Source: a virus
Direction: 5' to 3' (one strand)
Virus record (IMG/VR): IMGVR_UViG_3300037541_000696
Coordinates: 1 to 64,000 of that record
Length of the DNA: 64,000 nucleotides
Positions 1 through 64,000 of the stretch are shown piece by piece (positions within the stretch are counted from its first letter, which is position 1; the number at the start of each line of letters is the position of its first letter). A model generated the notes under the pieces. The model saw only the letters and a list, made by a program, of their open reading frames with translations, had not been told where the DNA came from and searched no databases. The position numbers were made by a program, and so were the translations under genes.

Positions 1-3
1 GTC

Positions 4-1476
4 TTGAATGACTTAGATCTAGTTTATGACTGTTGGGAGCAACTGCGCTTTCCTGAACAACAGAGGCGACACCTGATAAAAGAACAGGCCGAGCCAGATT
101 TAGCATACCGAGGCAGGCTTCAACGTGCATCATATCCGTCATATTTTAGGGATGGTATTGATGCGTTTGCTGGAGCATTAAGTAGATTTGAGTTGCGAAA
201 TGCGCCAAAAAGTTTAATTGCAAATCAGAATGATATTGACGGCAAGGGCACAAGCTTAAAAGCTTGGTTTATGGCTGCCGATGCGATGGTGATGCGTGAT
301 AATGGATGCCTGCTTATGGTAGATACTGGAAGAAGTGATAATGTAACACGTTATGATGACATCCGCAATGGCAATAGGCCATTCTTTTCCTATGCTGAGC
401 GCCGCAATGTTCTCAACTGGAGAACAGCAAAGCAAAATGGTAAGGAAGTTATATCGGCTGTTACTATACTTGAGTGGCACGAAGAGGAAGATGGCGAATA
501 CGGAATCAAGCTGGTGCCTATGTATAGAGTAATGAAAGGCGGTGAGTGGAAGCTGCTTAAGATTAAAGAAGATTCCACCAATGAAGACAAGCTAGGCAAT
601 TCAACAGATTTATCTAGCAGAATTGAGCAGGTAGGCGAAGGCGAATTTACTGGATATGGCAAAAGAAAGCTGCTTTATCCACCTGTCAGATGGTATAACC
701 ACGCAAGGGATGGTATAGGCGAAGGCGCACCGATGCTGTTAGGTGTTGCAAAATTAACACTTGATTGGTATCGAAGCAATAGCAGCATGAAGGAATTGTT
801 GCACAAATGTGCAATGCCAATACCTGTGCTGAAAGATCGTAATCGTCCAATGTCGCCAGGTCCCGATGGTAATCCCGTGCCAATACCTATTGCATTAGGG
901 CCAAATCATATCATGCAAATTTTTGATGAAAATGGAAATTTTTCTTTTGCAGAACCAAGCGGAAGTAGCTTAGATAAACATATTCAAGTAATCAAAGAAA
1001 TTGAAACAAATATAGATCGAAGCTTGATGAATTTTGTTTTTGGCGGCAGCACTAATCGCACCGCAACTGAAGTTGAATTACAAAGCGCAAGCATTCAAGC
1101 AAACCTAACAAGCCTGTCAGAATCCAAGGAATCAGCGATGCAATCACTTTATGAATTATGGTGCATATTTACCGGCGAAATGCTATCTAATGATGCTGGA
1201 ATTGACATGCTAGCATCTATTACTCAAAAGGAGGTTGATAATGAAACGTTAACAATGTGCAGTTCGCTTTATGATAAAGGCTTAATGATGCGCGAAACAT
1301 TCCTTGCGCTTGCTCAGCGCCGTGGGTTACTGAGACCCAAGATTGACGCAAAGAAAGAATCCGCGTTGCTTGCGGAGGAAGACGAAAAAAATAACGCACT
1401 ATTGAATCCGCCTGCGCCGTCGCCTAATGATTTGGCAGGTGATGATGTGGATGAACAGGGATTGCCTGTTCAATAG
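4..1476 (+). CDS. Phage portal protein (DUF4055-like); true start may lie before the window
   Basis: About 490 aa; YxxRLxRAxY start, NVLNWR and TATEV motifs typical of DUF4055 portals; upstream of MuF. Confidence 0.8.
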   Translation: MNDLDLVYDCWEQLRFPEQQRRHLIKEQAEPDLAYRGRLQRASYPSYFRDGIDAFAGALSRFELRNAPKSLIANQNDIDGKGTSLKAWFMAADAMVMRDNGCLLMVDTGRSDNVTRYDDIRNGNRPFFSYAERRNVLNWRTAKQNGKEVISAVTILEWHEEEDGEYGIKLVPMYRVMKGGEWKLLKIKEDSTNEDKLGNSTDLSSRIEQVGEGEFTGYGKRKLLYPPVRWYNHARDGIGEGAPMLLGVAKLTLDWYRSNSSMKELLHKCAMPIPVLKDRNRPMSPGPDGNPVPIPIALGPNHIMQIFDENGNFSFAEPSGSSLDKHIQVIKEIETNIDRSLMNFVFGGSTNRTATEVELQSASIQANLTSLSESKESAMQSLYELWCIFTGEMLSNDAGIDMLASITQKEVDNETLTMCSSLYDKGLMMRETFLALAQRRGLLRPKIDAKKESALLAEEDEKNNALLNPPAPSPNDLAGDDVDEQGLPVQ

Positions 1477-1479
1477 GCG

Positions 1480-1489
1480 CGGGAAAAAT
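1480..1489 (+). promoter_or_regulatory. Late promoter box variant CGGGAAAAAT
   Basis: 35 nt before ATG 1515; member of a 12-copy motif. Confidence 0.7.
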
Positions 1490-1514
1490 ATAGTGATCAT
1501 AAGCTAAGATTGTG

Positions 1515-2786
1515 ATGGCTCGCGGTGGCAGGGCTGGAAAGAAGCGCACGCAATATGTTAGAGATAATTCCGGTCGTTTTGCGTCAACACCAGGCGGTGG
1601 GCCATCCAAGGCTACGCCAGCTTCAGTGCGCAAGGCTGCCAAGGCTGCTGCTATCAAGGGCGGCACGTTGCAGTTCAGGACAAGTCTCAGGCGATCCAAG
1701 GCCAAGCTGGCAGTCGTCGACAAGGCAGATGAGACACTGAAGACAGCACTGAGCAGGAGGGCTCAGAAGGGCGCCGTAACTCGTGGAAAGAAAAAGCTTG
1801 CTCAAGCGATTAAGTCTAGTCAAGCCAGGCTCAGCGTTGCGCCTAAGTCAAGCATCGTAAAGAAGAAGCGGAAGACGCCGCAGCCTGTGTTGCAGTCTGT
1901 TAAGGATGTGGCGCCAAGGGTGAGCGGAGGGAGGGGAGAGGGTAGGATTAAGGGGTCAGCAAAGCCCAAGGTGGTGACCCAAAAAGCAATTGCAAACAGT
2001 AAAAAAACAGACATAAAATCAATTGACAATGCCAGTAAGCAGCAAAAACTTAGACTGCCAAGAAAACCAACGCCGAACGGAGTTATTCGTAAATCCGATT
2101 TTGACAAGATAAAATCAGATCGGCAAAAGGGGATTGGCACTCCTTTCAGCAGGGCTGGGCAACGCGCCATTGACAGAAGCGCTAGGGAGGCTGTACTGGT
2201 CAGGCGTCAATCATTAGATCGAGCAAAAAGAAGCGGTGCAACAGGGCTTGGCAAGGGTCCATTGATGAACGAAAGCGCAATTAAGAGCCGTGACTTTGCG
2301 TGGAATCGAAACGAACAACCTGCTACCGTAAGCGAAAGGTTGACAATGTGGCGGAGAAGCGAAAGGCGTATTCGCAGAGCATTCGCTAATCTTGGTGCAT
2401 CAAAAAGTTATTATGGTGAACTTCGCGCTAGCAGAAGGGCTGAAGATCTTGTGAAAACTAACAGCAGGCTTGGCGACTTACCAACCACGCGAAAAATGGC
2501 GGATCAACCAAGAGAGCGAAGAAAAGATAGAATTAGCAAAAACGAAACACAGGGCAAGCTAGCCAGCTACGAAGCTAATAAGTCTATTCTTCCCCAGATA
2601 CAAAAGCTAGAAAATATAGTCAAGCAACGTGTTGCGGAAGGGAAAAAGGTGACGCCCGCCCAACGCGAAAAGCACCGCAAGTTGGTTGACCAATACAATA
2701 AACTAACCAGAAAGCTTCGCGTGTCTCAAGCTGCCAAATCTTATATGGACAATCCGTGGGGATTCAATCCTAAAAGCATGAAATAG
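1515..2786 (+). CDS. Highly basic Lys/Arg-rich late protein A (YVRDxxGRF family, paralog 1)
   Basis: N-terminus KRTQYVRDNSGRFASTPGGG shared with 2841 and 8963; own late box. Confidence 0.8.
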   Translation: MARGGRAGKKRTQYVRDNSGRFASTPGGGPSKATPASVRKAAKAAAIKGGTLQFRTSLRRSKAKLAVVDKADETLKTALSRRAQKGAVTRGKKKLAQAIKSSQARLSVAPKSSIVKKKRKTPQPVLQSVKDVAPRVSGGRGEGRIKGSAKPKVVTQKAIANSKKTDIKSIDNASKQQKLRLPRKPTPNGVIRKSDFDKIKSDRQKGIGTPFSRAGQRAIDRSAREAVLVRRQSLDRAKRSGATGLGKGPLMNESAIKSRDFAWNRNEQPATVSERLTMWRRSERRIRRAFANLGASKSYYGELRASRRAEDLVKTNSRLGDLPTTRKMADQPRERRKDRISKNETQGKLASYEANKSILPQIQKLENIVKQRVAEGKKVTPAQREKHRKLVDQYNKLTRKLRVSQAAKSYMDNPWGFNPKSMK

Positions 2787-2807
2787 CGCCATCCCTTGCA
2801 ACAGAAA

Positions 2808-2817
2808 GGGGAAAACT
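2808..2817 (+). promoter_or_regulatory. Late promoter box variant GGGGAAAACT
   Basis: 33 nt before ATG 2841. Confidence 0.7.
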
Positions 2818-2840
2818 AAACCAAATTCATAATCAATCCC

Positions 2841-4274
2841 ATGGCTCGCGGCGGCAGACCAGGCAAAAAGCGTACGCAATACGTCCGAGATGCACAGGGG
2901 CAGTTTGCCTCAGCACCAGGAGGTGGCAAAAAAGCCACGCCTAGCGCCGTCAGGAAGGCTGCCAGGGCTGCTGCGCTGAAGGGCGGCACCTTGGCCGCGC
3001 GAACCTCGCTGAAGAAGTCCAGATCTAAGCTCGCGGGCATTGATAAGGCCGATCAAACCCTTCAGACTTCGCTATCAAAGCGTGCACAGAAAGGTGCCGT
3101 AACTCGTGGCAGCAAAAATCTAACCAAGGCGATTAAGTCAAGCCGAACAAGACTAATTGGTGCCAAGCCTAACGCAAATACAATCAAGAAAAAGCGGCCA
3201 GTTTCGATGGCTTATGTCTTGAAAGATGTGACTCGTTCAATGTCATCAGATGATGCACAACGTATACTAGGGAAGAAGCCACTTGCAAAGCGGAAAATCA
3301 GTGCTCCATCTAAAGCAAACACAATTAAGAAAAAGCGCAGCCCTATTCTTGAGGCTAAACCCCTACAGAAGCCAGCCTCTCAGCGCCCGGGTTCGATGAC
3401 CGCTACCCTGCGCGGTGCGCTAAAATCATTGGCGCAAGCTGATGCGCAACGCATTAGAGAAATTGAGTCAATCACTGGGCAAAAGCTTAAGCCAATTAAG
3501 GAGCGTGCTGTTGCCGCTGGCGCTAAAGAGCGCGTCCGCAGCACAGCCAAGGGTGGCAAAATCTCTGACACTTTGAGGGCTGGGCTCCGTGAGTTAGCGC
3601 AGTCTGATGCTCGAACCATGCGGGGCATGGCGGAGATCGTGCGAGACGCGACGCCGAAGGTGAGCGGAGGGAAAAGCGGGAAGGCGAAGAAGGCGTTGAC
3701 ACCTGCCAAGCCCACGGCTCCCAAGCGCACCCGCGCATCCCGCCCAGCTGGCACTGTTGCCAAACCTCGGGGACTGAAGCCAGGGGCGCTGGCGGCGCGG
3801 AGGGCGGCGAAAGCGGCCAAGAAGCAACCGCAGCGGACATCTAAGAAGCCTGTAAACAAGGCGCAGCGGATATATCTCAACGCCAGAAGCAACGCACGCG
3901 ACCGCAACAGGGACCTTCGAGGGGCCGACGTAGTCTCAAGGCGCATGGCCAACTCGGCGGCGGCCGTGCTCAGGAATATGGAGCGCAGGCGGTCCACTGC
4001 GGTGCCTAAGGCACCTGCTGATTCGCCTCGCGCCAGGCAGCAGCAAAGGCAGCTTGCAAGAATGCAGCGAGCAATCCGCAATGAACGGGCCGCGTGGATC
4101 CGGGAAGCCGATGGCCCCGGCAGCAAGGCTAGTCGCAGCGCGACCGTCGCTAGGCGTGCCCAGCAGATTTACGCCGGGAAGGTTGATCCCAAGGTCAAGA
4201 CGAAATCAAGGCTGACCAGGGTCAACGACCCAGACAGGCGCAGAAGTAAAACAAACCGCAAAAAGCCCGGCTAA
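2841..4274 (+). CDS. Highly basic Lys/Arg/Ala-rich late protein B (paralog 2)
   Basis: First ~115 aa clearly homologous to 1515 ORF (YVRDAQGQF, QKGAVTRG). Confidence 0.8.
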   Translation: MARGGRPGKKRTQYVRDAQGQFASAPGGGKKATPSAVRKAARAAALKGGTLAARTSLKKSRSKLAGIDKADQTLQTSLSKRAQKGAVTRGSKNLTKAIKSSRTRLIGAKPNANTIKKKRPVSMAYVLKDVTRSMSSDDAQRILGKKPLAKRKISAPSKANTIKKKRSPILEAKPLQKPASQRPGSMTATLRGALKSLAQADAQRIREIESITGQKLKPIKERAVAAGAKERVRSTAKGGKISDTLRAGLRELAQSDARTMRGMAEIVRDATPKVSGGKSGKAKKALTPAKPTAPKRTRASRPAGTVAKPRGLKPGALAARRAAKAAKKQPQRTSKKPVNKAQRIYLNARSNARDRNRDLRGADVVSRRMANSAAAVLRNMERRRSTAVPKAPADSPRARQQQRQLARMQRAIRNERAAWIREADGPGSKASRSATVARRAQQIYAGKVDPKVKTKSRLTRVNDPDRRRSKTNRKKPG

Positions 4275-4281
4275 TCCGGGC
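4260..4281 (-). terminator. Intrinsic terminator for the minus-strand 4310 gene
   Basis: AAAAA-GCCCGG-ctaat-CCGGGC hairpin; U-tract on minus strand. Confidence 0.6.
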
Positions 4282-4309
4282 CATTGCTGTTAATTAGGTC
4301 TGGCGATAA

Positions 4310-4537
4310 TCAATCTTCATCCGCCAAGTCAACTCCCACAACTCTAAGATTATCGCGACTCATGCCGATATTTTCCATCTCGTGAAGCGCGCGCAGAGCG
4401 GATTGGTAGCTATCAAACAGCAAATCATTAGGGCTAAACGCTTGAAAGTATTCAGTTGCTCCTGAATTGCGATCTAGCCATATGCCATTATGCTGATATT
4501 GCAGTTCAAAGCGCTCTTTGGGTTGAATGGTTGTCAT
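4310..4537 (-). CDS. Hypothetical early-type protein inserted in head module
   Basis: ORF with own tandem-repeat promoter (4575-4623) and terminator. Confidence 0.65.
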   Translation of the reverse strand: MTTIQPKERFELQYQHNGIWLDRNSGATEYFQAFSPNDLLFDSYQSALRALHEMENIGMSRDNLRVVGVDLADED

Positions 4538-4574
4538 TGGGTTTAGCACGATGGATGGGTTTCCCCGTGACCAA

Positions 4575-4623
4575 ATACTATCCCATCACCTAAAGCTCCC
4601 GAAAAAATGAAACAACCTGTAAC
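4575..4623 (-). promoter_or_regulatory. Early-type promoter with HLR1-like tandem repeat
   Basis: GTTACAGG-tt-GTTTCATT, then TAGTAT 33 bp from second repeat start. Confidence 0.6.
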
Positions 4624-4648
4624 ATAGGCAAATCAGCATCAGGCGATC

Positions 4649-5716
4649 ATGGCAACCATTGGAGATCAGCAGCTAACACTAGCCGATGATTATGCCGAAG
4701 CATTGGATATGCTAAGCGATCGTGCCGTAGAAAATACTAAAGCGGCATTAGTTCGAGCGCTAAGACGTACTTTGAAAGATCTGCGCCGATATTATTCTGA
4801 CTTCATTGATCCTGAACTTAAAAAATATCGCTCTGCTGATGGCAAGATGCGTAGGCCAATGTCATATTCTATTGCTGATAGCAATGCAAAATTCACTGCG
4901 CTAATGCAAATCGCGCAATCATATTTCCCAGAAGAAGAATTGAATCGTGTCACAATGCAATATAAAAAAGACTTTACAGAAGCCGTGCAGCTTGGCAGTA
5001 ATTTAGGTAAAGAATTGGCGCAACTTATTGATTCAAATAACAAAGGCAATGGAATGTTTGTTGGTGCCAGCAAGGAAGCCGTGATTGGCGCTGCTAATAC
5101 AGCATCGGCTTATATCCGCCGTGAAGTGGAAACCTTTCGTGATGATATTGCACGCATTGTGCAAGATGGTATCGGACGCGGAAAAGGATCTAAAACATTA
5201 GAAAAAGATATAAGGATTGCATTGCTCGGAGCGAAGGATCCTGACGGTATTACGCAACGCCTAGGGATGCTCCGACGGGCTGAATTGATTGCTAGATCTG
5301 AACTCGCTAATGCTTATGTTAATGCGCAAAAAGCAGCAGCAGGTAGGAATGAGTATAAGTATGGGCGGTTTATTGCAACACAAGATGAAAGAACCTGTCC
5401 CTATTGCGCTTCTAGGCATGGTAAGATATATTTATTAAGCGAAATGGTCGGTACGCAGCATCCGCGTTGCCGATGTAGTATTTCACCAGTTTCTGATCTT
5501 GCAGTAGAAGAAACTGATCCAGAATTGCGCCGTGAATTATTGCGAGAGGATTTTTGGGAACAGGAGCGCAATAATGTTTGGCAAAAATTTGCTGATACCA
5601 AAGGATGGCCCTTTGAAAAGGCGTCTAAAGTGCTAGAGGATCACCTAAAAAAACCATCAGCCAGTGAGAAACGGCTTTATCCTGACATCAAAGTAGCGCC
5701 GCAGCCTATGGTTTAA
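4649..5716 (+). CDS. Head morphogenesis protein, SPP1 gp7/MuF family
   Basis: RAELIARSE...DERTCPYC...HPRCRCS signature. Confidence 0.9.
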   Translation: MATIGDQQLTLADDYAEALDMLSDRAVENTKAALVRALRRTLKDLRRYYSDFIDPELKKYRSADGKMRRPMSYSIADSNAKFTALMQIAQSYFPEEELNRVTMQYKKDFTEAVQLGSNLGKELAQLIDSNNKGNGMFVGASKEAVIGAANTASAYIRREVETFRDDIARIVQDGIGRGKGSKTLEKDIRIALLGAKDPDGITQRLGMLRRAELIARSELANAYVNAQKAAAGRNEYKYGRFIATQDERTCPYCASRHGKIYLLSEMVGTQHPRCRCSISPVSDLAVEETDPELRRELLREDFWEQERNNVWQKFADTKGWPFEKASKVLEDHLKKPSASEKRLYPDIKVAPQPMV

Positions 5717-5718
5717 TT

Positions 5719-5768
5719 GTTACGGATTATTACGGAAGTCCACTGGCAAGCCGCTAGGCCTGTAGGAT
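5719..5768 (+). promoter_or_regulatory. Early-type promoter with HLR1-like tandem repeat
   Basis: GTTACGGA-tt-ATTACGGA, TAGGAT 34 bp downstream. Confidence 0.65.
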
Positions 5769-5815
5769 GTAATCACTAGGGCAATTCAGCGCTAGTATTA
5801 ACTCCCTCAGGTGAA

Positions 5816-6142
5816 ATGAGCAACGCAACACCAGATCGCATCGCAGTCGGAGATGTAGACTTTATTCGCGCTGATCTCTGTCAGCAGGTTGAAACCGGCA
5901 ATCGCCAAGTGATCGTAGTTGATCGCGGGTGGATTTTTGCCGGTGACGCAACCCAAACAGACACAGAAATCACGCTTTCGCGTGTTGTGCATGTGTTTAA
6001 GTGGGAAAGCATTGGATTTAATGGAATGATTGCCAATCCAAAATCTGACAAGGTGGATCTTCGCAAGATGACAAATCAGGTCAAAATACCACGTGCGTCC
6101 GTGATTTTCGCTATCCCCGTTAGCGAAAACTGGGGACTCTAA
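5816..6142 (+). CDS. Small beta-rich Sm-like protein (DUF6948-like)
   Basis: VIVVDRGWIFAG...ITLSRVVHVFKW pattern; followed by GxG-repeat genes. Confidence 0.55.
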   Translation: MSNATPDRIAVGDVDFIRADLCQQVETGNRQVIVVDRGWIFAGDATQTDTEITLSRVVHVFKWESIGFNGMIANPKSDKVDLRKMTNQVKIPRASVIFAIPVSENWGL

Positions 6143-6206
6143 TTGTTTCGTGTCTCAAGGCGCACGAACTTGTGCGCTTTGAGATTTTTTACTTTTTAGA
6201 GGTTTT

Positions 6207-6419
6207 ATGTTTGATTCTGCATTCTTACCTGTTGGCTATGGCTATGGCAATGGCTACGGCACCGGCAATGGCGATGGCAATGGCAATGGCGATGGCAATG
6301 GCTACGGCTATGGCTATGGCAATGGCTACGGCACCGGCAATGGCACCGGCAATGGCGATGGCTTCGGCATCGGCGATGGCTGCGGCTATGGCACCCCTTC
6401 AATTAGGAGCAGAAAATGA
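6207..6419 (+). CDS. Glycine-rich (GxGx) peptide 1
   Basis: GAGG RBS upstream; FLPVGYG...CGYGTPSIRSRK. Confidence 0.75.
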   Translation: MFDSAFLPVGYGYGNGYGTGNGDGNGNGDGNGYGYGYGNGYGTGNGTGNGDGFGIGDGCGYGTPSIRSRK

Positions 6420-6667
6420 TGACTAATTCTACATTCTTACCTGTTGGCTATGGCGATGGCGCCGGCGATGGCAATGGCGATGGCTACGGCTACGACTGCG
6501 GCTATGGCTATGGCGATGGCACCGGCTATGGCAATGGCACCGGCTACGGCACCGGCTACGGCACCGGCTATGGCGATGGCAATGGCCATGGCGCCGGCGA
6601 TGGCGATGGCGATGGCCACGGCTACGACTGCGGCTATGGCACCCCCTCGATTCGGCCTAGAAAATGA
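6416..6667 (+). CDS. Glycine-rich (GxGx) peptide 2, tandem paralog
   Basis: FLPVGYG...CGYGTPSIRPRK; ATGA overlap with both neighbours. Confidence 0.75.
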   Translation: MMTNSTFLPVGYGDGAGDGNGDGYGYDCGYGYGDGTGYGNGTGYGTGYGTGYGDGNGHGAGDGDGDGHGYDCGYGTPSIRPRK

Positions 6668-6900
6668 CGGTCAAGGAGCTTGTCGGGTGGCTGACAGCGT
6701 TTGAAGATCAAGACGCAGAAGTCAAGGTGATTAAACACGTATGTGGCTCAAGCTACTACGATCAAGGCGGCACAGTAGAAGTTGTGTCACTGGAGCCTGA
6801 TGTTATGAACTATACTGATCTCCGAAGCAATCCATTTATCAAGGAAGATTGTTTGTGCCACGAATCACATACACTGCTACTAGGCGAGCTAAACGCCTAA
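6664..6900 (+). CDS. Hypothetical protein (MTVKEL-type small phage protein)
   Basis: Translationally coupled ORF. Confidence 0.65.
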   Translation: MTVKELVGWLTAFEDQDAEVKVIKHVCGSSYYDQGGTVEVVSLEPDVMNYTDLRSNPFIKEDCLCHESHTLLLGELNA

Positions 6901-6928
6901 AACTAAACTCATCGCACTGAACATTGTC

Positions 6929-7105
6929 ATGACTGCATTCACGGACAGAGAAAAAGCAATCATAAAAATGTATGGGGAAAGGGTACCGATTGGTGGCAGA
7001 CTTGCAGGTCTTGCGATTGGAATAGTTGCTTTTTTTGCACCAGGCCTTACCGCATACATGATCGCAAAGACAATAAGGGAGAATCCTGAGCACTTTCCTT
7101 GGTAG
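6929..7105 (+). CDS. Small membrane protein (58 aa, not in ORF track)
   Basis: MTAFTDREKAIIK...GLAIGIVAFFAPGLTAYMIAK...FPW; one hydrophobic segment. Confidence 0.55.
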   Translation: MTAFTDREKAIIKMYGERVPIGGRLAGLAIGIVAFFAPGLTAYMIAKTIRENPEHFPW

Positions 7106-7118
7106 GGAATTGATTGTC

Positions 7119-7128
7119 GGGGAAAAAT
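7119..7128 (+). promoter_or_regulatory. Late promoter box variant GGGGAAAAAT
   Basis: 32 nt before ATG 7151. Confidence 0.65.
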
Positions 7129-7150
7129 AATAACAGCATCTCCTGGTGCA

Positions 7151-7330
7151 ATGGCAAAATCCAAAAAAACGAAAGCCGCCAAAAAAGTCTCCTCTGTAAT
7201 GCACGAATGGAAGACCGGCACGCTTCATAGCGGCAAGGGTGGCCCTGTGGTGACCGGTCGTCAGCAGGCTATCGCAATTGCACTGGCTCAAGGTCGCAAG
7301 GCTGCTACAAGGGGAAGACGGAGAAAATAG
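7151..7330 (+). CDS. Small basic protein, DUF6496-like (59 aa, not in ORF track)
   Basis: MAKSKKTKAAKKVSSVMHEWKTGTLHSGKGGPVVTGRQQAIAIALAQGRK... Confidence 0.8.
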   Translation: MAKSKKTKAAKKVSSVMHEWKTGTLHSGKGGPVVTGRQQAIAIALAQGRKAATRGRRRK

Positions 7331-7340
7331 CGGGAAAACT
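7331..7340 (+). promoter_or_regulatory. Late promoter box CGGGAAAACT
   Basis: 34 nt before ATG 7365. Confidence 0.75.
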
Positions 7341-7364
7341 GAGCCAGTGCAGCTCCCGCATCAC

Positions 7365-7541
7365 ATGATGTACGCCAAAAAGCCCGTAAAGCCTAGCAAA
7401 AAAGGCGGTGGCAAGCCCAAAGGCGGTGGCAAGCCCAAAGGCGGCGGCAAGCCCAAAGGCGGCGGCAAAAAAGGACCTTCCAAGCCAAAGAAGCCAGGCG
7501 GTGGCATGTTTCCTGACTATAGTTCCGTCAAGAATGCTTGA
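7365..7541 (+). CDS. Small Lys/Gly/Pro-rich basic protein (KPKGGG repeats)
   Basis: Start re-assigned to 7365 from late-box spacing. Confidence 0.7.
   Translation: MMYAKKPVKPSKKGGGKPKGGGKPKGGGKPKGGGKKGPSKPKKPGGGMFPDYSSVKNA
7401..7468 (+). repeat. 18-bp tandem repeat (~3.8 copies)
   Basis: AAAGGCGGYGGCAAGCCC units. Confidence 0.9.
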
Positions 7542-7768
7542 CCATGATCAGGACTCCGAGCCTTAGGATTATTCAGGCGATTGCGGTTTGTGTTTGCAGT
7601 CGCAACAAAGAAGGAGCACTGCAAGGGTTAAGGATTCTGTTGGATCTTCCTGATGCAGAAGATGCGGAGCGCATGATTAGATTGCTATTGAATGAACTAA
7701 GTCCAGGCGATCGCTTTTGGCTTGGTACAATCAATGGTGAACGAAAAAATGCTGTTATGATGACTTAA
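7538..7768 (+). CDS. Hypothetical protein
   Basis: Coupled ORF between late genes. Confidence 0.6.
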   Translation: MTMIRTPSLRIIQAIAVCVCSRNKEGALQGLRILLDLPDAEDAERMIRLLLNELSPGDRFWLGTINGERKNAVMMT

Positions 7769-7769
7769 A

Positions 7770-8276
7770 ATGGTCGTTCAACTTCCTGACTTAGATGTTT
7801 CTTGGCGGCAAACTAGTGCGATCAATGATCGTGAATTGATCAGGACATACCTGAATTATCCTGCCTCAGAATCGAGCTTAACGCTAATCATTCAGCAGAT
7901 GAATAGCGTAGCTTCGGTGTCGCCAGAAACTGTTGAGCGCATTCAGGATTGGCTAGATGAAATTATCGAACTTGAAGAAATTCAAGCTGATGCGGTTATT
8001 GATGGGACTGCACATCTTGGTAGTGTAACAGAATATGAAGGCGTAATTCCTGGCACATCACCAACTAGGGATCAGCAGCTCAGCCAGGCCGATACGCTGT
8101 CATGGGATACGAGTGTATTAAAGGCGCGATATTCGTTTGATGGCAGCACTCGAAGCACCGCTCAGGGTCAGCGAGACGAGCGCAGGGGATCCCTCGTGTC
8201 ACGCATTTCTCAAGCCATAGGGATTCCCTATAATTCAAACAATGGCTACGGCGGTGCAACACTGATTAGGGGATGA
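7770..8276 (+). CDS. Putative head-tail adaptor/virion protein
   Basis: Helical protein in head-neck context; function inferred from position only. Confidence 0.45.
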   Translation: MVVQLPDLDVSWRQTSAINDRELIRTYLNYPASESSLTLIIQQMNSVASVSPETVERIQDWLDEIIELEEIQADAVIDGTAHLGSVTEYEGVIPGTSPTRDQQLSQADTLSWDTSVLKARYSFDGSTRSTAQGQRDERRGSLVSRISQAIGIPYNSNNGYGGATLIRG

Positions 8277-8607
8277 TTTTTCCTCCTGCTGCAACAATGA
8301 CGGCTTTCAGTTCTTCAGCCTTATCCTTACTAATATCCACTACAAGCGTGATATATTTTTGTGCTTTGCGCCATGCTCTAAGTTGAGCATCTAACGATCG
8401 AATGTATTCACCAGTGTTAAGATCTACGATGTCGCCACTGACTGTTATTTTTGTGCTAAGCGGCAGATCCTGAAATTCTTCGCTTTCCTCCTCTATTTCA
8501 ATACCATCAACGCTCATGACTACATCATCTATGTAGCGACCGATCCATGCATCATTGTCGCTTTCGTCGTTATTAAAATCAAGCCATTCTTTTTTGGTTA
8601 GTTTCAT
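8266..8607 (-). CDS. Hypothetical acidic protein
   Basis: Coupled to upstream minus-strand ORF. Confidence 0.65.
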   Translation of the reverse strand: MKLTKKEWLDFNNDESDNDAWIGRYIDDVVMSVDGIEIEEESEEFQDLPLSTKITVSGDIVDLNTGEYIRSLDAQLRAWRKAQKYITLVVDISKDKAEELKAVIVAAGGKIIP

Positions 8608-8852
8608 AATTCAAGCGGGAGCAGCGACATGTTAACACAATTGGCGGCTACTGGCTGGATGGACACCTTTAATCTGTCATAACAAATTCCATCAATCACC
8701 ACATATTCAATCGACCTAATCTCTATCGACTTTCCATCTTTGCCGACTGAAACCTCAAACATTGTGTGATCACCAACAACAAACCTGACATCTTTGATGC
8801 CAACAAGAACTTGCGTATCTTTTGTGATTGAGTGACCGGTTTCGATGTGCAT
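8604..8852 (-). CDS. Hypothetical protein
   Basis: Start re-assigned to ATG 8852, just downstream of promoter 8878-8926. Confidence 0.6.
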   Translation of the reverse strand: MHIETGHSITKDTQVLVGIKDVRFVVGDHTMFEVSVGKDGKSIEIRSIEYVVIDGICYDRLKVSIQPVAANCVNMSLLPLEL

Positions 8853-8877
8853 TGGCACCCTTAAGTGAACGATCTTA

Positions 8878-8926
8878 ACTGTAGCGCATACTGCTTTGAT
8901 TACTCCATGATGCAACAAATTGAAAC
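8878..8926 (-). promoter_or_regulatory. Early-type promoter with HLR1-like tandem repeat
   Basis: GTTTCAAT-tt-GTTGCATC, TACAGT 33 bp downstream; back-to-back with late box 8930. Confidence 0.55.
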
Positions 8927-8929
8927 AAT

Positions 8930-8939
8930 CGGGAAAACT
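8930..8939 (+). promoter_or_regulatory. Late promoter box CGGGAAAACT
   Basis: 33 nt before ATG 8963. Confidence 0.75.
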
Positions 8940-8962
8940 TAAACAAATTACAATATCTTGTC

Positions 8963-10072
8963 ATGCCACGCGGCCGCCGCACACAATACGTCCGGGACAA
9001 CTCAGGCCGGTTCTCCTCGACTCCCGGAGGTGGGCCGTCCAAGTCGTCTCCTGCGGCCGTTCGCAAGGCCGCCAAGGCCGCTTCGACAAAAGGCGGAAGC
9101 CTTGCTGCGCGAACCTCGCTGAAAAAATCTAAAGCGAAACTAATAACTTCTCCTAGTCCACAACAAAAAGGTGCCGTCACCCGTGGGCAGAAAGCAGCTC
9201 GCGCCGCAATCAAGGCCAGTAAAACTAAGATTGCTTCGACAGTGGGATCAAGGCTTAGAAAATCAACAGCAGGCAAACTTTCGGATTTAATCGCAAAACG
9301 AAAAGATAGCAACACACCTGCAACAGGAATAAAACAAACAAGCAATCAGAGCACGGCAGACAAGATCAAATCCACAATCAAAAAGGGGCCTATTACATCT
9401 AGGTCAAAAACCGTGCCGCCTCCTCCGCCTAGTCCAAAGCGATCTAAAACCAAAGAAACCAAAAGGGTTAATCTAGCCGCTGAGCGTGCAAAAAAGATGG
9501 TAACAAGAACAGGCGTGATCTCTGGCAGCAAGTTTGAAAGCGGACAATCTGTTAAGACCATGAGTCTCAAGGAGATGCGTAGTGCTGTAATCAAGGCGGT
9601 GAAAGGATCGGGTAAATTTGGGATGGCAACTATTGCAAATGAGGCTGGTACGGGAACGGGAATGGCAGAGATACGGTCCGGGCGGATGCCCAGAACACGT
9701 GGAGAGTGGGAAAAGGCTTATCGAGCACTTGTGCAAGTGCCAATGAGTGAACGCGGAAGAAAAGAGCGTCCAGGTATTGTCAACGGGATTGATATTCACA
9801 AAAACTTTAGGCCATGGGCTGTGTTTAAGTTAAACCCTAAAACAGCAACAAAGCAGGATGTTGAGGCAGCATTTAGAAGTGTTGCCAAAAAAGTGCATCC
9901 TGATGTTGGCGGTCGAAGAAAGGATTTTGAGCGGATTAAAAAGATGCGCGACTCTGCAATAGCACTGATGAAGCCAGTGCCGACAAAGGCTGGCGCGAAA
10001 AAATCGAAACCATCCAAAAAGACCACTGCAAAATCAAGTGGTCCTAAGCTTCTTCCCGCAACAAGATCCTGA
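8963..10072 (+). CDS. Basic late protein C (paralog 3) with C-terminal J-domain
   Basis: RRTQYVRDNSGRF N-terminus; PWAVFKL...AFRSVAKKVHPDVGG...FERIKKMRD J-domain with HPD. Confidence 0.8.
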   Translation: MPRGRRTQYVRDNSGRFSSTPGGGPSKSSPAAVRKAAKAASTKGGSLAARTSLKKSKAKLITSPSPQQKGAVTRGQKAARAAIKASKTKIASTVGSRLRKSTAGKLSDLIAKRKDSNTPATGIKQTSNQSTADKIKSTIKKGPITSRSKTVPPPPPSPKRSKTKETKRVNLAAERAKKMVTRTGVISGSKFESGQSVKTMSLKEMRSAVIKAVKGSGKFGMATIANEAGTGTGMAEIRSGRMPRTRGEWEKAYRALVQVPMSERGRKERPGIVNGIDIHKNFRPWAVFKLNPKTATKQDVEAAFRSVAKKVHPDVGGRRKDFERIKKMRDSAIALMKPVPTKAGAKKSKPSKKTTAKSSGPKLLPATRS

Positions 10073-10542
10073 TGGCCACAGCTTTCGCTCAGTTTCCAGG
10101 AATGCGCATGATGTGGCGCAGGCCGATATCAGCGCCAACTAACCTGAGGGAGGGTGTTGCAGCAACTACTGATAGTGTTGTGATTGAGGCCTATGTTGTT
10201 ACAAATGGTCCAAATGATGAGCAATCGCTTGGCGGCCAAAGTTTTGGTGCCGCTAATATAAGAGGAAATGTAACCCGATGGGCAGTGCTTCCAAGTGGCG
10301 CAAATTGGCTAGATATTGGATCGTCTTGGTCATGGGATGATTCTGGACTGAAGCCAACTGGGCTGCCGAGAGGTGAAAAGATGAAGGCATTTTTAGGTGC
10401 AACAACAAATTTGCCATCCCTTGGTGATGGAGAAGTCGGATGGTTAACTATTGCAACAATGTCAAGCGAAGGCGGGATTGATGGTATTGTAAGACAATTT
10501 GCCGGCGATAAGTTTACGGGAACATTTGCTGCGGGAAGATGA
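10072..10542 (+). CDS. Putative head-closure/stopper protein
   Basis: Position before neck and tail genes; no motif recognised. Confidence 0.4.
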   Translation: MATAFAQFPGMRMMWRRPISAPTNLREGVAATTDSVVIEAYVVTNGPNDEQSLGGQSFGAANIRGNVTRWAVLPSGANWLDIGSSWSWDDSGLKPTGLPRGEKMKAFLGATTNLPSLGDGEVGWLTIATMSSEGGIDGIVRQFAGDKFTGTFAAGR

Positions 10543-11039
10543 AAGCAACCGCTAGAGTAAAAGGTGTTAAATTAAGGGCTGATTTTAATGCAAGGGTTAA
10601 TCTTGCGGCTGAACGCGCGGCTGGAGTTGTGTTTCCCGAGCTGAATTCAGCTTTCATGGCGGCAATCGGAGCTGAGGTTTGGAAGTGGCCGCGTCAAACA
10701 GTGCGGAGCGGAAGTTACAGAAAAGATGGGACAAGAACAGAGGGAATTATTGTTGGAAGTCCGCGCAATATCGTAGATCTTGGAACGTTAAGAGCATCTG
10801 GATATTATACTGTATCTGGCACGCTAGGTACATTCAAATGGCCTGTAAGCTACGCTACTGCCGTACATTATGGCGCAAGAATTCACCCATGGGGAAACAA
10901 GCGAGCAAAGCTAGTTGATTTACCGGCAAGACCATGGACGTCTGCTGTGCTGGGAACAATCAAAGTTCCCGGCATTGAACCATTTCCGTATGGTAGACTA
11001 TTCAAGCTAGCTTTTATTTCTGAGTACAGAAAACTATGA
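10539..11039 (+). CDS. Neck/tail-completion protein (HK97 gp10-like)
   Basis: VDLGTLRAS...YATAVHYG...PARPW motifs. Confidence 0.7.
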   Translation: MKATARVKGVKLRADFNARVNLAAERAAGVVFPELNSAFMAAIGAEVWKWPRQTVRSGSYRKDGTRTEGIIVGSPRNIVDLGTLRASGYYTVSGTLGTFKWPVSYATAVHYGARIHPWGNKRAKLVDLPARPWTSAVLGTIKVPGIEPFPYGRLFKLAFISEYRKL

Positions 11040-11761
11040 GCGCACTTGATTTTATTCCATGGGAAGTTGCACCCCAAGCCGAGCAGATTGAGCCGGCTTT
11101 GATTGCATGGAAAGGCGGAAGCTTCACTATTCCGAGGCTGGGATATTTGACAACTCACGAATTGCAGCGCATTCGTGAAGTTGACCCCAAAAATAGTATC
11201 TATAGACTTTCTATAGATGCAACGAATAAAATTTATGGCGCAATGGAATCTGATGGGGTTGAAGATATTCCAACAAGGGAGCAAATCTTTATGATTTTGA
11301 ATGTTCTCAACACAGAAGGCATGGGAGCAGTAAATATCGACTTTGGATTTAATCCAGTAAAAGAATTGGTCGAAAGCTACACGGGCATTATTCAACCCTT
11401 TGTTGAAAACTGCAAGGTTATTTTTGATGCTCTTGTGATTCGCGGAGCAACCGTAATGATGCAAAGAATAAAGCCGGATTGGACTGATGAAAAAACGATA
11501 GAACTACCGGAAGGATTGCGCCACAAGTTATATAGCATTCAACAGGAGGAAGACTATGCTGGGCGCGACACAGATCAGGAATCACAACGCAAAGCGATTG
11601 AGGAAGATCTAAAAAAGCTTCGAGAGGCGATGCAGTCTATTGCGATAGACCGAACTTCGCTAAATTATACTGGGAAGCAGCTAAGATCTGGCCCGGAAGG
11701 GAAGAATTTAGCAGGCGATGGTTCGGCCATCTTCCTGGATGGTACGTCATCAAATCAATAG
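11036..11761 (+). CDS. Tail assembly chaperone (gpG-like)
   Basis: Contains in-frame slippery heptamer A AAA AAG; next to tail tube gene. Confidence 0.75.
   Translation: MSALDFIPWEVAPQAEQIEPALIAWKGGSFTIPRLGYLTTHELQRIREVDPKNSIYRLSIDATNKIYGAMESDGVEDIPTREQIFMILNVLNTEGMGAVNIDFGFNPVKELVESYTGIIQPFVENCKVIFDALVIRGATVMMQRIKPDWTDEKTIELPEGLRHKLYSIQQEEDYAGRDTDQESQRKAIEEDLKKLREAMQSIAIDRTSLNYTGKQLRSGPEGKNLAGDGSAIFLDGTSSNQ
11611..11617 (+). other. -1 programmed frameshift site A_AAA_AAG
   Basis: -1 frame open from here into ORF 11791-12309. Confidence 0.8.
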
Positions 11762-12309
11762 AAGTCGGATACAGGTTAGAGCGCGAAAGGTTGCATCGAG
11801 AAGAGTTGACCACGGCACAGCTTGCGTTAATTCAAGCAGAATCAAATCGTAATAAAGAAACAAAGCCTGAGCCATTTAAGCTACAAGATTTTTGTTTCTT
11901 TGCTGATACGACTGAAACCCCTAAGCCGCCAAGTGCGGCTGGTGCAGCCATGCTTGCGCTTTTAGAACAAGATTTATTCCCACATTGGGCAATCAATGGC
12001 CCTTGGCTGGAAGACTTGGAGCGGGAAGGGAAGGGCGTTGATCCGCCCCATAGGCTGTGCTGGGCAGCCGAGGATGCAATCCTATTGGCTCCGTGGCGCC
12101 ATGATTCGAGCCACTGGAGCGGGATGCTAATTGCCATGGCAAGCGCCGTCGGGCAAGTGCGGCATTTTTATGATGAAAAGGGAGAGTCTATCATTTTAGA
12201 AGTTCCTGTAAATGCAGTGCCAAAAAATGCCTTTTCTGGCGGAATGGCTGATGCAGTGTTAGAAATAAAATACGGGAAAACTAGCACAGAAAGCACCATT
12301 CTCCGATGA
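11614..12309 (+). CDS. gpT portion of tail chaperone gpGT (frameshift product)
   Basis: Stop-free -1 frame ...FAKLYWEAAKIWPG...LHREELTTAQLALIQAESNR...FCFF. Confidence 0.75.
   Translation, partial: KASRGDAVYCDRPNFAKLYWEAAKIWPGREEFSRRWFGHLPGWYVIKSIEVGYRLERERLHREELTTAQLALIQAESNRNKETKPEPFKLQDFCFFADTTETPKPPSAAGAAMLALLEQDLFPHWAINGPWLEDLEREGKGVDPPHRLCWAAEDAILLAPWRHDSSHWSGMLIAMASAVGQVRHFYDEKGESIILEVPVNAVPKNAFSGGMADAVLEIKYGKTSTESTILR
12273..12282 (+). promoter_or_regulatory. Late promoter box CGGGAAAACT
   Basis: 33 nt before ATG 12306. Confidence 0.75.
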
Positions 12310-13166
12310 CCACCACAGTCGCTTACACGCCTATTCTGAATCGTCAGCACTATATCGTGCCAATGCGGATGAGTAGTATTGTGCTGGAGGATGCTGCTAC
12401 TGCCGCCGCGAGCAATGGCTCTGCGTTGAGCGCATGGCTTGATGCTGCTGATGCCATGAGTGGCGTAAAAACTGTCACCACATCTGGCAGTGGATCCACC
12501 TTTGAAATCCTGATCGGATCTGAAACGTTTACGATTACAAACGTTGCACGATCAACTGGTGTTGTAACGCTTACGTTTAGTGCTAACCCAACAGGGAAGG
12601 TTGCTGTTGGTGACTTCATTAAAGTTGCTGCAGTGACAAATACTGGTGTCAATGGCACTTTTGAGGTGAAAAGTGTTACAACAACGGGCGTAACCTACGA
12701 TCAATCTGGAACCAATATCACGGCCGGCGTTGATACAGGAACTGCAATCAGTGGCGTATATCCACTAAATGGATTGGGTAGGCCAATTCTGCTCAACAAT
12801 ATCACTGGTGCTCCGCTTTCTAGTAATACAAATACAGAAAGTGTAATCACTGATGATGCTGTAACGCTTGGATCTACGGTTACGGTTGCACTAAGCGATT
12901 CGCGCAGTGCTGCCGTGAAAGGCATGACTGTTCATCGCAGTCTTGATCACAAGATAATGCAAATCTTTGACACATTTGGAACCGCTGAGCAACTCGCATT
13001 CAAGTATTTGCGAGTTGGGCCAGGTGGCACCACAGAAAAGAAACTGTGCTATGCACAATTTTCTTCAATCTCCGAAGAAGGCGATAGCGGAACTCTCGCT
13101 AAGTTCAATACAACGATGACAGTCTTGGGTCGTGTTTATACAATCTTTGACAATACTGCAGCCTAA
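12306..13166 (+). CDS. Major tail (tube) protein with inserted beta-rich domain
   Basis: Thr/Ser/Val-rich; own late box and strong terminator; adjacent to tail chaperone. Confidence 0.7.
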   Translation: MTTTVAYTPILNRQHYIVPMRMSSIVLEDAATAAASNGSALSAWLDAADAMSGVKTVTTSGSGSTFEILIGSETFTITNVARSTGVVTLTFSANPTGKVAVGDFIKVAAVTNTGVNGTFEVKSVTTTGVTYDQSGTNITAGVDTGTAISGVYPLNGLGRPILLNNITGAPLSSNTNTESVITDDAVTLGSTVTVALSDSRSAAVKGMTVHRSLDHKIMQIFDTFGTAEQLAFKYLRVGPGGTTEKKLCYAQFSSISEEGDSGTLAKFNTTMTVLGRVYTIFDNTAA

Positions 13167-13177
13167 TTGCTGTGGAA

Positions 13178-13209
13178 CAAAAACCCCGACTATTAAGCCG
13201 GGGTTTTTG
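13178..13209. terminator. Bidirectional intrinsic terminator
   Basis: CAAAAACCCCG...CGGGGTTTTTG between convergent genes. Confidence 0.85.
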
Positions 13210-13220
13210 TGCCCAGTAAT

Positions 13221-14306
13221 CTACTGCTGCCTAATCTGAACTGGCATAATCAAAAATAGATCATCACTTTCTCCGTCTGTTAAAACTGCAGGAGTGGTCT
13301 CCGTATTCATGCTTAATATAATTTTTTCACTATTCAATCCCTTAAGCGCGTCGGTCAGGTATCGCGCATTAAAGGCGATCACTATATCGTCTCCGCCAAA
13401 TTCAACCGGCAAGGACTCTGATGCCTTGCTGCCTTCGGCATCGGCGTTGATCCTGAGCAGCTGATCACTGCTGCTAAAAGATAGTCTAACCATGTTATTT
13501 GTGATAGCAGCAACAGTAGATACTCTACTGACTGCCGCAATTAACGATTTGCGATCAATTGTCGCAGTCCTTTTAAAATTTGGCGGAATTAACTGTTCGT
13601 AGTCTGGAAATGTTGACGCAAATGTGCTTGTTACGATTTGAATGTTTCCGGTCTCAATAAGTAACTGAGTCTTGGCTTGAGTCAACGCAATATCTTCTGC
13701 AGATAGTTTGATGGCTTCAGCCAGGGATGCGGCTGGAATAGTTAAGTCAATATCATGCCCTGCCGCATCGAATGCTGCCACACCTAGCCTATGGCCATCT
13801 GTTGCGGCGCACTTAATTGTGTTGCCTTTTCCTCTGATATTGACACCCATTAGTTGCTGCTTAGCTTCGTCAAGTGAAGCGCAAGTGCTGACGGCTTTCG
13901 CAGCGCGTGCAAAACTTGATGGTAGCACTGTGCTAGTGCCACTAATTGTAGGAAAATCAGGAAAATCTTCTGGATTTGCTGTGCTCAACTCATAACTTCC
14001 TGATGTAGATGTGATAATCATCGTTTCACCGACGACATTTAGTGATAATGGACCATCGGAGGGTAGCTTGGACGTTATCTCAGTGAGGATTCGATAGGGT
14101 GTTGCGGTGATTCCTGTTGTCGCAACTGAAGCAGGAATTGTCACTCTAATTCCAAGTGACAAATCATACCCCGTGACGCGAACTGAGTTATCAAACGCCT
14201 CCACAAGGACGTTAATCATGATCGGGTGAGCCGGGCGATTTGGCACGGCTTTGGCGATGGAATGCAACGCCTGAGCGAACTCAGACTGAGAGAGAACGAC
14301 TTCCAT
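13221..14306 (-). CDS. dnaN: DNA polymerase III beta sliding clamp
   Basis: ATDGHRL, FPDYEQLIP, IAFNARYL, LIMPVQIR motifs. Confidence 0.95.
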   Translation of the reverse strand: MEVVLSQSEFAQALHSIAKAVPNRPAHPIMINVLVEAFDNSVRVTGYDLSLGIRVTIPASVATTGITATPYRILTEITSKLPSDGPLSLNVVGETMIITSTSGSYELSTANPEDFPDFPTISGTSTVLPSSFARAAKAVSTCASLDEAKQQLMGVNIRGKGNTIKCAATDGHRLGVAAFDAAGHDIDLTIPAASLAEAIKLSAEDIALTQAKTQLLIETGNIQIVTSTFASTFPDYEQLIPPNFKRTATIDRKSLIAAVSRVSTVAAITNNMVRLSFSSSDQLLRINADAEGSKASESLPVEFGGDDIVIAFNARYLTDALKGLNSEKIILSMNTETTPAVLTDGESDDLFLIMPVQIRQQ

Positions 14307-14324
14307 GATGAAAAAAGCAAAGAG

Positions 14325-14489
14325 CTAGAGGTGATCAATATCAAGAAAAATCTTGATATTGTCTTGATTGGCATGGATCACCCATGCCGAAACAGGAACA
14401 ACAACCAACAGAAAACCTAGCAAGACTTGCCAGTGAATTAGTGGTTGCTTTTGGCGTAATCGCCTTAAGCGGCGTGACTTAAATGTCAT
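14325..14489 (-). CDS. Small membrane protein (54 aa, not in ORF track)
   Basis: MTFKSRRLRRLRQK...VLLGFLLVVVPVSAWV; ATGA overlap with upstream gene. Confidence 0.5.
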   Translation of the reverse strand: MTFKSRRLRRLRQKQPLIHWQVLLGFLLVVVPVSAWVIHANQDNIKIFLDIDHL

Positions 14490-14842
14490 GACCGACTAAG
14501 GCACTCATTCAAGTGTTTGATTTGACTGTCGTGAATCATTCCTCTCTGCACTTCAATCAAGGCATTTATTACCGTTGTTTTTACTAGATTGACAAATGCT
14601 TTTGGCATTTTATCTAGCGCTAAAAAGCCACCTTGACATGAAACTTCAGTTAGCAAAATATCATTAGGCTTAAACTTTAACCACGGATAAAAGGGGTCAA
14701 ATCCAAAAGCGCCTTGAACATAAAACTTGTGCATCCATGGATCTGAGTCATTGCTAATTTGTATATTCCAATGAAATTCAGGTGACCTATTGCGCCACCA
14801 AAATGACCCGATACAGCCGCCTTCAGAGTTAATGTTGATCAT
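14486..14842 (-). CDS. Hypothetical protein
   Basis: Coupled ORF in nblA-dnaN block. Confidence 0.6.
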   Translation of the reverse strand: MININSEGGCIGSFWWRNRSPEFHWNIQISNDSDPWMHKFYVQGAFGFDPFYPWLKFKPNDILLTEVSCQGGFLALDKMPKAFVNLVKTTVINALIEVQRGMIHDSQIKHLNECLSRS

Positions 14843-15497
14843 CTTTGTTGCAGGGGTGCTGTTTGATTTTACCGAGAACCGGTCGGATCCGCTCGAATGT
14901 TAAGTTAAGACATGCTACAGTTCTTTTTTGCTCTACGGAGCGCTGTATTGTATGATGGCTTACATTAAAGTGCCTGGCGGCGATTGGAGCACTATCCCAT
15001 TCCTCACCTGTCTCTACGCACCTAATGGTGTAAGGTGATTTTTTCGCAAGAGAAAGACTGCTTCTTATCGCGTTGATTGTATCCATGTCTTCTATCACTA
15101 AATAAAGCTTGTCGCATGAAATGCCATGAAACAATTCTGGATGCAACAATGCTAATCGCGCGAGTTTTTTTCTCTCAACATACCAAAAATACTCCTTAAA
15201 AGGTTTAAGAATACAACTTAACTCAGGATTCTGGATTAGCTGTTTACAAAAAAGTTCGCTCCACCCAAGCATTCGTCTTACGTCCACCAATTTAATAATA
15301 GACGAATCTGACACTGCCCATGAAAGCTTTAGATGTTCGCATTTCCATTTAATAGAATGCCATGTTCTTTTTGGCCAGCCACGATTCAGCGCAGTCTGAT
15401 TATATCGCCTTATGACAGAGGCGAATGGATATTCACCTACGTTTGATCGCAAAAAATCAACCTCTTCTTGTGACCACTTATGTTTTTCCATAATCAA
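14829..15497 (-). CDS. Putative DNA-binding protein (Myb/SANT-like N-terminus, NUMOD1-like C-terminus)
   Basis: KWSQEEVDFL; IRCVETGEEWDS...AARHFNV. Confidence 0.55.
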   Translation of the reverse strand: MIMEKHKWSQEEVDFLRSNVGEYPFASVIRRYNQTALNRGWPKRTWHSIKWKCEHLKLSWAVSDSSIIKLVDVRRMLGWSELFCKQLIQNPELSCILKPFKEYFWYVERKKLARLALLHPELFHGISCDKLYLVIEDMDTINAIRSSLSLAKKSPYTIRCVETGEEWDSAPIAARHFNVSHHTIQRSVEQKRTVACLNLTFERIRPVLGKIKQHPCNKDDQH

Positions 15498-16246
15498 TCA
15501 AACAACCATGCCCAACCTTTGAATGGCCCACCTACAAGCCATCGCGGATTAAAGTTTTTGTAACTGTATTTTTGGTTCATTCCATGTATTCCTCCGACTT
15601 TGACAAAGCCGCCATTCACTAGATCCTGTTCACCATAAGGATCATGCACAATCCATCCGCTGCTGTCATACCCAATGATAACAACGTAGTGCCCTCCTCC
15701 TGATGGGGCTGTTGCTGGCCCATGATGCAACATCCCGACCGCTAGCGGGCGACCAGCGTCAATCTCCTGTTTTGCCTGCCCTTCAGAGCAGTCAGTAACA
15801 AACCGATACTTAATCTTAAGCGAGGCAAGAGCTTTTGACACGCTGGCTTGATTTGTTACATCACCATAGCTCTTGACGAGCTTTACAAATCCATTGTCAT
15901 CTATAATTCCTGGCCCGAAGGGATCTTTGACGCGCAAAAAGTTTAAGCACATTGCAACCGATGTAGGCTGGCATTCTCGCCACCCTTCAGGGCCATTATC
16001 GCCTTGCGCAAAATAATGAACTGTCAAGGGATTTTTCTTGACAATCACAGGTGAAAATGTTTTGGCCCATTGAGCATTTTCGCTTAAGATCTGATCAGCC
16101 GGGACACCGCTTTGAATAGCTTCATATAGCCGCTTAACACCATCTTTTTGGTGTTTAATTGCGGGATTATAAGCCTTGAAGCGGTCTTCAAACCGCTCAA
16201 ATGTCATCAGAGTCATTAGAGTTGCCAGGAAGAAATGGTCTCCCAT
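15494..16246 (-). CDS. C39-like cysteine peptidase, probable endolysin
   Basis: YFAQGDN..RECQPTSVAM, GGGHYVVIIGYD, WIVHDPYG (C/H/D triad); start may be a few codons downstream. Confidence 0.8.
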   Translation of the reverse strand: MGDHFFLATLMTLMTFERFEDRFKAYNPAIKHQKDGVKRLYEAIQSGVPADQILSENAQWAKTFSPVIVKKNPLTVHYFAQGDNGPEGWRECQPTSVAMCLNFLRVKDPFGPGIIDDNGFVKLVKSYGDVTNQASVSKALASLKIKYRFVTDCSEGQAKQEIDAGRPLAVGMLHHGPATAPSGGGHYVVIIGYDSSGWIVHDPYGEQDLVNGGFVKVGGIHGMNQKYSYKNFNPRWLVGGPFKGWAWLFD

Positions 16247-16297
16247 CCGAGGGAGTGAAGGCGATTCAGAGTAGTCAGCTCAAGATCTGGTGAAACA

Positions 16298-16582
16298 TCA
16301 TAGACCACAGGCATCCCGATCGCTAGAGGGGGAGGATCCGATGGTTCCTCGCAGATCAATCGGATTTGGTTGTGCATTAGCAAGAGTCTCTCTCATAAAG
16401 AATATCGTAGCAGCCTTCTGAGTGTGCCACGCTTCAACCAGTTGCTTGCACAGCCCTCGGAGTTTCTCGATATCGCGTTCTTCGCCGATAATACGCAATT
16501 GCCGTTCAAGTTCAAATTTTTGTTGTAGTGATAAATTCATTGATGATGGCTGATCTGATGGGTTTGGCTGTAAAGTGGCCAT
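16298..16582 (-). CDS. nblA: NblA-like phycobilisome degradation adaptor
   Basis: LSLQQKFELER...LRGLCKQLVEAWHTQKAA resembles picocyanobacterial/cyanophage NblA. Confidence 0.7.
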   Translation of the reverse strand: MATLQPNPSDQPSSMNLSLQQKFELERQLRIIGEERDIEKLRGLCKQLVEAWHTQKAATIFFMRETLANAQPNPIDLRGTIGSSPSSDRDACGL

Positions 16583-16606
16583 TTCAGCGGAATGAATCGC
16601 GAGCAC

Positions 16607-16655
16607 ACTGTAGGTCAAAAAATGATAGGATGCACGTACTGTAACAATACGTCAT
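16607..16655 (-). promoter_or_regulatory. Early-type promoter with HLR1-like tandem repeat (nblA block)
   Basis: ATGACGTA-tt-GTTACAGT, TACAGT 33 bp downstream. Confidence 0.6.
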
Positions 16656-17085
16656 GGCGTTGCCGATCAATTCGTATCAAATCTTCGACCTGCTGGCGGC
16701 CGACTCAACGCTGACGGCACTTCTAGGCGTGCATCGTCTCAGGGATGGCACCACAAGGCCCGCACTGGCGCACCTATGGCCCAACGAGGCGATAGAGGCG
16801 ACATCAGAATCCGCAGGGGTGGAGGTCATAGTCTACCGGTCTCCCATGGGATCCGCAACGCAGCTTGCGGAGACCGGGCAGATCGTGCCAAATTTAACAT
16901 TCAAGCTTGCCGTGACGCAATGGAAGCCAATATCTGGTGCATATAATCAATCTGCTGTTATTAACAGGCTGCTTCAATTGCTGCCAGGCGCAAACGCATC
17001 GGACGTAACAATAGATAATTTAACAGCCGGATTGCAACAACATATCATTACATGGCAATGTGTGGCCGCTGTGATTTTGCCATAA
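16654..17085 (+). CDS. Tail terminator-like protein
   Basis: IFDLLAADSTLTALLG N-terminus; precedes tape measure. Confidence 0.55.
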   Translation: MALPINSYQIFDLLAADSTLTALLGVHRLRDGTTRPALAHLWPNEAIEATSESAGVEVIVYRSPMGSATQLAETGQIVPNLTFKLAVTQWKPISGAYNQSAVINRLLQLLPGANASDVTIDNLTAGLQQHIITWQCVAAVILP

Positions 17086-17095
17086 CGGGAAAACT
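17086..17095 (+). promoter_or_regulatory. Late promoter box CGGGAAAACT
   Basis: 32 nt before GTG 17118. Confidence 0.75.
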
Positions 17096-17117
17096 ACAAG
17101 CAGAATAGTTTAATTGC

Positions 17118-20100
17118 GTGGCAGATCTTCAGGTAACGCTTGCCTTTTTGCTTGAAAACCAAGCAGAAGTTGCGCGTGAACTTGAAAGGACTGGTGGGAT
17201 CGCTGGGGCGGATTTTGGGAAGGGGCTGTCAGCAGGAGCAAAAAAATCTTTAGATGATTTAATTGATCAAGCCACAAAAGCGGCCAAGCAGGTTGGACTT
17301 GTTTTTAATAAGCAAAAATTTCAATTTGAAACTATTCGCGGTGAGATTGTTCCGCCTGAAGCGCTTAAAAATCTTGCTCAGGTAAGCAAAGAATTTAAGA
17401 CGGCACAAAATGCTGTACAAGCTTTTAAGGCAGCATTGTCACAAGCATCTAGGCAATCTGTTCAAGACTTTAGCCTTATTGAGGCCGCAATAACAGGCGT
17501 TGCCATATCACTCAGCAATCGACTAACCGACGCATCTCTGTCGGCACTAGGTTCAATTCGCGGTCTTATCGGAGGTTTTATAGAGCTAGATAGCGAGCTG
17601 CGCCTAGCATCTGCGGCCGCAGGCGAACAAGGTGGTTATCAACGATTATCAACGGTTGTAAGCAAGGTCGGCATCGAAGCAGCAGGCACCACAAAAGAAG
17701 TCGCACAGCTTACTACATCACTTGTGCAGGCTGGATTTAGTGTCAAAGAAGTTGAAGCAGCGCTGCCCGGAATTGTTCGCGGCGCTGAGGCAACTGGAAC
17801 AGGATTCCAAGAATTTGGAAGGATTATTGCTGATACTTTAAGATCATTTGGGCTAGAAGCTTCTGAAACAGGGCGTGTTGTTGATGTGATGGCAAAAACT
17901 GTGAATAGCAGTAGTGCCCAAATGGAAGACTTAAGTTATACACTTAAGTCTTCTGCCTTAACTGCTAAGGCTGTTGGCATCTCCATGGAAGAGTTGGCCG
18001 CTGCGACTGGCTTGCTGGCTAATGTAGGTATTCGCAGTAGTGTTGCTGGTACAGGGTTGCGCACAATGATTGAGCGACTGGGAAGGGCATCCGGTGGCGC
18101 ATCTCAAGATGTTTTAGATCTGGCATGGGGGCAAGAGCGCCTTGCCAAGGCCATGGTAAAGGTTGGCGCCAGTGTAATTGATGCAAACGGAAATATGCTG
18201 CCTTTAGAGGATCAGTTAATTAAGCTCAAAGATGGGTTTAATGATTTTAGTCAAGCAGACCAAATTCAGCTTTCTAATATCTTATTTGGCGATGAAGCCG
18301 GTAATAAATTTCTGTCAATTATCAATCAAAGCACATCATCTATTCGAGATATGTTTGCTGAGATTAGAGACAGCAAAGGATCAACGGATGAGGCACGAAA
18401 AGAAATGGCTGGCTTCGGGCTTGAATTAAAGCAACTTGAAGGAACTCTTGGTAGTATTGGAAATGATATTGGCCAGGTTGTTGTTGCTGTATTGCGTCCA
18501 TTGCTGGGCATCGCAAATCAACTTGCCGGCACTGTATCGGGATTGCCGACACCAATTAAAGCTACTGCTATTGTGCTAACCGCACTTGGCGCCGCTGGAT
18601 TAGCAGCAAGTATAGGCATTGCGGCAATAGGACTTGCCGTAAAAAATATAGGTGGTTTTTCTGTATTGCGCGATCAGATTGCATTAGTAACTAGCACAAT
18701 TACTGGCCCATTTGCTGCGTCAACTGTTGTTTTTCTTGGTGTTGCCGCTGCTGTTGGGTTGATGACAGGTCAGTTTAGAAATATGGATGCTGTAACAAAA
18801 CAAGTTGTCATAACAATGATTTCATTAAGTGCAGCCATTGGCACTGCAATGGTACTTGCAAATGCACAAGTAATTGCCTCTTCGATTGCTGGATGGTCTG
18901 CTGTATTACTGCCAGTAGTTACATCATATAGGTCGTTGATTGCATTAACAAAAGGATTAACAATATCTCAAATTGCGTTAAATGTTGTCCAGGCTCCATT
19001 GGCTGGAATTGCGGCTGTAATCGCTGGTATTACAAATGCCTATGCTGCACTAAGAAGAGGCATAGGACTTGTGGCGGCAGCAACCGCTTTTTTGCAGTCG
19101 CTAACATCTCCAGGAATGGGCGCCGCCAAGGTTGCCGCCGCTGCAATAGTTGGTGTTGCGGCCTATGGTGCGCTTAATCTTATGATTAAAGAGGCATCTA
19201 AGGAGACGTCTCAACTATCAGAAGAGCAGCGAGCTTTGCAAAGCGAAATAGAAGAAACACGTAAGCTAATTAGTGAGCAAAGAGAAATGGGATTAAATAC
19301 AGGATATGCGCAAAAAAGACTTGCTCAACTTGAGGTGAAAAAATCAGCTATTGCAGAACCGCTTGAATTTAATCTTGACATCGACCAAGCAGAAAAGAAG
19401 ATTGAATTACTCAAAAAGAAACTAGAAGAATCAAAAGATGACACAACAAAAATAGCATCTGAAGCGCAAATTGAAGCGACTAGCCAATGGAAGCGATTTT
19501 TAGAGATATTGAAAAATAACGAAGATTTGAGCAAGCTTCCTGCGCCATTAAGAGAATATGCCGAAAAACTTAAGAAAGCAAACGATGATATACAAAAATT
19601 ACAAGAAAAAAGGCTAACTATTCCGATTGATGCGACTGCAGACAATGCGGAGATAAATAGGCGCGTAAGTGAACTTCAAGAATACATTAACGATTTGACT
19701 GTTAATGTACGCATTTCAATTGAAAAATCAACAATACAAGATCAATTAAAGCGCGTTCAGCAAGAATTAAACAAAATGCCAAGCGGTGAAAACAAGGAAA
19801 AAACAAAGCTTGAAAAAGAGCGTGACCGTTTAAATGTAATGCTTAGCAAAAACAAGAATGAAGAAATTGATCGCGGCCAAAAAACAGTAGCTGTTGCAAA
19901 AGAAATAACAGCAACAAATGAAGCAAGAATTGCTTTAATTAAAACACAACAGGCAGAAGAAGAATCTTTATTGGCGCAACAGCAGATCACTGGAAAGATC
20001 ACTGAGTCGCAGCTAAGTAGAGAAACGTCAATGATTAGACTAAAAGCGATTGAATTAGAAAAAGAAATTAAACTTAAGCAGCTTAGTGCGTCAATTCAAG

Positions 20101-21659
20101 ATGGCGGCAGAGAAAGTCCTTCCGCTATAACGCTACGAAAAGAAGTGGCGGATCTTAATGCTGAAAAAGCGCGAATACGAACAGATATGATCAAACAAGA
20201 CCGAGAATCTACGATTGCGAGAGAAACAGCCGCAATTCAATTGCAAAAATCTAGCTATCAGTCGCTAATGAGTCAGCGGCTGGCTGATGGAGAAATAAGT
20301 AAAGAAGCTTATGATAATGAATTAAGATACCTTGAAAAGATTACGCTAGAAAGAGAACGTGCGTCAAAAGTTTATCAACTTAATAATCCTGGCCTGTCTG
20401 CGCAAGATGATTTAGGCATTAGGCGCGAGATTGCTGATATTGATAAGTCATTAGCCGAAAACAAACTTGCCACGGCCGAGGCCTCAAGAGCAAAGCTTGA
20501 GAAGGAGCTTGATTTGCATTCAAGAATTTTAGATCTTTCTTCGCAAAATGCACAGACCGTAACAGATACAGCAAAAAATGGTTATGCGCTGCAGTTGCAA
20601 TACCTAGAAGCAATTATGGAGAATTCAAGAGCACGGCAAGAGCTGTCAAGATCAGAATTCGATGTAGCGCTTGCATTTCAAAATCGCGCTATCGCAGGCG
20701 CCGAGGCTCAACTTGCGGGCATGAGAGAATCATTAAGCAGCAAGCCTGAGGGAAGGGTATCAAAGAAAAAAGAAGAAGAAGCAAGGCTGCTAAAACTTGA
20801 TGCAATCGCCAGGAAAGAAGCAGAAATTGCTGGGATGAAAGAAAGGGCGTCTCAATTAGCTATACAAGCAAAAAGGGCTGAACTTGAAGGTCTTAATGAA
20901 CAAGAGCGCATGGAATGGTTGTCATTGGATCTCAAGCAACGCATGGCAGTGATTGATCAAGAAGCGAGATACGCTCAATCCAGGTTTCTTAATTATCAAC
21001 AAGCACTAGAATGGAGAAGATCTATGGCCAAGGCACGCGAGCCAGGCCTATCAGAAGAAGAAAGAAAGCAATATGAAGAAATCGCAAAAATACAAGGAGA
21101 TGCTCTTAACTTAAGCAAAAAAGACGTTGATTTTCAATATGAAAAACTAGGGTTGATTAAAGAAATGAACAAAGTTGAACGTGACACTTTAGCGATGAAT
21201 CAAAAATCAAGGAGAAATAAGGTCTATTCTGAACTCATATCACTTGGCGGTGCTCGTTTTGCTGGTGGTGATGTAATTCCAAGCAAAGATTATGTTATCA
21301 ACGAGATTGGAAGAGAGAGCTTCTTGTCTGATTCTGGACAGCTTTCATGGATCAATCGCCCAGCCAATGCGCTGTGGCGGCCCCCTTCTCGGGGCATGGT
21401 TCTCCCGGCAGACGTATCGGCTCAGCTAGCAGGCGCTGGTCTTCTGCCAGGAGGTCGCTCAGGTACACCTGGAGGGCGCATTGAGCGCGTAGTTGAGGCG
21501 GCTGGCATGGCTGGCGGTGCAATGGCGTTGATTGCCGGCCATTCTGTCGCAATAGGAAAACTACAGAAGAGTATTGACCGGCTAGTTGCTAAGGATTGGA
21601 ATGTTACTGTGCCAGTAGCAAGCAGTGCTAGATTACTGAAAACTGTTAGTGCATTCTAA
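17118..21659 (+). CDS. Tail tape measure protein (TP901 family)
   Basis: 1513 aa; LANVGIRSSVAGTGLRT core, hydrophobic middle, coiled coil, C-terminal FAGG..VINEIGRE. Confidence 0.95.
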   Translation: MADLQVTLAFLLENQAEVARELERTGGIAGADFGKGLSAGAKKSLDDLIDQATKAAKQVGLVFNKQKFQFETIRGEIVPPEALKNLAQVSKEFKTAQNAVQAFKAALSQASRQSVQDFSLIEAAITGVAISLSNRLTDASLSALGSIRGLIGGFIELDSELRLASAAAGEQGGYQRLSTVVSKVGIEAAGTTKEVAQLTTSLVQAGFSVKEVEAALPGIVRGAEATGTGFQEFGRIIADTLRSFGLEASETGRVVDVMAKTVNSSSAQMEDLSYTLKSSALTAKAVGISMEELAAATGLLANVGIRSSVAGTGLRTMIERLGRASGGASQDVLDLAWGQERLAKAMVKVGASVIDANGNMLPLEDQLIKLKDGFNDFSQADQIQLSNILFGDEAGNKFLSIINQSTSSIRDMFAEIRDSKGSTDEARKEMAGFGLELKQLEGTLGSIGNDIGQVVVAVLRPLLGIANQLAGTVSGLPTPIKATAIVLTALGAAGLAASIGIAAIGLAVKNIGGFSVLRDQIALVTSTITGPFAASTVVFLGVAAAVGLMTGQFRNMDAVTKQVVITMISLSAAIGTAMVLANAQVIASSIAGWSAVLLPVVTSYRSLIALTKGLTISQIALNVVQAPLAGIAAVIAGITNAYAALRRGIGLVAAATAFLQSLTSPGMGAAKVAAAAIVGVAAYGALNLMIKEASKETSQLSEEQRALQSEIEETRKLISEQREMGLNTGYAQKRLAQLEVKKSAIAEPLEFNLDIDQAEKKIELLKKKLEESKDDTTKIASEAQIEATSQWKRFLEILKNNEDLSKLPAPLREYAEKLKKANDDIQKLQEKRLTIPIDATADNAEINRRVSELQEYINDLTVNVRISIEKSTIQDQLKRVQQELNKMPSGENKEKTKLEKERDRLNVMLSKNKNEEIDRGQKTVAVAKEITATNEARIALIKTQQAEEESLLAQQQITGKITESQLSRETSMIRLKAIELEKEIKLKQLSASIQDGGRESPSAITLRKEVADLNAEKARIRTDMIKQDRESTIARETAAIQLQKSSYQSLMSQRLADGEISKEAYDNELRYLEKITLERERASKVYQLNNPGLSAQDDLGIRREIADIDKSLAENKLATAEASRAKLEKELDLHSRILDLSSQNAQTVTDTAKNGYALQLQYLEAIMENSRARQELSRSEFDVALAFQNRAIAGAEAQLAGMRESLSSKPEGRVSKKKEEEARLLKLDAIARKEAEIAGMKERASQLAIQAKRAELEGLNEQERMEWLSLDLKQRMAVIDQEARYAQSRFLNYQQALEWRRSMAKAREPGLSEEERKQYEEIAKIQGDALNLSKKDVDFQYEKLGLIKEMNKVERDTLAMNQKSRRNKVYSELISLGGARFAGGDVIPSKDYVINEIGRESFLSDSGQLSWINRPANALWRPPSRGMVLPADVSAQLAGAGLLPGGRSGTPGGRIERVVEAAGMAGGAMALIAGHSVAIGKLQKSIDRLVAKDWNVTVPVASSARLLKTVSAF

Positions 21660-22399
21660 TGGCAATTACAATCTCTTATTCCGGCTCAACAGTTACCATT
21701 CCAGATAGGCTTGTGAAGTCTCCGTTTGGATTTAACGAGGTCAATACAAGGCGTGGAAGAACAGCAGAAATGATCTCAATAGATGGGCTGCTTCTTAGGT
21801 CTGAAGCTGCAGCACTTGTCGCACTATTTAAGTCATATCGTGATGTAAAAATTACAGAAGAAGATCCACAAAAAACAGGTGTTACTGGAGCAACTGTTGC
21901 AATTACTGGATCTGGTGTTGGTTTTTCATGGAACAATAGGGCATGTTGGGTAGACAAGGCTCCATCGGTTGAATATAGGGGCGCATTTGTTAAGGTTACG
22001 GCTGATTTTGTAGATGCAACACAAGCGCTGCAGATCTTGCTAGAGGAGCGTGATGATAGCGATGAAGACGGGATTAACCTTGGCACAATCACCCTTGGAT
22101 CTGCCGTGATTAACCTTTTGTCGTATCCATTGACCTATGAAGAACTACCGCAACCGAGCCGCAATCCTGCTGGCGTGCATGTTTTTACTGGCCAGCTTAC
22201 GCTTCAGGAAGCCAAAGAGGTGGAGGGATGGGTGACCGAAGTAAACAAAAACAATCTTGAATCATGGTTGACAACCGTTACCGCAACAACACCTGCGCCT
22301 AATACGTGGTATCCGGTTTCGTATCAACGTCCAGTAGCCAAGACAAGATTTGGAGCACTGACGTATGATGTAGGTCTTAAAATCATTAAAATACGATAA
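21659..22399 (+). CDS. Distal tail-like protein
   Basis: Directly follows tape measure. Confidence 0.55.
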   Translation: MAITISYSGSTVTIPDRLVKSPFGFNEVNTRRGRTAEMISIDGLLLRSEAAALVALFKSYRDVKITEEDPQKTGVTGATVAITGSGVGFSWNNRACWVDKAPSVEYRGAFVKVTADFVDATQALQILLEERDDSDEDGINLGTITLGSAVINLLSYPLTYEELPQPSRNPAGVHVFTGQLTLQEAKEVEGWVTEVNKNNLESWLTTVTATTPAPNTWYPVSYQRPVAKTRFGALTYDVGLKIIKIR

Positions 22400-25260
22400 T
22401 GGCTGTTGATACTAGGAGTTGGTCGTGGTGCAACCTAGGGAAGTTGTCTCCAGACGCTACAACACTGTCTGAGACGCACCTACAAGGCTCGGGAGGAGGT
22501 GTCATCAAGGTCACCGGCACGATCAACCTATCTGGAATCTATCGCCCGTCAGTGGGCACAGAAGTGTTCCTGGCGGCAAGTGACGGGCAAAGATGGATAT
22601 GCAGAATTCCTCGTAAGTTACGCGTAATTGATAGCTTTGCGGATCCATTGCGCAAGATCACTACCGTATCAGTTGGGTGCAAGTTTGCTTATTTTGAAAA
22701 TAGAAAAGCTCCTGTGCTTTTGCGTTCGGTAACAGAAGAAGAAGCCAACCCATTTGTCACGCAATTGGAGCGTGAACTTAGGACGCAGACAATATCATCA
22801 AAATTTGTAGCAGAAAAGATATTGCAGGAGCTTGGTCTTACAGCAGCAAGCTCCATCCCGTTTACGAGCCATCGCATCATGAGCGAATGGGACCTATCTG
22901 GCGGTTATGTTCAAGAATTAGCAAAGATAGCAGAAGCTGAATGCTATCGCTGCAGGTTAAACGAGTATGAACAGGTAGAATTTATTAACCTACTGAATCA
23001 AGGTGTTAGTGCTGCACCATTGCTCACCGAAAATCAGCTAGTAGATATTTCCCCTCAAACTGTTGGCGATCTACCGGCAGAAGCCGTCTATGCGTCATAT
23101 TCGTATAATGTACTCAGGCCTCAACCTAAAGAAACGGATACGTTAAAGCGTCACTGGGAACGAGATGAAAGCACATCGGTTGAGCAGTATATTCACAACG
23201 GCCCAGATGAAATAGAAAGCGGAACATTTGTTTCGTCTAGGAGAACAGAAACTGAATATGATACAAAAGATAGAGTTAAAAGGAGAGTCGAAACATCGGC
23301 AAACTTAACAGGTACAACAATTGCAATCACTGAATATACCTATGAAGCTCCAGCGCCGCAGCGAAATGAAGACGGCACGCTGCCGCCACCAGATGAATTT
23401 AATGATTATACGGTTGTTCAAAAAGAAGAATACAGGCAAACATCCCCGATTGCCGATATTGCTGGAAGTTGTGGATTTGAAGGTTCGTTAGGTGAATTAC
23501 GAGCGCTTGGCACCTATCTAAGCGCAAAGCGAACAACTGAATATGATAGAGATAAAGTTTCTGGAATTACAAAGCAAGTAACGCGTAATTGGGTGCCTTT
23601 TGGTAGCACACCATTTGGATCAGATGCCGTGCAAAAAAGTGCATTTGATATGTCAGTAGGTGATTTAATTGCTAGCGCAAGCGCATTGGTTGAATATGGA
23701 AGTGAAGTTAGCATAAGAACAGAGCGTGAATATGGATTACGCAAAAGGCCAAGTCAGCAGGAGCGTAATTTATCATCTGATCGGCTGTATCCAAATTTTG
23801 CCCAAAGAAGTGATTTTGCGTGGACAACTGGATCGGCAACATCACAAACAAGCATTGAGCTTTCGCCTCCATTTGTGTCTGATGATCGAATGGAAAAAAG
23901 CACCGTCAATGGTGTAGTGACGTGGACATATCAACCGTCAGACGCCTATAGGCAAGCATTGAATTATGCACGCACAGAAAACAAGCTACTTTTAGGGAAT
24001 CGCTCTGGCGCTGGCATTCAGATCAGGTTAATTGATGCCCCAGCAAGGCCTTTTGATTTGTTTTATCTTCGCATGAATAATTGCACAGCGGCATATAGGT
24101 CAAATGGCATGACGTGGACTATAAAAGGGGATGGAATCATTGTATCAGTCGATGCTTTATTTATGGGCGCAATAGATGGCAATATCAATGACGCATGGTT
24201 TCCTCTTCCTAGTGGAATCACATCACTTCCAAGCCTATACGCCATTGCAACAAATTCTAACCCATTGCCATCAAACGCAATAAACATACCATCAAATTTT
24301 GATCCAACAAATGTTGATCTAACTGCGCTATTTGCATCACTCCCGAGTGGTCAGGCGCCAGTTCCTGCAGCCACGTTGAATCCGTCTGCGATAGTATTGC
24401 CGTATCAAGAAACATTGCCAATACATGCTGGGATTCAAGTGGGACTTAGTGTTGAAATTGTTGAACCAGACCTGCCGGCTCAATCATTGGTGGCCGGAGT
24501 AGACGTTGCTGCGTTGATCACTGCGATGCCAGCACAGGTTAGCTTGATTGCAGGAGTCGAAGTTGGATTGTCTTATACTGAAGAATCTACTGCAAGTGAT
24601 GTTGTATTTCAGCTTCAAATGTCTGGCTCAAATGGAAGCACTACATTTACAGATTTAAGCCCTAATGCAATAGCTGTAACAACAGGCGGAGGAGCGCAAG
24701 TCAATGGTAACGAACTTTTGTTAGATGGAGATGATGATTATTTGTATGCCGAAAACTCGGCTCTTGTGTTGACATCCGATCAGCCGTGGACAGTCGAGAT
24801 GTTTGTAACTCCGCTAGATATTCCTTTTTATTCTTTCATTGGTATAATGACATTTTTCAATGATTCGCAAGTTGATCAAAACGGATCGCCTATTATTCAA
24901 TCAGGAATCACCCTTGGCATTATGGCAGGGTACTGGGCGTTTGGTGATGCAAATATGACTACAGATTTTGAGCTAGAAGCACAAGTAAATACAAAAGTTC
25001 ATGTTGCAATTGTGGCATCAGGTGATGGCACCTTTAGGCTTGCAATTGCGGGAACATTTATTGCGACTAGAACTTTCTATGGCGTATATCAAGAAGGAGC
25101 CAACAAGCTTTATATTGGCAAAATTGAAGATCCAAATATAAATGCAGGCACTCCATATGATCTTGATTTTAATGGTAAGATAGGACCGTTCCGAATCACA
25201 TCCGCAGAACTTTATACTGGAGCAACATTTACACCACCCACATCATTCCCTAATCCATAA
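22399..25260 (+). CDS. Tail tip/hub protein with C-terminal LamG/ConA-like domain
   Basis: LLLDGDDDYL..WTVEMFV..HVAIV..FNGKIGPFRIT LamG pattern. Confidence 0.7.
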   Translation: MAVDTRSWSWCNLGKLSPDATTLSETHLQGSGGGVIKVTGTINLSGIYRPSVGTEVFLAASDGQRWICRIPRKLRVIDSFADPLRKITTVSVGCKFAYFENRKAPVLLRSVTEEEANPFVTQLERELRTQTISSKFVAEKILQELGLTAASSIPFTSHRIMSEWDLSGGYVQELAKIAEAECYRCRLNEYEQVEFINLLNQGVSAAPLLTENQLVDISPQTVGDLPAEAVYASYSYNVLRPQPKETDTLKRHWERDESTSVEQYIHNGPDEIESGTFVSSRRTETEYDTKDRVKRRVETSANLTGTTIAITEYTYEAPAPQRNEDGTLPPPDEFNDYTVVQKEEYRQTSPIADIAGSCGFEGSLGELRALGTYLSAKRTTEYDRDKVSGITKQVTRNWVPFGSTPFGSDAVQKSAFDMSVGDLIASASALVEYGSEVSIRTEREYGLRKRPSQQERNLSSDRLYPNFAQRSDFAWTTGSATSQTSIELSPPFVSDDRMEKSTVNGVVTWTYQPSDAYRQALNYARTENKLLLGNRSGAGIQIRLIDAPARPFDLFYLRMNNCTAAYRSNGMTWTIKGDGIIVSVDALFMGAIDGNINDAWFPLPSGITSLPSLYAIATNSNPLPSNAINIPSNFDPTNVDLTALFASLPSGQAPVPAATLNPSAIVLPYQETLPIHAGIQVGLSVEIVEPDLPAQSLVAGVDVAALITAMPAQVSLIAGVEVGLSYTEESTASDVVFQLQMSGSNGSTTFTDLSPNAIAVTTGGGAQVNGNELLLDGDDDYLYAENSALVLTSDQPWTVEMFVTPLDIPFYSFIGIMTFFNDSQVDQNGSPIIQSGITLGIMAGYWAFGDANMTTDFELEAQVNTKVHVAIVASGDGTFRLAIAGTFIATRTFYGVYQEGANKLYIGKIEDPNINAGTPYDLDFNGKIGPFRITSAELYTGATFTPPTSFPNP

Positions 25261-25270
25261 CGGGAAAACT
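25261..25270 (+). promoter_or_regulatory. Late promoter box CGGGAAAACT
   Basis: 29 nt before ATG 25290. Confidence 0.75.
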
Positions 25271-25289
25271 ATCACAACTCATTAGTCCT

Positions 25290-25733
25290 ATGGCGTCAGT
25301 TTTTCAGGTCAGTACAAGCGAACTTCTTAGGGTGCATTCTTCATCCTACGAGGGCAAGGTGGTCAGGTTTTGCCTTGCTTTTAACTCTGTATTAACAGTT
25401 GAATCAACTACTGCGCAATGGGATGCGGTTGAGCTAGCTAGCACCAATGGTTATGCGCGATCTGTTATTACAATTCCTTCCGCGAGTTATGATGGTACAA
25501 TTGGAATGGCTAAAACTGCAGAATTAACGGCTACATTTACTGCGTCTGGTGCTGGATTTACCTTTAATCGCGTGTATGGCGTCATTGGAACTGTGTCCGG
25601 TGGTGTTACAACATGGAACACAAATATCAGTTATTTATGGGCTGAAACTGAATCTATTGGATTGTCACCTGGCGTTTCAAGGCCATATAAGGTAGTATTT
25701 TTGTCAGATAACAAAACATCTAGCCCATTGTGA
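25290..25733 (+). CDS. Minor tail protein
   Basis: ELASTNGYAR..TFTASG pattern seen in tail proteins. Confidence 0.6.
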   Translation: MASVFQVSTSELLRVHSSSYEGKVVRFCLAFNSVLTVESTTAQWDAVELASTNGYARSVITIPSASYDGTIGMAKTAELTATFTASGAGFTFNRVYGVIGTVSGGVTTWNTNISYLWAETESIGLSPGVSRPYKVVFLSDNKTSSPL

Positions 25734-26905
25734 CGACACGCATTTCTGTTGATTTGCCGGCTGACTTGCTAGAAGCAGCTAATTTGAATCAATATAGAAA
25801 TAGGACTAGATTAGCAACAAGAGAAAATGGAAGCAAATTTAAGCAAGATGCGTTAAAACAGGTTGAGTTGCTGCCGGCAAAAGACAAGAAAGATTTGTAC
25901 AAAGGTGCTGTTCCTGAATACAGGCAAAGCATTGCATTATCAAAGACAAGTAACATTGATTTTGGATGGCTTATTGTTGAAGAATCTTGCAAAAACCTTA
26001 CATATTCAAATACTGTTGACGCGTGTCAACAGACAAGATTTAATGGAAGAAACATTGATTACGATTATTCGTTTGCTGCTGGAACACGAGTATCAAGCGG
26101 CTCAAGATATTTCAAAGACTCGCAAATATCATACATGCGAGGGGTTGACTATTCTCATGAAGGCACAAGCGGGCCGGGTTTTCCTTTGCCACCGCCCATT
26201 CCAGACTCGGAAAAAATTAAACTTAACAGGGCCAATTTTAGTGGACTTGGAGTATCAACTTCAACAGCTTTGAATAATATAGATAGAGCAAGATTTGTTG
26301 AATTTACAATTTCTAAACAACTGAAAAACATCAAAAGCAATATCTTTACCGGATTTGTTAATTGCCCTGGAGGCATAGTGATAGATACGTCTAATAGCTT
26401 TCAAGATTTTGATCATTATATGCTAAACCTATATTTTTCTATTGCCAAGACCAACGGAGCAGGTTTTTTGTATGTCGTATGGAAAACAACTGGCAACGAA
26501 AGTTCTGGAAACGGATTTGACAATGGGCTGAGAATTTTAGAAAGAGATGGTGTGAGCTTAAATGGATATGGAAGAAGACTTGCTGTAACTTGGTGGACCA
26601 AGAATGGCGAATTTGCTGGTGGAATGCCTTTTGTTGGAGCAACAAGAAAACAATCGTATCAAGACTATCGAGTATTCTCAGAGGAATTGTTGCCAGAAAA
26701 TCTTCGTGGATTCATGACTGCAATTTTTGAAATAAACCCAAATATCGTCAGCAACCCATATCAACTTATTCCAAAATTGACTTTTTTTGCAAAGCCAGAA
26801 GCGCAGTTGAATTCTAACAGTCCATACGGATCAGAGACTGCTACAATATCACTTAATGAAAAGTTTTTAATTGCTATTTCAGGAAGAAATTATGCAGCAA
26901 CCTAA
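25730..26905 (+). CDS. Putative tail/virion protein
   Basis: Coupled ORF in tail module. Confidence 0.55.
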   Translation: MTTRISVDLPADLLEAANLNQYRNRTRLATRENGSKFKQDALKQVELLPAKDKKDLYKGAVPEYRQSIALSKTSNIDFGWLIVEESCKNLTYSNTVDACQQTRFNGRNIDYDYSFAAGTRVSSGSRYFKDSQISYMRGVDYSHEGTSGPGFPLPPPIPDSEKIKLNRANFSGLGVSTSTALNNIDRARFVEFTISKQLKNIKSNIFTGFVNCPGGIVIDTSNSFQDFDHYMLNLYFSIAKTNGAGFLYVVWKTTGNESSGNGFDNGLRILERDGVSLNGYGRRLAVTWWTKNGEFAGGMPFVGATRKQSYQDYRVFSEELLPENLRGFMTAIFEINPNIVSNPYQLIPKLTFFAKPEAQLNSNSPYGSETATISLNEKFLIAISGRNYAAT

Positions 26906-27032
26906 TCAATCGCAATCTGAAGAATCAGCAGAAATTTCTTCTTTGCTTGCATTAAGCAATCGCGCAAAGTTGCAAGCTCGCGAACGAGACAATAGAACAC
27001 TTGCGGAAGTAATGAGGCAAGCTAAGGAATAG
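26892..27032 (+). CDS. 46-aa helical peptide (not in ORF track)
   Basis: MQQPNQ...LLALSNRAKLQARERDNRTLAEVMRQAKE fills the gap before the next late box. Confidence 0.45.
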   Translation: MQQPNQSQSEESAEISSLLALSNRAKLQARERDNRTLAEVMRQAKE

Positions 27033-27036
27033 TAAT

Positions 27037-27046
27037 CGGGAAAACT
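27037..27046 (+). promoter_or_regulatory. Late promoter box CGGGAAAACT
   Basis: 55 nt before scaffold ATG; leader carries a hairpin. Confidence 0.75.
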
Positions 27047-27057
27047 TAACCTGCAAC

Positions 27058-27088
27058 TTATGCCGGCTGAGCGATTCACCGGTCATAA
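27058..27088 (+). promoter_or_regulatory. GCGAU-loop leader hairpin (scaffold)
   Basis: TTATG-CCGG-c-TGA[GCGAT]TCA-CCGG-t-CATAA, ends 3 nt before ATG. Confidence 0.7.
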
Positions 27089-27091
27089 TCC

Positions 27092-27916
27092 ATGAAAAAA
27101 ATCTGGCTCAACAAGCTCCCCTTTGCCAGTGATTTCCCAATCCCCACCGTTGATGATGCGCCTGAAGGTGATCAAGTCGGAGGGGGTTCCGCTGATGACT
27201 CTATCGGCGAATTAGACCATTCTGATGATGATAGCGAGCCCCTTGGAGAAGAGGGCAGGAAAGCGCTGACAAGAGAACGGCAGGCTCGAAAAGAGCGTGA
27301 GCGCGAATTGTCACAATTGAGGGAGCAGCTCAAGGCTGTTGCTGAAATCAACCCGGATTTGTATAAAAAAACACTTGAGCGAGCGGAAGAACTTAAGCGC
27401 ACGCTTGAGGAAAAGGAGCGTGAGACCACTGAGGCGACAAGGCGCATTCGCGAAAAAGCTGACTCCGAGGTTCGAGCGGCAAGGCAGGCCGCTGATGCCG
27501 CTGAGCGGGCGCGAATTGATCTGCTGACCAAGACTGCAGGGCAGCAGATTTTTAGGTTGAATAAGGGGCTGGATGAAGTTGATGAAGTGCTCGGTCAAAC
27601 ATCATTCGATGCGTGGTGGAGACTTCATGGAAGCCAACACCTTAAATGGGACAACAAATTGAATAACGTTGTTGTTGTTGACAAGGATGGGGATCCGATC
27701 ACTGAAGATGGCAAGCCGGTTGATCCTGTCAAGTGGCTAGACGAAGTTGCCGATAAGTCACCAATGGTGGCTCAATACTTCAGATCAAAATCTGGTGAGG
27801 GATCTGGTGGTCTTCAGGGTGCACGAAATGTGCGCACTGTGACAAGTAGAAACAAACAAGATCTAGCAAAACTTAGTCCCGACAAGCTGCTTGAGGAGCA
27901 TTACAGCAACAAATAA
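27092..27916 (+). CDS. Capsid scaffolding protein
   Basis: Acidic N-terminus, LGEEGRKALTRERQARK coiled coil, GSGG C-terminus; precedes capsid gene. Confidence 0.85.
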   Translation: MKKIWLNKLPFASDFPIPTVDDAPEGDQVGGGSADDSIGELDHSDDDSEPLGEEGRKALTRERQARKERERELSQLREQLKAVAEINPDLYKKTLERAEELKRTLEEKERETTEATRRIREKADSEVRAARQAADAAERARIDLLTKTAGQQIFRLNKGLDEVDEVLGQTSFDAWWRLHGSQHLKWDNKLNNVVVVDKDGDPITEDGKPVDPVKWLDEVADKSPMVAQYFRSKSGEGSGGLQGARNVRTVTSRNKQDLAKLSPDKLLEEHYSNK

Positions 27917-27927
27917 GAATTGTTGAC

Positions 27928-27937
27928 CGGGAAAACT
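27928..27937 (+). promoter_or_regulatory. Late promoter box CGGGAAAACT
   Basis: 149 nt before capsid ATG; leader carries three hairpins. Confidence 0.75.
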
Positions 27938-28051
27938 GCGGATAGGTGAGGCGCGATGCCAAATCTATCCGCTTTTTGATGCGACATCAAAAAGCTTTTT
28001 GCGATTGCTGTATTCAATGGCGCGATGCCAATGAAAGCGCAACTTTCAAAA
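27938..28051 (+). promoter_or_regulatory. Three GCGAY-loop hairpins in major capsid leader (cis-regulatory RNA)
   Basis: Loops at 27953, 27981 and 28022 on stems with different sequences. Confidence 0.75.
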
Positions 28052-28076
28052 CTGGCAACCCTTCTCATTACAGGTA

Positions 28077-29033
28077 ATGTCTTCCACTACACTTTGGTCT
28101 CATTTTGAGGCTCGCGCCGAACTTGGCGCTCCTGCCCTAGAGCTTGCTGCCCTTCAAATCCTGCGAAATGGTCCCCTAGCTGGCCTTATTCCGTGGGTAG
28201 ATATTGTAGGAATGACCTACAACTTCGCCCTTCAAGATGAGCTGCCCAAGGTTAAAGCTCGTCTATTTGATGAGGCAAGCGAGCGCGGACAGGGCACCAC
28301 CATGAAAGGTGCGCAAAATGTGCACATTTACAGCTATGATGTTCGCACTGATTCATCAAAGCTGGCGCTGCTTGGTCAGGGTACGCACAATCGGCAGGTA
28401 AAAGCCGCCATTCAATCGTTGCGGTTGGCAATCGAAAACGACTTCCTGAATGGGAACGATGCGCTTAGCGGCGGCCGCGAAATGGATGGAGTTCGCAAAC
28501 AAATCCCCGTGTCGCAACAGGTGGTCAATGCCAGCGGCGGCGCCGGGCTTAAATTGTCAAAACTCGATGAATTGATCGCCGAGGTAGATGGCCCCAACGA
28601 AGAGAAGGTACTCGTTCTTCCCAAAAAGCTGAAGACCAAATTTGGCGCGGCGGTGCGCAACATTGGGGTGTCCGGTCTTTACATTCAAGGGATTGACCAG
28701 CTTGGTCGATCCGCTCAGATGTACGACGGCGTTCCCCTGATTGAGACTGATGTTCGGGATGACAACACCCCGATTCAACCCTTCACTGAATCAAACAGTA
28801 CAACGACTATCTACTGTATGCGGCTCGGCGAAGGATTTACCAGTGGGATCCAATCTCCCGCATATAACGAAGCCGGTGAATTGACTCAAGGGCTTGTAAT
28901 TTACGACCTTAATGAGTCATTTACCACGGCAACACGCGCTACGCGATTCACTTGGCACTGCGGCGCTGTTGTAGAGGATCCGAACTCAATCGCTTCCCTC
29001 TCTGGCATCACACTTGCGGACATCACCGCTTGA
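28077..29033 (+). CDS. Major capsid protein (HK97 fold)
   Basis: 318 aa; FLNGN..EMDGV, LDELIAEV, YDGVPLIETD, IYCMRLG, SIASLSGIT. Confidence 0.9.
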   Translation: MSSTTLWSHFEARAELGAPALELAALQILRNGPLAGLIPWVDIVGMTYNFALQDELPKVKARLFDEASERGQGTTMKGAQNVHIYSYDVRTDSSKLALLGQGTHNRQVKAAIQSLRLAIENDFLNGNDALSGGREMDGVRKQIPVSQQVVNASGGAGLKLSKLDELIAEVDGPNEEKVLVLPKKLKTKFGAAVRNIGVSGLYIQGIDQLGRSAQMYDGVPLIETDVRDDNTPIQPFTESNSTTTIYCMRLGEGFTSGIQSPAYNEAGELTQGLVIYDLNESFTTATRATRFTWHCGAVVEDPNSIASLSGITLADITA

Positions 29034-29071
29034 TTTTGATCATCAAACCATTCAACCACTGAGGTCACTCA

Positions 29072-29566
29072 ATGTCTCGCCCTACAGGTATCTTTCTCCA
29101 ACGTCCCTATCTCCGCAGCCGCGAAAATGTTCTTTTTGGAGCCGTTCGTGATGGCGAAGGTGTAGCAGCCGAAACGCGCACTGGCGCTGCACGGCTGCTG
29201 CCGGATAAGCTCAATGGCCAATCCAATGCGCTGATTGTTGCTGTCGGAGCACTGTCTAATGCGTCCGGTGGCTACTGGATTGAAGTTGCGCATGTGCCGA
29301 TCGGTGGCACAATTTCTGATGCTAACCCTTCGGGATATGTCCGCATCGGCAGCATCTCTTTTGATGGGATGAATCCTACCGAAGCGATCTTCTCCAAGGT
29401 TCAACTGGAAAGTTTGATTAAGGCCAATGCCTCGCCAGCCCTGACAGTTGATCCGCGTGTTGTCGCCATCCGCCTTGTGGCTGGCACAGGCACGGGCAGC
29501 GGCCAAAATGGCCTTGCCGTTCCCACAAACGCCACTGGAGCTGTGATTCATTATCAGCCCACCTGA
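29072..29566 (+). CDS. Capsid decoration/minor capsid protein
   Basis: GAGG RBS; follows capsid gene; terminator downstream. Confidence 0.6.
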   Translation: MSRPTGIFLQRPYLRSRENVLFGAVRDGEGVAAETRTGAARLLPDKLNGQSNALIVAVGALSNASGGYWIEVAHVPIGGTISDANPSGYVRIGSISFDGMNPTEAIFSKVQLESLIKANASPALTVDPRVVAIRLVAGTGTGSGQNGLAVPTNATGAVIHYQPT

Positions 29567-29590
29567 TCTTGATTGCACATCTGATACAAT

Positions 29591-29613
29591 GGGAGGGTCA
29601 ATCCTCCCTTTTT
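29591..29613 (+). terminator. Intrinsic terminator of capsid operon
   Basis: GGGAGG-gtcaat-CCTCCC-TTTTT. Confidence 0.75.
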
Positions 29614-29629
29614 CTTTACCATAAAAATC

Positions 29630-29899
29630 ATGCTTGAATGTCAATCAAGTTTTTCACTTGCCACGAGCTGTGAAAAGATTGACTTTTGCTCACTGCAAAG
29701 AAAGCAATGGGAAAATGAAATTCACGCTGATCCCGTTCGTGTTAATTACGGCAATGGGTATGGCACAATGTTCCTTGAAGAACACACTTATTCAGATATG
29801 TTGCGTCACCTTATCAGTGATTGCGGATGGGATGAATTAAATATGATATTGCAAGGATTGAAAAACTACGATTCTAGTCAACTCCAAGAAATCACTTAG
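29630..29899 (+). CDS. Hypothetical protein
   Basis: ORF; TACAAT -10-like box at 29585. Confidence 0.5.
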   Translation: MLECQSSFSLATSCEKIDFCSLQRKQWENEIHADPVRVNYGNGYGTMFLEEHTYSDMLRHLISDCGWDELNMILQGLKNYDSSQLQEIT

Positions 29900-29922
29900 C
29901 ACATCATCACTCTAAAATCATC

Positions 29923-30147
29923 ATGACTTTTGCATTTAATCCTCACGCCAGTCAAGAAGCTAACGAAAACTTTGTTAGATCTTTAGGGCAAGAAAGTGAG
30001 CAAGAATCGCCACCTATTGAGGCGGCGGAGCCAAATCTTAAGCCAGTGCTTAATCTAAAGCCCAAGCGCCAACGCGCACGCGTTGAAGACGGCAAGTTTG
30101 CTGGCGACAATCCAGAGACACCACAAAATGAAGCATGGAAAGAATAA
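29923..30147 (+). CDS. Small protein with RARxxxGxF..DxPxTPxNEAW motif
   Basis: KRQRARVEDGKFAGDNPETPQNEAW. Confidence 0.7.
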   Translation: MTFAFNPHASQEANENFVRSLGQESEQESPPIEAAEPNLKPVLNLKPKRQRARVEDGKFAGDNPETPQNEAWKE

Positions 30148-30149
30148 TG

Positions 30150-30159
30150 CGGGAAAACT
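30150..30159 (+). promoter_or_regulatory. Late promoter box CGGGAAAACT
   Basis: 30 nt before ATG 30180. Confidence 0.75.
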
Positions 30160-30179
30160 AGGTCAACAAGTGTAACGCC

Positions 30180-30536
30180 ATGGCTTGGGTTACAAAAACT
30201 TGGGAAATGGAGCAAGGCAAAGATGCTTTGCTTCCTTTTAGATTTTGGCAAGATTCTGCCAAAACACAGCCATGGCCATTTATTGGATGGGATGTAAATG
30301 CAACTGTTAGCGATACAAGAGGGCGTAATGTATGGCCAGTTACAATAAGGGCAACACCTGAGAGCGGTCTGCTAGACTTGATTTTTCCTGAGAGTTTAGT
30401 AAATGCGCTTAAGGCTGGTAGGACTTATCGTTATGATTGCGGCGGCTGGCCCCCTGGGGCAACCGCAGCGGATGATCACTTCCTGGCCACAGGTCCCGTC
30501 ACGGTGGCGCTACGAACCTCTCGGAGGGATCCATGA
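30180..30536 (+). CDS. Tail fibre attachment/BppU-like protein
   Basis: EQGKD...YRYD...LATGPVTV pattern; precedes fibre. Confidence 0.55.
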   Translation: MAWVTKTWEMEQGKDALLPFRFWQDSAKTQPWPFIGWDVNATVSDTRGRNVWPVTIRATPESGLLDLIFPESLVNALKAGRTYRYDCGGWPPGATAADDHFLATGPVTVALRTSRRDP

Positions 30537-32749
30537 CCTGTCCGGCGGTAGTCGATGTAATCACTCCTGGCCCCCCCGGAATAGGGCTTCCGTCCGGAGT
30601 TGGATTCGCGGAGTATGCGATAGTCAAGGACGGGAATACACCTTATTTATATAAGCTAGTAAGCCTTGAGCAGGTAGGACTTCCTCAGGCTCTTGGTATA
30701 ACAGCCTCGCCTACATTTACTGGAATAACACTATCGGGATTTACCTCTGCCTCTGTTGGAATTGTAACATCCGGCGCCAATGGTCAACTTGCCAGGGTTT
30801 CAATTGGCAGTGGATTGTCTATCGTAAATGGTGCGCTAGTTGCTTCTGGAAGTGCAGGCACCAACCTATCTTATGATCCTGCTACAAGAATTCTCGCCAG
30901 TAGCACTGGAGACGATGTAACGCTACCGTTAGCCACAACACTAGCAGCAGGCCTGCAATCTGCAGCCGATAAAACCAAGCTTGATGCTATTACTGTAGAT
31001 ACAGCGATAAGAACTATAGAACGCGTCAGGAATACAACTGGAGCTGAAATTCCAAGGGGATCTGTTGTTCGTATTCCATCGCCTGGATCATCGGGAACTA
31101 CGCTGCTAGTTGCGCTAGCTGATGCATCCGAGGAGTCAACAGCAGCAAATACCTATGGTATTGCAGAAAATGCAATTCCGCATAATTCAGATGGTATTGT
31201 CGTAACATCAGGTGAACTTACTGGATTAAATACAGATCATCTTGTAGAAGGTGGATTGGTTTATTTATCTGAAATTGCAGGGCAAACAACTAGCACGAGG
31301 CCAACGCAGCCTGCGCATGGCGTTATTCTTGGATGGTGCATTAAAAAAGGGCCTGGCACAAGCGGCATTCTTGCTGTAAAGATTGCTAACGGCCAGGAAC
31401 TAAATGAGTTGCACGATGTTTTAATCAATAATCCAACAGAAGATCAATTTTTGCGCAGATCTGGTGATTTGTGGATCAACGAAACTGTTGATTTGTATTC
31501 AACTTTTGCTGCCCCACTTGGCTTTACCGTAACAGGATCTGATACTGCTTCAATCTCCCTGGCATTTTCCACTGGATATAGCCTTCCAACAACCGCCAAG
31601 CAAGGCGAATGGGACACGGCTTATTCTGAGCGCAATAGGTGGGATGGTGGATCTACAGGGCTCAATCAGGCCACTGGCAGATCAAGCCTAGGCCTTGGAT
31701 CTGCCGCGACGCGAGACGCAGGATCAACGCCAGGAAACGTTCCGATCCTAGATAGCAATGCCTTAATTCCTAGCATATTGCTGCCAGGATTTGTAGATGA
31801 CGTATTAGAATTTGCAAATCTTGCCGCATTTCCTACATTAGGAGAAAGTGGCAAACTTTATATAAGCCTAGCAACAAACAGACAATATAGATGGTCTGGC
31901 TCTGTTTATGTTGAAATCAATCCGTCACCAGGTAGCACAGATAGCGTACCCGAAGGTTCTATAAATTTATATTTTACGAGCGCAAGAGCCTCCGCCGCTG
32001 CGCCTGTTCAATCCGTAGCCGGCAAACAAGGCAGTGTCACACTTAGTGTTGATGATATTGCTAATGCTGTTTCAACGTCTGATTTACGTCTAACAGATTC
32101 GCGAGAATGGTCCGCTGAGACCATAGGACAGGCAGAGGCGGAGGCTGGAACTGCAACCACCCGTCGGGCGTGGACTTCAGAGCGCGTGCGCCAGGCAGTT
32201 CTAGGCTGGTGGAATTCGATCACTTCCAGCCTAGGCCGATCACTTGTGGGCGCCGCGACCCAGGTGGACGCCCGCAGTGTGATTGGCGCTGGCACTTCCA
32301 GCTTGGTCCTGGGAACCGCCGCCCCCCTTGGGCTGGCGGGCACGGCCGCAGCGGGCACGGCGAGCACTGCTTCCCCGAGTGATCACCAGCACCAGCGCGA
32401 CGCGACAACATTTATAGTCCCACTGTCATTTACGACAGCCCCGGCTGGGAATAGTGCCAACATTATAGCTAGGCTCTCTCTTCCATTCTCGTTCGACATT
32501 CTTTCAGTCACGCTCGAATGTGAATCGGCCGTTACAACAAACCCAATCATCGCCAATATCACTCTTGGTGGCACGACTATTTTTAGCACAAAACCACAGA
32601 TAAATGTAGGAGGAACGACTACTGGCAACACCCCAGTATTTTCTATTACAACCGGAGCCTCAGGAAGTATTTTGAGGTTCTACATTGACCAGGCAGCCGG
32701 TGGCGGTCTATTTTTAAACGCAAACGTTACGATCAGGAGGACCAATTAA
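30533..32749 (+). CDS. Tail fibre protein
   Basis: GLQSAADKTKLD, LNELHDV, GLGSAATRD, VDDVLEF..FP..GESGKLY, VQSVAGKQGSVTL, SDHQH modules. Confidence 0.85.
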   Translation: MTCPAVVDVITPGPPGIGLPSGVGFAEYAIVKDGNTPYLYKLVSLEQVGLPQALGITASPTFTGITLSGFTSASVGIVTSGANGQLARVSIGSGLSIVNGALVASGSAGTNLSYDPATRILASSTGDDVTLPLATTLAAGLQSAADKTKLDAITVDTAIRTIERVRNTTGAEIPRGSVVRIPSPGSSGTTLLVALADASEESTAANTYGIAENAIPHNSDGIVVTSGELTGLNTDHLVEGGLVYLSEIAGQTTSTRPTQPAHGVILGWCIKKGPGTSGILAVKIANGQELNELHDVLINNPTEDQFLRRSGDLWINETVDLYSTFAAPLGFTVTGSDTASISLAFSTGYSLPTTAKQGEWDTAYSERNRWDGGSTGLNQATGRSSLGLGSAATRDAGSTPGNVPILDSNALIPSILLPGFVDDVLEFANLAAFPTLGESGKLYISLATNRQYRWSGSVYVEINPSPGSTDSVPEGSINLYFTSARASAAAPVQSVAGKQGSVTLSVDDIANAVSTSDLRLTDSREWSAETIGQAEAEAGTATTRRAWTSERVRQAVLGWWNSITSSLGRSLVGAATQVDARSVIGAGTSSLVLGTAAPLGLAGTAAAGTASTASPSDHQHQRDATTFIVPLSFTTAPAGNSANIIARLSLPFSFDILSVTLECESAVTTNPIIANITLGGTTIFSTKPQINVGGTTTGNTPVFSITTGASGSILRFYIDQAAGGGLFLNANVTIRRTN

Positions 32750-32750
32750 G

Positions 32751-33266
32751 ATGAGCGAATATATCATTGCCAACAGTGAAACAGGAGAAGAAAAGGCTTG
32801 GCCGAGGAGGGCGGGAGAGGCTGTAATCGGCCTTCAGGAGCCCCCCTGGCACGTGCTGGAAGTGATTCGCGAGCCGACGCCTGAGGTGGCACCTGGACAG
32901 GTTGCCGTTCCGTCGAAAACGCAGGATTTCCAGAATGGCAGGCTGGTTTATGGCTGGCAAATGGAAGACCTACCCCCGCCAGGCCCCAAATACCAGGAAT
33001 TCTATGATGGCTTGATTGCCAGCAATGTTTATGCCAATGTGGTCTCGACTCCTGGGAAAACAGGAGACCAAGCGGCGGCAATGACTGTTTTTCTGGGAGC
33101 AATCTCAGAGGCAAAATCAGGCCGGGAAAATCGGCCGGCGCTGCAGTCTGCCATCTGGCGGTTGCTGGGCCAGATGGCGTTGACGGAGGCTGGCCTTGCG
33201 GAGTTGCAGGGCCTGATGAACGAAAACCACTTGGCTGGGATTTATCAACTGGAGCCACCGGGATGA
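32751..33266 (+). CDS. Putative tail fibre-associated protein
   Basis: Follows fibre; GC-rich segment. Confidence 0.55.
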   Translation: MSEYIIANSETGEEKAWPRRAGEAVIGLQEPPWHVLEVIREPTPEVAPGQVAVPSKTQDFQNGRLVYGWQMEDLPPPGPKYQEFYDGLIASNVYANVVSTPGKTGDQAAAMTVFLGAISEAKSGRENRPALQSAIWRLLGQMALTEAGLAELQGLMNENHLAGIYQLEPPG

Positions 33267-34006
33267 ATATAATTTATGTAGCAAATCGCCCTTTGTTTTC
33301 AAATATTATTCTTCCTTCAGAAATCACAACCGCTTTTTGGGGTGACGCTTCAGATGCGTCTACTGTAATAACATCTGGTGGGTTTTTGTCGCAATGGAAC
33401 GACAAAAGTGGTAATGCGAGACACGCCACGCAAGCGGTCGGATCTAGTCAGCCAGCCTATACCTTAAACGGGCAAAATAATTTGAACTGTCTAACGCTTG
33501 ACGGTTCCAATGATTGGCTTGCGCTTCCTAATTCAGTAGCTCCGACAGGACCCCATGCGGTTTTTGCTGTATGCAGACCTAACCATTCATCTTTGTCGAG
33601 TGGAATAATTATCAGCAGATCCTATAATTGGGGATCCTTTTATCTAAATTCCGCCACATTTGGCACATCTGCGTTTCATAACATAGGTGTCAATGGAGTC
33701 AGTGAAGCAAAAGCAACAGTAACAGGTTTGCAGAATAATACACTAAAAATGTTCACCGCAATTTATGATAATACAGCCGTCAGGCTTTCAGTGAACAAGG
33801 GACCATTCATAAGCACGCCATACACCCCAAATCTGACTTACCATGCAAACGATCAGGCTACAATAGGTGCACTGCGCGAAGGCACCGCAAACGTTTCCGC
33901 CTTGTTTAGGGGCGCTATGTGCGAGCTAATTGTTACACATTACGTTCCAACTTCTGAAGTGATCACAGGCATTCAGAACCATCTTGATAGGTGGTTTCCG
34001 ACGTAA
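33263..34006 (+). CDS. LamG/ConA-like domain protein (putative receptor-binding)
   Basis: WGDASD..SQWNDKSGNARHATQ..LTLDGSNDWL. Confidence 0.75.
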   Translation: MNIIYVANRPLFSNIILPSEITTAFWGDASDASTVITSGGFLSQWNDKSGNARHATQAVGSSQPAYTLNGQNNLNCLTLDGSNDWLALPNSVAPTGPHAVFAVCRPNHSSLSSGIIISRSYNWGSFYLNSATFGTSAFHNIGVNGVSEAKATVTGLQNNTLKMFTAIYDNTAVRLSVNKGPFISTPYTPNLTYHANDQATIGALREGTANVSALFRGAMCELIVTHYVPTSEVITGIQNHLDRWFPT

Positions 34007-34013
34007 TCAACAA

Positions 34014-34023
34014 CGGGAAAACT
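34014..34023 (+). promoter_or_regulatory. Late promoter box CGGGAAAACT
   Basis: 30 nt before ATG 34044. Confidence 0.75.
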
Positions 34024-34043
34024 TAATCAACCCTGCTAGGATC

Positions 34044-34307
34044 ATGGCGCCTTCTCCTCAGCAAGACAATCAACTATGGCGTTTCATGAATCAGCCTCTT
34101 ACGGCTGGCGTAATACTATTTCTTTTGAGCGTAATTTGTGCTGGATTGCTTAGAATTTCTAATCAACTAAACGAGCTGAGCGATGGTCAAAAATTAGGAC
34201 TAATTGAAATTGGCACTTTAAAAGAAAAAACTAATGAACTTGAAGCTAGCGATAGAAGACAAGACAAAGACATTGTGCTTTTGCAATACCAAGTTAGGCA
34301 GAGATGA
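34044..34307 (+). CDS. Membrane protein with coiled coil (holin-like)
   Basis: One TM segment then coiled coil; start re-assigned from late box. Confidence 0.55.
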   Translation: MAPSPQQDNQLWRFMNQPLTAGVILFLLSVICAGLLRISNQLNELSDGQKLGLIEIGTLKEKTNELEASDRRQDKDIVLLQYQVRQR

Positions 34308-34492
34308 GCAAGACATATATAGAGAAAGCATTTTGTGCGTGTGTGCTAATTAGTTGTATTGGTGGATTTGGTCGTGCTTTTTGTGGAACCACGCAATGCG
34401 CAGACGCATGGGGACAGGCGGCAGCAGGGGCACTATCCGCCGCAGGAGTGCTAGGAACTTATCTGGCTACCCCCCCATCAGGAGGACCCTGA
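34304..34492 (+). CDS. Small two-TM protein (holin-like)
   Basis: Two hydrophobic segments; last gene of late region. Confidence 0.45.
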   Translation: MSKTYIEKAFCACVLISCIGGFGRAFCGTTQCADAWGQAAAGALSAAGVLGTYLATPPSGGP

Positions 34493-35548
34493 TCACTCCT
34501 CCTCCAGGCGTCTGATCTGCTCCTGAATGACGCGCTTATACCATCCAGGCAGGACAGCGGGTTTAGCGGCCGTGTCATATCCAGGCCAATAATCAATCGC
34601 ATGGCTCCTGTGAATCTTATCAATTGCTAAGCGATATAAGCGCCGTCCATCACTTAACTGCTCTTCGGTCATATAATATCGGCCTATAAATTCAGGCATC
34701 GACATTTGTTTCTCGATTGCAACCCATTCAAATACAATAGGAAGAATGATCAAGCATCCATCCGTAAGGCCTAAAACCTGCTCAAGCGCTGCGCGACAAT
34801 ACCATATAGCATCATGATAAAATGCCGATTGAATAATATAAGCAAAACTAGCGATCGACTTACCGAAATGATCAGCACCTTCGCCAGCATCAAGAGCTGT
34901 TTTTATATCGCCAACCCAAATATGATCACTAAAAATCCTAATAGAATCAAGCCTTGCCTTGATTCGTCTTTTTGTTACAGGGTCAATATATGTAAACGTA
35001 ATTTCATTTAATATCCTATGCTCTTCTGTTTTTGCATACCTATACTTTAATACAGGATGACTCAAAAGGGCATTAGCGCAAGATACGCCCTTGTCATAAT
35101 TGGCTTGCGATACTACTTCCACACCTGGATTATCCTTTTCCCATTGCAGCCACTGGTCGTTAATCGCCTTATACTCCTTCCAATTTTCATGTGCCTTTGC
35201 CGGCTTGCCGCCCTTGGTAAGGGATGGCGGCTCTTCTAGTTGCTTGCTAGTTGGACGCGGCGGAAGATCTGGTCCTAATGAATATCGCGCATCAAATTCA
35301 TCCCATTCAAGCACCAAGGCATGTGCGATGTTGCCTTGAATAAAAGTATCCTTGTCTTCCCTAGGTGGTCTATTTGGGTCAATGTACTTGCGATAAGCAT
35401 GAGCCAGTGTGCCCCCTACAACTTCCTTGATTAAGGAAGAGTTGTCTCCCGGCAGGTCATCATAGGCTTCTCGCGGAAGCTTGCAAAAAACTTGAGGAGA
35501 ATCAAGTAGTTTGATTCCCCATTTTTGTTGCCAATCAACTTCATTCAT
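34493..35548 (-). CDS. RecE/exonuclease VIII-like PD-(D/E)XK nuclease
   Basis: GNIAHALVLE, E..KARLD, DIKT, YIIQSAFY motifs. Confidence 0.85.
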   Translation of the reverse strand: MNEVDWQQKWGIKLLDSPQVFCKLPREAYDDLPGDNSSLIKEVVGGTLAHAYRKYIDPNRPPREDKDTFIQGNIAHALVLEWDEFDARYSLGPDLPPRPTSKQLEEPPSLTKGGKPAKAHENWKEYKAINDQWLQWEKDNPGVEVVSQANYDKGVSCANALLSHPVLKYRYAKTEEHRILNEITFTYIDPVTKRRIKARLDSIRIFSDHIWVGDIKTALDAGEGADHFGKSIASFAYIIQSAFYHDAIWYCRAALEQVLGLTDGCLIILPIVFEWVAIEKQMSMPEFIGRYYMTEEQLSDGRRLYRLAIDKIHRSHAIDYWPGYDTAAKPAVLPGWYKRVIQEQIRRLEEE

Positions 35549-35690
35549 GACGATTCCTTAAAGTTGTTGCAATCGTCTCTAACGTGCACACTAATCTTTG
35601 TAGTCTGTCTGGATCTTTTGCTTTTTGAGCCTGAATCAAGGCTTCGATGCCTTGCTCAATAAGATCATTAGTTGTTGTTGTTTTGTGCAT
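35541..35690 (-). CDS. Small hypothetical protein
   Basis: MHKTTTTNDLIEQG...; start re-assigned. Confidence 0.45.
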   Translation of the reverse strand: MHKTTTTNDLIEQGIEALIQAQKAKDPDRLQRLVCTLETIATTLRNRHE

Positions 35691-35898
35691 TGAGTTTGCG
35701 AAGTAAATTTTCAAGATAATTAATACGTCTGTTTTTTTGATGAAGCAATTCAGATAATTGATGAAGCAGTTCAGATAACTTATTAAAGCGATAAGCATAC
35801 CTGCGCTCATCTAATGAAGGCCGGAAAAAATATCCGGCCACAAATCCAAATCCTCCTCCCGTGATCAGGAGGAGTAGGATCACTGTTTTAGCCTCCAT
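35668..35898 (-). CDS. Small membrane-anchored protein
   Basis: N-terminal TM; LSELLHQ duplicated (21-bp repeat). Confidence 0.5.
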   Translation of the reverse strand: MEAKTVILLLLITGGGFGFVAGYFFRPSLDERRYAYRFNKLSELLHQLSELLHQKNRRINYLENLLRKLNAQNNNN

Positions 35899-36118
35899 CG
35901 GGATCGTCAGGCTTGAAACTGCCGCTAAAATCGGACACGGCAAGCTGATAGCCATAGCACATTCCTAAATAAATCGCCTCTCGCCAAGCGGCGAGGTTTT
36001 TGACATTAGACTCGGGCACTTCCGGGTCCATCATAAGCGCAACTTGTGCCATGATGAACTCCTGTACTTCATGAGTAACCTGAAGATCCTTCAGTGGAAT
36101 AATTTGAAGCGCCATCAA
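35888..36118 (-). CDS. Hypothetical protein
   Basis: GGAG RBS; coupled ORF. Confidence 0.55.
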   Translation of the reverse strand: MMALQIIPLKDLQVTHEVQEFIMAQVALMMDPEVPESNVKNLAAWREAIYLGMCYGYQLAVSDFSGSFKPDDPDGG

Positions 36119-37221
36119 ACAAGTTCTCCTTGAACTTCATCATCATTGGATTCAGCTTGAGGCTGAAGATCGGCGATCTCTTCATGGCTTAAGATCTGCT
36201 CACCAGATCCAGACGCGCATCCGTTATTCCAGCGCTCTACCGACACTGAATTAGCAAGGCCGCTAATCACCGCCTTAAACTGATCGGCTGGTAGATCATC
36301 CAGGCGTTCCACCCCAAAACACGCGCATACATCCGCCTCGAACGCGCGAGCGCCAAGACCTGACAGTTGCTTGCTCATAGCCGCGTCTAATCGCGTGCGT
36401 TGTTCTTCAGACAGGGTAGCGGTCTCCTGAGTGGCGCCAGGGGATGCGGATTGAGCCCGCTGATAGGTTCCGGCAGGATCCACCTGAGCCATGAGGGGCG
36501 TCAGCGGAGGCGTTGAGCCCGTAATGGGTTGAGACTGAGGTTCAGACGAGTCCCCATCCGAAATGACCTTGCCGGTCATTTGCTGATAACAGCGAGACAA
36601 AAACTTTCTCGTGGCCTTGCCAATCAACTGATCTGCCGTGCTGTATGAATCGGCCTTAACCGGAATCGTCGCGCTAAACTCGCGAATTTTTCCACCTTGA
36701 TTCCATGTTGCTGAACATTCGACAACAGCGTTATTTTGCGCTATTGTGGGCACCCCTATCCTGATCTGCAAATCAGCAATTGGGGCCATTCTGATTAGAT
36801 GCTCAAAGCCTTCTTTGGTGCAATAACACCTTCCGGCAATGATATTAAATTGATTCCCGACCAGCTGCAACCCGCGAAGCAGCGCTTCAATAGCCGCCTC
36901 TTTTACGACTTCATAAGGGTAAGCAGTGTTTGGGACATAACTACCGTCTCTATTTTTCTTTTTTATTGCCGGATCTTTGTCCGTCCTAAATCCTAACGGA
37001 GTATCCCGTAGTGCAATTATAGCGTCTTTAATTCCTGGATCATCAAAGTATTGCCGCAATGCGTTCATAGCGGCTGCAGCCTGAATAGCTGCAACAATGC
37101 TGCCTTTTTCAGCTTCTGCATAAACAGAAATAGCAGAATTAGCAGCAGACTGCAAGCCAATTAGCGTATTTTCCGGAATTTCTAGCGCAGAAGACTTTCT
37201 TGGTGTGATTGCTGAATTCAT
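36115..37221 (-). CDS. Putative ssDNA-annealing recombinase (RecT-like)
   Basis: In operon with RecE-like nuclease; GLQLVGNQFNII.G..Y..KEG motif. Confidence 0.5.
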   Translation of the reverse strand: MNSAITPRKSSALEIPENTLIGLQSAANSAISVYAEAEKGSIVAAIQAAAAMNALRQYFDDPGIKDAIIALRDTPLGFRTDKDPAIKKKNRDGSYVPNTAYPYEVVKEAAIEALLRGLQLVGNQFNIIAGRCYCTKEGFEHLIRMAPIADLQIRIGVPTIAQNNAVVECSATWNQGGKIREFSATIPVKADSYSTADQLIGKATRKFLSRCYQQMTGKVISDGDSSEPQSQPITGSTPPLTPLMAQVDPAGTYQRAQSASPGATQETATLSEEQRTRLDAAMSKQLSGLGARAFEADVCACFGVERLDDLPADQFKAVISGLANSVSVERWNNGCASGSGEQILSHEEIADLQPQAESNDDEVQGELV

Positions 37222-37256
37222 AAAGACGGATCGTGCGGGCCCTTTCGGGTAATCTT

Positions 37257-37306
37257 ACTCTACCTAACGTGACCATTGTAATGGCAATGTCTTAACAATG
37301 CTTAAC
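37257..37306 (-). promoter_or_regulatory. Early-type promoter with HLR1-like tandem repeat
   Basis: GTTAAGCA-tt-GTTAAGAC, TAGAGT 34 bp downstream. Confidence 0.6.
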
Positions 37307-37310
37307 CAAT

Positions 37311-37331
37311 AAAAAAGGGGGCCATGCCCCC
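37311..37331 (-). terminator. Intrinsic terminator after cyAbrB-like gene
   Basis: Short G/C hairpin followed by T6 on minus strand. Confidence 0.7.
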
Positions 37332-37358
37332 AGTGATCTGTTCTCTACCGATAAGGTA

Positions 37359-37838
37359 TCAGGATTCAACTTCTTCCAATGGCGTGGTTTCGGAATCCAC
37401 ACCATTCGTGAGAGCGACGTCTTCATCATCATCAGGAAAATCCGGCTGATCTTCACTCGTTGAACATGCACCATCAGGGCATTGACCGGAAGGTTGTGTC
37501 GGCTTCAATGTAAACCCCTTTCGATTTACGCCGATCTGAAACTCATCACCAGGATTAAAGCCTGCCTGCTTAGTATAGGCAGAGCCAATCATCAAGTTGC
37601 CGTTAAACTGCACCCTGGTTCGGAATGTCAGCTTTCGCCCTGGCGATCCAGATCCCTCCAAAATAACGCCTTTTGCCGCCAATAGGGCTTCAAAAAAGGC
37701 AGATCGGTCGATCTTCTCACTGCCATCCTTTTTGATGGAGACATAGCCAGTCTGTCGAGCAAGTTCGTTCTTGCCGCAGCCTTCGGCCTCAAGTTGTTTG
37801 ACCTTGGCCAGCAGTTCAGATCCAGTCAGTGCGCTCAT
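37359..37838 (-). CDS. Cyanobacterial AbrB-like (cyAbrB) transcription regulator
   Basis: LTGSELLAKVK..GYVS..AFFEALLAAKG..RVQFNGNLMIGSAYT..PGDEF; TATAAT upstream. Confidence 0.9.
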   Translation of the reverse strand: MSALTGSELLAKVKQLEAEGCGKNELARQTGYVSIKKDGSEKIDRSAFFEALLAAKGVILEGSGSPGRKLTFRTRVQFNGNLMIGSAYTKQAGFNPGDEFQIGVNRKGFTLKPTQPSGQCPDGACSTSEDQPDFPDDDEDVALTNGVDSETTPLEEVES

Positions 37839-38074
37839 AAAAAAGTGGGAGCAGGCCATAGAATTATAGTGCTTGCCGTGCCATAGTGCTATTGTTTGGC
37901 GCCATCTATATCTGATAAGCATTGCTGATCCGAGTCTTCTGCGGCCATGGCTTCAATTCGCTCTATTTCTTTTAAGAGTGGCAGCAGTTCCTCTACAAAG
38001 CACCATAGATCTAAGCTGATCATTGCTTTTTGTGGCAACAATCAGCTTAACTTAAAAAGTTTTAAGTTGCGGCG

Positions 38075-39493
38075 CTATTTGGCTTGATTTTGACGTTTTT
38101 TCTGTGGTTTTATCTTTTCAGGTAGTGTTAATCCTTTAATTTTTGCCACCCTAGCATTTAACTTTGCCCAATCTTCAAGATCACGAAACCTAAAGTGAGC
38201 GGTGCCCTTTTTGTAAAGGCAAAACTCAAAGAATCCCCACTCATGCCATGCGCCAGATCCAAGGCGATCAAACCCGAATTCAGGTTTTTCGACTTCTTCA
38301 TATTTTTTGCCTGTGACATAGCAAAGTGCTTTAATTAGATCATCAACCTGCCTTCCCCTGTCACTCCAGCGGTCAAATGTAAGACCAGCCGGAAAGCAAG
38401 GTTTCGCTGCATAGGGCACAATGAACTTTTGGCCAAACAGGTATTGCTCATTCGTTTTCCATCCATCCACGTTCCACCTGTTTTCGTGGGTGTACTTAGT
38501 AAACGCATCAAACACCGCTTCAATCGCGCGGTCCATTCGCTGTTCTGTTGTGCCCGCAATAATTTGCAGCATTCGGAACAAGTTTCGCTCTGTGAATGGC
38601 ACTTGACTTTGTTGCTCCACGAATATGTTAATATCACCTTGCAGCTGACTGGTGGCCATATCACGAGGAAGCATTTCTGCAATCACAGATGCCCAAAAAT
38701 CTTTTTGCAATTCTTTGCGAAACTGTGAGCGCGTAGGCGTGCATCTTTCCATGGTAATTTGAATGCCCAGATCGCCTTTGTAAATACCATTTAAGGTGGC
38801 TTGCAATCGCACACCTGCCTCTAGCTGCTCATCAAAAATACGACACGCCTCAATGTAACGATTTACCAAATCACGAGATCGACGATAAGGAATGATTCCT
38901 TCGCCTTGGGCTTCAATATCATCCGGGCCAAGAAAAAAACCGCTAAATTCGTCTACATCGGGCCTACTGCCTGGCTTGGTAAGTCGCACCAATCCAATCT
39001 CGCAATCAGTTGTGCGCTCAGCATCTTCAAACACAGAGCCAAGATTTAGCCTTCCTCCATAGGAATCAATTAGCGTGCGCAGCTCTCGACTAGCACGAAA
39101 ACCATAACGACTGTTATCAACAGTACTCCAATTACATAGACTTACAATGTTACATCCTGGCGGTGCAATCTTCCATGCGTGCAAAATGTGATGTTCATCC
39201 GCTGAGAAAGGTGGATTCATTACAATTACATCTGCGTGAGCAATCTGTTCTGCGGCAACAGAAAGCCAATCACTGCCGATTAACATGCAGCCAGAAATGC
39301 TAGCCAAAATAGCTCGCAACTTGGGCTCAACTTCCACTGCAAGCACTTCCGTGGCTTCCCTTTCTAGTGCTGCACGCACCAGGTTGCCACTACCAGCCGA
39401 GGGTTCTACCACCACCCGACCACGCAGGTCTAGTGGATCTAGCATGGTGGCAGCCACTTCGGGCGGCGTAGGATAAAAATCAGGGTTGAACAC
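38075..39493 (-). CDS. Amino-methyltransferase with DUF4942-like C-terminal domain
   Basis: DFYPTP, EPSAGSG, MNPPF; WGFFEF..YKKGTAHFRF. Confidence 0.85.
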   Translation of the reverse strand: MFNPDFYPTPPEVAATMLDPLDLRGRVVVEPSAGSGNLVRAALEREATEVLAVEVEPKLRAILASISGCMLIGSDWLSVAAEQIAHADVIVMNPPFSADEHHILHAWKIAPPGCNIVSLCNWSTVDNSRYGFRASRELRTLIDSYGGRLNLGSVFEDAERTTDCEIGLVRLTKPGSRPDVDEFSGFFLGPDDIEAQGEGIIPYRRSRDLVNRYIEACRIFDEQLEAGVRLQATLNGIYKGDLGIQITMERCTPTRSQFRKELQKDFWASVIAEMLPRDMATSQLQGDINIFVEQQSQVPFTERNLFRMLQIIAGTTEQRMDRAIEAVFDAFTKYTHENRWNVDGWKTNEQYLFGQKFIVPYAAKPCFPAGLTFDRWSDRGRQVDDLIKALCYVTGKKYEEVEKPEFGFDRLGSGAWHEWGFFEFCLYKKGTAHFRFRDLEDWAKLNARVAKIKGLTLPEKIKPQKKRQNQAK

Positions 39494-39877
39494 TCAGTCC
39501 TCCCACCAAAGCTGACCCCATGTCTCGTTATCTGAGTTGGACCAACACAGACGGCCAATGTTGCCTTGGCGCAGTCTATCTCCTGGATAAAGATAAGCCG
39601 TGGTATCCTCCACTATTTCAAAAGGCCACCAGGCAGTAGCTATTTCAGCAATAGAAATAAATATCTTTTCATTATCATCATCCTTTTTAGTGTTGTTGCC
39701 CCTTGAAGAAAACGGCGGATTGTTAAGCATAAAGCCGCCACTACCAGCAACAGCAGGATAATACCATATTCCTGAGACAAAACAACAATCTTTAGCGTTA
39801 GCTGGGTTAACAGGTGATAATTTTTTGCTAAAAACTTGCATCACCCAATGCAATAAAAAAGCCATTAAGCGTGCCAT
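39494..39877 (-). CDS. Hypothetical protein
   Basis: Coupled ORF. Confidence 0.55.
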   Translation of the reverse strand: MARLMAFLLHWVMQVFSKKLSPVNPANAKDCCFVSGIWYYPAVAGSGGFMLNNPPFSSRGNNTKKDDDNEKIFISIAEIATAWWPFEIVEDTTAYLYPGDRLRQGNIGRLCWSNSDNETWGQLWWED

Positions 39878-40383
39878 CAGCGATTCCTCCTCAGCTTAAC
39901 CGATTGCGACGCAATCAGCCACCTGTAATTTGCTATCCAAGCATGATCAAAATTACCGTTAAACACAAAAACATGTCCTACTTTAATATCTATTGATCTT
40001 CCTTGTGCAATCAATTGACAGCTATCATCAAAACAATTAAGAGATCTGGAAAAACTTTGCAATGCAACAAGAACATTTACAGTTAAACCCATGTCAACAT
40101 CTTTATGTAACATTACTGATCCAGCTCCGAAAGTGTAATCGCAAGTTAAATAACCATTGCGGCTAATGCTGTTGACTACAAAACCATGCAACTCGCACGC
40201 TTTTTGCAAACTAATCAGAATTGGATCATTTTTTTCAATTTCTGCAGTATTTACACTGCCCAATGAATCGCACTTGGTTGACCTTCTTAAAAAATCTCTA
40301 TGTTGACTTGTTTGATCTATTAACAAATCGCCAAGAATGCGCGGCTTGCGACTTATAGAGTGGCTTAACTTGACGTAGTTCAT
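39877..40383 (-). CDS. Putative Fe(II)/2OG dioxygenase-like (DSBH) protein, paralog 1
   Basis: GAGSVMLHKD ... GHVFVFNGNFDHAW (HxD...H). Confidence 0.6.
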   Translation of the reverse strand: MNYVKLSHSISRKPRILGDLLIDQTSQHRDFLRRSTKCDSLGSVNTAEIEKNDPILISLQKACELHGFVVNSISRNGYLTCDYTFGAGSVMLHKDVDMGLTVNVLVALQSFSRSLNCFDDSCQLIAQGRSIDIKVGHVFVFNGNFDHAWIANYRWLIASQSVKLRRNR

Positions 40384-40889
40384 TAACGGACTCTCTTTAA
40401 TTTAACCGATTGCGTCGCAATCAGCCACCTGCAATTAGCCATCCAAGCGTGCTCAGCATCACTATCAAATAAAAAAACTTCTCCCACCGTGATTGACAGG
40501 ATCTTGCCTTTTGTAAAGAGAAAACATTCCTCGCCATCACTTTCTAACGACTTAGAGAGTGGTCGTGTTGCAACAAGCACTCCCACTGCAAAACCAAAGC
40601 CTGAATCTTTGTGTGGAGAAACGGATCCCGCTCCATATACATAATCGCTAAAATAATATAAATCACTGTTATCCTTAAACGCAAAACCATGTAGCGAGCA
40701 AGCTTTACGCAAATCACCTAAGGTCGGATCACTGCTGTTAGGATAAGCTGTGTGAACGGATCCTAGCCAGTACCTTGAAGCTTGCCTTAAAAGCGTATCA
40801 TGAAAGCTATTTTTTTTAACTTTCATGCGGCCTAGAATGCGCGGTTGCCGCGATGTTGCAAGCGAGTAATCTTCCCTTGTGTAAAACAT
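40383..40889 (-). CDS. Putative Fe(II)/2OG dioxygenase-like (DSBH) protein, paralog 2
   Basis: GAGSVSPHKD ... GEVFLFDSDAEHAW; start re-assigned to MFYTRED. Confidence 0.6.
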   Translation of the reverse strand: MFYTREDYSLATSRQPRILGRMKVKKNSFHDTLLRQASRYWLGSVHTAYPNSSDPTLGDLRKACSLHGFAFKDNSDLYYFSDYVYGAGSVSPHKDSGFGFAVGVLVATRPLSKSLESDGEECFLFTKGKILSITVGEVFLFDSDAEHAWMANCRWLIATQSVKLKRVR

Positions 40890-41110
40890 CAACACTGATC
40901 TAAGGATTCCAGGAAGCGACGCGATTCCTCGTCGCAATGCCCGCCCTCCGTGTTTTCTATTACGATTGCATAGGCTTCGTAAGCTGACATAAGCAGATCA
41001 CCACAAAAGCCATATTTCTTTGATAAAAAGATGGCGAGTTGTCGCGCTTTTTCAGGTGTTTGATTTACTGGCATTACAGCCAGTTGATCAACTCTATCTG
41101 ATGTTTTCAT
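40889..41110 (-). CDS. Hypothetical protein
   Basis: Coupled ORF. Confidence 0.55.
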   Translation of the reverse strand: MKTSDRVDQLAVMPVNQTPEKARQLAIFLSKKYGFCGDLLMSAYEAYAIVIENTEGGHCDEESRRFLESLDQC

Positions 41111-41226
41111 TGAAGAACAATCAAAATGGGTTTAACAAAATTTCCAAGATGCAAACTTACTGATGATCTCTAGTGATCTCCTAATCTATTTCAAATTAGG
41201 AGATCACAGGATCGTTGGTTGCGGCA

Positions 41227-41628
41227 CTAGGCCGCTACAGCCTCCAACGCGGTCTTACGTGCTCGCTTGGCGGGACGTGGGCGCTTCGGCGCCGGCGCAG
41301 CGGGGGGAGCGGGCGGGGCAGCAACAGCAGCTTTTTTCGTGCGAGGCTTGCGGGTGGGAGTGATCACGATAGGCTCAGGAGTGATGGCAGGAATGATAGC
41401 TGAGATGGTGGCTGGCGCCGGGGCAGGGGCAAGTGAGAGACCCAAGACTGCGACCCACCATGCCGCGAGCTGATCGTTGCGCTCGTCAAGCGCAAGCCTA
41501 AGCTCGCGTCCGAGCCAGTAGGTCAGCTCAGCAGTAGTGATCGCCAGCGCAATCAATGGAGTGATGACGCGGGCGGCAACTTGAATGTTGCGGCCGATGT
41601 TGCTGGAAGAAAAATCAGACGGTTTCAT
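41227..41628 (-). CDS. Early protein with hydrophobic core and Pro/Ala/Lys-rich tail
   Basis: Start re-assigned to MKPSDF; own promoter. Confidence 0.65.
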   Translation of the reverse strand: MKPSDFSSSNIGRNIQVAARVITPLIALAITTAELTYWLGRELRLALDERNDQLAAWWVAVLGLSLAPAPAPATISAIIPAITPEPIVITPTRKPRTKKAAVAAPPAPPAAPAPKRPRPAKRARKTALEAVAA

Positions 41629-41714
41629 GGTGAAAAAGGGGTGTGGGTGGATGATTGCCGGGGCCATCTCAGGGCCTCGCCGGCTTGAGGCTTTCTCTGC
41701 CGCCTCATGTGCCA

Positions 41715-41765
41715 ATCATAGATCACACTGCCTGGCGATGGCTTGGATCTGTAACAATCTGTTGT
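41715..41765 (-). promoter_or_regulatory. Early-type promoter with HLR1-like tandem repeat
   Basis: ACAACAGA-tt-GTTACAGA, TATGAT 35 bp downstream. Confidence 0.65.
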
Positions 41766-41780
41766 AATTAGATCAAGGCA

Positions 41781-41806
41781 CAAAAAAGCCCCGGTTTGAC
41801 CGGGGC
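41781..41806 (-). terminator. Intrinsic terminator
   Basis: GCCCCGG-tcaaa-CCGGGGC-T6 on minus strand. Confidence 0.8.
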
Positions 41807-41813
41807 AATTTTG

Positions 41814-42026
41814 TTAGCCACGACATGACGCACGCCGCCTAGACAACTCTTGGCTATAAGTGCAACCTTCGTCTGTATAACGACCGGCAACAACAGAATC
41901 AATCTTGTCAAAATTTCTTGCGGATTGAAAAGCATCACGAGCGCTATAAATCAACGCATAATCTGTCATAGATTTTGCCTTTTCCATCCATTTTGCAAAA
42001 TCTTCTGCTGTTGCGTGTTGAGACAT
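41814..42026 (-). CDS. Small early protein
   Basis: Own promoter and terminator. Confidence 0.7.
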   Translation of the reverse strand: MSQHATAEDFAKWMEKAKSMTDYALIYSARDAFQSARNFDKIDSVVAGRYTDEGCTYSQELSRRRASCRG

Positions 42027-42070
42027 GGTTTAGAGGGGGTTGAGGAAGCATCTCTGCCTCCGATGCGCTC

Positions 42071-42121
42071 ATCATAAGGCGCAAGGCCAGCGTGCAATAT
42101 CAACCCGTCGCAATCTGTCAC
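42071..42121 (-). promoter_or_regulatory. Early-type promoter with HLR1-like tandem repeat
   Basis: GTGACAGA-tt-GCGACGGG, TATGAT 35 bp downstream. Confidence 0.7.
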
Positions 42122-42174
42122 AAATGTTCCGGTCAAACCGGAGCATTTGCAACGTGTCACGCCAGGAGATTATC

Positions 42175-42444
42175 CTAAGAACTGGCGTGGCGATGATCAC
42201 TTGCACGCTCTTCCCATGCCTCAGCGTACTCGGACACCCGCTGCAGCATTCGCAGCGCTTCATCGCGCTCAATACGAGCCTGCTGCCATGTGTCGGAACC
42301 TTGGGGATAAAAATCCCGTTGATTGCAAGTTGCCGCAACCAAAAGCTCACGAGCAGCGTTGACTGCCTTGCGCACTGCGCGATACTCTTCAAACAAATTA
42401 TCAGCGCTGGTTCCATTAAGGTGGATTGTCGGAAGAGTGGTCAT
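42175..42444 (-). CDS. Small early protein (PTIHLNGTS..RDFYPQG family)
   Basis: Start re-assigned to MTTLPT. Confidence 0.7.
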   Translation of the reverse strand: MTTLPTIHLNGTSADNLFEEYRAVRKAVNAARELLVAATCNQRDFYPQGSDTWQQARIERDEALRMLQRVSEYAEAWEERASDHRHASS

Positions 42445-42490
42445 AAACCAGATGAGGAAATAAGGGGACATCCCTGCCCCCAGTGAGTTG

Positions 42491-42540
42491 ATCCTATCGC
42501 TCTTGACCTTGAACTCCTGAATCCCGTCGCAATCTGTCAC
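42491..42540 (-). promoter_or_regulatory. Early-type promoter with HLR1-like tandem repeat
   Basis: GTGACAGA-tt-GCGACGGG (identical to 42121 copy), TAGGAT 34 bp downstream. Confidence 0.7.
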
Positions 42541-42588
42541 AAAGCCCCCAGTGATGGCCTAGACTGCTCATGCCGATACAAACTGGCC

Positions 42589-42876
42589 ATGATCGACTCC
42601 CAACCCACAGCAGACACTACCGACGATCGCGTATCTGACGCGCTGGCTCAATTGGAGGAAGCAGGATTTTCCATTGGCGAATATCATCGCCTCGCGCAAA
42701 CAATTCTGCGAATGCTTGCCACCAGTCATGAAGACATGATTGATGAAGACACTTCAACAGAAGAAGCGTGCGCCTTGACATTCCTGTCAACAATTTATGC
42801 AAATGCTGAGCAATTGCTTAGTGTTGGCGAGGAAGACGATGACGGCATGAATGAAGACGAAGATGATATTGAATGA
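42589..42876 (+). CDS. Very acidic small protein (possible DNA mimic)
   Basis: D/E-rich; divergent from early cluster; TAGACT -10 upstream. Confidence 0.6.
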   Translation: MIDSQPTADTTDDRVSDALAQLEEAGFSIGEYHRLAQTILRMLATSHEDMIDEDTSTEEACALTFLSTIYANAEQLLSVGEEDDDGMNEDEDDIE

Positions 42877-42917
42877 CGCTTGCAAGTTTTAAGATGCCTT
42901 TTCAAAGCTGAGGTTAC

Positions 42918-43286
42918 TCAGCTTTTTTTATCTAAGTATAGATAAAGCTCTTGAATAAGTGGCACTAACTCATTATCTGAGAGTTGCTCAACTGCATTAC
43001 TAACTTGCTGCAACAAAAATCGAGCTTGCGTCTTTAGTTTTTTTGTTTTTATACTATTTGCAATTTCTTGTTTTTCTTCTTCTGTTGGAATCCATGTTCT
43101 TGGGTAGATCCATTCACTGCTTCTTCCTCTTGCATCACCACTGGATTTATTAAATACAGTTTTTCCAGCAGTAAAAGTTGTCTTTGTTACTTTTATGACC
43201 TTAAGTAAAGACATTTTGTCATAACCATGGTCGGTACAAGCAACAATATCACCAATTTTAAGATCTTCAAAATTCCTATTTTTCAT
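42918..43286 (-). CDS. Hypothetical protein (SH3-like N-terminus)
   Basis: LKIGDIV..KVIKVTKT. Confidence 0.6.
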   Translation of the reverse strand: MKNRNFEDLKIGDIVACTDHGYDKMSLLKVIKVTKTTFTAGKTVFNKSSGDARGRSSEWIYPRTWIPTEEEKQEIANSIKTKKLKTQARFLLQQVSNAVEQLSDNELVPLIQELYLYLDKKS

Positions 43287-43525
43287 TACTCAGCCTCGCA
43301 GACTTCAATTTCATTTTGCACACCACAAAAGGTGTTTCCTCTTGTGATCTGTGTGTGCGCTTCAAATTCATGAATTTCCACATTTACAGTATTGTCACAT
43401 CCTTTTGTATCTACTTTAATTCCCCATGATGCATCAAGAGCCAGTTGCTTAGCTTCTTCTTCGCTTTCTGCGTCTACTGTTACGCAGATAGACGCAGTGC
43501 AAGGGACGAACACGTTGAATTTCAT
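43286..43525 (-). CDS. Small acidic protein (V.VDAESEEEA motif)
   Basis: Start re-assigned to MKFNVF. Confidence 0.65.
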   Translation of the reverse strand: MKFNVFVPCTASICVTVDAESEEEAKQLALDASWGIKVDTKGCDNTVNVEIHEFEAHTQITRGNTFCGVQNEIEVCEAE

Positions 43526-43577
43526 GGTGGTGATTGAATAAATAAATGAACAGATGTTGGGATAGGCTCCCGGTAAG

Positions 43578-43802
43578 TTACAGATTGCTATCAGCACATT
43601 CTAGCAACCTAGTAGCCCTTGCGGCAGAGACAACGCCTGATTCAGGGCCATTCTCAAGAATGGCTAGTGCCAATCGTTGAGCTTGTAAATCACTTAGCGC
43701 TGAATGTTGCGCAATAAAGCTGCTAAGGCAAGAGACGGTTTCTGTTAATTCTTGACGGTCTTGCTGTTGATCAAACCAGTCGCGAGTGATTGTGTCGAGC
43801 AT
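43578..43802 (-). CDS. Hypothetical protein
   Basis: ORF with hairpin leader. Confidence 0.55.
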   Translation of the reverse strand: MLDTITRDWFDQQQDRQELTETVSCLSSFIAQHSALSDLQAQRLALAILENGPESGVVSAARATRLLECADSNL

Positions 43803-43856
43803 AAAAGATGTTTTGATGTGATTGCCGGGATAGGCTCCCGGCTGGCCATAAAGTCT

Positions 43857-44837
43857 TTAGTTCACTCCACAAAGTTGGAGGGCGCTTTCCCTGGCTCGAT
43901 CTACCACGCGGGATCCTTGGCCCCAGGTGGCGGACTGAAACCGCGTGGAAAGTGTGCCATCACGCAGGCTTGTCTCCACCTCTGTAACAGCATTGTAGCC
44001 GCCCCAAACGGTGCCTGACACGCCATCAATATGCGCACCATATCCGCCAACGTAGGCGTTACGAAGTTTCTCCCATTTCCGAGGGGAATCTTCAATTGTG
44101 CCGTGGCGAATGCCTTCAGGGGTTGTCACAGAAGGCATGTTGTAGAGATGACCAAGCCAGATCTTGTAACCTTCAAAATCCATAGGCGTTTCTGCCATGC
44201 GCTTGTACTCTTCAACGTGCTTTCCAAATGTTTGGCGGGCAACGTCTATATTTTTCAGAATTTCATCAATCTGCGCAATGCCGATTTTAGTATGATTGAT
44301 TGAAAATTGTTTACCTGTGCGGGCGCCATCTTTTTGGGCAAAACCTAGAGTATTCATACAGACAACACGAATGTCTGTATAAATACCTCCAAAACTTGTC
44401 ATGCCATCATGGCCAAGATAGCCGACAAAATTACGATGGATTTTATCACCTTCAACGATACTTGCATCAGTACCAAGAATCTTACCTGTAAATGCAACTT
44501 TGGCACCTTTCTTGAGCACAACAACCGTATCCATGATAATGTCATCACGAAGCATTTCTGCGAGTTGACATAAAATTTCGTTCTGGATCAATTCGTACTG
44601 CGGAGAAACGGTGCCAAGAACAACACCATTATCAGAGCGACAAACAGCAACGCGTTGATCAATTTGCTGATAGTCGTCTTCATTTTTGACAAACAGCGGG
44701 CGCTTTTCGACTTCAAACAATGCGCCAGCACGAGTGAAGGCCTCGCGAGCCGGCAACGTGCCTTCGATGACTTCGCCGAGGCTGTGCCAGGCACGTTTGC
44801 CGTTCATCATGATGCCAGAGTGAAAGTTGTGAGCCAT
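43857..44837 (-). CDS. DUF932 family phage/plasmid protein
   Basis: MAHNF..AWHSLG, Y..IQN, RVVCMNT, GTVWGGYNAVTE. Confidence 0.9.
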   Translation of the reverse strand: MAHNFHSGIMMNGKRAWHSLGEVIEGTLPAREAFTRAGALFEVEKRPLFVKNEDDYQQIDQRVAVCRSDNGVVLGTVSPQYELIQNEILCQLAEMLRDDIIMDTVVVLKKGAKVAFTGKILGTDASIVEGDKIHRNFVGYLGHDGMTSFGGIYTDIRVVCMNTLGFAQKDGARTGKQFSINHTKIGIAQIDEILKNIDVARQTFGKHVEEYKRMAETPMDFEGYKIWLGHLYNMPSVTTPEGIRHGTIEDSPRKWEKLRNAYVGGYGAHIDGVSGTVWGGYNAVTEVETSLRDGTLSTRFQSATWGQGSRVVDRARESALQLCGVN

Positions 44838-44885
44838 GACAGTGGAAGCAGGGTTTATGTCAGGCTTTGTCCGCCTGACTCCCTT

Positions 44886-44936
44886 ATCCTATGCGCAGGA
44901 GGCTTTGAGGCGGATGGTGTTGTCACAATCTGTCGC
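44886..44936 (-). promoter_or_regulatory. Early-type promoter with HLR1-like tandem repeat
   Basis: GCGACAGA-tt-GTGACAAC, TAGGAT 35 bp downstream. Confidence 0.7.
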
Positions 44937-45120
44937 AATTGCGCTGACGCTCCCTGGCGCCGAAGGCGCGGCGCCTGCGGCTGATGTCCTGGCGGCGCAA
45001 GAAATTGCGGTACCAGTGCTCCCGGCGCTGCTCCCGGCGCCAGGCCAGGGCCAGCATTCCAAGCAGCTGGGCCATGATTACCGAGCACATTCCAGCGGCA
45101 AACCAGTCGAGTGGGGTCAT
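44923..45120 (-). CDS. Small membrane protein with Arg-rich tail
   Basis: GAGG RBS; ATGA overlap with ASCH gene. Confidence 0.55.
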   Translation of the reverse strand: MTPLDWFAAGMCSVIMAQLLGMLALAWRREQRREHWYRNFLRRQDISRRRRAFGARERQRNCDRL

Positions 45121-45542
45121 GACACCTCAAGCAGCGCTTCCCTGGTCTCAGCCGGCAACCCCCCCACTGGCACATCAAAGAATCCCAGTTGACCGCGCCA
45201 TGGCGTAAACGGCAGTGGCCTTGGTTTTCTCAAGAGAAAACCATAGCTGCCTATGAACCACTCGCTGCAAGATGTAGTAACGCAATCGTAAATCTCAACG
45301 CTTCCAATTATTCCCCCGCGTTGGATGTTTTCGCGGGTGACACCGGCTTCCATGCCCTTGAGGCCTGCGCCAGCGCCTTGAGCAAGGTCCCATGCGTGGG
45401 TCCACTCCGTTGGGGTCATTGTTTTTGCCGCATGAATTAGAATTCGACCGCGCACCGTGGTGGGCCAATCGCGGTTTTCGACGTTCTTGCCACCGTAGAT
45501 GATCATCCACGCCCATGGTTGGCGGATGCTTAGGGCGAGCAT
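45117..45542 (-). CDS. ASCH domain protein
   Basis: LSIRQPWA..GKNVENR.W..RGRILIHA, GGIIGSV, GQLGFF. Confidence 0.9.
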   Translation of the reverse strand: MLALSIRQPWAWMIIYGGKNVENRDWPTTVRGRILIHAAKTMTPTEWTHAWDLAQGAGAGLKGMEAGVTRENIQRGGIIGSVEIYDCVTTSCSEWFIGSYGFLLRKPRPLPFTPWRGQLGFFDVPVGGLPAETREALLEVS

Positions 45543-46082
45543 GGTTGCCCCTCCAGCTCAGCCCTTTTCGTGGCGTCAGGAGAATGGTTGCCTGGCACTG
45601 GGAAATGATAATGCGGCAGAAAATACTTATCAGCGTGGTATGGCACGCGTAAGTGCCAGGAAGCTGGGACATCCCGCTCCCCGTCAGCACTCTCAAAGCA
45701 CCAGCATTCGCCATCCTCGTTGTAGAAAGGACTGCTCTTCAGGATTGACCTATTGCCCTTTCTGACTGGCTCAAGCGCAGGGCCAGCCTTCATCACGGCT
45801 TCCATGTGATCCCGCGCCAGCCCCCGCAGCATTTCCCGGCGCTCCTTCACGGCCAGAATCTGCTTGATATCTGTCGCCAGTTCCGCTGCCATGTGGTTCA
45901 CCATGCGCTCGGTCAGCTCACTGATGAAATTCAGCACCGCCTTTTCGGCGGCGGTCTTCACTTGCGTCTCAAAATCCGTCATGTGGTTCTCCGGGTTTTG
46001 TGGTGTGTGGTCTAACCCTGCAATGAAGGCGGCGAACCTGGTGCGGGTTGCGGACGCTTAGGGCGAGCATGGTTGCCCCTCC
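45522..46082. repeat. 33-bp direct repeat pair (45522-45554 and 46050-46082, 1 mismatch)
   Basis: Duplicates RBS plus first 7 codons of the ASCH gene. Confidence 0.9.
45530..45982 (-). CDS. Hypothetical, probably chimeric protein between the repeats
   Basis: GGAG RBS; helical N-half, unrelated-looking C-half. Confidence 0.5.
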   Translation of the reverse strand: MTDFETQVKTAAEKAVLNFISELTERMVNHMAAELATDIKQILAVKERREMLRGLARDHMEAVMKAGPALEPVRKGNRSILKSSPFYNEDGECWCFESADGERDVPASWHLRVPYHADKYFLPHYHFPVPGNHSPDATKRAELEGQPCSP

Positions 46083-46238
46083 CACCGCCGCCCACCACTC
46101 CCGGGAAGACTTAGCCTCCCAGCACTCCTGGCAGATGATGGCGCCATTGTCGTCGGGCCATTCCTCGGCTGGATCCGGGATGGTGTTGTTGCAGGTGTTG
46201 CAGGTGGTCAATGGCAAGCGGGTGGTAGTGTTACTCAT
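45969..46238 (-). CDS. Small CxxC-CxxC zinc-finger protein
   Basis: CNTC...CQEC; C-terminus runs into the repeat copy. Confidence 0.55.
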   Translation of the reverse strand: MSNTTTRLPLTTCNTCNNTIPDPAEEWPDDNGAIICQECWEAKSSREWWAAVGGATMLALSVRNPHQVRRLHCRVRPHTTKPGEPHDGF

Positions 46239-46301
46239 GAGCGGTAGGTGGTGGAGCGAAGGTAATGCGAGAAGGCCCCCGGCGAAGCGTAAATGATTAT
46301 A

Positions 46302-46697
46302 CTAGATTCTTTGCCAGCACCTTTGAGTGAAAGCATTGGCCTGCTCAAATTGATGGTCCAGCGCTCGACCCACCGTGCCATGATATAGCAACAAGACCCA
46401 CTCATATCCAATTTTTTCTATTTCTTCCTTCGATAAAATTACTCCTTCGGGAGTTCTGTCTTTCAGCTTAAAACAGAGAAGGCGGTCTCCCGGCTTAGGG
46501 ATCACTTGAATGCGGGAGACGGGAATCGTTCTTCCCAAAAGCCCGCCCATAAGGGCCGCTGTAGAATGATGACCAACAGCAGACTCCCACTCGAACTCTT
46601 GAAGATTGAGCTTTGCCGATTCCAAGTGGATAGCAATCGCTTCCCAGATGCCGTCACATCCTGAAGGGATAACGGTTGTATTCATTACGTAAAGCAT
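46302..46697 (-). CDS. acrIII-1: DUF1874/STIV B116 family; AcrIII-1-like cA4 ring nuclease
   Basis: MLYVMN, SAVGHHSTA, SRIQV..PGDRLL..L..RTPEG.IL..EEI. Confidence 0.85.
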   Translation of the reverse strand: MLYVMNTTVIPSGCDGIWEAIAIHLESAKLNLQEFEWESAVGHHSTAALMGGLLGRTIPVSRIQVIPKPGDRLLCFKLKDRTPEGVILSKEEIEKIGYEWVLLLYHGTVGRALDHQFEQANAFTQRCWQRI

Positions 46698-46740
46698 GGC
46701 GAAAATGGTTAATGAGTGTGGTTAAGAGTTGGAGATTAAA

Positions 46741-46914
46741 TTAGCGCCGGTTTCGGTTGTATTCAGGATAAGTGCCTTTGCGCTTTTCTTTCTCTGCAAC
46801 GCGTTGATCTTGGGTAAGGTAAAGACCCAAGCTAATCACAAAGTATAACCAATAGACCACGGCAAAAATAGCCAGTGCGCCTACAACTGCAAGAAAATTA
46901 AGCAAAATGGTCAT
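46741..46914 (-). CDS. Small membrane protein (57 aa, not in ORF track)
   Basis: MTILLNFLAVVGALAIFAVVYWLYFV... Confidence 0.55.
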   Translation of the reverse strand: MTILLNFLAVVGALAIFAVVYWLYFVISLGLYLTQDQRVAEKEKRKGTYPEYNRNRR

Positions 46915-46956
46915 GGGTCTGTGGCGAGGTGTGGATGATGGGATGTGGTGCGCTAC

Positions 46957-47184
46957 TCAGGCAACAAGGGTGTAGTTGTCAATGTCTTCAATGGGCACAA
47001 CGCGCCATTCCTCTCCGGGATTGGTGCCGATGCCACATTCACGCAACTCTCGCGCTACGACCTCAGCATCCTCAACCGTGGGCCATTCGTTAACGGCAAC
47101 TCGATAGACAATGGCATCAGCGTTAACGCCATTACCAAGGGGGTCGGTCCAACCGTCATGAGTGAAAAGTAGCAGGGCGAACAT
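46957..47184 (-). CDS. Hypothetical early protein
   Basis: Start re-assigned to MFALLL; first gene after promoter 47295-47344. Confidence 0.55.
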   Translation of the reverse strand: MFALLLFTHDGWTDPLGNGVNADAIVYRVAVNEWPTVEDAEVVARELRECGIGTNPGEEWRVVPIEDIDNYTLVA

Positions 47185-47294
47185 GATCAAAACGCAAGGG
47201 AAAATGGTGTGCAGAGATTGCCGACTGCTTGGCAGGCTCCCTGCGGGCCAGGGGCTGAGCCCCGGAGGAGGCCCGTTGGCCTCCCGATGGACAC

Positions 47295-47344
47295 ACCATA
47301 CCCACCGCACACCCCAACCACTCACTTCTGTTGTAAACCGTCAC
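47295..47344 (-). promoter_or_regulatory. Early-type promoter with HLR1-like tandem repeat
   Basis: GTGACGGT-tt-ACAACAGA, TATGGT 34 bp downstream. Confidence 0.6.
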
Positions 47345-47598
47345 AAACCTCGATAACCGTATCACTGTGCTACACTTCCGCAAAGATCACATCATAGTTT
47401 ATGGATGAAAAGTTTTTGCGTGAATTTAAGAAGGTTTCGCGCAATCTTTATGGCGCCGCTTGGCGTGTTGCAAATGGGACGCATATTACAAGAAAAGAAA
47501 TAGATGAAGACATGGCTGGGCTTAGAGCAGCAGTGACCGCGTACGGTAATCTGGTGCATTCTGAAGCTAAGCCTCAATAGGCGTGATATAATGAAGTG

Positions 47599-47702
47599 GT
47601 GGGACGGAGTGCGAATCCCCGACGGTCGCCCTAGGCCGGCGAATGAGAGGTTCGACTCCTCGCGGTCCACTGCGGGTCGCACGACTGGCGCTTTCGTCCC
47701 AC
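47599..47702 (+). ncRNA. Structured tRNA-like (T-loop) RNA/leader upstream of thyX
   Basis: TATAAT at 47587; closing stem GTGGGACG/CGTCCCAC; internal TCGCC/GGCGA and GAGG-TTCGACT-CCTC hairpins. Confidence 0.6.
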
Positions 47703-47721
47703 AAACATTATCACTTCCAGT

Positions 47722-49440
47722 ATGGATCCACTTTTTCGCGTTGAAGTCATCGCGCAAACGCCTAATCCTCAGCAATGCATGTACGCTGCAATGCATCAGG
47801 ATTACAGTGAAGGTTTTGTGTATGATGAGCGTGATAAATGGCCGGATGAAACTAAAGCTGGGGAGATCTGTGTAAATAGACTATTGAAAGGAGAACGTGG
47901 GCACTATGGGTGCTATTCAAGTGATACTGAAGTTTTAACTTCTGAGGGTTGGCTCGATTGGCCTAGTGTTACCGCGTCATCTATGCTTGCAGCAGTCGAT
48001 ATTCATACTAATCTAATTTCATTTGAAAAACCTACAGCGCTTCAAAAAGTACAACTTAATGCGGGCGACAAGCTTTATAGTCTTGTTAGTCAAAAGCTAG
48101 ATATATTAGTAACACTTGATCACCGTATGGTAATAACTACAAAAAAACAAGGAAACAATTGGACTGAGCCGTTTTTTGCTTCCGCCAGTGAGGTGGCGGG
48201 CAGGGCTGTTCGCTATAGGCTTGCTGGTAAACTAAAAACACGACATGTTCCTTCGCATTGCCCAAGCGGAGTTGACTTGGTTTCATTGTTTAAGCTTGCA
48301 GGGTTTTTCTATGGTGACGGATGCAGGTCTAACAATATAAATCCAGGATGTCTTCGCTTTCGCCTCAGAAGGGCGAGAAAAATAGCTTATCTCAAAAGTC
48401 TAGGCTTTCATATTGATCAAATGCAGTCTGATAGATTCACGTTAAGAGAAAAAGAAGTGTCTCAATGGGTGCATAAATACTTTACTCATGAAAACGGTAA
48501 GGCGATACCTTCATTTATCATGCATTTACCTAGCGGTCTTTTTGATGCTTTTGCAGATGGATTAAAAAACAGCGATGGGACACTATCAAATGATACATGG
48601 TGTTTTGATTCAAAAGAAAAAAAATCTCTTGATATTTTGCAAGCCGCTTTTCATCTTAATGATAAGCTTGCGTCTTTTTCTTTAAATAATCCAAACGAAG
48701 GAGTTGGGCATGAAAATCATGCTCCTTGCTGGAGGATATATATTTCATCACGCGAGCCATACGCCAGAAGCGAAGTTAATCAAAAAGGAAGAACCCGTGG
48801 ATCAGAGCAGTTAATAAATTATCAAGGGTATGTTTACTGTGCAACTATTTCCACAGGCGCTTTACTCGTAAGGCGAAACAATAAGCCATTTATTTCTGGA
48901 AACTGTTTAGAACATCCACAAATTATCCTTAACTGCGGACACTTTCCGCACTCCGTGATGCAACAAGCTCGGACACACAGAGTAGGCGTGAGTATGGATT
49001 GTCAGTCAATGCGCTATACCGGTGATCGCATTTGCAAAGCCGCCAACGGTGAATTGCCTCTTGAAGAAGTATTCTACTTGCGTCCATTAGGTCATTATAC
49101 CGACCGTCAAGGCAAAAAATATGAATACACCAGTAATCATCGCGCAAAAGATCTTTGGCTTTGCAAATTTGCCGCTGAACGCTATCGCGATCTTCTGTCG
49201 CAAGGTTTTGCTGAAGAACACGCACGCGGAATCCTTCCTTTTGATTATAGGCAACATTTTGTAGTCAGCTTTAACGCAAGGTCATTTATGCACTTCCTAG
49301 ACCTACGCGCAAAGCTTGATGCTCAGCTAGAGATCCGTCAGCTATGTGACTTAATGTGGCCGCACTTTAAGGCTTGGGTGCCGCAGATTGCGGAATGGTA
49401 TGAACAGGCCAGGCTGCATAAGGCACGGTTGGCGCCATAG
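47722..49440 (+). CDS. thyX: Flavin-dependent thymidylate synthase with intein
   Basis: HYG|..|CLEH, QARTHR, QSMRY, EHARGILP, LDLRAKLDAQLEIR. Confidence 0.95.
   Translation: MDPLFRVEVIAQTPNPQQCMYAAMHQDYSEGFVYDERDKWPDETKAGEICVNRLLKGERGHYGCYSSDTEVLTSEGWLDWPSVTASSMLAAVDIHTNLISFEKPTALQKVQLNAGDKLYSLVSQKLDILVTLDHRMVITTKKQGNNWTEPFFASASEVAGRAVRYRLAGKLKTRHVPSHCPSGVDLVSLFKLAGFFYGDGCRSNNINPGCLRFRLRRARKIAYLKSLGFHIDQMQSDRFTLREKEVSQWVHKYFTHENGKAIPSFIMHLPSGLFDAFADGLKNSDGTLSNDTWCFDSKEKKSLDILQAAFHLNDKLASFSLNNPNEGVGHENHAPCWRIYISSREPYARSEVNQKGRTRGSEQLINYQGYVYCATISTGALLVRRNNKPFISGNCLEHPQIILNCGHFPHSVMQQARTHRVGVSMDCQSMRYTGDRICKAANGELPLEEVFYLRPLGHYTDRQGKKYEYTSNHRAKDLWLCKFAAERYRDLLSQGFAEEHARGILPFDYRQHFVVSFNARSFMHFLDLRAKLDAQLEIRQLCDLMWPHFKAWVPQIAEWYEQARLHKARLAP
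47911..48903 (+). mobile_element. Intein (331 aa) with LAGLIDADG-type endonuclease
   Basis: Starts CYSSDTEVLT; block B VTLDHRM; LAGFFYGDG and GLKNSDG; ends ISGN before Cys+1. Confidence 0.95.
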
Positions 49441-49445
49441 GAATT

Positions 49446-49495
49446 GTTTCGTTATGTAACCAATCAGCGGAATAACTGCCTAACCAAGCTACGCT
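49446..49495 (+). promoter_or_regulatory. Early-type promoter with HLR1-like tandem repeat
   Basis: GTTTCGTT-at-GTAACCAA, TACGCT 34 bp downstream. Confidence 0.5.
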
Positions 49496-49540
49496 TTGCA
49501 ATAGAAGGCGACACTTTTCAACCGCTTTCAAAATACAACA

Positions 49541-49915
49541 ATGAATTACAATTTCACCATCAGCGACGTCATGAATTTTGCTGAGTCTAAATCTAGTATT
49601 TTAGGCTGGAAAGCGTTTGGATGGGAAAAAGTTGGTGATGATTCAATCGTCACAGGATCAGTTCCAACCGGCACCTATCGCTCAGGGCCACGCAAAGGTA
49701 GGCCAAAATTTGCCGGCCCGGAATCCAAGGTCATAGTTACAAGAGCTGAGCTTGAAGCCCATGCAGCCGCCCACGAATCAAACACTGGCAAGTGCTGGGA
49801 TTGCAAAGGATCGGGCCAGACGATTGCTGGATGGAGCAAAGACAATGGCACTCGATATGAGACGTGTTCACGATGCAAGGGAACAGGCATCGTTTCAATA
49901 TCAGACGCAAGTTAA
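49541..49915 (+). CDS. Protein with DnaJ-type CxxCxGxG zinc finger
   Basis: CWDCKGSG...CSRCKGTG. Confidence 0.75.
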   Translation: MNYNFTISDVMNFAESKSSILGWKAFGWEKVGDDSIVTGSVPTGTYRSGPRKGRPKFAGPESKVIVTRAELEAHAAAHESNTGKCWDCKGSGQTIAGWSKDNGTRYETCSRCKGTGIVSISDAS

Positions 49916-49916
49916 A

Positions 49917-49948
49917 TAAAAAAGGGGGCGTAATTGCCCCCTTTTTTA
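49917..49948. terminator. Bidirectional intrinsic terminator
   Basis: A6-GGGGGC-gtaatt-GCCCCC-T6. Confidence 0.85.
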
Positions 49949-50012
49949 TTTGAGAAAGCAGTAATCAGTGCTCATTTTTGTGAATCAGCGAGTTCAGTGA
50001 TTTAATCTGGTG

Positions 50013-50405
50013 TCATGATTGCACGGGCATCAATCCAACCTTAGCATTTATGGCGGAATTCCTAAGCAGTGCATTAAATGTTTTGAATTGACCGGTTGAC
50101 CATGCTTGGTGGTCGGGTCTTGGTTTAAACTCAAACACGGAAACAATAGATTGGTCAATATTAAGCTCAATTCTAAGTCCTATCATGTGATCTGCAATGC
50201 AATCACAGTGATATCCACGAACAACATTCATTCCGTCGTTATTACTAGCAAAAAATGAACTACAGTAACTAAGCACGGTATTTATAGAAATATCTGCACT
50301 TACCTGAGATTTCAAGCCTGATTCTTGATAAGCAAGAAAAAAATAATGTTGCGCAAGAGTATCAAACTTGTCGGCGTTGATCTTGTACCTAATCGCGTAA
50401 GCCAT
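50013..50405 (-). CDS. Hypothetical protein
   Basis: ORF; start uncertain. Confidence 0.5.
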   Translation of the reverse strand: MAYAIRYKINADKFDTLAQHYFFLAYQESGLKSQVSADISINTVLSYCSSFFASNNDGMNVVRGYHCDCIADHMIGLRIELNIDQSIVSVFEFKPRPDHQAWSTGQFKTFNALLRNSAINAKVGLMPVQS

Positions 50406-50477
50406 AATACTTTTGTGGAAACTCAGTGCTTCCAATAGTTGCATCATAAGCAATGCGGCGACAGGTGAAACGCGTTG

Positions 50478-50930
50478 TTACAAAACTTGATCAGGACGCT
50501 GCAGCTGAGATTCCATCCGCGATACGGCCAAGGAGAGCCTCTGCTCTCTCTGCTCGCCTTTCTGCCTCCTCTCTTCCCTCTCTTGCTTCATTGATTGCAG
50601 CAATAAGGAGAGTTTTTTGTTCTGTGAGGAGATCTTTTTGTTCTGCGATTCTATTTTCTGCCTTAATTCTGTCTCTGTTGTTACTGCTGATTGCATTCTT
50701 GAAATAGCCAAATCGGTATCATTTGACTCAATAATTGCAGCCATGTCTTCATTAAATTTTTTCTTTCTCTCCGCAGCCTCTTTGTCGTACTTTATTTGTC
50801 TAATCACAAGAATAGGTGGCACGATGACAAGACATGCGCAAGCGATGATAAAGTCAGGTGAAATGCTCATAGTTGCTAAAGCAAAGGACAAAAGTGCAAG
50901 ATGCGACAAAAGAATAATAGCACAAATCAA
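50478..50930 (-). CDS. Membrane protein with coiled coil
   Basis: Hydrophobic N-terminus, charged coiled coil. Confidence 0.6.
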   Translation of the reverse strand: MICAIILLSHLALLSFALATMSISPDFIIACACLVIVPPILVIRQIKYDKEAAERKKKFNEDMAAIIESNDTDLAISRMQSAVTTETELRQKIESQNKKISSQNKKLSLLLQSMKQEREERRQKGEQREQRLSLAVSRMESQLQRPDQVL

Positions 50931-51374
50931 TCAAAACGGCTCTAATGGAATCAACGTAATCAACACCCCCGGCAGCTCGTTCTCTACGCAATAACGCTTA
51001 CTTGTGTTGCCATCCACAATATAGCTATCATCACGATAAAGAACACCGGTCAAAGCGTCACCTATGGCACGCAACAGCTTATCCCTATCTGGGCGTGCTG
51101 TCATGTATTTAGGCGCATTAGACCTTAAGCCTTTCTTGTTGAAATGTGACTTAGGCCTTTGAAACATAAAAACAACGCTCATTGATACAGCACCTTCTAT
51201 CATTTGTGCGTCAAGATCTATTGCAACGCTGGCTACAAGATCACGCCATTCCTTTAGCTGCTTGCATGTTTCAATTAAAACAGCTCTTCCATCATGACCT
51301 TTGCCGACATATTTCTTTGAGCCTTGCGGCATGGGATTCATTCCGCGCACTTGAAAAGTGATTGATTCAGGCAT
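50931..51374 (-). CDS. rusA: RusA-family Holliday junction resolvase
   Basis: PQGSK, RPKSH, RPDRDKLLRAIGDALTG.LYRDDS. Confidence 0.9.
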   Translation of the reverse strand: MPESITFQVRGMNPMPQGSKKYVGKGHDGRAVLIETCKQLKEWRDLVASVAIDLDAQMIEGAVSMSVVFMFQRPKSHFNKKGLRSNAPKYMTARPDRDKLLRAIGDALTGVLYRDDSYIVDGNTSKRYCVENELPGVLITLIPLEPF

Positions 51375-51399
51375 AAAGATCAGCGCTTTAATCTTAACA

Positions 51400-51774
51400 T
51401 TATAGCCATATTATAGGCTCAGGCCGCATCCGCAATCGACTGTTTTCTTCAGTTAATGCCGTCAATTGCGATTTAAGACTTGCGTTGTCTTGCTTCAGTG
51501 TTAAATTAGCAAGCACTAATCTTTTGGCTGCTTTGTTGTATTCTCTACCTTTAAGCGCCAGACTTTTTAAACAGGCTACATACAGTTTATTCATGATATG
51601 CACAATATCGCCTTTGAACTGAGGATATTCATTCTTTAGCTTGCCTGCAAAATCTCTCATCATGCAATCTTCTATCCATCCGTGCTTTTCAAACAAATCA
51701 TGATCTTCTATGATTTGCCATAGATCGGCTTCCAGTAGTGCATTTTTAGCGATGAAATCATCAAACAAGGTCAT
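51400..51774 (-). CDS. Hypothetical coiled-coil protein
   Basis: ORF in replication operon. Confidence 0.6.
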   Translation of the reverse strand: MTLFDDFIAKNALLEADLWQIIEDHDLFEKHGWIEDCMMRDFAGKLKNEYPQFKGDIVHIMNKLYVACLKSLALKGREYNKAAKRLVLANLTLKQDNASLKSQLTALTEENSRLRMRPEPIIWL

Positions 51775-51943
51775 TTGCTTTGTTGCGAAGTTTTGTTATG
51801 TTTTTAACAATATGTCTAACCGTGCGCTTGTTTAGCTTGCCAGGTTTTGCGAAGCTTTTGATTGTTCGTGATTGATTGATCAGCGACAATAAAACAGCAA
51901 ACAAACACCAAATACAAATCAAAGCAAAAAATATCGTCGTCAT
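51761..51943 (-). CDS. Small membrane protein
   Basis: N-terminal TM; coupled. Confidence 0.5.
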   Translation of the reverse strand: MTTIFFALICIWCLFAVLLSLINQSRTIKSFAKPGKLNKRTVRHIVKNITKLRNKANDLV

Positions 51944-52815
51944 AATTGTGTACCAAAAGTAAACTTTACATTGCGCTTACGATTGACAATATCTAGCATA
52001 CCTTCCGCCCAAATGTTCTCACCGCCCTTGCCTGCGCGGTAGGACGCCTTGTGCGCCTCGCCGACTAACGCCCTTGCGCCAATTTCTTTTAATCTTTTAT
52101 ACAACCTTTCGTCTGACAGCCCAACGTCAATCTTTCGATTCAATACAGCCAAGCCAAGAAGCAATATATGATGCAAACTTACATCATCAAGAGATGCCAA
52201 TTCACATGCAACTTTAAAAATCTCCCTGAATTTACCTGGATTTTGATTATAGACTCGCTGGCACGCGGCAATGCAAGTTATAGTTCTTGTTGACCCTGTA
52301 TCAGGCCTGATCACAAAACCATTTTCTTGTGCAGCATCTGCAATTTGCCGTGCCGTACTGTCGCCAGCAATCAATAATGCTTTGAATTTAGTGTAAGCAG
52401 ACACTGCTTTTCGATTTGTATTTATTTCTACAAATGCCGTTGCTTCGTGATGGATGCCTTGTGATTCAAATATCATGCAAGGAAGATGAGTAATATCCGA
52501 CCTTTTCCATGCCGCTAATGTTCTATTTTGACCGTCAACAACTACATATTTACCATTCTGTCGCTCCATAACACTAATCGCTCCGCATGATTCCCAGTTC
52601 CATTCCGCTGCAATGCTTAAAATTTTGCTTGAAACAACATCACGCTGATATGACCTATCAACAAACAAAGATCCCTTTGGGATCCACTTGAATGATCCAG
52701 TGTCGCCAAGCGGGCGCCATTTGTATGTTGTTACCTTGTCAAGTAAGGTATTTCCAAATGCAATTGTTTGTTCAAAACTTGAGTCAAACGAAACAATCTC
52801 AGAAGAAATGCTCAT
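51940..52815 (-). CDS. ParB-like (DUF6551-type) protein
   Basis: VDRSYQR, VVVDGQNR, EATAFVEINT. Confidence 0.75.
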   Translation of the reverse strand: MSISSEIVSFDSSFEQTIAFGNTLLDKVTTYKWRPLGDTGSFKWIPKGSLFVDRSYQRDVVSSKILSIAAEWNWESCGAISVMERQNGKYVVVDGQNRTLAAWKRSDITHLPCMIFESQGIHHEATAFVEINTNRKAVSAYTKFKALLIAGDSTARQIADAAQENGFVIRPDTGSTRTITCIAACQRVYNQNPGKFREIFKVACELASLDDVSLHHILLLGLAVLNRKIDVGLSDERLYKRLKEIGARALVGEAHKASYRAGKGGENIWAEGMLDIVNRKRNVKFTFGTQL

Positions 52816-53411
52816 GGAGCTGTGGCCATGTGTTTCCAAGCCATCCTAGCCAAATTCAACGCGTCAACCCAAGTCTGTAACACTTCGTCACCATTGTGTA
52901 ATTCAACACGGATCTTTTCAGATCCAACCCAAATCACGCTGCACACATCAATCATCACGCCACGATCTGCCAGGGTTGCTACAGCGCCCCCTAGCTCCGC
53001 CCATGGCGCTTCTGGATGGATCCTGGCACCATCAGGCCAAATCGCAAGCAAGCCCAGTCCTTTGCTACCTAAATTTGCTGCAATATCTATTGTAACAGCA
53101 GCTTCATGTTGTGGAATTATTAGATGTATCATTGCGCCTAAAATTTCCATCCTTTCCCATAGCTGATGACTTAACAATGTATCTATCATTGGTCTAACAG
53201 AATTAAATTTAGCGGATGGCTTCCAATTCTTATTTTTTGCGTAATTTATTGCCGCTGCACGTAATAGCTTATTTCTGCCAGAAAAAGACTGATCAATGCC
53301 GTAGCCATCATGAATGATGTTTATTACAGGTTTTAAGACTTTTTCTCCTGCAAGATACAAACCCTCTTCTGGCACGGGTTTTACATCATCGCCATTAAGC
53401 CAATTTACCAT
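52812..53411 (-). CDS. Hypothetical protein
   Basis: Coupled ORF in replication operon. Confidence 0.6.
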   Translation of the reverse strand: MVNWLNGDDVKPVPEEGLYLAGEKVLKPVINIIHDGYGIDQSFSGRNKLLRAAAINYAKNKNWKPSAKFNSVRPMIDTLLSHQLWERMEILGAMIHLIIPQHEAAVTIDIAANLGSKGLGLLAIWPDGARIHPEAPWAELGGAVATLADRGVMIDVCSVIWVGSEKIRVELHNGDEVLQTWVDALNLARMAWKHMATAP

Positions 53412-54097
53412 GGCACTTCATCTCCTTCTGTTGTATTAACCTGGGAAAATCCTGTCTTTTCCGTAATAGCTTGTTCTAGCATTTCTTGCGCTAGCTTTTT
53501 GTTGCGTGCAATCCAGTTATGCGCAACTTTACCAGTGTCAACATTAAGCAGCCAAAATCCGCCTAATGATTGTTCATAGAATTTTTTGCCCTGCAAAAGT
53601 TGCTCTAGTGTCATCGGCTCTATTACACTATCATTTACAAGCGATACTTGCACTTGAAGTGTTCTAAAATGCCTTTGCCATTGCTCTGTTGTCATCTTGC
53701 TCGGATGCCAATATGCACTAGGCGGAAGGCGAAATTCATCATGATTTGGGGCCATAAATTCCTCGCGTTGTGGTGATGGATCATGAAAAATATCTGGATT
53801 GGATATTCGCTCTCTTAAGTCATCTCTAAAGCCACGACTCAGTACAGCGGCGCCATTTTGTAATGGATAAACATATCTAAATAGTTGCATGTGAAAAGCT
53901 ATCTTATCCGGTGGATCAGGATCTAACATTCGTTGTTTGATTGCATATTGCAAAACAACCGGACTTAATTCCTTGATCACCTTATCCGGCAATTGCATAT
54001 ACATTTGCGCTAATGTTACCGTAGATAACTGCCGCATCATTGGCAGCATTTCTAGGGCGCACGCGATTGAACCTGTGAAGTCTTCTTCGCTTATCAT
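53405..54097 (-). CDS. Hypothetical protein, possible helicase-loader partner
   Basis: Directly downstream of replication initiator (position only). Confidence 0.45.
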   Translation of the reverse strand: MISEEDFTGSIACALEMLPMMRQLSTVTLAQMYMQLPDKVIKELSPVVLQYAIKQRMLDPDPPDKIAFHMQLFRYVYPLQNGAAVLSRGFRDDLRERISNPDIFHDPSPQREEFMAPNHDEFRLPPSAYWHPSKMTTEQWQRHFRTLQVQVSLVNDSVIEPMTLEQLLQGKKFYEQSLGGFWLLNVDTGKVAHNWIARNKKLAQEMLEQAITEKTGFSQVNTTEGDEVPW

Positions 54098-54136
54098 ATT
54101 GAAAATTGTTGCAAAATTTGACCATCAAAAAGCACC

Positions 54137-55327
54137 TTAAGAAGGCAACGCGCCACCTAGCGTAGCAAAAAACTCAGCCTCCTCGCGCTTTTGGCGTTCT
54201 TTAAGAAATTTTACCATTTGTGAAGCTTCGTGTGCTTTTTCTAAAACATCTTGACGGCCGTATCTTTGGCGTGCTTTAGGTTGTGATCCACCGCCCATCT
54301 TGATAAAATTGTTTAGAGTAATAGACATCCAACCTTTGCCGTTAATTTTTGCTTTTATTCCAAGGTCACATTGCTCTGATACTGCATCTAAACCACCATT
54401 CACAAAGTCGTTAATTTTTGTTAGTTCTGTGACCAAAAGCTCCCATGCTTGAGGTGTCTTTTTGCCTGCTTTGTGTTGCCAGAATGCTATAATTTTTTCA
54501 GAAACCGGACCAAGCGCCGCAGGAACGTCATCGTTATTAGGGCAAAAAACGGTCGTCCTGGCTTGTGAGGCTCGCTTTTTGACGGGAGCATCAGAAGGGC
54601 CTTCTAGGGGCCTTGGCTGCCCCCATGGTGGTATGGGCTGCTGAGGCTGCTTTTGAACGCCTACAGGGGCTTCCAGGGGCCTCTCAGGAGCTTGTGGCTC
54701 CAGAAATGATGGGTTGCTGATCAGGAAGGTGTTCAAAACGAGGTTTTCCACAGGGTTTTCCACAGGTTGGGGAGAAGGGGCGGTTTTTGGCAGGTCGGGC
54801 GGTGTGTCGCTGACCGCAGGTCGGCGGGGTTGCGCCGAGCCGTGGGGGGGTGTCAAAGGGGGGTTCTGGCTTTCAAGTTTTGTTCTTGTTAAAGGCTTCT
54901 TGTTAGTGTCCCCCCCCATTTGGGGGAGGGGTGGGGTACCCCGTTTGGGGGATCCCCCATTTGGGGGAGGGGTACCCCATTTGGGGGAGGGGTCTACCCG
55001 TGGCCTAATGCGCTCCGCTCTGACGTGGTAAACCGTTGCGGCGCCAGGCCTCTCGTGCCTTTCGATCCATCCCTGATCCACCAAGAACCGCAAGGATCGG
55101 CGAATGTCGTCACCCTTCATGCCGCATTCCTGTTCAAGGGTGGCGATCGTTGGGAACGCCGTATCAGTGGCGCCGGCGTGATGCCAGAGCCATGCGTAGA
55201 CGAAGACCAGCCCCTTTTTGTCCCTTGCGACCGTCAGTAAGTCCAGAGGCACTTGCACAAATGCCGACCGTGCCAACCTGTCGCGAAGACTGCCGTGGTC
55301 GGCTGGCGACGGTTTTGATCGTTTCAT
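54137..55327 (-). CDS. Replication initiator (wHTH, lambda O-like) containing the origin
   Basis: AFPTIATLEQECGM..IRRSLRFLVDQGWIER HTH; internal iterons. Confidence 0.85.
   Translation of the reverse strand: MKRSKPSPADHGSLRDRLARSAFVQVPLDLLTVARDKKGLVFVYAWLWHHAGATDTAFPTIATLEQECGMKGDDIRRSLRFLVDQGWIERHERPGAATVYHVRAERIRPRVDPSPKWGTPPPNGGSPKRGTPPLPQMGGDTNKKPLTRTKLESQNPPLTPPHGSAQPRRPAVSDTPPDLPKTAPSPQPVENPVENLVLNTFLISNPSFLEPQAPERPLEAPVGVQKQPQQPIPPWGQPRPLEGPSDAPVKKRASQARTTVFCPNNDDVPAALGPVSEKIIAFWQHKAGKKTPQAWELLVTELTKINDFVNGGLDAVSEQCDLGIKAKINGKGWMSITLNNFIKMGGGSQPKARQRYGRQDVLEKAHEASQMVKFLKERQKREEAEFFATLGGALPS
54744..54764 (+). promoter_or_regulatory. Two tandem DnaA boxes TTTTCCACA
   Basis: 54744-54752 and 54756-54764, ~150 bp from the iterons. 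Confidence 0.65.
54910..54993. repeat. Replication origin iterons CCCCATTTGGGGGAGGGGT (3 exact + 1 variant)
   Basis: Copies at 54914, 54939 (variant), 54955, 54975. Confidence 0.85.
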
Positions 55328-55329
55328 GG

Positions 55330-55425
55330 TAGAATCACCTTAGTTCTGTTTTCATGCAAGCTCCTTTCAGTCGGCAAAACTGAATCGGGAGCATCCAAGC
55401 CCACGGCGCAAACCGTGGGCTTTTT
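55330..55425 (+). ncRNA. Putative antisense RNA to initiator leader (-10 box included)
   Basis: TGgTAGAAT at 55327-55335; internal hairpin; terminator AAGCCCACGG-cgcaaa-CCGTGGGCTTTTT. Confidence 0.5.
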
Positions 55426-55450
55426 ACTCTAGCAGCTTTTTGAGATGCAC

Positions 55451-55499
55451 GTAACAATTTGTGACAAGTCGCGCAAGGCGTTGTCCGTGATGCTATGGT
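55451..55499 (+). promoter_or_regulatory. Early-type promoter with HLR1-like tandem repeat (divergent junction)
   Basis: GTAACAAT-tt-GTGACAAG, TGcTATGGT 33 bp downstream. Confidence 0.65.
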
Positions 55500-55710
55500 T
55501 TTGGTTGAGTTGATCTTTTTTATGTTAAACCGACTTCAAATTCTTGCCGGAATTCTTGTGTTGTTAATTTTATTTTCACTTCCTTTAATTGGTGCTTTCA
55601 ATAAAGCATCCGCATTTAATAAATTTACAACAGGACGAAAAGCTACTGTTTGGGATGCCTTGTTTGTTGAGTTGCGCGTAGAATCACAATGCAATAATCA
55701 AAAATCTTGA
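55495..55710 (+). CDS. Small membrane protein (start probably 55522, MLNRL)
   Basis: TM segment then FNKFT..ATVWDA.F. Confidence 0.6.
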   Translation: MVLVELIFFMLNRLQILAGILVLLILFSLPLIGAFNKASAFNKFTTGRKATVWDALFVELRVESQCNNQKS

Positions 55711-55811
55711 AATGGAAAGTTTTGTAAACTTAATCCCCGCCACTTCTAACGATGCACTATGGTGGCTTTTGTTCCTTTCAGCTTTGCTAAACCTTTCGCT
55801 GAGTTCTGTTT

Positions 55812-56054
55812 ATGACGACTGAGGATGACTGGATCCCGATCTCAAAAGAATTTCCGCCACCTGATCAGTGGCTTTTTGTGGTGTATAAGTGTGCTGGTGG
55901 TGGGTTTCGTAGGTTTGGACGCACAGGTGGTCAACATGTTACTACGGCGCATACTTTTTACGAACACAATGGAAAGCCGTTGATTTCTCTTCTTCCTGAA
56001 CTTAGCTGTACCGTGACTCATTGGATGATTCAACCACCCTTACCGAAAAGATGA
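55812..56054 (+). CDS. DUF551-like small protein
   Basis: WIPIS..PP ... VTHWM..P.LP. Confidence 0.7.
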   Translation: MTTEDDWIPISKEFPPPDQWLFVVYKCAGGGFRRFGRTGGQHVTTAHTFYEHNGKPLISLLPELSCTVTHWMIQPPLPKR

Positions 56055-56148
56055 CGATGCTTGATTTGTATTTTGTTTTCATCAGGTTTAGTTGTTGTTG
56101 CTTTTCATTGCTGGGCTTAATCAATAAGTAATGAACTATAGTAATCAC

Positions 56149-56230
56149 GAGAGCATGGCGGAATTGGTAGACGCGCTGGGTTTAGGTTCCAGTGACTTCG
56201 ATCGTGGGGGTTCAAGTCCCCCTGCTCTCA
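56149..56230 (+). tRNA. tRNA-Leu(TAG)
   Basis: Acceptor GAGAGCA/TGCTCTC, anticodon loop TTTAGGT, variable arm, GGTTCAAGTCC; no encoded CCA. Confidence 0.95.
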
Positions 56231-56234
56231 TTTT

Positions 56235-56307
56235 GGTGGCCTAGCAATCTGGAGAATGCAGTGGCCTCATAAGCCGCCGAAGATGGGTTCGATCCCCATG
56301 GCCATCA
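56235..56307 (+). tRNA. tRNA with CAT anticodon (elongator Met or Ile2)
   Basis: Acceptor GGTGGCC/GGCCATC, loop CTCATAA, GGTTCGATCCC. Confidence 0.9.
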
Positions 56308-56472
56308 TCACAAGCCCATGACAAGGGCAAAAAGCTTGCAGCGCAACGGGTTTCAAGATTTTGTGCAGCTGATCCCATGACGATTTTTGCCCCTTGGATT
56401 TCGGTTTTTATGCCATACAGCTTGCAGATCGTTTCATTTTGTGCCAAAATCATAGAAATTTTATGACGTGGC

Positions 56473-57192
56473 ATGAAAAAAGAAACCAAAAGTAATGTTT
56501 GGGATATAAACTGTGGTCACTCCTCACGCAATAAAGAAAGCAAAGAAGCCTATCGGCGCTTTAGAATTTACCTAGAAATGGGTCCATCACGCAACATAAG
56601 TAAGCTGTCTTCGATATTAAAAATCCCAAGACAAAATCTTTATGTTCAAGCAAAAACATACAATTGGAATGATCGTGTTGATGCTTATGATGACTACATA
56701 GAGAAAGTTAATAAAATAGATAATATGGATCAGAAGATGGATAAGTTATCGCCAGTGCCGGAAGTTAATGTTTTGACGCCTGATGAAGATATAATCAGGC
56801 CTGATATTGTTGATCTAGCGGCAAGGCCTAGTCGTCACACGCAAGAAATTAACATTTATCAACGTCAATTTCAAGGCATTGGTCAAAAATTAGCCAATGA
56901 AGCACTTGCTACGTTAGAGCTTGCTAGAGAATGTAGGGAATCAATTCAAGAAGATGCAGAGCGCTATAGAAAAGCTGTTGAGGAAAATCAGCATGACCGT
57001 GCATTAAGTATTACAAAGCGATTATCTGAGCGCATTAAGCAATATACTTTACTTGGTAGCATGGCCGTGAATTGCGGGAACAGTAGCCGAACACTGTGGG
57101 GTGATGCGATCGGCATAAACACATTATTGCAACATTTCTATACAATGCAACAAAATATGAAGCCAGTAGCAAAGGAGGGGAAGAGGAAGTAA
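56473..57192 (+). CDS. HTH protein, terminase small subunit-like
   Basis: ESKEAYRRF..YLEMGPSR...YNWNDRVDAYD then helical region. Confidence 0.55.
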   Translation: MKKETKSNVWDINCGHSSRNKESKEAYRRFRIYLEMGPSRNISKLSSILKIPRQNLYVQAKTYNWNDRVDAYDDYIEKVNKIDNMDQKMDKLSPVPEVNVLTPDEDIIRPDIVDLAARPSRHTQEINIYQRQFQGIGQKLANEALATLELARECRESIQEDAERYRKAVEENQHDRALSITKRLSERIKQYTLLGSMAVNCGNSSRTLWGDAIGINTLLQHFYTMQQNMKPVAKEGKRK

Positions 57193-57195
57193 GAT

Positions 57196-57555
57196 GTGAA
57201 GGTTGTTTCTTTTGATGACCTTCGCTATTCTTTACTACATCTCATCATGATCAACTTTCATAGCGGCTGCCACGGCTGCACTCAGCAATACAAACACGGC
57301 ATAGATTTTTGCTTTGATTGCTGCTACTTTCAGGCAGACTGGAGCAAGCCTGGCCTCAATAACGAGCCGTCCAGTCCGGCAGACTGGAGCAAGCCTGGCC
57401 TCAATAACGAGCCGTCCAGTCCGGCCGATCTTGCGCGCCAGCGTGTGATCGACCGTCGCAACATTATTGCAACATTTCTATACAATGCAACAAAATATGA
57501 AGCCAGTAGCAAAGGAGGGGAAGAGGAAGTAAGATGTGAAGGTTGTTTCTTTTGA
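57196..57555 (+). CDS. Cys-rich chimeric ORF (start may be 57247)
   Basis: CHGC..CFDCC; 3' end made of the duplicated segment read in another frame. Confidence 0.45.
   Translation: MKVVSFDDLRYSLLHLIMINFHSGCHGCTQQYKHGIDFCFDCCYFQADWSKPGLNNEPSSPADWSKPGLNNEPSSPADLARQRVIDRRNIIATFLYNATKYEASSKGGEEEVRCEGCFF
57333..57425 (+). repeat. 45-bp tandem repeat x2
   Basis: Encodes ADWSKPGLNNEPSSP twice. Confidence 0.95.
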
Positions 57556-57558
57556 GGT

Positions 57559-57759
57559 TTGGTTTTGACTGGCTTAATTCTTAATCGGTTGCGAGACTCA
57601 ATTATTTTTACACACATCAAAAAATCAGGTGTTTTTGTTGTTATTTTTAAGGGAGAAAAGTTTTATAGCGAAACTTTGTCAATTGATCAAGTAATGCAGT
57701 TCAGTCAAGAGATTGCTAATTTGGCTCAAAAAGCAAAGCAAGAAGAGGGGGCGGAGTGA
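57559..57759 (+). CDS. Hypothetical protein
   Basis: ORF coupled to next gene. Confidence 0.45.
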   Translation: MVLTGLILNRLRDSIIFTHIKKSGVFVVIFKGEKFYSETLSIDQVMQFSQEIANLAQKAKQEEGAE

Positions 57760-58013
57760 TGCCTGATTCAATTCTTGATCGCTTGGAAGGCATTTTTTCA
57801 GTGTGGCTTAACACTACACAAAATTTTTCAGTGCAAGCTGAGCATTATGGAAATTCAGTTGCAGTGGAAATCTTGACACCAGAAGAAATGCGCCAGCTTG
57901 GCCATGAGCTGATCGCAATGGCTGATGAAGCTCAGCCGGATCCATCCGAAGCCGAAATGCACGATTGGAGAACACATCCTGCGCTAACATCAGAACAGCG
58001 GAATGGCGTGTGA
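57756..58013 (+). CDS. Hypothetical protein
   Basis: RBS; C-terminal HPALTSEQRN. Confidence 0.6.
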   Translation: MMPDSILDRLEGIFSVWLNTTQNFSVQAEHYGNSVAVEILTPEEMRQLGHELIAMADEAQPDPSEAEMHDWRTHPALTSEQRNGV

Positions 58014-58142
58014 TGGTAGAATGCTTTTACATCGCAATCACGATAGTGCTGCTGCCAATGATTATGGTTGCACTTGTCGCATTTGTTCGTGATAAATTTA
58101 ACAAAAATGGTCATAGACCGAAAAGCATTCCTGGATGTTGAT

Positions 58143-58192
58143 GTTTCAATTTGTTAAAGCGGCTAGTCATTCATTTGTGTTAGCCTTATCGT
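58143..58192 (+). promoter_or_regulatory. Early-type promoter with HLR1-like tandem repeat
   Basis: GTTTCAAT-tt-GTTAAAGC, TATCGT 34 bp downstream. Confidence 0.55.
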
Positions 58193-58214
58193 AAGAGAGT
58201 CCACTTGAAAGACC

Positions 58215-58454
58215 ATGGCCACACTCAAACCTCCTCCAGTCCGCACCCCTGTGCGCCCCGCTCCTCAACCCGCCCGGCCTTTTGATAGGCCAACTCGTCC
58301 TTTTACGGTTGAATCGGCGCATCGTTTGGCGACGCTGATCACTACCCTGATCGTGGTGTCACTGGGCTCCTGCACGGTGGCGCCGCTTATTGGCGCATTG
58401 GAAGGGGCCAGGATGCAAGCTCCCGCTCAAAACACAACTGCAATGGTGGCGTGA
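58215..58454 (+). CDS. Pro-rich membrane protein
   Basis: First gene after promoter. Confidence 0.6.
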   Translation: MATLKPPPVRTPVRPAPQPARPFDRPTRPFTVESAHRLATLITTLIVVSLGSCTVAPLIGALEGARMQAPAQNTTAMVA

Positions 58455-58825
58455 TGAATCTTGTTTCGCAAATTGTTGACTTTCTTGAGTCCGAAGGATT
58501 TGGTAATGCTGCCAAGTTTCTTCGTAAGTATAGAACAAATAAAAAGCCGTATGAAGATATGGCGATCACAGAGATCCTAAGTGATCCTGATGTTTCTCCA
58601 GCCATTAAAATCATGATTCTGGCCAATGAAGTTGTGCCAGAAACTCCTGAACCAAACATGAACGCAGGCTATCCACAGGGGATAGAAAACAACCTGCAAG
58701 ACATTGCGTGGACGCAATGGAAAACACAGCAAGATGTGCGTAAAGCTATGAACGACATAGCAAAAGCACTAAATGCGCATTATTTTGGCGCGGTTCCAAT
58801 TGAAAAGCTTAATCATGAATCATGA
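58451..58825 (+). CDS. Hypothetical protein
   Basis: Coupled ORF. Confidence 0.6.
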   Translation: MMNLVSQIVDFLESEGFGNAAKFLRKYRTNKKPYEDMAITEILSDPDVSPAIKIMILANEVVPETPEPNMNAGYPQGIENNLQDIAWTQWKTQQDVRKAMNDIAKALNAHYFGAVPIEKLNHES

Positions 58826-59162
58826 TGAAGAACAAGTCCTGCTTTGTGCTGGACGCATCGCAGATCTTTCACTGCGTCTTGTTGGCGGGCGTGGATTGAA
58901 TGGTTACATTACTGCAGTAGGAATTGATGGCTTTTCGGATGTAGCTACAGAGTTGAAAGCAGAGTTGCTGAATTATGCTAGCTTTATACTAGCTCTTGAT
59001 TGCAGCGATTTAAACTGCCATGTATACAAAATGGCTCATTGTGCTACAATTTTTTGCGCACAAAAAATGCCATTGGAAAGTTTTTCGCAATTAGCAAAAA
59101 AATTAAGATTAGCCACAGAAGCGTATAATGTTTATATTCTTCAACAAAGCACAAACCAATGA
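58815..59162 (+). CDS. Hypothetical protein
   Basis: Start re-assigned to MNHDEE. Confidence 0.55.
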   Translation: MNHDEEQVLLCAGRIADLSLRLVGGRGLNGYITAVGIDGFSDVATELKAELLNYASFILALDCSDLNCHVYKMAHCATIFCAQKMPLESFSQLAKKLRLATEAYNVYILQQSTNQ

Positions 59163-59833
59163 AAGGATTTTTCATCGCCTTAGAAGGCATTGATGGCTGT
59201 GGTAAGACCACTCAGCTCACGGCATTAGCTGAGTGGTTGCCCATGAGTGGCCTGATGCTAGATGGCGCCAATCTAGTCACCACTCAAGAGCCAGGCGGCA
59301 CGGCATTTGGTGCAGGTGTGCGCAACATGTTGTTGGCTCCAGAAGCTGGCAAAGAGCCGTGCCCCAGAGCTGAGTTGCTGTTGTATATGGCCGATCGTGC
59401 GCAGCATGTTGAAACTGTAATCATGCCAGCGCTAAATAATGGTCACTGGGTATTGTGTGATCGCTTTAACGCTTCAACTGTTGCGTATCAAGGTTATGGC
59501 CGTGGATGGCCACGGTGCGATATTCAAATGCTAAACTATTATGCGTCCACAGGCCTTAGGCCAGATCTAATCCTTTGGATTGATATTCCAGTAGATGAAG
59601 CATTACGGCGAATAAGGAATAAACAGCTAGATCGAATTGAAGCTGAAGGAAAAGAATTTTTAAGACGTGTGCATCAAGGATACGAAGAGCATTATTATGC
59701 ATATACAAACAATGTAACTTCTTCTCGAAGAAAGACTTTATTCATGAGAATTAACGGATTAGACGCTGCAGAATTAGTAACACAAAAGTGCAAGAATGTG
59801 ATTAGTGATCGTGTTGCATGGCTGCAATCATGA
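59159..59833 (+). CDS. tmk: Thymidylate (dTMP) kinase
   Basis: EGIDGCGKTT, EPGGT, ADRAQH, CDRF..STVAYQGYGRG, DRIE. Confidence 0.95.
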   Translation: MKGFFIALEGIDGCGKTTQLTALAEWLPMSGLMLDGANLVTTQEPGGTAFGAGVRNMLLAPEAGKEPCPRAELLLYMADRAQHVETVIMPALNNGHWVLCDRFNASTVAYQGYGRGWPRCDIQMLNYYASTGLRPDLILWIDIPVDEALRRIRNKQLDRIEAEGKEFLRRVHQGYEEHYYAYTNNVTSSRRKTLFMRINGLDAAELVTQKCKNVISDRVAWLQS

Positions 59834-60027
59834 AACCAGACAGCTATCACATCAGCGGCCCCATGGATGACCTATGCAAGTCTCATGGCCTATGGATTGG
59901 TGACGGAAATGGTTTGAGCCCATTGATATACTTCAAAAAGCCCGCTTGGATTAAAGATGAAGAAATGTGAAGACAAATCGTGGCGTCTGTTAGGATTACG
60001 CTTCCTTCTGGAGTTGAAATTCAATGA
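59830..60027 (+). pseudogene. Small gene with in-frame TGA at 59968-59970
   Basis: Frame continues 18 codons to a TGA overlapping the next ATG. Confidence 0.5.
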
Positions 60028-60296
60028 ATGACTCTGATCAGGACACTAAAGCCAAGGAGCCTACATGGTTTCTTTTATATGAAGACACTAGCTGTGATGG
60101 AAAAGGACCCGCGAAATATATTGGACGAACTACTGATAAAACTGTCGCATTTAATCATTGCAAAAAGCGACAAAATCATAGTAATCTTTATGTGCATTAC
60201 GGAACTCGCCATGTAATGGCAATTACGGATACGAAAGAGATCATAATGGATGTCACATGCCCTTCTGTTTGTGGATGCACATGGGAAGAATTGTGA
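60024..60296 (+). CDS. Hypothetical protein
   Basis: WFLLYE.TSCDG.G...YIGRTTD. Confidence 0.6.
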   Translation: MNDSDQDTKAKEPTWFLLYEDTSCDGKGPAKYIGRTTDKTVAFNHCKKRQNHSNLYVHYGTRHVMAITDTKEIIMDVTCPSVCGCTWEEL

Positions 60297-60334
60297 TTTT
60301 TTAATTTATCAACACTACCGCAATACAAAACACC

Positions 60335-61075
60335 ATGACCAACCAACCTAATTTTTCTTGCTGGGAAGCCCTTCAAAACCTTCGTGATCTTGGCGCAGGC
60401 GCACCATTTGTTGATTGCTTGTTTGATTTGCACGACATGCTTATGGCGCAAGAAAATAATGCTGAAATGCGGCGTAAGCAAGTTACAGAAAAAGACAAAG
60501 ATATTGAATCAGTGAAAAGTGATAGATTGCGATCCGAAAAAGTCAGCGATGCTATATGCGAGCTTGATGATTTGTTTAATATAAGTTTTCCTGAGTCACT
60601 AGAAAGCGCAGTTGCTTGCGACTTCGCTGGTGATGGCTCAAATTGGCGGCAAGACAGAGCAGAGTTGTTTACAGGAAAAATTGAACGCGTGATGCGCCAC
60701 TTGCAAGAAGTTAAAAACAGATTACAAGGTATGCCGGTTGCAACTAAAGAGCACAACAATGATCTTGAACATACAATTACTATTGATGGCGTTGTTTATT
60801 ATAGCGCTAAGCATCATAAGCCTAAGGACGGCGAAGCGGTTACTGGGTACGCAAAAGGAAATGATTGGATCAGTTATTCATGTTTGGGTCCTGTGACGTC
60901 CGATCCTGTTTGGCGACCAGTTCCTTTTACTGTTTGGTATGAACACGATAAATCGTGTTGGTATACTTACGATTACCTTAGACAGAGTGATTGTAAAATC
61001 AACGTAATTGCATGGACACATCTTCCTCACCCAAAAAGCGCTGAAGAATTTCAAGATTTTTGCAATAGCTTGTAA
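60335..61075 (+). CDS. Hypothetical protein, DUF551-like C-terminus
   Basis: VIAWTHLPHP. Confidence 0.6.
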   Translation: MTNQPNFSCWEALQNLRDLGAGAPFVDCLFDLHDMLMAQENNAEMRRKQVTEKDKDIESVKSDRLRSEKVSDAICELDDLFNISFPESLESAVACDFAGDGSNWRQDRAELFTGKIERVMRHLQEVKNRLQGMPVATKEHNNDLEHTITIDGVVYYSAKHHKPKDGEAVTGYAKGNDWISYSCLGPVTSDPVWRPVPFTVWYEHDKSCWYTYDYLRQSDCKINVIAWTHLPHPKSAEEFQDFCNSL

Positions 61076-61077
61076 TC

Positions 61078-61476
61078 ATGGGACTTGATCTTTCTATCGA
61101 CGTTTTTTCAGGTGGTTATGTTGCGTTCGACCGGCTGCGTGCGTTCATTTGTGAGGCTACTGGCGGTAGCTGGCCGCCTCATTCTGATCAAACATTAGAT
61201 CCTGAGATTTGGTATATTGATGATGCGTTTAGCAAAAGTACTCATCCTGGGCTTTGGGAGCTTTTGTCACATTCAGATAGCATGGGTGAAATTAGTCCAT
61301 CGCTATGTGCATCATTAGCAAAGGATCTGGAAGAATTGCTGCCGGCCATGATTAAAATGGACTCAATTGGTCAGGGTCATATTGCAAACAATGGAGGATA
61401 TGTTCCGATTGTGAAAAAATTGATTATTGGATGCAAGGCTGCTGCTGATATGGGTGAGCCTTTGTGTTTTAGGTGA
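61078..61476 (+). CDS. Hypothetical protein (MGLD..HSD..GEI family)
   Basis: Motif common in small phage proteins. Confidence 0.7.
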   Translation: MGLDLSIDVFSGGYVAFDRLRAFICEATGGSWPPHSDQTLDPEIWYIDDAFSKSTHPGLWELLSHSDSMGEISPSLCASLAKDLEELLPAMIKMDSIGQGHIANNGGYVPIVKKLIIGCKAAADMGEPLCFR

Positions 61477-61478
61477 TT

Positions 61479-61529
61479 GCGACAGTTTGTTACGGATCTT
61501 GGCTGTTGGCAGGATGCGTGCCTTAGGAT
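61479..61529 (+). promoter_or_regulatory. Early-type promoter with HLR1-like tandem repeat
   Basis: GCGACAGT-tt-GTTACGGA, TAGGAT 35 bp downstream. Confidence 0.7.
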
Positions 61530-61578
61530 CAGTGCATCGGGCGGAAAAATCTGCTCGGCATTCCTTGCGTCTTAATTC

Positions 61579-61818
61579 ATGGTTACTACCGCCCCTTTGC
61601 TTTCTGTTGGCACGTTTGGGGTTCATTTAATTAAGTCTTCTACTGGTTTTTCTTTTGTTGGTGCTGTACCTACTGGCATCAAAGTTGGTGGCTATAGCAG
61701 CATTGAAGATGGAATCGCGGCATTTGTTCGTTGGTTCAAATCACAAGATGCTTCTTTCCAGCGTGAGCATGTTGGCAATCTTCGCAATGATGTATTTGTG
61801 ATGATGTTTGCTTCTTGA
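61579..61818 (+). CDS. Hypothetical protein
   Basis: First gene after promoter. Confidence 0.6.
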   Translation: MVTTAPLLSVGTFGVHLIKSSTGFSFVGAVPTGIKVGGYSSIEDGIAAFVRWFKSQDASFQREHVGNLRNDVFVMMFAS

Positions 61819-61873
61819 TTAGCCTCGTGCATTGCCTCAATCCTTTTCTGGCACCATCTACCCCTTCTGCATC

Positions 61874-62173
61874 ATGATTTTTGAAGCGCAGCGCCTTCGC
61901 AATCTGACAACCGAAAGATTGCACACTAAGATGGATGATATTTATACGGATATTTGCTTGGTAATGGGTCTACCTTCAATTATGACTCATTCTCTTCCTG
62001 CTGCAAACAAAGCAATTGCTCCGTGGCTGCACAAGCACGTTAAAGAGCCATCTTTTTGGGATGGCAGCTACAATCCTGGGTTAAAAGGTATCGTTTACTT
62101 GCCAGATCCAACACCCGAAGAACAACAAGAAATGAAAACACTTTGGATAGCTGAATTAAATGACATTTCCTGA
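61874..62173 (+). CDS. Hypothetical protein
   Basis: RLRNLTTERLHT..DIY..IMTHSLP. Confidence 0.6.
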   Translation: MIFEAQRLRNLTTERLHTKMDDIYTDICLVMGLPSIMTHSLPAANKAIAPWLHKHVKEPSFWDGSYNPGLKGIVYLPDPTPEEQQEMKTLWIAELNDIS

Positions 62174-62245
62174 CCTAGCCTTCATCATATTTAGCTTTCT
62201 GCCTGCCGGAGCTTTTCCTGTATCATTTCCCTCGCTCGAATCATC

Positions 62246-62476
62246 ATGACCACTTCTGTCAAATACGGCTTTTATTCTGAAATTGCGGCAAAACAGTTTG
62301 GAACTTTTATTTACCTTGATACAAACAACAAAGAAGTGGAAGTAACAAACATATCCTTAGATCAATTATGTAGCGGGTATCACTTTGCCGATAAGGTTTG
62401 CCTAGGGCAGGTGACGACTTTTGTTCGCAAAGGGCGAAGAGGCAACGATAGCTGGCTTAAAACTTTTGTGACATAA
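62246..62476 (+). CDS. Hypothetical protein
   Basis: ORF; TATCAT upstream. Confidence 0.55.
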   Translation: MTTSVKYGFYSEIAAKQFGTFIYLDTNNKEVEVTNISLDQLCSGYHFADKVCLGQVTTFVRKGRRGNDSWLKTFVT

Positions 62477-62547
62477 AATGACACTCTCCGATCTAGTTTT
62501 CATTCTGGCCCTTCACTGCTCACTCATTCCAATCATTATCGCCACCA

Positions 62548-62736
62548 ATGTCATCCTCTCCAAGGAAAACGTTTAATGATGTTTCAAAGTGTGTTGGTTT
62601 TGAACTGACGAAAAGAGTGCTCCATCAAGATTGCCTTGATTGCCAACTTAGGCAAGGTCATTCATTAGAACATCAAAATCTTTTTGCTATTGACAGGAAA
62701 GAATTTTTGAACAATCGTTGCCCTTACAGGGTCTGA
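62548..62736 (+). CDS. Small Cys-containing protein
   Basis: NDVSKC..CLDCQ..CPY. Confidence 0.45.
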   Translation: MSSSPRKTFNDVSKCVGFELTKRVLHQDCLDCQLRQGHSLEHQNLFAIDRKEFLNNRCPYRV

Positions 62737-62786
62737 TCACAATGCTTAATTTGATCTGCTAGGATTAGCAAAATCACTCAAGCACT

Positions 62787-64000
62787 GTGTCTGATTTTCC
62801 AGCGTCCGCACCTGCTGCTAATCCAGTCTTCTATCGCACTTACAGTCGAAAGGGTGCGCACGGTCGTGAAAGTTGGCAGCAGGTTGTAGATCGCAATCTG
62901 AGCGGGCTGGCGAAGGTTGGCAGACTCACGGATGACCAGGTTGCCTTGCTGCGCAGGATGCAACTGGAGCAAAAAGCATTGCCGTCCGGTCGCTGGCTTT
63001 GGGTTGGTGGTACAGAATGGATCGAAAAACCAGAAAATGTAAGCGGTGCATATAATTGCACATCAACCGATCTAGTTGATTGGCGTGCATTTGCTCTGAT
63101 GATGGATCTAGCGATGATGGGTAGTGGAACTGGTGCCATCATTGAACCACGCATGGTTGATATGTTGCCAGTGATTCGGAATAGGTTGAATGTAACAGTT
63201 ATTGGGGAATTTGGGGACAAGCCTTCTGATCCTGATACAACGTTTAAGCTTGATGCTACTAATGAATCGCTGCAAAATTGGTTTTTGGAGCCAGTTTTGG
63301 GACTTGGTCGCAGTGCGTCGATTCCTGCTGTAGCAATCGAAGTTGGCGATAGCCGCAAGGGATGGGTTGATGCCTATTGGAAAATGTTTGACCTGGCCAG
63401 CAATCCTTTTGATGTGTACCGGGGGGCAGGTAACACCGAAATTTGCGTAACAGTTGATGTTTCAAAAGTCCGCCCATCTGGTGAGCCTTTGAAAGGTTTT
63501 GGCGGCACAGCAAATCCAGTGAGGCTAAAGGATTTGTTTGTTAAAATGGCTGCGATTTTTAACAAAGCTCAAGGTAGGAAGCTTACATCAGTTGAATGTT
63601 GTTTGCTTATAGATGAAGCGGCGTTAGTTGTAGTTGCCGGTAACGTACGTCGCTCAGCCGGAATACGTCAATTCAGCGCAAATGATATTGAAGCAAGTAT
63701 AGCAAAAGACAGCCTATGGCAGCAAGATGAAGATGGTAATTGGCGCATTGATCCTGAGCGTGATGCTTTGCGCATGGCGAATCATACCTTAGTTTATCAT
63801 CATTATCCGACAAAAGAAGAAATTGTAGATTCTGTGCGGAGGCAATTCCTATCAGGCGAAGGTGCAATTATGTTTGCTCCTGAAGCTATTGCGCGTGCAA
63901 ATCGAGACATCTTGCCTGATCGGCAGTTGCAGAGTGATTTTATCTCAGCTTATTGCGACCATAAGCAAAGTGGTGCTGAGATGCTTAAAAGATTGGATCC
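62787..64000 (+). CDS. nrdJ: Class II (B12-dependent) ribonucleotide reductase, runs off window
   Basis: GTG start; PAANPVFYRTYSR, PSGRWLWVGG, AYNC, VGDSRKGW, LKGFGG, VVAGNVRRSA, RMANH. Confidence 0.93.
   Translation, partial: MSDFPASAPAANPVFYRTYSRKGAHGRESWQQVVDRNLSGLAKVGRLTDDQVALLRRMQLEQKALPSGRWLWVGGTEWIEKPENVSGAYNCTSTDLVDWRAFALMMDLAMMGSGTGAIIEPRMVDMLPVIRNRLNVTVIGEFGDKPSDPDTTFKLDATNESLQNWFLEPVLGLGRSASIPAVAIEVGDSRKGWVDAYWKMFDLASNPFDVYRGAGNTEICVTVDVSKVRPSGEPLKGFGGTANPVRLKDLFVKMAAIFNKAQGRKLTSVECCLLIDEAALVVVAGNVRRSAGIRQFSANDIEASIAKDSLWQQDEDGNWRIDPERDALRMANHTLVYHHYPTKEEIVDSVRRQFLSGEGAIMFAPEAIARANRDILPDRQLQSDFISAYCDHKQSGAEMLKRLD

Follow-up and report, generated by a model that had tools for sequence, protein, structure and literature searches.

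Cyanophages are known to place promoters under host transcription factors that report on cell physiology. Specifically, NtcA and PhoB sites precede some genes of T4-like cyanophages, and the examples known so far involve individual auxiliary genes such as hli, psbA, or pstS. HLR1, the site of the cyanobacterial light/redox regulator RpaB, consists of two direct 8-nt repeats of the half-site KTTACAWW, which lie 2 nt apart and thus have a 10-bp period. Activating HLR1 sites are centered from -66 to -45, most often near -51, and RpaB activation of psaA, psaD, and psaI has been published (PMC6525291, PMC13421787). A passage in PMC6525291, citing Riediger 2018, reports HLR1 in cyanophage genomes.

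Here, we focus on a cyanobacterial virus from a lake, a siphovirus-like phage in which the whole class of non-virion promoters, rather than single auxiliary genes, carries a tandem box. We propose that this box, likewise, is read by a host factor reporting cell physiology. Our literature search found no description of a siphovirus-like phage whose non-virion promoters are defined, as a whole class, by a host-regulator box. The sequence is IMGVR_UViG_3300037541_000696 (78,499 bp; 78.5 kb), and "the window" denotes its positions 1-64,000. Gene coordinates come from crude ORF calling done for the present analysis.

A sequence-only reading had listed 14 sites in the window at which two GTnAC-type repeats lie 10 bp apart and the second repeat begins 33-35 bp before a TAnnnT element. 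All 14 coordinates were correct when re-read, and the stated distance is true at 14 of 14. The count itself was one short: the site at 52843-52894(-) had been overlooked. Scanning the 78.5-kb record adds three boxes past the window, with starts at 71250(+), 72351(+), and 72666(+). The working catalog thus holds 18 boxes, 15 in the window (Table 1) and 3 further along the same record. Their consensus on the coding strand is aTTGTnACrgaTTGTnACrg, or, in summary, aTTGTnAC-aga-TTGTnAC; the opposite strand reads GTmACAAw-NN-GTmACAAw. All 18 boxes have a period of exactly 10 bp, and the TT flanks, 5' on the coding strand, mark the repeat as direct, not inverted. A box-like match at 56428(+) lacks a -10 and probably arose by chance. 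No clusters of boxes occur away from promoters.

Table 1. Box promoters in the window, with associated genes and hairpins.
Feature	Position	Strand	Details
Box promoter	4575..4626	-	box TATGTTACAGGTTGTTTCATT, -10 TAGTAT, spacer 28 nt
Target of the 4575..4626 promoter	4310-4549	-	79-aa ORF within head-gene region
Box promoter	5716..5768	+	box ATTGTTACGGATTATTACGGA, -10 TAGGAT, 24 bits; small ORFs 5816-8276 downstream
Box promoter	8878..8929	-	back to back with late box CGGGAAAACT at 8930-8939(+)
Weaker box promoter	16607..16658	-	small ORF downstream
Weak box promoter	37257..37309	-	368-aa ORF downstream; preceded by cyAbrB-like gene and terminator-like hairpin
cyAbrB-like regulator gene	37359..37922	-	PF14250, 2.9e-20
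Box promoter with 5' leader hairpin	41715..41768	-	hairpin 41687-41706
Box promoter	42071..42124	-	leader hairpin GGAGGCA-GAGA-TGCTTCC at 42044-42061
Box promoter	42491..42543	-	box same as at 42124; leader hairpin 42464-42481
Box promoter	44886..44939	-	DUF932 gene downstream; leader hairpin 44859-44879
Box promoter	47295..47347	-	strong leader hairpin 47266-47285
Weak box promoter	49443..49495	+	124-aa zinc-ribbon-like ORF downstream
Extra box promoter	52843..52894	-	in 3' end of ORF 52812-53411; DUF6551 gene downstream
Box promoter	55448..55499	+	divergent region beside replication-initiator gene; box scores on both strands
Box promoter	58140..58192	+	box GATGTTTCAATTTGTTAAAGC, -10 TATCGT
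Strongest box promoter	61476..61529	+	box ATTGCGACAGTTTGTTACGGA, -10 TAGGAT; leader hairpin 61538-61557

The tandem box is genuine and is positioned as a promoter element. Compared with 100 dinucleotide shuffles of the whole 78,499-bp record, the kind of control that the sequence-only reading had proposed for motif and spacing, the box is enriched. Its distance to the -10 is fixed. There are 10 copies of TTGTnAC-N3-TTGTnAC with 0 or 1 mismatch (0.27 expected), the box consensus with at most 2 mismatches occurs 25 times (6.0 expected, sd 2.6), and a PWM score of at least 14 bits is reached 18 times (0.9 expected), in each case over the whole record. Intergenic sequence makes up 8,885 bases (11%) of the genome and houses 17 of the 18 boxes, each aimed at a downstream gene. 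A TAnnnT starts 46-48 nt past the box start at 15/18 boxes versus 4% of random positions, leaving a spacer of 28-30 nt between box and -10 (consensus TAtgaT). The box at 71250(+) has GATGAT in place of TAnnnT at the expected offset, and the box at 72666(+), the sole case in this phage of ~39-nt spacing, has its -10 exactly 10 bp further out. When the boxes are pooled with those of two relatives, TAnnnT lies at offset 46-48 in 42/52 boxes and at 57 in 3, and the other offsets hold 0-3 each. The minor spacing class is thus one helical turn further from the -10. None of the box promoters has a -35 hexamer; a conserved CA follows the -10 by 6-7 nt, and the box lies ~50 nt ahead of the predicted start. 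Leave-one-out scores are low for 37257-37306 (4.2 bits) and 49446-49495 (6.6 bits), and both keep the spacing. The gene after 16607-16655 had been labeled nblA, a name that Pfam does not support: PF04485 has no match there in six frames.

How closely does the box resemble HLR1? The period, the geometry, and most positions agree, in line with the HLR1-like repeat of the sequence-only reading, and position 3 does not. That reading also chose the poorer strand, for the opposite one fits better (mean 3.5 versus 4.6 mismatches) and turns the invariant "TT linker" into HLR1 positions 7-8. In this reverse frame, the mean of 3.5 mismatches in 16 compares with a background mean of 10.2 (P for 3 or fewer, 0.00026), and 14 of the 16 specified positions, namely 1, 2, and 4-8 of each half-site, agree in 13-18 of the 18 boxes. 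Position 3 is T in only 2/18 boxes per half-site and A or C in 16/18, in contrast to the T of HLR1, and because of this, the box is not a clean member of the HLR1 family. The variants flagged earlier (GCGAC, GTGAC, ACAAC) fall mainly at this same position. The canonical core TTACA appears in only 5/36 half-sites of the 18 boxes, and G is nearly invariant where HLR1 accepts G or T. The best reverse-frame match, with 2 mismatches, is the weak promoter at 49443..49495(+), whose counterpart is conserved in a relative (G402). Were the start 7 nt past the -10, the phage box center would lie at ~-50.5, close to the -51 peak of activating HLR1 sites (PMC6525291, PMC13421787).

The closest likeness is to host photosystem I promoters. 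In four picocyanobacterial genomes, psaA carries GGATTGAACCTTTGTAAC followed, after 29-30 nt, by TATACT or TATGCT, and 12 of 15 other cyanobacteria have wTTTGAATTATTGTTAA, 28-31 nt, and TAnnnT, mostly TATAAT. Four genomes each show a box, 40 nt, and TAGyTT at psaD and a box, 38 nt, and TACAGT at psaI-L. At psaA (16/19 genomes), psaD, and psaI-L, the box is oriented as in the phage and there is no -35, an arrangement read from the present sequence comparison, not from mapped starts in those genomes. These host boxes, too, are non-T (A, C, or G) at HLR1 position 3, and in the phage promoter at 37257..37309(-), the proximal half, ATTGTTAA, is identical to half of the conserved psaA box. A matrix from 16 host photosystem I boxes ranks the phage boxes high, at a median in the top 0.25% of genome positions, but only one of them is among its 25 best matches. 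Conversely, the phage matrix scores host psaA and psaD boxes weakly (at most 7 bits). In the phage boxes, both half-sites are good; in host photosystem I sites, only one is, and the other is degenerate. Moreover, unlike host HLR1, the phage boxes number 17-20 in a viral genome of 80 kb, where they appear to drive almost every non-late unit.

Since the phage promoters copy the photosystem I promoter layout, the early program is probably switched on by RpaB. We favor the view, suggested by these sequence likenesses, that the non-virion promoters are activator dependent, built like host photosystem I promoters, and RpaB switched. The proposal of RpaB keeps the HLR1-like box, a probable activating-site location, and the photosystem I geometry, and loses clean HLR1 membership. 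The notion is that a head-to-tail dimer of phosphorylated host RpaB would occupy both half-sites and recruit host RNA polymerase, as at psaA, psaD, and psaI-L. Non-late genes would then be transcribed upon DNA entry into cells in which RpaB is phosphorylated, presumably those in low to moderate light with an oxidized acceptor side. High light or redox stress would dephosphorylate or release RpaB, and non-late transcription would drop.

A canonical -35/-10 promoter was not found in any intergenic region of the phage, and we saw no non-late promoter class other than the box type. Virion genes presumably use the separate CGGGAAAACT box, read by the phage sigma factor. A six-frame search found no OmpR-type domain, and Pfam and PHROG scans revealed no winged-helix or CII-like protein among the phage proteins and, among ~40 early-type proteins, no regulator match except the cyAbrB-like one. 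With neither another promoter class nor a phage regulator found, the promoters call for a factor that is already there at time zero. An activator could instead be encoded by the phage, either produced very early or brought in with the virion, and bind the TTGTnAC repeats, with the HLR1 likeness convergent or irrelevant. We consider this unlikely. The box belongs to this phage group only and is missing from S-CBS2 and S-CRES2, it is systematically off at HLR1 position 3, and its near-invariant G is stricter than HLR1, all of which would suit a phage activator. Most early-type proteins are orphans without a family match that could conceal a regulator, and the cyAbrB-like protein, the only recognizable phage DNA-binding regulator besides the sigma factor, is a weak candidate for the role. 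However, the phage has no other recognizable promoter class from which to make such a factor first, and the match in geometry and orientation to psaA, psaD, and psaI-L would be a coincidence.

Phage lambda offers a model for such an activator: CII binds TTGC-N6-TTGC, with repeats that straddle the -35 region. Shared features are a poor -35 and a direct repeat of 10-bp period beginning with TTG. The phage box, whereas CII sites straddle the -35, lies upstream of that position, ending 28-30 nt before the -10, and with no CII-like protein among the Pfam and PHROG results, we rejected a CII-type site.

Another regulator of the true host, for example, a further response regulator of the OmpR family whose half-site is related, is quite improbable. 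Direct repeats of 10 bp are generic for OmpR/PhoB-type dimers, GTmACAAw and KTTACAWW differ at one fixed position, and the host is known only as a candidate clade, chosen solely from cyAbrB similarity and lake origin, such that the actual host may differ. Within that clade, near-perfect matches to the phage consensus recur from genome to genome only at the HLR1 operators of hli genes, a point for RpaB; against it, the pattern shows no enrichment in four genomes of the clade. The candidate host genomes (2.4-2.9 Mb) hold 0-3 perfect TTACA-N5-TTACA pairs. The obvious alternative regulators fit poorly, whereas a similar box precedes known RpaB targets in all cyanobacterial clades sampled. The RpaA site, TAAA-N7-TTAA, is tandem and just upstream of the -35, but has an 11-bp period (PMC12916501), as opposed to the 10-bp period and GTnAC core of the phage box. 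Rre1 is of the LuxR type. NtcA, which activates from GTA-N8-TAC at -41.5, misfits the box in every register, and the box center is ~9 bp further upstream.

Finally, that the boxes are chiefly decoys that titrate RpaB, ~18 sites multiplied by replication, with promoter activation secondary, is very improbable: although the 18 boxes in 78 kb far exceed the candidate host genomes in the number per kb and the pairing of half-sites, their strict distance and orientation to the -10 and to downstream genes mark promoter elements, and no clusters lie elsewhere. Decoy and promoter functions are mutually compatible. It is an unlikely extension of the RpaB-switched reading that the ~18 sites double as early promoters and, with replication, as an RpaB sponge. 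Titration would push the host toward a high-light-like state, with hli and psbA up and photosystem I down. If so, new photosystem I synthesis would be shut down, hli and psbA would be de-repressed without phage copies, and infection would be both gated by and rewriting the host light/redox state.

Conservation, which the sequence-only reading had proposed to examine in related phages, is seen in close relatives. Two relatives, ~90% identical in the DUF932 protein, have 20 and 17 boxes, and the phage consensus is not enriched in S-CBS2 or S-CRES2. In the two relatives, the box, -10, and leader are kept while spacers diverge. The promoter at 52843..52894(-) is conserved in relatives as well. At the DUF932 promoter, orthologs in five related contigs keep the box, -10, and hairpin and again diverge in the spacer. 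Further afield, the Prochlorococcus siphovirus P-SS2 (GQ334450.1), whose TerL and capsid protein are distant relatives (29-35% identity), has reverse-oriented HLR1, TTGTrACTnnTTGTAAA, in promoters at 12307-12323(-) and 12668-12684(-). As here, the box ends 28 nt before the -10 and small genes lie downstream. P-SS2 differs in that its box and -10 are separated by a stretch with a consensus TTGACA -35, and it has only two or three such sites.

If RpaB drives these promoters, an entire phage early program depends on a single essential host protein that senses photosynthetic electron flow. In lake picocyanobacteria, the onset of infection would then be tied directly, at the molecular level, to light/redox state. 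Short, numerous boxes and a well-studied RpaB make the hypothesis readily testable. It would also widen the concept of an activating RpaB site to boxes in reverse orientation that have A or C at position 3 and stand a fixed 28-31 nt from the -10, a definition that could sharpen prediction of the RpaB regulon in cyanobacteria. As strong promoters tunable by light and equipped with stabilizing leaders, the boxes would also form a useful natural collection.

About half of the box promoters also encode a GC-rich 5' leader hairpin with a GAGA-type loop, which begins 2-5 nt beyond the conserved CA. The stems contain compensatory changes, and the hairpin matches no Rfam family. Comparable elements are the 5'-terminal stabilizing stem-loops of the ompA type and the boxB hairpins of lambda. 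The phage hairpins share with these a GC stem, a GNRA-like purine loop, a location a few nucleotides from the mRNA 5' end, and repetition on many putative early transcripts. They differ in occurring at only about half of the promoters. Most likely, the terminal hairpin shields the 5' end of early mRNA from 5'-end-dependent RNases. We rejected a PeSL-type cassette, in which, in T4-like phages, a stem-loop lies immediately upstream of each early promoter: a terminator-like hairpin occurs within 60 nt upstream at only 4/18 boxes, and the recurrent hairpin is downstream of the -10.

The non-virion promoters of this virus carry a tandem repeat of approximately TTGTnAC, with a 10-bp period, upstream of a TAnnnT -10 element. 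The sequence-only reading had described this architecture at 14 sites, and direct reading finds it at all 14. The fuller box consensus is aTTGTnACrgaTTGTnACrg. Across the whole 78,499-bp record (G000), 10 positions fit TTGTnAC-N3-TTGTnAC with at most one mismatch, compared with 0.27 in dinucleotide shuffles, and 18 score at least 14 bits against a matrix, compared with 0.9 in the shuffles; the scan adds one box in the window and three beyond it. Seventeen of the 18 boxes are intergenic, although intergenic DNA makes up 11% of the genome, and every one is oriented toward the downstream gene. In 15 of the 18 boxes, the distance from box start to the start of TAnnnT is 46-48 nt, an offset seen at 4% of random positions; of the others, one box has GATGAT at the expected -10 place, and in another the -10 is displaced by exactly 10 bp farther from the box. 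Thus, against random and shuffled controls, the box is enriched and its offset from TAnnnT is fixed, as had been anticipated.

Six related contigs, whose DUF932 protein is 89-92% identical, keep the box, the -10 element, and the leader, while the 27-nt spacers diverge. Two complete relatives contain 20 and 17 boxes. Of the 52 boxes pooled from the three genomes, 42 have TAnnnT at offset 46-48 and 3 have it at 57; every other offset has 0-3 occurrences. That the second spacing class differs by exactly one helical turn suggests that the bound protein has to contact the DNA from a single side. The consensus pattern is not enriched in S-CBS2 or S-CRES2. Promoter modules are also duplicated locally: two boxes are identical over 21 nt, and the boxes starting at 72351 and 72666 belong to a duplicated module with identical -10 and leader and spacers of 29 versus 39 nt, one helical turn having been gained or lost.

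The repeat had been called HLR1-like, after KTTACAWW-NN-KTTACAWW, the site of the cyanobacterial light/redox regulator RpaB. The likeness stands, with the better match on the opposite strand. Because GTnAC is palindromic, only its flanking bases can tell the orientation of the box. Read on the coding strand, the box differs from HLR1 by a mean of 4.6 mismatches; on the opposite strand, where it reads GTmACAAw-NN-GTmACAAw, by 3.5. Read in the opposite-strand frame, the invariant "TT linker" corresponds to HLR1 positions 7-8, and 14 of the 16 specified HLR1 positions agree in 13-18 of the 18 sites. The exception is position 3 (A in 9-11, C in 5-7, and T in 2 of 18 sites). The deviant copies noted earlier (GCGAC, GTGAC, ACAAC) are indeed present, and they depart mainly at position 3, which is variable in host boxes as well: most host photosystem I boxes have A, C, or G there. 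In the same frame, the box centre falls at about -50.5 relative to the start site inferred for these promoters; the centres of activating HLR1 sites range from -66 to -45 and peak near -51 (PMC6525291; PMC13421787).

Published RpaB-activated photosystem I genes include psaA, psaD, and psaI (PMC13421787). Upstream of psaA, four picocyanobacterial genomes have a conserved GGATTGAACCTTTGTAAC, 29-30 nt, and then TATACT or TATGCT, and 12 of 15 other cyanobacteria have wTTTGAATTATTGTTAA, 28-31 nt, and then TAnnnT, mostly TATAAT. At psaD, TTTGTTGACGGGTGTGAA precedes TAGyTT by 40 nt; at psaI-L, ATTGAAyTTTTATGTCrC precedes TACAGT by 38 nt. Like the phage box, these boxes are HLR1-like on the non-coding strand and have no -35 element, and they share both phage spacings, 28-30 nt and the 39 nt seen at 72666. 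The hli genes of the same genomes differ, with a forward HLR1 (TTTACAAnnnGTTACAAT) overlapping the -10 in a repressing layout; apart from these hli operators, no near-perfect match to the phage consensus recurs in the candidate host-clade genomes. Among the psaA upstream regions of 19 genomes, many of the non-picocyanobacterial ones contain another reverse HLR1 (ATTGTTATnnTTTGTAAA), which lies some 90 nt farther upstream and 16 nt ahead of a TTGACT. Synechocystis psaAB has dual promoters, and this second site fits them.

The likeness has limits. When positions are scored with a matrix of 16 host photosystem I boxes, the median phage box ranks within the top 0.25%, yet only one phage box is among the 25 highest-scoring hits, and the phage matrix scores host boxes weakly. 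The phage consensus is not enriched in four genomes of the clade in which we infer the host to lie, and perfect TTACA-N5-TTACA pairs are rare in candidate host-clade genomes. Cyanosiphovirus P-SS2 has two similar promoters, in which a reverse HLR1 ends 28 nt before the -10, but they differ in having a TTGACA -35 between box and -10. The two are near-identical (TTGTrACTnnTTGTAAA, 5 nt, TTGACA, 17 nt, CATAwT), with small genes downstream.

Which factor binds the phage boxes? We predict from these comparisons that it is probably host RpaB. This reading is favored because a six-frame search finds no OmpR-type domain in the phage, the sole regulator match among approximately 40 early proteins is cyAbrB-like, and RpaA, Rre1, and NtcA do not fit. 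The same two search results weigh against a factor encoded by the phage, which we consider unlikely even though many of the early proteins are orphans. Another host factor is less likely still: the RpaA site is TAAA-N7-TTAA, with an 11-bp period (PMC12916501), Rre1 is LuxR-type (PMC13421787), and NtcA, LexA-box, and CRP-type readings of the box are ruled out on register and symmetry. That the boxes are mainly decoys seems least plausible of all. HLR1 sites in cyanophage genomes are mentioned in the earlier literature (PMC6525291); our literature search found no description of a whole phage promoter class built on them.

No canonical -35/-10 sigma-70 promoter occurs in intergenic DNA at two or fewer total mismatches, save a doubtful one at 73705, close to a gene junction. 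Apart from the box, a single element recurs: CGGGAAAACT, with 9 exact copies, all on the plus strand and before virion genes. Thus, the box promoters are the sole recognisable non-late class, which argues for a factor that is available from the moment of DNA entry. Stem-loop cassettes upstream of the boxes are not systematic. One early box adjoins a late box (CGGGAAAACT), forming back-to-back divergent promoters of the two classes. Downstream of TerL, an ORF truncated by the contig end matches sigma-70 region 2, and is presumably the factor for the late boxes.

Roughly half the promoters of the three genomes have, downstream, a GC stem capped by a GAGA-type loop, typically GGrGGCA-GAGA-UGCyyCC. 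This hairpin starts 2-5 nt beyond a conserved CA, immediately past the inferred start site. The stems co-vary among copies and relatives; compensatory changes in 6 of 7 stem pairs come from 17 leaders picked by eye and are supportive only. An Rfam search gave only two tRNAs and no family for the hairpin. The simplest reading is a 5'-end stabiliser, with a boxB-like protein target as the alternative.

Features of the record and of P-SS2 (positions above 64,000 lie beyond the window, in G000)
Feature	Position	Strand
Box added by scan	52843-52894	-
Box added by scan	start 71250	+
Box added by scan	start 72351	+
Box added by scan	start 72666	+
Early box of divergent pair	8909-8929	-
Late box of divergent pair	8930-8939	+
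Identical 21-nt box	42104-42124	
Identical 21-nt box	42523-42543	
Leader hairpin	42044-42061	-
Leader hairpin	42464-42481	-
Leader hairpin	44859-44879	-
Leader hairpin	47266-47285	-
Leader hairpin	61538-61557	+
Leader hairpin	leader of 72351	
Leader hairpin	leader of 72666	
cyAbrB-like gene	37359-37922	-
ThyX ORF	47722-49440	+
tRNA-Leu(TAG), tRNA-Met(CAT)	56149-56309	+
Class II ribonucleotide reductase	62787-64000, on to 66179	
tRNA-Thr(TGT)	72252-72324	+
Sigma-70 region 2 match	78250-78499	+
P-SS2 promoter pair (GQ334450.1)	12307-12323, 12668-12684	-

The virus has a G+C content of 46% and encodes a portal, a MuF-like protein, a capsid protein, and TerL. Megablast against isolated phages finds no close relative, and identity to the cyanosiphoviruses P-SS2, S-CBS2, and S-CRES is only 29-35% for TerL and the capsid protein. 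Other genes specify a sliding clamp, RusA, ThyX, thymidylate kinase, dCTP deaminase, an O-like replication initiator, and a class II ribonucleotide reductase split by a LAGLIDADG/Hint intein. The gene after the box at 16607-16655 had been labeled nblA, a name that Pfam does not uphold, as it finds no NblA. In the 572-aa ThyX ORF, the Thy1 domain is confined to residues 395-555 (profile positions 53-191), and the rest of the ORF could be an extension at the N terminus or an insertion, or its start may be wrongly set.

The cyAbrB-like regulator (PF14250, 2.9e-20) is closest, at 50-59% identity, to paralogues present in 3-6 copies each in small cyanobacterial genomes of 2.4-3.0 Mb, a similarity that suggests a picocyanobacterial host. 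DnaN is uninformative as a host indicator, its best match (34%) lying in a small contig of a Calothrix assembly. The record's DNA is almost confined to lake and freshwater metagenomes, and region 41000-50000 is found in DNA metagenomes only (lake, freshwater, aquatic, and one marine). Finally, the virus carries tRNA-Leu and tRNA-Met genes in tandem, and its tRNA-Thr gene ends approximately 27 nt before box 72351.

Follow-up and report, generated by a model that had tools for sequence, protein, structure and literature searches.

Hairpins with a conserved G-N-G-A-Y loop mark the scaffold and capsid gene leaders of P-SS2-like cyanophages

Little is known of the way in which tailed phages balance the amounts of scaffold and capsid protein. 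In this study, we focused on a viral record (IMG/VR IMGVR_UViG_3300037541_000696) in which the leaders of these two genes raise the question anew. The stretch analysed comprises positions 1 to 64,000 of the record, 64,000 nucleotides in all, and is called the window here. The virion genes of the window are preceded by nine exact and several near copies of the box CGGGAAAACT. At ten other late genes with such a box, the leader is 20-26 nt long, unstructured and devoid of a Shine-Dalgarno sequence. The distance from box to ATG is 55 nt at the scaffold gene and 149 nt at the capsid gene; both values, given in an initial annotation of this DNA, were right when the coordinates were read again. What do these two leaders contain, and what might their content do for the synthesis of the head proteins?

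The features of the locus are collected in Table 1. It is plausible that the box serves as a late promoter element for a phage-encoded sigma factor, because the end of the record, beyond the window, has an ORF with sigma-70 region 2 (Sigma70_r2; 3'-open; G000 78088-78498; L374:14088-14498) immediately behind TerL (76440-78059). The product of this ORF is the likely reader of the box. The 164-aa ORF that follows the capsid gene is 54-58% identical in most lineages of the clade and 38-44% in two, compared with 36-49% for the capsid itself. Its model is beta-rich with low confidence (pLDDT 60), and a fold search of the PDB gave no match. In two metatranscriptome runs, the capsid matches were short contigs of the capsid coding sequence only. 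Two other places in the window were recorded along the way. The portal ORF (DUF4055; 4-1476) is cut by the start of the record, and its frame is about 25 aa longer in the relatives L375-L379. At 6172-6704, two adjoining ORFs consist largely of Ala-Met repeats (MAMAMA...).

Table 1. Features of the scaffold and capsid transcription region (window coordinates).
Feature	Coordinates	Strand	Remarks
Late box CGGGAAAACT, scaffold gene	27037-27046	+	Presumed late promoter element; CGGGAAAAC at 27037-27045
H1	27063-27082	+	Scaffold leader; CCGG, bulged C (27067), TGA[GCGAT]TCA (27068-27078), CCGG
Head scaffolding protein gene	27092-27916	+	274 aa; phrog_206, E = 5.9e-11
Late box CGGGAAAACT, capsid gene	27928-27937 (27928-27936)	+	Invariant in relatives
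H2	27938-27972	+	Begins directly after late box; 10-bp outer stem, 2x2 internal loop, tip GGC[GCGAT]GCC
H3	27971-28000	+	GCTTTTTGAT[GCGAC]ATCAAAAAGC (27971-27995), then T5 to 28000
H4	28013-28035	+	TTCAATGGC[GCGAT]GCCAATGAA; core TGGC[GCGAT]GCCA at 28018-28030; tip of a longer imperfect stem
Major capsid protein gene	28077-29033	+	318 aa; phrog_212, E = 6e-29; homologues are PF17236
Conserved ORF	29072-29566	+	164 aa; predicted beta-rich; between capsid gene and terminator-like site, no late box between
Intrinsic-terminator-like site	29591-29617	+	Closes the capsid transcription unit

The initial annotation had placed four hairpins with a GCGAY loop in the two leaders, and direct reading of the sequence located all four where it had put them. 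The description of H1 had to be corrected. This hairpin has 4 bp, a 1-nt bulge and 3 bp and is thus longer than was described; its extended stem ends 9 nt, and not 3 nt, before the ATG at 27092. H2 and H3 overlap by 2 nt. The minimum-energy fold of the capsid leader in ViennaRNA is exactly H2, H3 and H4 (z = -3.9; 0 of 200 shuffles as stable), and H1 was also recovered with this program. Hairpins of this type are not special as such, since their numbers are at chance level. The genome has 18 hairpins with a 3-bp stem and a GCGAN loop on the + strand against about 17 expected, an estimate from 330 GCGAN sites with each flanking position pairing at a probability of 6/16. GNGAY hairpins of at least 4 bp number 22, against 22.3 in shuffles. 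For four hairpins within about 205 nt of two leaders the Poisson expectation would be about 0.05, a post hoc figure. Decisive support for the cluster being real comes from conservation, as judged by sequence comparison. Apart from the cluster, a perfect 7-bp hairpin, GGCATGG[GTGAT]CCATGCC, is found on the - strand at 14363-14381, about 60 nt upstream of a minus-strand ORF of 361 aa (13221-14306). An upstream ORF of 11 codons (27060-27095) runs through H1 and ends with a TGA that overlaps the ATG of the scaffold gene (ATGA); since L001 and L004 do not keep this ORF, it is probably incidental.

A search of IMG/VR with the capsid protein yielded six close contigs (88-92% identity) and deeper ones at 45%; the homologues P0003 and P0004 are at 57-58% identity. 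Many further relatives were collected by a pattern scan for the late box followed by the hairpin core, and a scan of metagenome contigs added only close relatives. About 45 loci encode capsid homologues, 30-92% identical, and yield some 35-37 distinct capsid leaders and 23 canonical scaffold leaders. With a looser pattern of two cores, the matches in viral contigs were mostly chance matches in GC-rich contigs. In genome contigs that pattern gave at least 120 matches; none of those listed was accompanied by a late box or by a homologue of capsid or scaffold, and copies in hosts or prophages are thus without support.

The relatives have a common layout, in which the late box is followed by one hairpin at the scaffold gene and by two or three at the capsid gene. 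Measured from the box, the loops of the capsid leader are centred at about +26-32, +54-68 and +94-127. In every lineage the gap between the box and the start of H2 is 0-4 nt, and most lineages keep the third hairpin, at the place of H4. The loops of 109 capsid-leader hairpins read GCGAU (98), GCGAA (6) or GCGAC (5), and the H1 loop is GCGAU in all 23 distinct scaffold leaders. Among the latter, the inner stem of H1 varies (GGA/UCC, GGC/GCC, UGA/UCA, UGG/CCA, CGG/CCG), the bulge keeps its position with C, U or A as its base, and the spacer between H1 and AUG is 6-9 nt throughout (6 nt in 20 of the 23). In L141 the H1 loop is replaced and the hairpin is still there. In the related loci, 575 kb in all, GCGAY hairpins accumulate in only two intervals relative to the capsid start, -200 to 0 (154 hairpins) and -1200 to -1000 (48), and they do so on the + (coding) strand only. 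The portal gene of five relatives (L375-L379) has a late box and a plain leader of 17 nt with no GNGAY hairpin. The hairpins are therefore confined to the scaffold and capsid leaders within this clade, as the initial annotation had held for the window. The stretch from the box through H3 is 95.7% identical to L001 and L004, compared with 77-80% for the capsid coding sequence and 67% for the scaffold coding sequence.

The pairing in these leaders has been preserved while the bases changed. In a MAFFT alignment of 21 distinct scaffold leaders (A4), all 147 cells of the H1 stem were paired, against 25-69% in slid controls, and five of the seven pairs had changed on both sides. A MAFFT alignment of 16 capsid leaders was 90% paired. 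A covariance model of this leader (R1) found 31 distinct capsid leaders at E <= 3e-7, and the window itself, from the box through H3 (27927-28004), scored 43.6 bits (E = 2.7e-8). When the 31 leaders were aligned by R1 (alignment A8, which is thus fitted to the model), 90% of the cells were paired and 16 of the 19 pairs had changed on both sides, including all 11 outer pairs of H2. In H3, A-to-G changes in relatives retain the pairing as G-U, and in H4 a G-C pair is replaced by A-U in L004/L005. The earlier claim that the stems differ while the loop is kept thus stands, both within the window genome and across about 35 related leaders, and the stems also covary. Scores on the reverse strand reached at most 22 bits, against 39-100 bits on the forward strand, and G-U pairs are frequent. 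Both observations indicate an RNA structure on the + strand and not a DNA palindrome. Covarying pairs across diverged homologues on one strand are what is generally looked for in a conserved structured RNA motif.

The hairpins are also present in phages that have been cultured. The capsid of P-SS2 is about 29-35% identical, its gene order is that of the window phage (tail genes, then scaffold and capsid), and an rpoS-type sigma gene stands beside terL in the same order as in the window phage record. In P-SS2 the hairpin GGGC[GUGAU]GCCC stands 9 nt ahead of the scaffold AUG, and the capsid leader contains GGC[GUGAU]GCC; the 11-mer GGCGTGATGCC occurs exactly twice in the 107.5 kb of this phage, in these two leaders only. 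A further hairpin, GCGGA[GUGAU]UCCGC (NC_013021, 107501-107515), lies 15 nt before the GTG of terS; the box CTCGGAAACCT precedes both this hairpin and that of the scaffold gene. A weaker one, GGC[GUGAU]GCU (17574-17584), is found about 70 nt before the MuF-like gp030. S-CRES3, S-CRES1 and S-CBS2 have hairpins with GAGAU, GAGAC, GUGAU or GCGAC loops at the same places of the scaffold and capsid leaders. The distance from hairpin to scaffold AUG is 9 nt in P-SS2, 7 nt in S-CRES3 and 8 nt in S-CRES1. The loop had been described as GCGAY; this is right for the clade of the window, but the GUGAU and GAGAY of the cultured relatives make G-N-G-A-Y the better description. P-SS2, S-CRES1, S-CRES3 and S-CBS2 do not have the CGGGAAAAC box. 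In these phages a canonical terminator and another promoter-like motif precede the capsid-leader hairpins, which therefore belong to the 5' leader independently of the promoter type. The leaders examined in Mwe-JY26 and CcrKarma contain no G-N-G-A-Y hairpin. In CcrKarma (L366, 1532-1798) the capsid leader has two copies of an 8-bp hairpin, CACGAAAC[CCUG]GUUUCGUG, which may be a different fixed-loop tag in phiCbK-like phages.

The surroundings of the hairpins show some further regularities. Short direct repeats flank the scaffold-leader hairpin (window 27054-27058 and relatives in A4; L361:810-846), as GCAAC..H1..GCAAC(GC)AUG in the clade of the window, as UGCGCAA..UGCGCAA-AUG in P-SS2 and as UGUAACA..UGUACAAC-AUG in S-CRES1. 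The 5' arm of H2 reads GGGUGAUCC in most high-GC relatives (L076, L153 and others), where the window has AGGUGA (27944-27949). The sequence GGGUGAUCC is complementary to GGAUCACC, which we take to be the 3' end of the 16S rRNA, and the 3' arm of H2 mimics that tail. Two pairings of the loop itself were considered and ruled out: that with the 16S 3' end (AUCAC against GUGAU) is broken by the variation at N and Y, and that with the start-codon region (AUCGUG) is not conserved.

Among conserved RNA structures, a recognition element is marked by a fixed loop on a free stem, a positioned bulge, repetition in series and a spacing from the scaffold AUG that stays constant. All of these are present here and favour one shared reader. 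We consider it an evenly balanced proposition that the G-N-G-A-Y hairpins are strand-specific RNA docking sites for one such candidate reader, through which head-protein synthesis would be controlled. From the structure, strand, conservation and position of the hairpins we infer that a reader exists, what it may be and in which direction it would regulate. It would probably be a phage-encoded protein, with free scaffold or capsid protein as the simplest candidate, and a single reader would place the two most abundant head proteins under common post-transcriptional control. H1 lies inside the ribosome-binding region, as structures do in translational operators of the MS2 or thrS type. Because its place 6-9 nt upstream of the scaffold AUG is that of a normal Shine-Dalgarno duplex, a bound reader would block or gate the entry of the 30S subunit and so repress scaffold translation. 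H2-H4 could not act by simple occlusion since they are more than 40 nt from the capsid AUG. Its start next to the late box probably puts H2 at the very 5' end of the capsid mRNA. It may cap this end and, with H3 and H4, protect and stabilise the message, and the hairpins of the capsid leader would provide two or three further binding sites that tie capsid output to scaffold output.

Autoregulation by scaffold or capsid is our guess for the reader, and a parsimonious one since the tag stays with these genes even where the promoters differ between clades. In its fullest form, scaffold or capsid protein that is not yet assembled would occupy the loops on the mRNAs of both genes, and in P-SS2 also on that of terS, and head-protein synthesis would be matched to procapsid assembly. 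We hold this form to be unlikely. Sequence and fold searches (Pfam, PHROGs, PDB) among the neighbours of the head genes and the basic late proteins found nothing related to RNA. The replaced H1 loop of L141 also counts against a shared reader. The second loop position varies between clades (C, U or A), and even within S-CRES1 (GUGAU and GCGAC), which weakens the case for a strict sequence read-out.

The free second position and the searches that found no reader also fit hairpins that act alone, an explanation that is possible and leans towards the unlikely side. Here H2 would be a 5' stabiliser against RNase E/J, as in ompA and T7 gene 10, and H1 would act on scaffold translation as a constant damper or as a spacer. 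Intrinsic stability alone could account for the conserved GNGAY cap, as an unusually stable and nuclease-resistant GNRA-like loop, and this would count against a reader; freedom at the second position is usual in loops of the GNRA type. The constant place of H2 next to the box and the abundance of the two proteins whose genes are tagged fit a stabiliser well, and host RNase E activity is raised by cyanophage infection. Plain stabilisers and terminators, however, normally have varied loops, whereas the G, G, A and Y of these hairpins stay the same even where capsid identity is only 30%, and the fifth base is retained. Nor is stabilisation an obvious role for the same loop 6-9 nt before the scaffold AUG, for a bulge conserved in position in H1, or for two or three copies retained in series.

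Control during transcription appears improbable. A factor modifying RNA polymerase would bind the hairpins as they are transcribed, as at nut sites with boxB, or the hairpins would themselves pause or terminate the polymerase as an attenuator and so set read-through into the capsid gene. The pentaloop may be GNRA-like as in boxB, H3 with its T5 scores as an intrinsic terminator in the window, the shared 2 nt of H2 and H3 would suit such a device, and a U-rich tract follows H2 in the window, in L141 and in the L178-type and L184-type leaders. The resemblance of H3 to a terminator, whose T5 the initial annotation had noted, nevertheless extends to the closest relatives of the window only: the run of U is shorter in L001, and neither L004/L005 nor the large high-GC groups have such tracts. 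H1 lies at the ribosome-binding region with no terminator after it, no boxA-like conserved sequence was seen in alignments A4, A6 and A8, and long-range antitermination is unnecessary because most late genes have their own box. That the cores are instead DNA sites of a late transcription factor (GGC-N5-GCC), or cruciform or single-stranded DNA hairpins, is hardly credible: they are imperfect palindromes beside late boxes, but their half-sites change freely with complementarity kept, many of their G-U pairs would appear as A-C mismatches in the opposite strand, R1 scores are strongly strand-specific, some copies are as far as 125 nt downstream of the box, and the same hairpins stand behind a different promoter type in the cultured relatives.

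We therefore return to RNA docking sites for a shared reader and to the place of the element among known RNAs. A comparison with Cyano-2 (RF01702), whose loops contain GCGA according to the initial annotation, had been proposed there, and neither this nor any other Rfam family gave a match. At the gathering threshold Rfam 15 reported two tRNAs only in the window; cmscan of the leader region at E up to 10 gave nothing relevant, nor did cmscan at E up to 1 of twelve loci, eight of them from relatives and four from as many cultured phages, and the leaders are accordingly not members of Cyano-2. A search for Cyano-2 in 152 cyanobacterial genomes had no matches anywhere, controls included, and is therefore uninformative. 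We found no paper that describes G-N-G-A-Y leader hairpins. A catalogue of about 10,000 candidate viral RNAs published in 2023 (PMC10690425) may hold the motif unnamed. On sequence grounds, the G-N-G-A-Y hairpins are one uncatalogued RNA motif of the head-gene leaders of P-SS2-like cyanosiphoviruses.

A compact RNA element supported by covariation thus marks exactly the scaffold and capsid messages in a large and mostly uncultured clade of freshwater and marine cyanophages. Its carriers in culture are P-SS2, S-CBS2, S-CRES1 and S-CRES3, and P-SS2 also marks the message of the small terminase. The element offers a starting point in the search for its reader, could enter RNA catalogues as a new family, and is a marker with which head-gene leaders may be annotated in metagenomic cyanophage contigs.

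Several known systems resemble this element in part. The boxB hairpins of the lambda and P22 nut sites are read by the arginine-rich motif of N. They have in common with the present hairpins a short stem with a pentaloop, which may be GNRA-like here too, a fixed loop on a free stem, a location just behind promoters in more than one copy per genome, and a loop sequence that differs between phage lineages. The G-N-G-A-Y loop could fold in the manner of GNRA with one more base on the 3' side, or as a triloop closed by G and Y; the extra base is at position 5 (GNGA+Y), whereas that of boxB is at position 3 or 4. Unlike boxB, which serves early operons, the element belongs to late head genes, has no boxA and no conserved terminators to overcome, and abuts a start codon in one of its copies; no N-like protein was recognised by the Pfam and PHROGs searches. 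The 5' stabilisers of E. coli ompA and T7 gene 10 offer another likeness, since H2 directly follows the presumed capsid promoter as the phi10 leader hairpin does in T7. Such stabilisers, however, need neither a fixed loop nor repeats, and the 5'-terminal place of H2 is presumptive.

The operators of MS2/R17 and PP7 are bound by the capsid protein, which represses the gene. Like H1, they are small hairpins with a fixed loop at the ribosome-binding region, and one base is bulged out of the 5' strand of the stem. The differences are that the present phages have dsDNA genomes, that the hairpin ends 6-9 nt before the AUG and does not contain it, that the bulged base is not fixed (C, U or A), and that multiple copies lie far from the capsid AUG. 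The P22 scaffolding gene is reportedly autoregulated at a post-transcriptional level (Wyckoff & Casjens 1985, J Virol 53:192, cited in PMC2115188), and we know of no RNA operator or target defined for it since 1985. There too scaffold is the regulated gene, and feedback by free scaffold would explain an operator at the scaffold start. Unlike in P22, it is the RNA element that is defined here and not the protein, and the element also tags the capsid gene and, in P-SS2, terS. If feedback coupled to assembly proves true, the G-N-G-A-Y hairpins would be the first defined RNA target of scaffold-type autoregulation in a tailed dsDNA phage.

Follow-up and report, generated by a model that had tools for sequence, protein, structure and literature searches.

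A discrete GC-rich non-coding element, possibly a structured leader, precedes an intein-containing thyX gene in a virus genome

The virus record analysed here, an IMG/VR entry of 78.5 kb rated 100% complete, has a GC content of 46%; its first 64 kb form the stretch of DNA analysed as a whole, hereafter the window. The Synechococcus-phage match of thyX and the lake-water runs containing the sequence together point to a freshwater cyanophage-like virus. The genome carries three tRNA genes (Leu-TAG, Met-CAT, and Thr-TGT), all of them distant from the locus described below, which comprises a small ORF, a GC-rich element and thyX (Table 1). The intein of the thyX product starts with CYSSDTEVLT and ends with ...ISGN, followed by Cys. 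The closest relatives (L002–L004) encode an intein-less ThyX of 241 aa, and the two forms of ThyX are found together in the same lakes.

The 59-aa ORF upstream of the element has five homologues. One metagenome relative (L224) keeps this ORF at 90% identity, followed by unrelated AT-rich DNA. A terminator/promoter scan found no terminator-like site between the ORF and thyX, thus read-through from the ORF into the element is possible. Further upstream, the ORF at 46302–46697 (−) matches the Pfam family STIV_B116-like (PF08960, E = 2.6e-23).

Table 1 Features of the thyX locus, in window coordinates
Feature	Position	Strand	Description
59-aa ORF	47401–47580	+	Function not assigned; own early-type promoter; upstream of the element
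Extended −10-like box TGATATAAT	47584–47592	+	TATAAT at 47587–47592 preceded by TG-N; no usable −35
Element	47599–47702	+	104 nt, 68% GC; bounded by the closing stem
Closing stem GTGGGACG / CGTCCCAC	47599–47606 / 47695–47702		8-nt inverted repeat, 100% complementary
Hairpin GG(A/G)G-UGCGAAU-CCCC	47606–47620	+	One base short of the T-arm consensus
Palindrome-rich segment	47623–47642	+	Two mutually exclusive hairpins
T-arm-like hairpin GAGG-UUCGACU-CCUC	47647–47661	+
7-bp hairpin GCGGUCC-ACUGC-GGGUCGC	47662–47680	+	Abuts the T-arm-like hairpin
Spacer to the thyX ATG	47703–47721	+	19 nt, without Shine-Dalgarno sequence
thyX	47722–49440	+	572 aa; Pfam Thy1; TIGR02170 at 169 bits
Intein in thyX	Residues 64–394, nt 47911–48903	+	331 aa; LAGLIDADG-type motif (LAGFFYGDG)

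The element occurs once in the 78.5-kb genome. It occupies a GC island at 47592–47706 (68% GC versus 46% for the genome) that ranks in the top 1.2% of 104-nt windows, and the edges of the island coincide with the boundaries of the inverted repeat. The extended −10-like box sits 6 nt 5′ of the closing stem, and the −35/−10 scan did not call it. An initial annotation of this DNA had described the TATAAT box, the closing stem and a structure ending 19 nt before the thyX ATG at 47722, all of which are present. The element is non-coding. A reading as coding sequence was rejected, as 47612 C>T creates TGA in the only long plus-strand frame, and the overlapping ORFs have no Pfam or PHROG match.

The closing stem is the sole thermodynamically robust part of the predicted fold, with pair probabilities of 0.87–1.0 in all four natural haplotypes, and it extends imperfectly to ~14 pairs. 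In the closed fold, the 14-pair stem surrounds a hairpin, the T-arm-like hairpin and the abutting 7-bp hairpin. The interior is less well defined than the initial annotation had drawn it. The strings of its second stem (GCGA/TCGC and CCCG/CGGG) are present, but its inner helices reach pair probabilities of only 0.02–0.17. Likewise, the segment at 47623–47642 can form the proposed 'anticodon arm' UCGCC-CUAGGCC-GGCGA (47626–47642) or the competing hairpin CGGUC/GGCCG, and the competing one is preferred (p 0.56–0.82). In an alternative fold, 47663–47670 pairs with 47599–47606 as an acceptor-like 8-bp stem with one mismatch, forming a 72-nt cloverleaf-like unit. Within the full leader, the closed form is favoured over this fold by 12 kcal/mol; in the 72-mer alone (47599–47670) with G at 47608, the cloverleaf-like fold becomes the minimum free energy (MFE) structure. 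The start codon region is located outside the closed structure, an arrangement that speaks against switching by occlusion of the ribosome-binding site.

Comparison with shuffled sequences sets the scale for these features. The MFE z-score is −0.98 for 127 nt and −1.2 for the 104 nt of the element, and 63 of 500 shuffles fold equally well. When the 141-nt spacer is shuffled, 11% of the shuffles contain a perfect 8-bp inverted repeat, and the genome as a whole has 301 of these repeats. The motif TGNTATAAT is not enriched in the window (three occurrences versus 2.5 expected). The T-arm described in the initial annotation is present as well, but its motif class (TTCRANT loop on a 4-bp stem) is represented five times in the genome, versus 2.7 ± 1.6 expected, and lies within chance. 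Taken individually, the motifs of the element are not confirmed to exceed chance. A phage genome of this size should contain, by chance alone, about one GC-rich spacer that combines a T-arm-like hairpin with a closing stem, and such a combination calls for caution.

Searches for further copies returned none. Exact scans of IMG/VR with two core motifs (18- and 21-mers) gave 0 matches, and blastn of the element against GenBank phages gave none at E ≤ 10. Scanning reference prokaryote genomes with the T-arm plus the 3′ strand retrieved only unrelated, non-cyanobacterial genes for tRNA-Ala, tRNA-Lys and tRNA-Ile. Two degenerate, T-arm-anchored patterns in IMG/VR retrieved almost exclusively ordinary tRNAs, together with unrelated oddities.

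The element is also absent upstream of thyX in eight related loci (L002–L005, L237, L238, L250, and L269/L290), where thyX has a short unstructured leader or abuts the upstream gene. In L002–L004, which are closest by ThyX (88–89% identity) and possess neither the intein nor the element, a 45-nt unstructured thyX leader follows a TGTTACAAT box, and a SpoU-family RNA methylase gene is divergent from thyX (2383–2853 (−) in L003, and in the same place in L002 and L004). In the more distant L005, L237, and L238, thyX abuts the upstream gene without a leader. Between 47303 and the thyX ATG, homology with the genomes of the relatives is interrupted. No SpoU gene was found in the 78.5-kb genome; the position of the methylase gene in the relatives is filled here by the 59-aa ORF and the GC-rich leader. 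On this comparative evidence, the element belongs to a single lineage and does not accompany thyX in general.

Within that lineage the element persists. At least part of a 601-nt stretch is present in 20 public runs from 16 studies, and contigs from four lake or freshwater runs of four studies were compared. The element is kept with the same flanks in these lake metagenomes and exists in four haplotypes, which differ by 1–4 changes per 104 nt. Among the changes listed, four sites vary within the element: 47608 (A>G in all other haplotypes), 47612 (C>U or C>A), and 47631 with 47632 (C>U together with U>C). Sites 47612, 47631, and 47632 lie in predicted loops. The change at 47608 keeps or improves a pair, converting A-U into G.U in the closed fold, and the A.C mismatch of the hairpin at 47606–47620 into the G-C pair of the other three haplotypes. 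The changes, being in loops or pair-keeping, are thus compatible with both competing folds. As a covariation signal, four variable sites in four haplotypes that all fit both folds have no statistical power, and no homologue was found outside this narrow lineage. The initial annotation had taken a lack of conservation or covariation as the mark of a decaying pseudo-tRNA; conservation is found in one narrow lineage only, which goes largely against its proposal.

Conservation along the locus is uneven. Among the changes listed, none falls in 47583–47607, nor, in the three variant-bearing runs, in 47633–47702, and the spacer at 47703–47721 carries 5–7 clustered substitutions relative to the other haplotypes, with near-identical sequence on either side of it. 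In this spacer, the other haplotypes read TTGTCAC, which resembles a half-site of the early-promoter box. In haplotype X8, divergence steps from ~2% to ~9% exactly at 47703, resembling a recombination boundary. On its left, the element adjoins a block of similarity equal to its own (about 2% divergence). Purifying selection on the element was considered but is not demonstrated, as the element is no more conserved than this left-hand block among the changes listed.

Taken as a whole, the element is a genuine orphan module, linked to thyX by position only. We tentatively favour reading it as an acquired part of the thyX mRNA, either a structured leader or an intercistronic module. This keeps one part of the cis-regulatory leader proposed in the initial annotation, the structured cis leader, as the most likely reading, whereas thyX-specific regulation finds no support. 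In such a scheme, a discrete, horizontally acquired, GC-rich cassette would have replaced the ancestral thyX upstream region, namely the divergent SpoU-methylase gene, an early promoter and the 45-nt leader, in one phage lineage. In transcripts, the element would form the 5′ leader of the thyX mRNA or, through read-through from the 59-aa ORF, an intercistronic segment. The extended −10 box may set the transcript start at G47599, the first base of the closing stem, and the base-paired 5′ end could then hinder 5′-end-dependent decay by RNase E or RNase J. Alternatively, the module may delimit a processed, stable thyX message. Action as a tRNA mimic or as a ligand or protein switch is unlikely. 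Under this reading, the T-arm-like hairpin is either a vestige or a coincidence.

The E. coli ompA leader is an example of the 5′-terminal stabilising stem-loops of bacterial and phage mRNAs. Similar to such stem-loops, the element has a stable helix at or next to the predicted +1, leaves the start codon outside, and is without ligand-sensing architecture. It differs from them in being a lineage-specific 104-nt multibranch structure, and in that its transcript start and stabilising effect are predicted only. Moreover, a neighbouring GC-rich island corresponds to a covarying RNA, described at the end, indicating that GC-rich islands in this genome can be structured RNAs. Several observations weigh against the structured-leader reading: a 104-nt multibranch is larger than required for 5′ protection by a hairpin, orthologous thyX genes manage without such a leader, the fold energy is no better than that of shuffles, the interior fold is ill-defined, and the promoter motif is not enriched. 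If functional, the element would be another case of a phage metabolic gene provided with an RNA leader of its own through cassette acquisition, and would hint at the reuse of tRNA scraps in mRNA architecture.

Nearly as likely as the structured-leader reading, though doubtful in itself, is that the element is a functionless relic, either a decayed tRNA gene or a foreign high-GC scrap that remained, harmlessly, where recombination joined sequences within a hyperplastic early-gene region. Whether a tRNA gene lies at its origin depends on how far the likeness to tRNA extends. The element shares with canonical tRNAs and tRNA pseudogenes (RF00005/RF01852 clan) a T-loop UUCGACU on a 4-bp stem, so that 47647–47661 qualifies as a T-arm with T-loop, in a motif class within chance. 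Further likenesses to canonical tRNA are the unit length of 72 nt, the acceptor-like pairing and a loop of 7 nt whose 33-equivalent position is U. In contrast to canonical tRNA, a 32-nt extension closes an alternative, far more stable stem, the anticodon-like loop is polymorphic, and the D-arm signature is absent. The initial annotation was correct that the D-arm is missing: neither G18G19 nor U8 is found, and the loop UGCGAAU of the hairpin at 47606–47620 does not contain GG. The junctions are also non-standard, with 0 nt instead of 2 before the hairpin at 47606–47620 and 5 nt instead of 1 after it, and the anticodon-like loop CUAGGCC has C instead of a purine at the 37-equivalent position.

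Two of the programs recommended in the initial annotation, ARAGORN and Rfam, do not recover a tRNA here. ARAGORN with default settings calls no tRNA or tmRNA at the element, no tmRNA appears with ARAGORN -m at lowered threshold, and Rfam gives no match at the element at the gathering threshold. Relaxed or mitochondrial ARAGORN settings produce contradictory identities (Arg, Ala, Pyl, and Pro). A permissive Rfam search (500 nt, E ≤ 10) returns tRNA-Sec alone, at 14.1 bits (E = 7.2; cut-off 47 bits), a score which, scaled to the window, is expected roughly once per few windows.

In favour of a relic are the 72-nt unit at 47599–47670 with its four cloverleaf-like arms and canonical T-loop, tRNA calls that appear only under relaxed or mitochondrial settings and are inconsistent, and a tRNA-Sec score of no more than 14 bits. 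The absence of the element from all relatives, the lack of a fold-energy signal and the lack of demonstrable excess conservation over the flanks are likewise consistent with a relic, and the locus is a gene-replacement hotspot in which thyX gained an intein too. However, outside the T-arm region the best score against 1,578 distinct tRNAs is 30, with a shuffle maximum of 29, which is no significant similarity. In addition, phage genomes seldom retain 140 nt of junk, the stretch at 47633–47702 is invariant among the changes listed while the next 19 nt carry 5–7 changes, and all four observed changes fit the structure.

As an observation apart, a tRNA-like element of ~100 nt was found at 12564–12665 (−) of the IMG/VR contig L027, and is identical in L031, L073, and L100. 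A T-arm and a D-arm-like hairpin accompany its perfect acceptor stem of 7 bp (GGCAGUG/CACUGCC); ARAGORN makes no call, and tRNA-Sec scores 16 bits. Its neighbours in all four contigs are a Mom-family gene on one side and an Amidase_2 lysis gene on the other. The GAATGAG before GGTTCGA that this type of element has in common with the thyX leader is frequent in real tRNAs, so it does not indicate kinship between the two.

A tRNA-like processing signal, i.e. a 72-nt cloverleaf-like fold that would arise first in the course of transcription and then be cleaved by RNase P and/or RNase Z, or a Y-RNA-like mimic or decoy, appears unlikely. The t-elements of plant mitochondrial mRNAs and the mascRNA of MALAT1 are tRNA-like processing signals. 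The element resembles them as a tRNA-like fold next to an mRNA, with the potential to guide cleavage by RNase P or RNase Z, and differs in that its tRNA-like conformer is not the stable one. Supporting such a role, the acceptor-like 8-bp pairing with one mismatch abuts the T-arm-like hairpin, the majority base G47608 makes the cloverleaf-like fold the MFE structure of the 72-mer, and one 5′ strand has two alternative 3′ partners. The closed form offers a further parallel. YrlA Y RNAs have the arm order stem-V-T-AS (PMC4201824, Chen et al. 2014), with nearly invariant T and D stem-loops and an acceptor-like hairpin between them (PMC4201824). Their 5′ motif GNCGAAN(0-1)G is the Ro60 contact, and their genes lie within ~4 kb of Ro60 (TROVE) (PMC4201824). 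The element has the same arm order in its closed form: it is ~100 nt long with paired ends, followed by V-like and T-arm-like hairpins and the abutting 7-bp 'acceptor' hairpin. Unlike YrlA, it possesses no D stem-loop and no Rfam match, and is placed in a predicted mRNA leader.

The evidence against a processing signal or mimic is broader. The tRNA-like fold falls 12 kcal/mol short of the closed form in stability, D-arm, G18G19 and U8 are lacking, and only tRNA-Sec appears in Rfam at E ≤ 10. The YrlA motif GNCGAAN(0-1)G is not matched in the element; the nearest string is GUGCGAAUC at 47609–47617, and its would-be C at 47612 is C, U or A among the haplotypes. No Ro60/TROVE domain was found in the 78.5-kb genome. 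Moreover, one natural haplotype carries UC instead of CU at 47631/47632, the 32/33-equivalent positions; this alters the U33-equivalent base, which speaks against an anticodon loop that either works or is mimicked. At the genome scale, none of the tRNA-like features exceeds chance. The tRNA mimic or decoy put forward in the initial annotation is thus disfavoured, its tRNA likeness lying within chance and its anticodon-like loop not being conserved.

A more elaborate variant would be a bistable tRNA-derived module, in which the 72-nt cloverleaf forms first, while the RNA is being transcribed, and strand exchange with 47695–47702 then locks the Y-RNA-like closed form. We regard this as improbable, including the idea that its cloverleaf would be recognised by RNase P, RNase Z, the CCA-adding enzyme, or, as a decoy, a host defence nuclease. 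If true, such a module would make the fate of the thyX mRNA dependent on the condition of the host tRNA-processing machinery.

The element may instead act at the DNA level, as a MITE-like or palindromic cassette or a PeSL-type cassette of promoter plus stem-loop, although this too has a low probability. PeSL of T4-type phages are mobile regulatory cassettes composed of an early promoter and a stem-loop. In common with PeSL and MITEs, the element combines a promoter-like box with a stem, lies in a hyperplastic early-gene region, has terminal inverted repeats and shows a presence/absence pattern. Its perfect 8-bp terminal inverted repeats lie exactly at the edges of the GC island, it is polymorphic for presence among related phages, and the step from ~2% to ~9% divergence at 47703 in X8 is the behaviour of a module boundary. 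In contrast to mobile cassettes, it is single-copy, with no related copies in the sequences searched, i.e. IMG/VR (two exact core patterns) and GenBank phages (blastn). The flanks AGTG and AAAC are not duplicated, which means no target-site duplication, and neither a transposase nor a tyrosine integrase was found in the genome. The 8-nt inverted repeat itself arises in 11% of shuffles.

A thyX-specific regulatory RNA, such as a folate or nucleotide riboswitch or the ThyX-autoregulation operator suggested in the initial annotation, is the least probable of these readings: it has in its favour the position directly upstream of thyX, but none of the orthologous thyX genes examined has the element, as the eight related loci demonstrate, Rfam matches no riboswitch family, the start codon is free of structure, 19 nt outside, and no expression platform or terminator is present. 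An attP or integration site was rejected, with no tyrosine integrase in the genome and no host tRNA match.

The covarying RNA mentioned above is a separate GC-rich element at 47212–47290 (+), 300 nt upstream of the thyX leader element, and recurs in 57 IMG/VR freshwater-phage loci (homologues L234–L290). In a 36-copy alignment, its 7-bp helix shows many compensatory double changes (in 14, 6, and 6 sequences at three pairs) and encloses an invariant UGCCG-loop-UGGCA hairpin. GGGG/CCCC and GGAGG/CCUCC hairpins follow 3′ of the helix, and the last of them sequesters GGAGG just 5′ of a near-invariant ATG (TTG/GTG in two copies). This start-like codon opens a 4-codon mini-ORF in 22 of the 35 distinct copies, and an early-promoter box (GTNAC repeats) is located 40–60 nt downstream. 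The family has no Rfam match and appears to be a phage RNA motif or leader not described so far; covarying, widespread and without an Rfam model, it is more valuable than the thyX leader element. The thyX leader was rejected as a member of this family (covariance model 4.3 bits, E = 6), and the relatives reached through the neighbouring RNA do not carry the thyX leader element. A weak partial match to the model of the family, at 13.6 bits and with the inner hairpins missing, is located at 43807–43874 (+), where it covers the outer helix and the GGCUCCC..GGCCA segment only.
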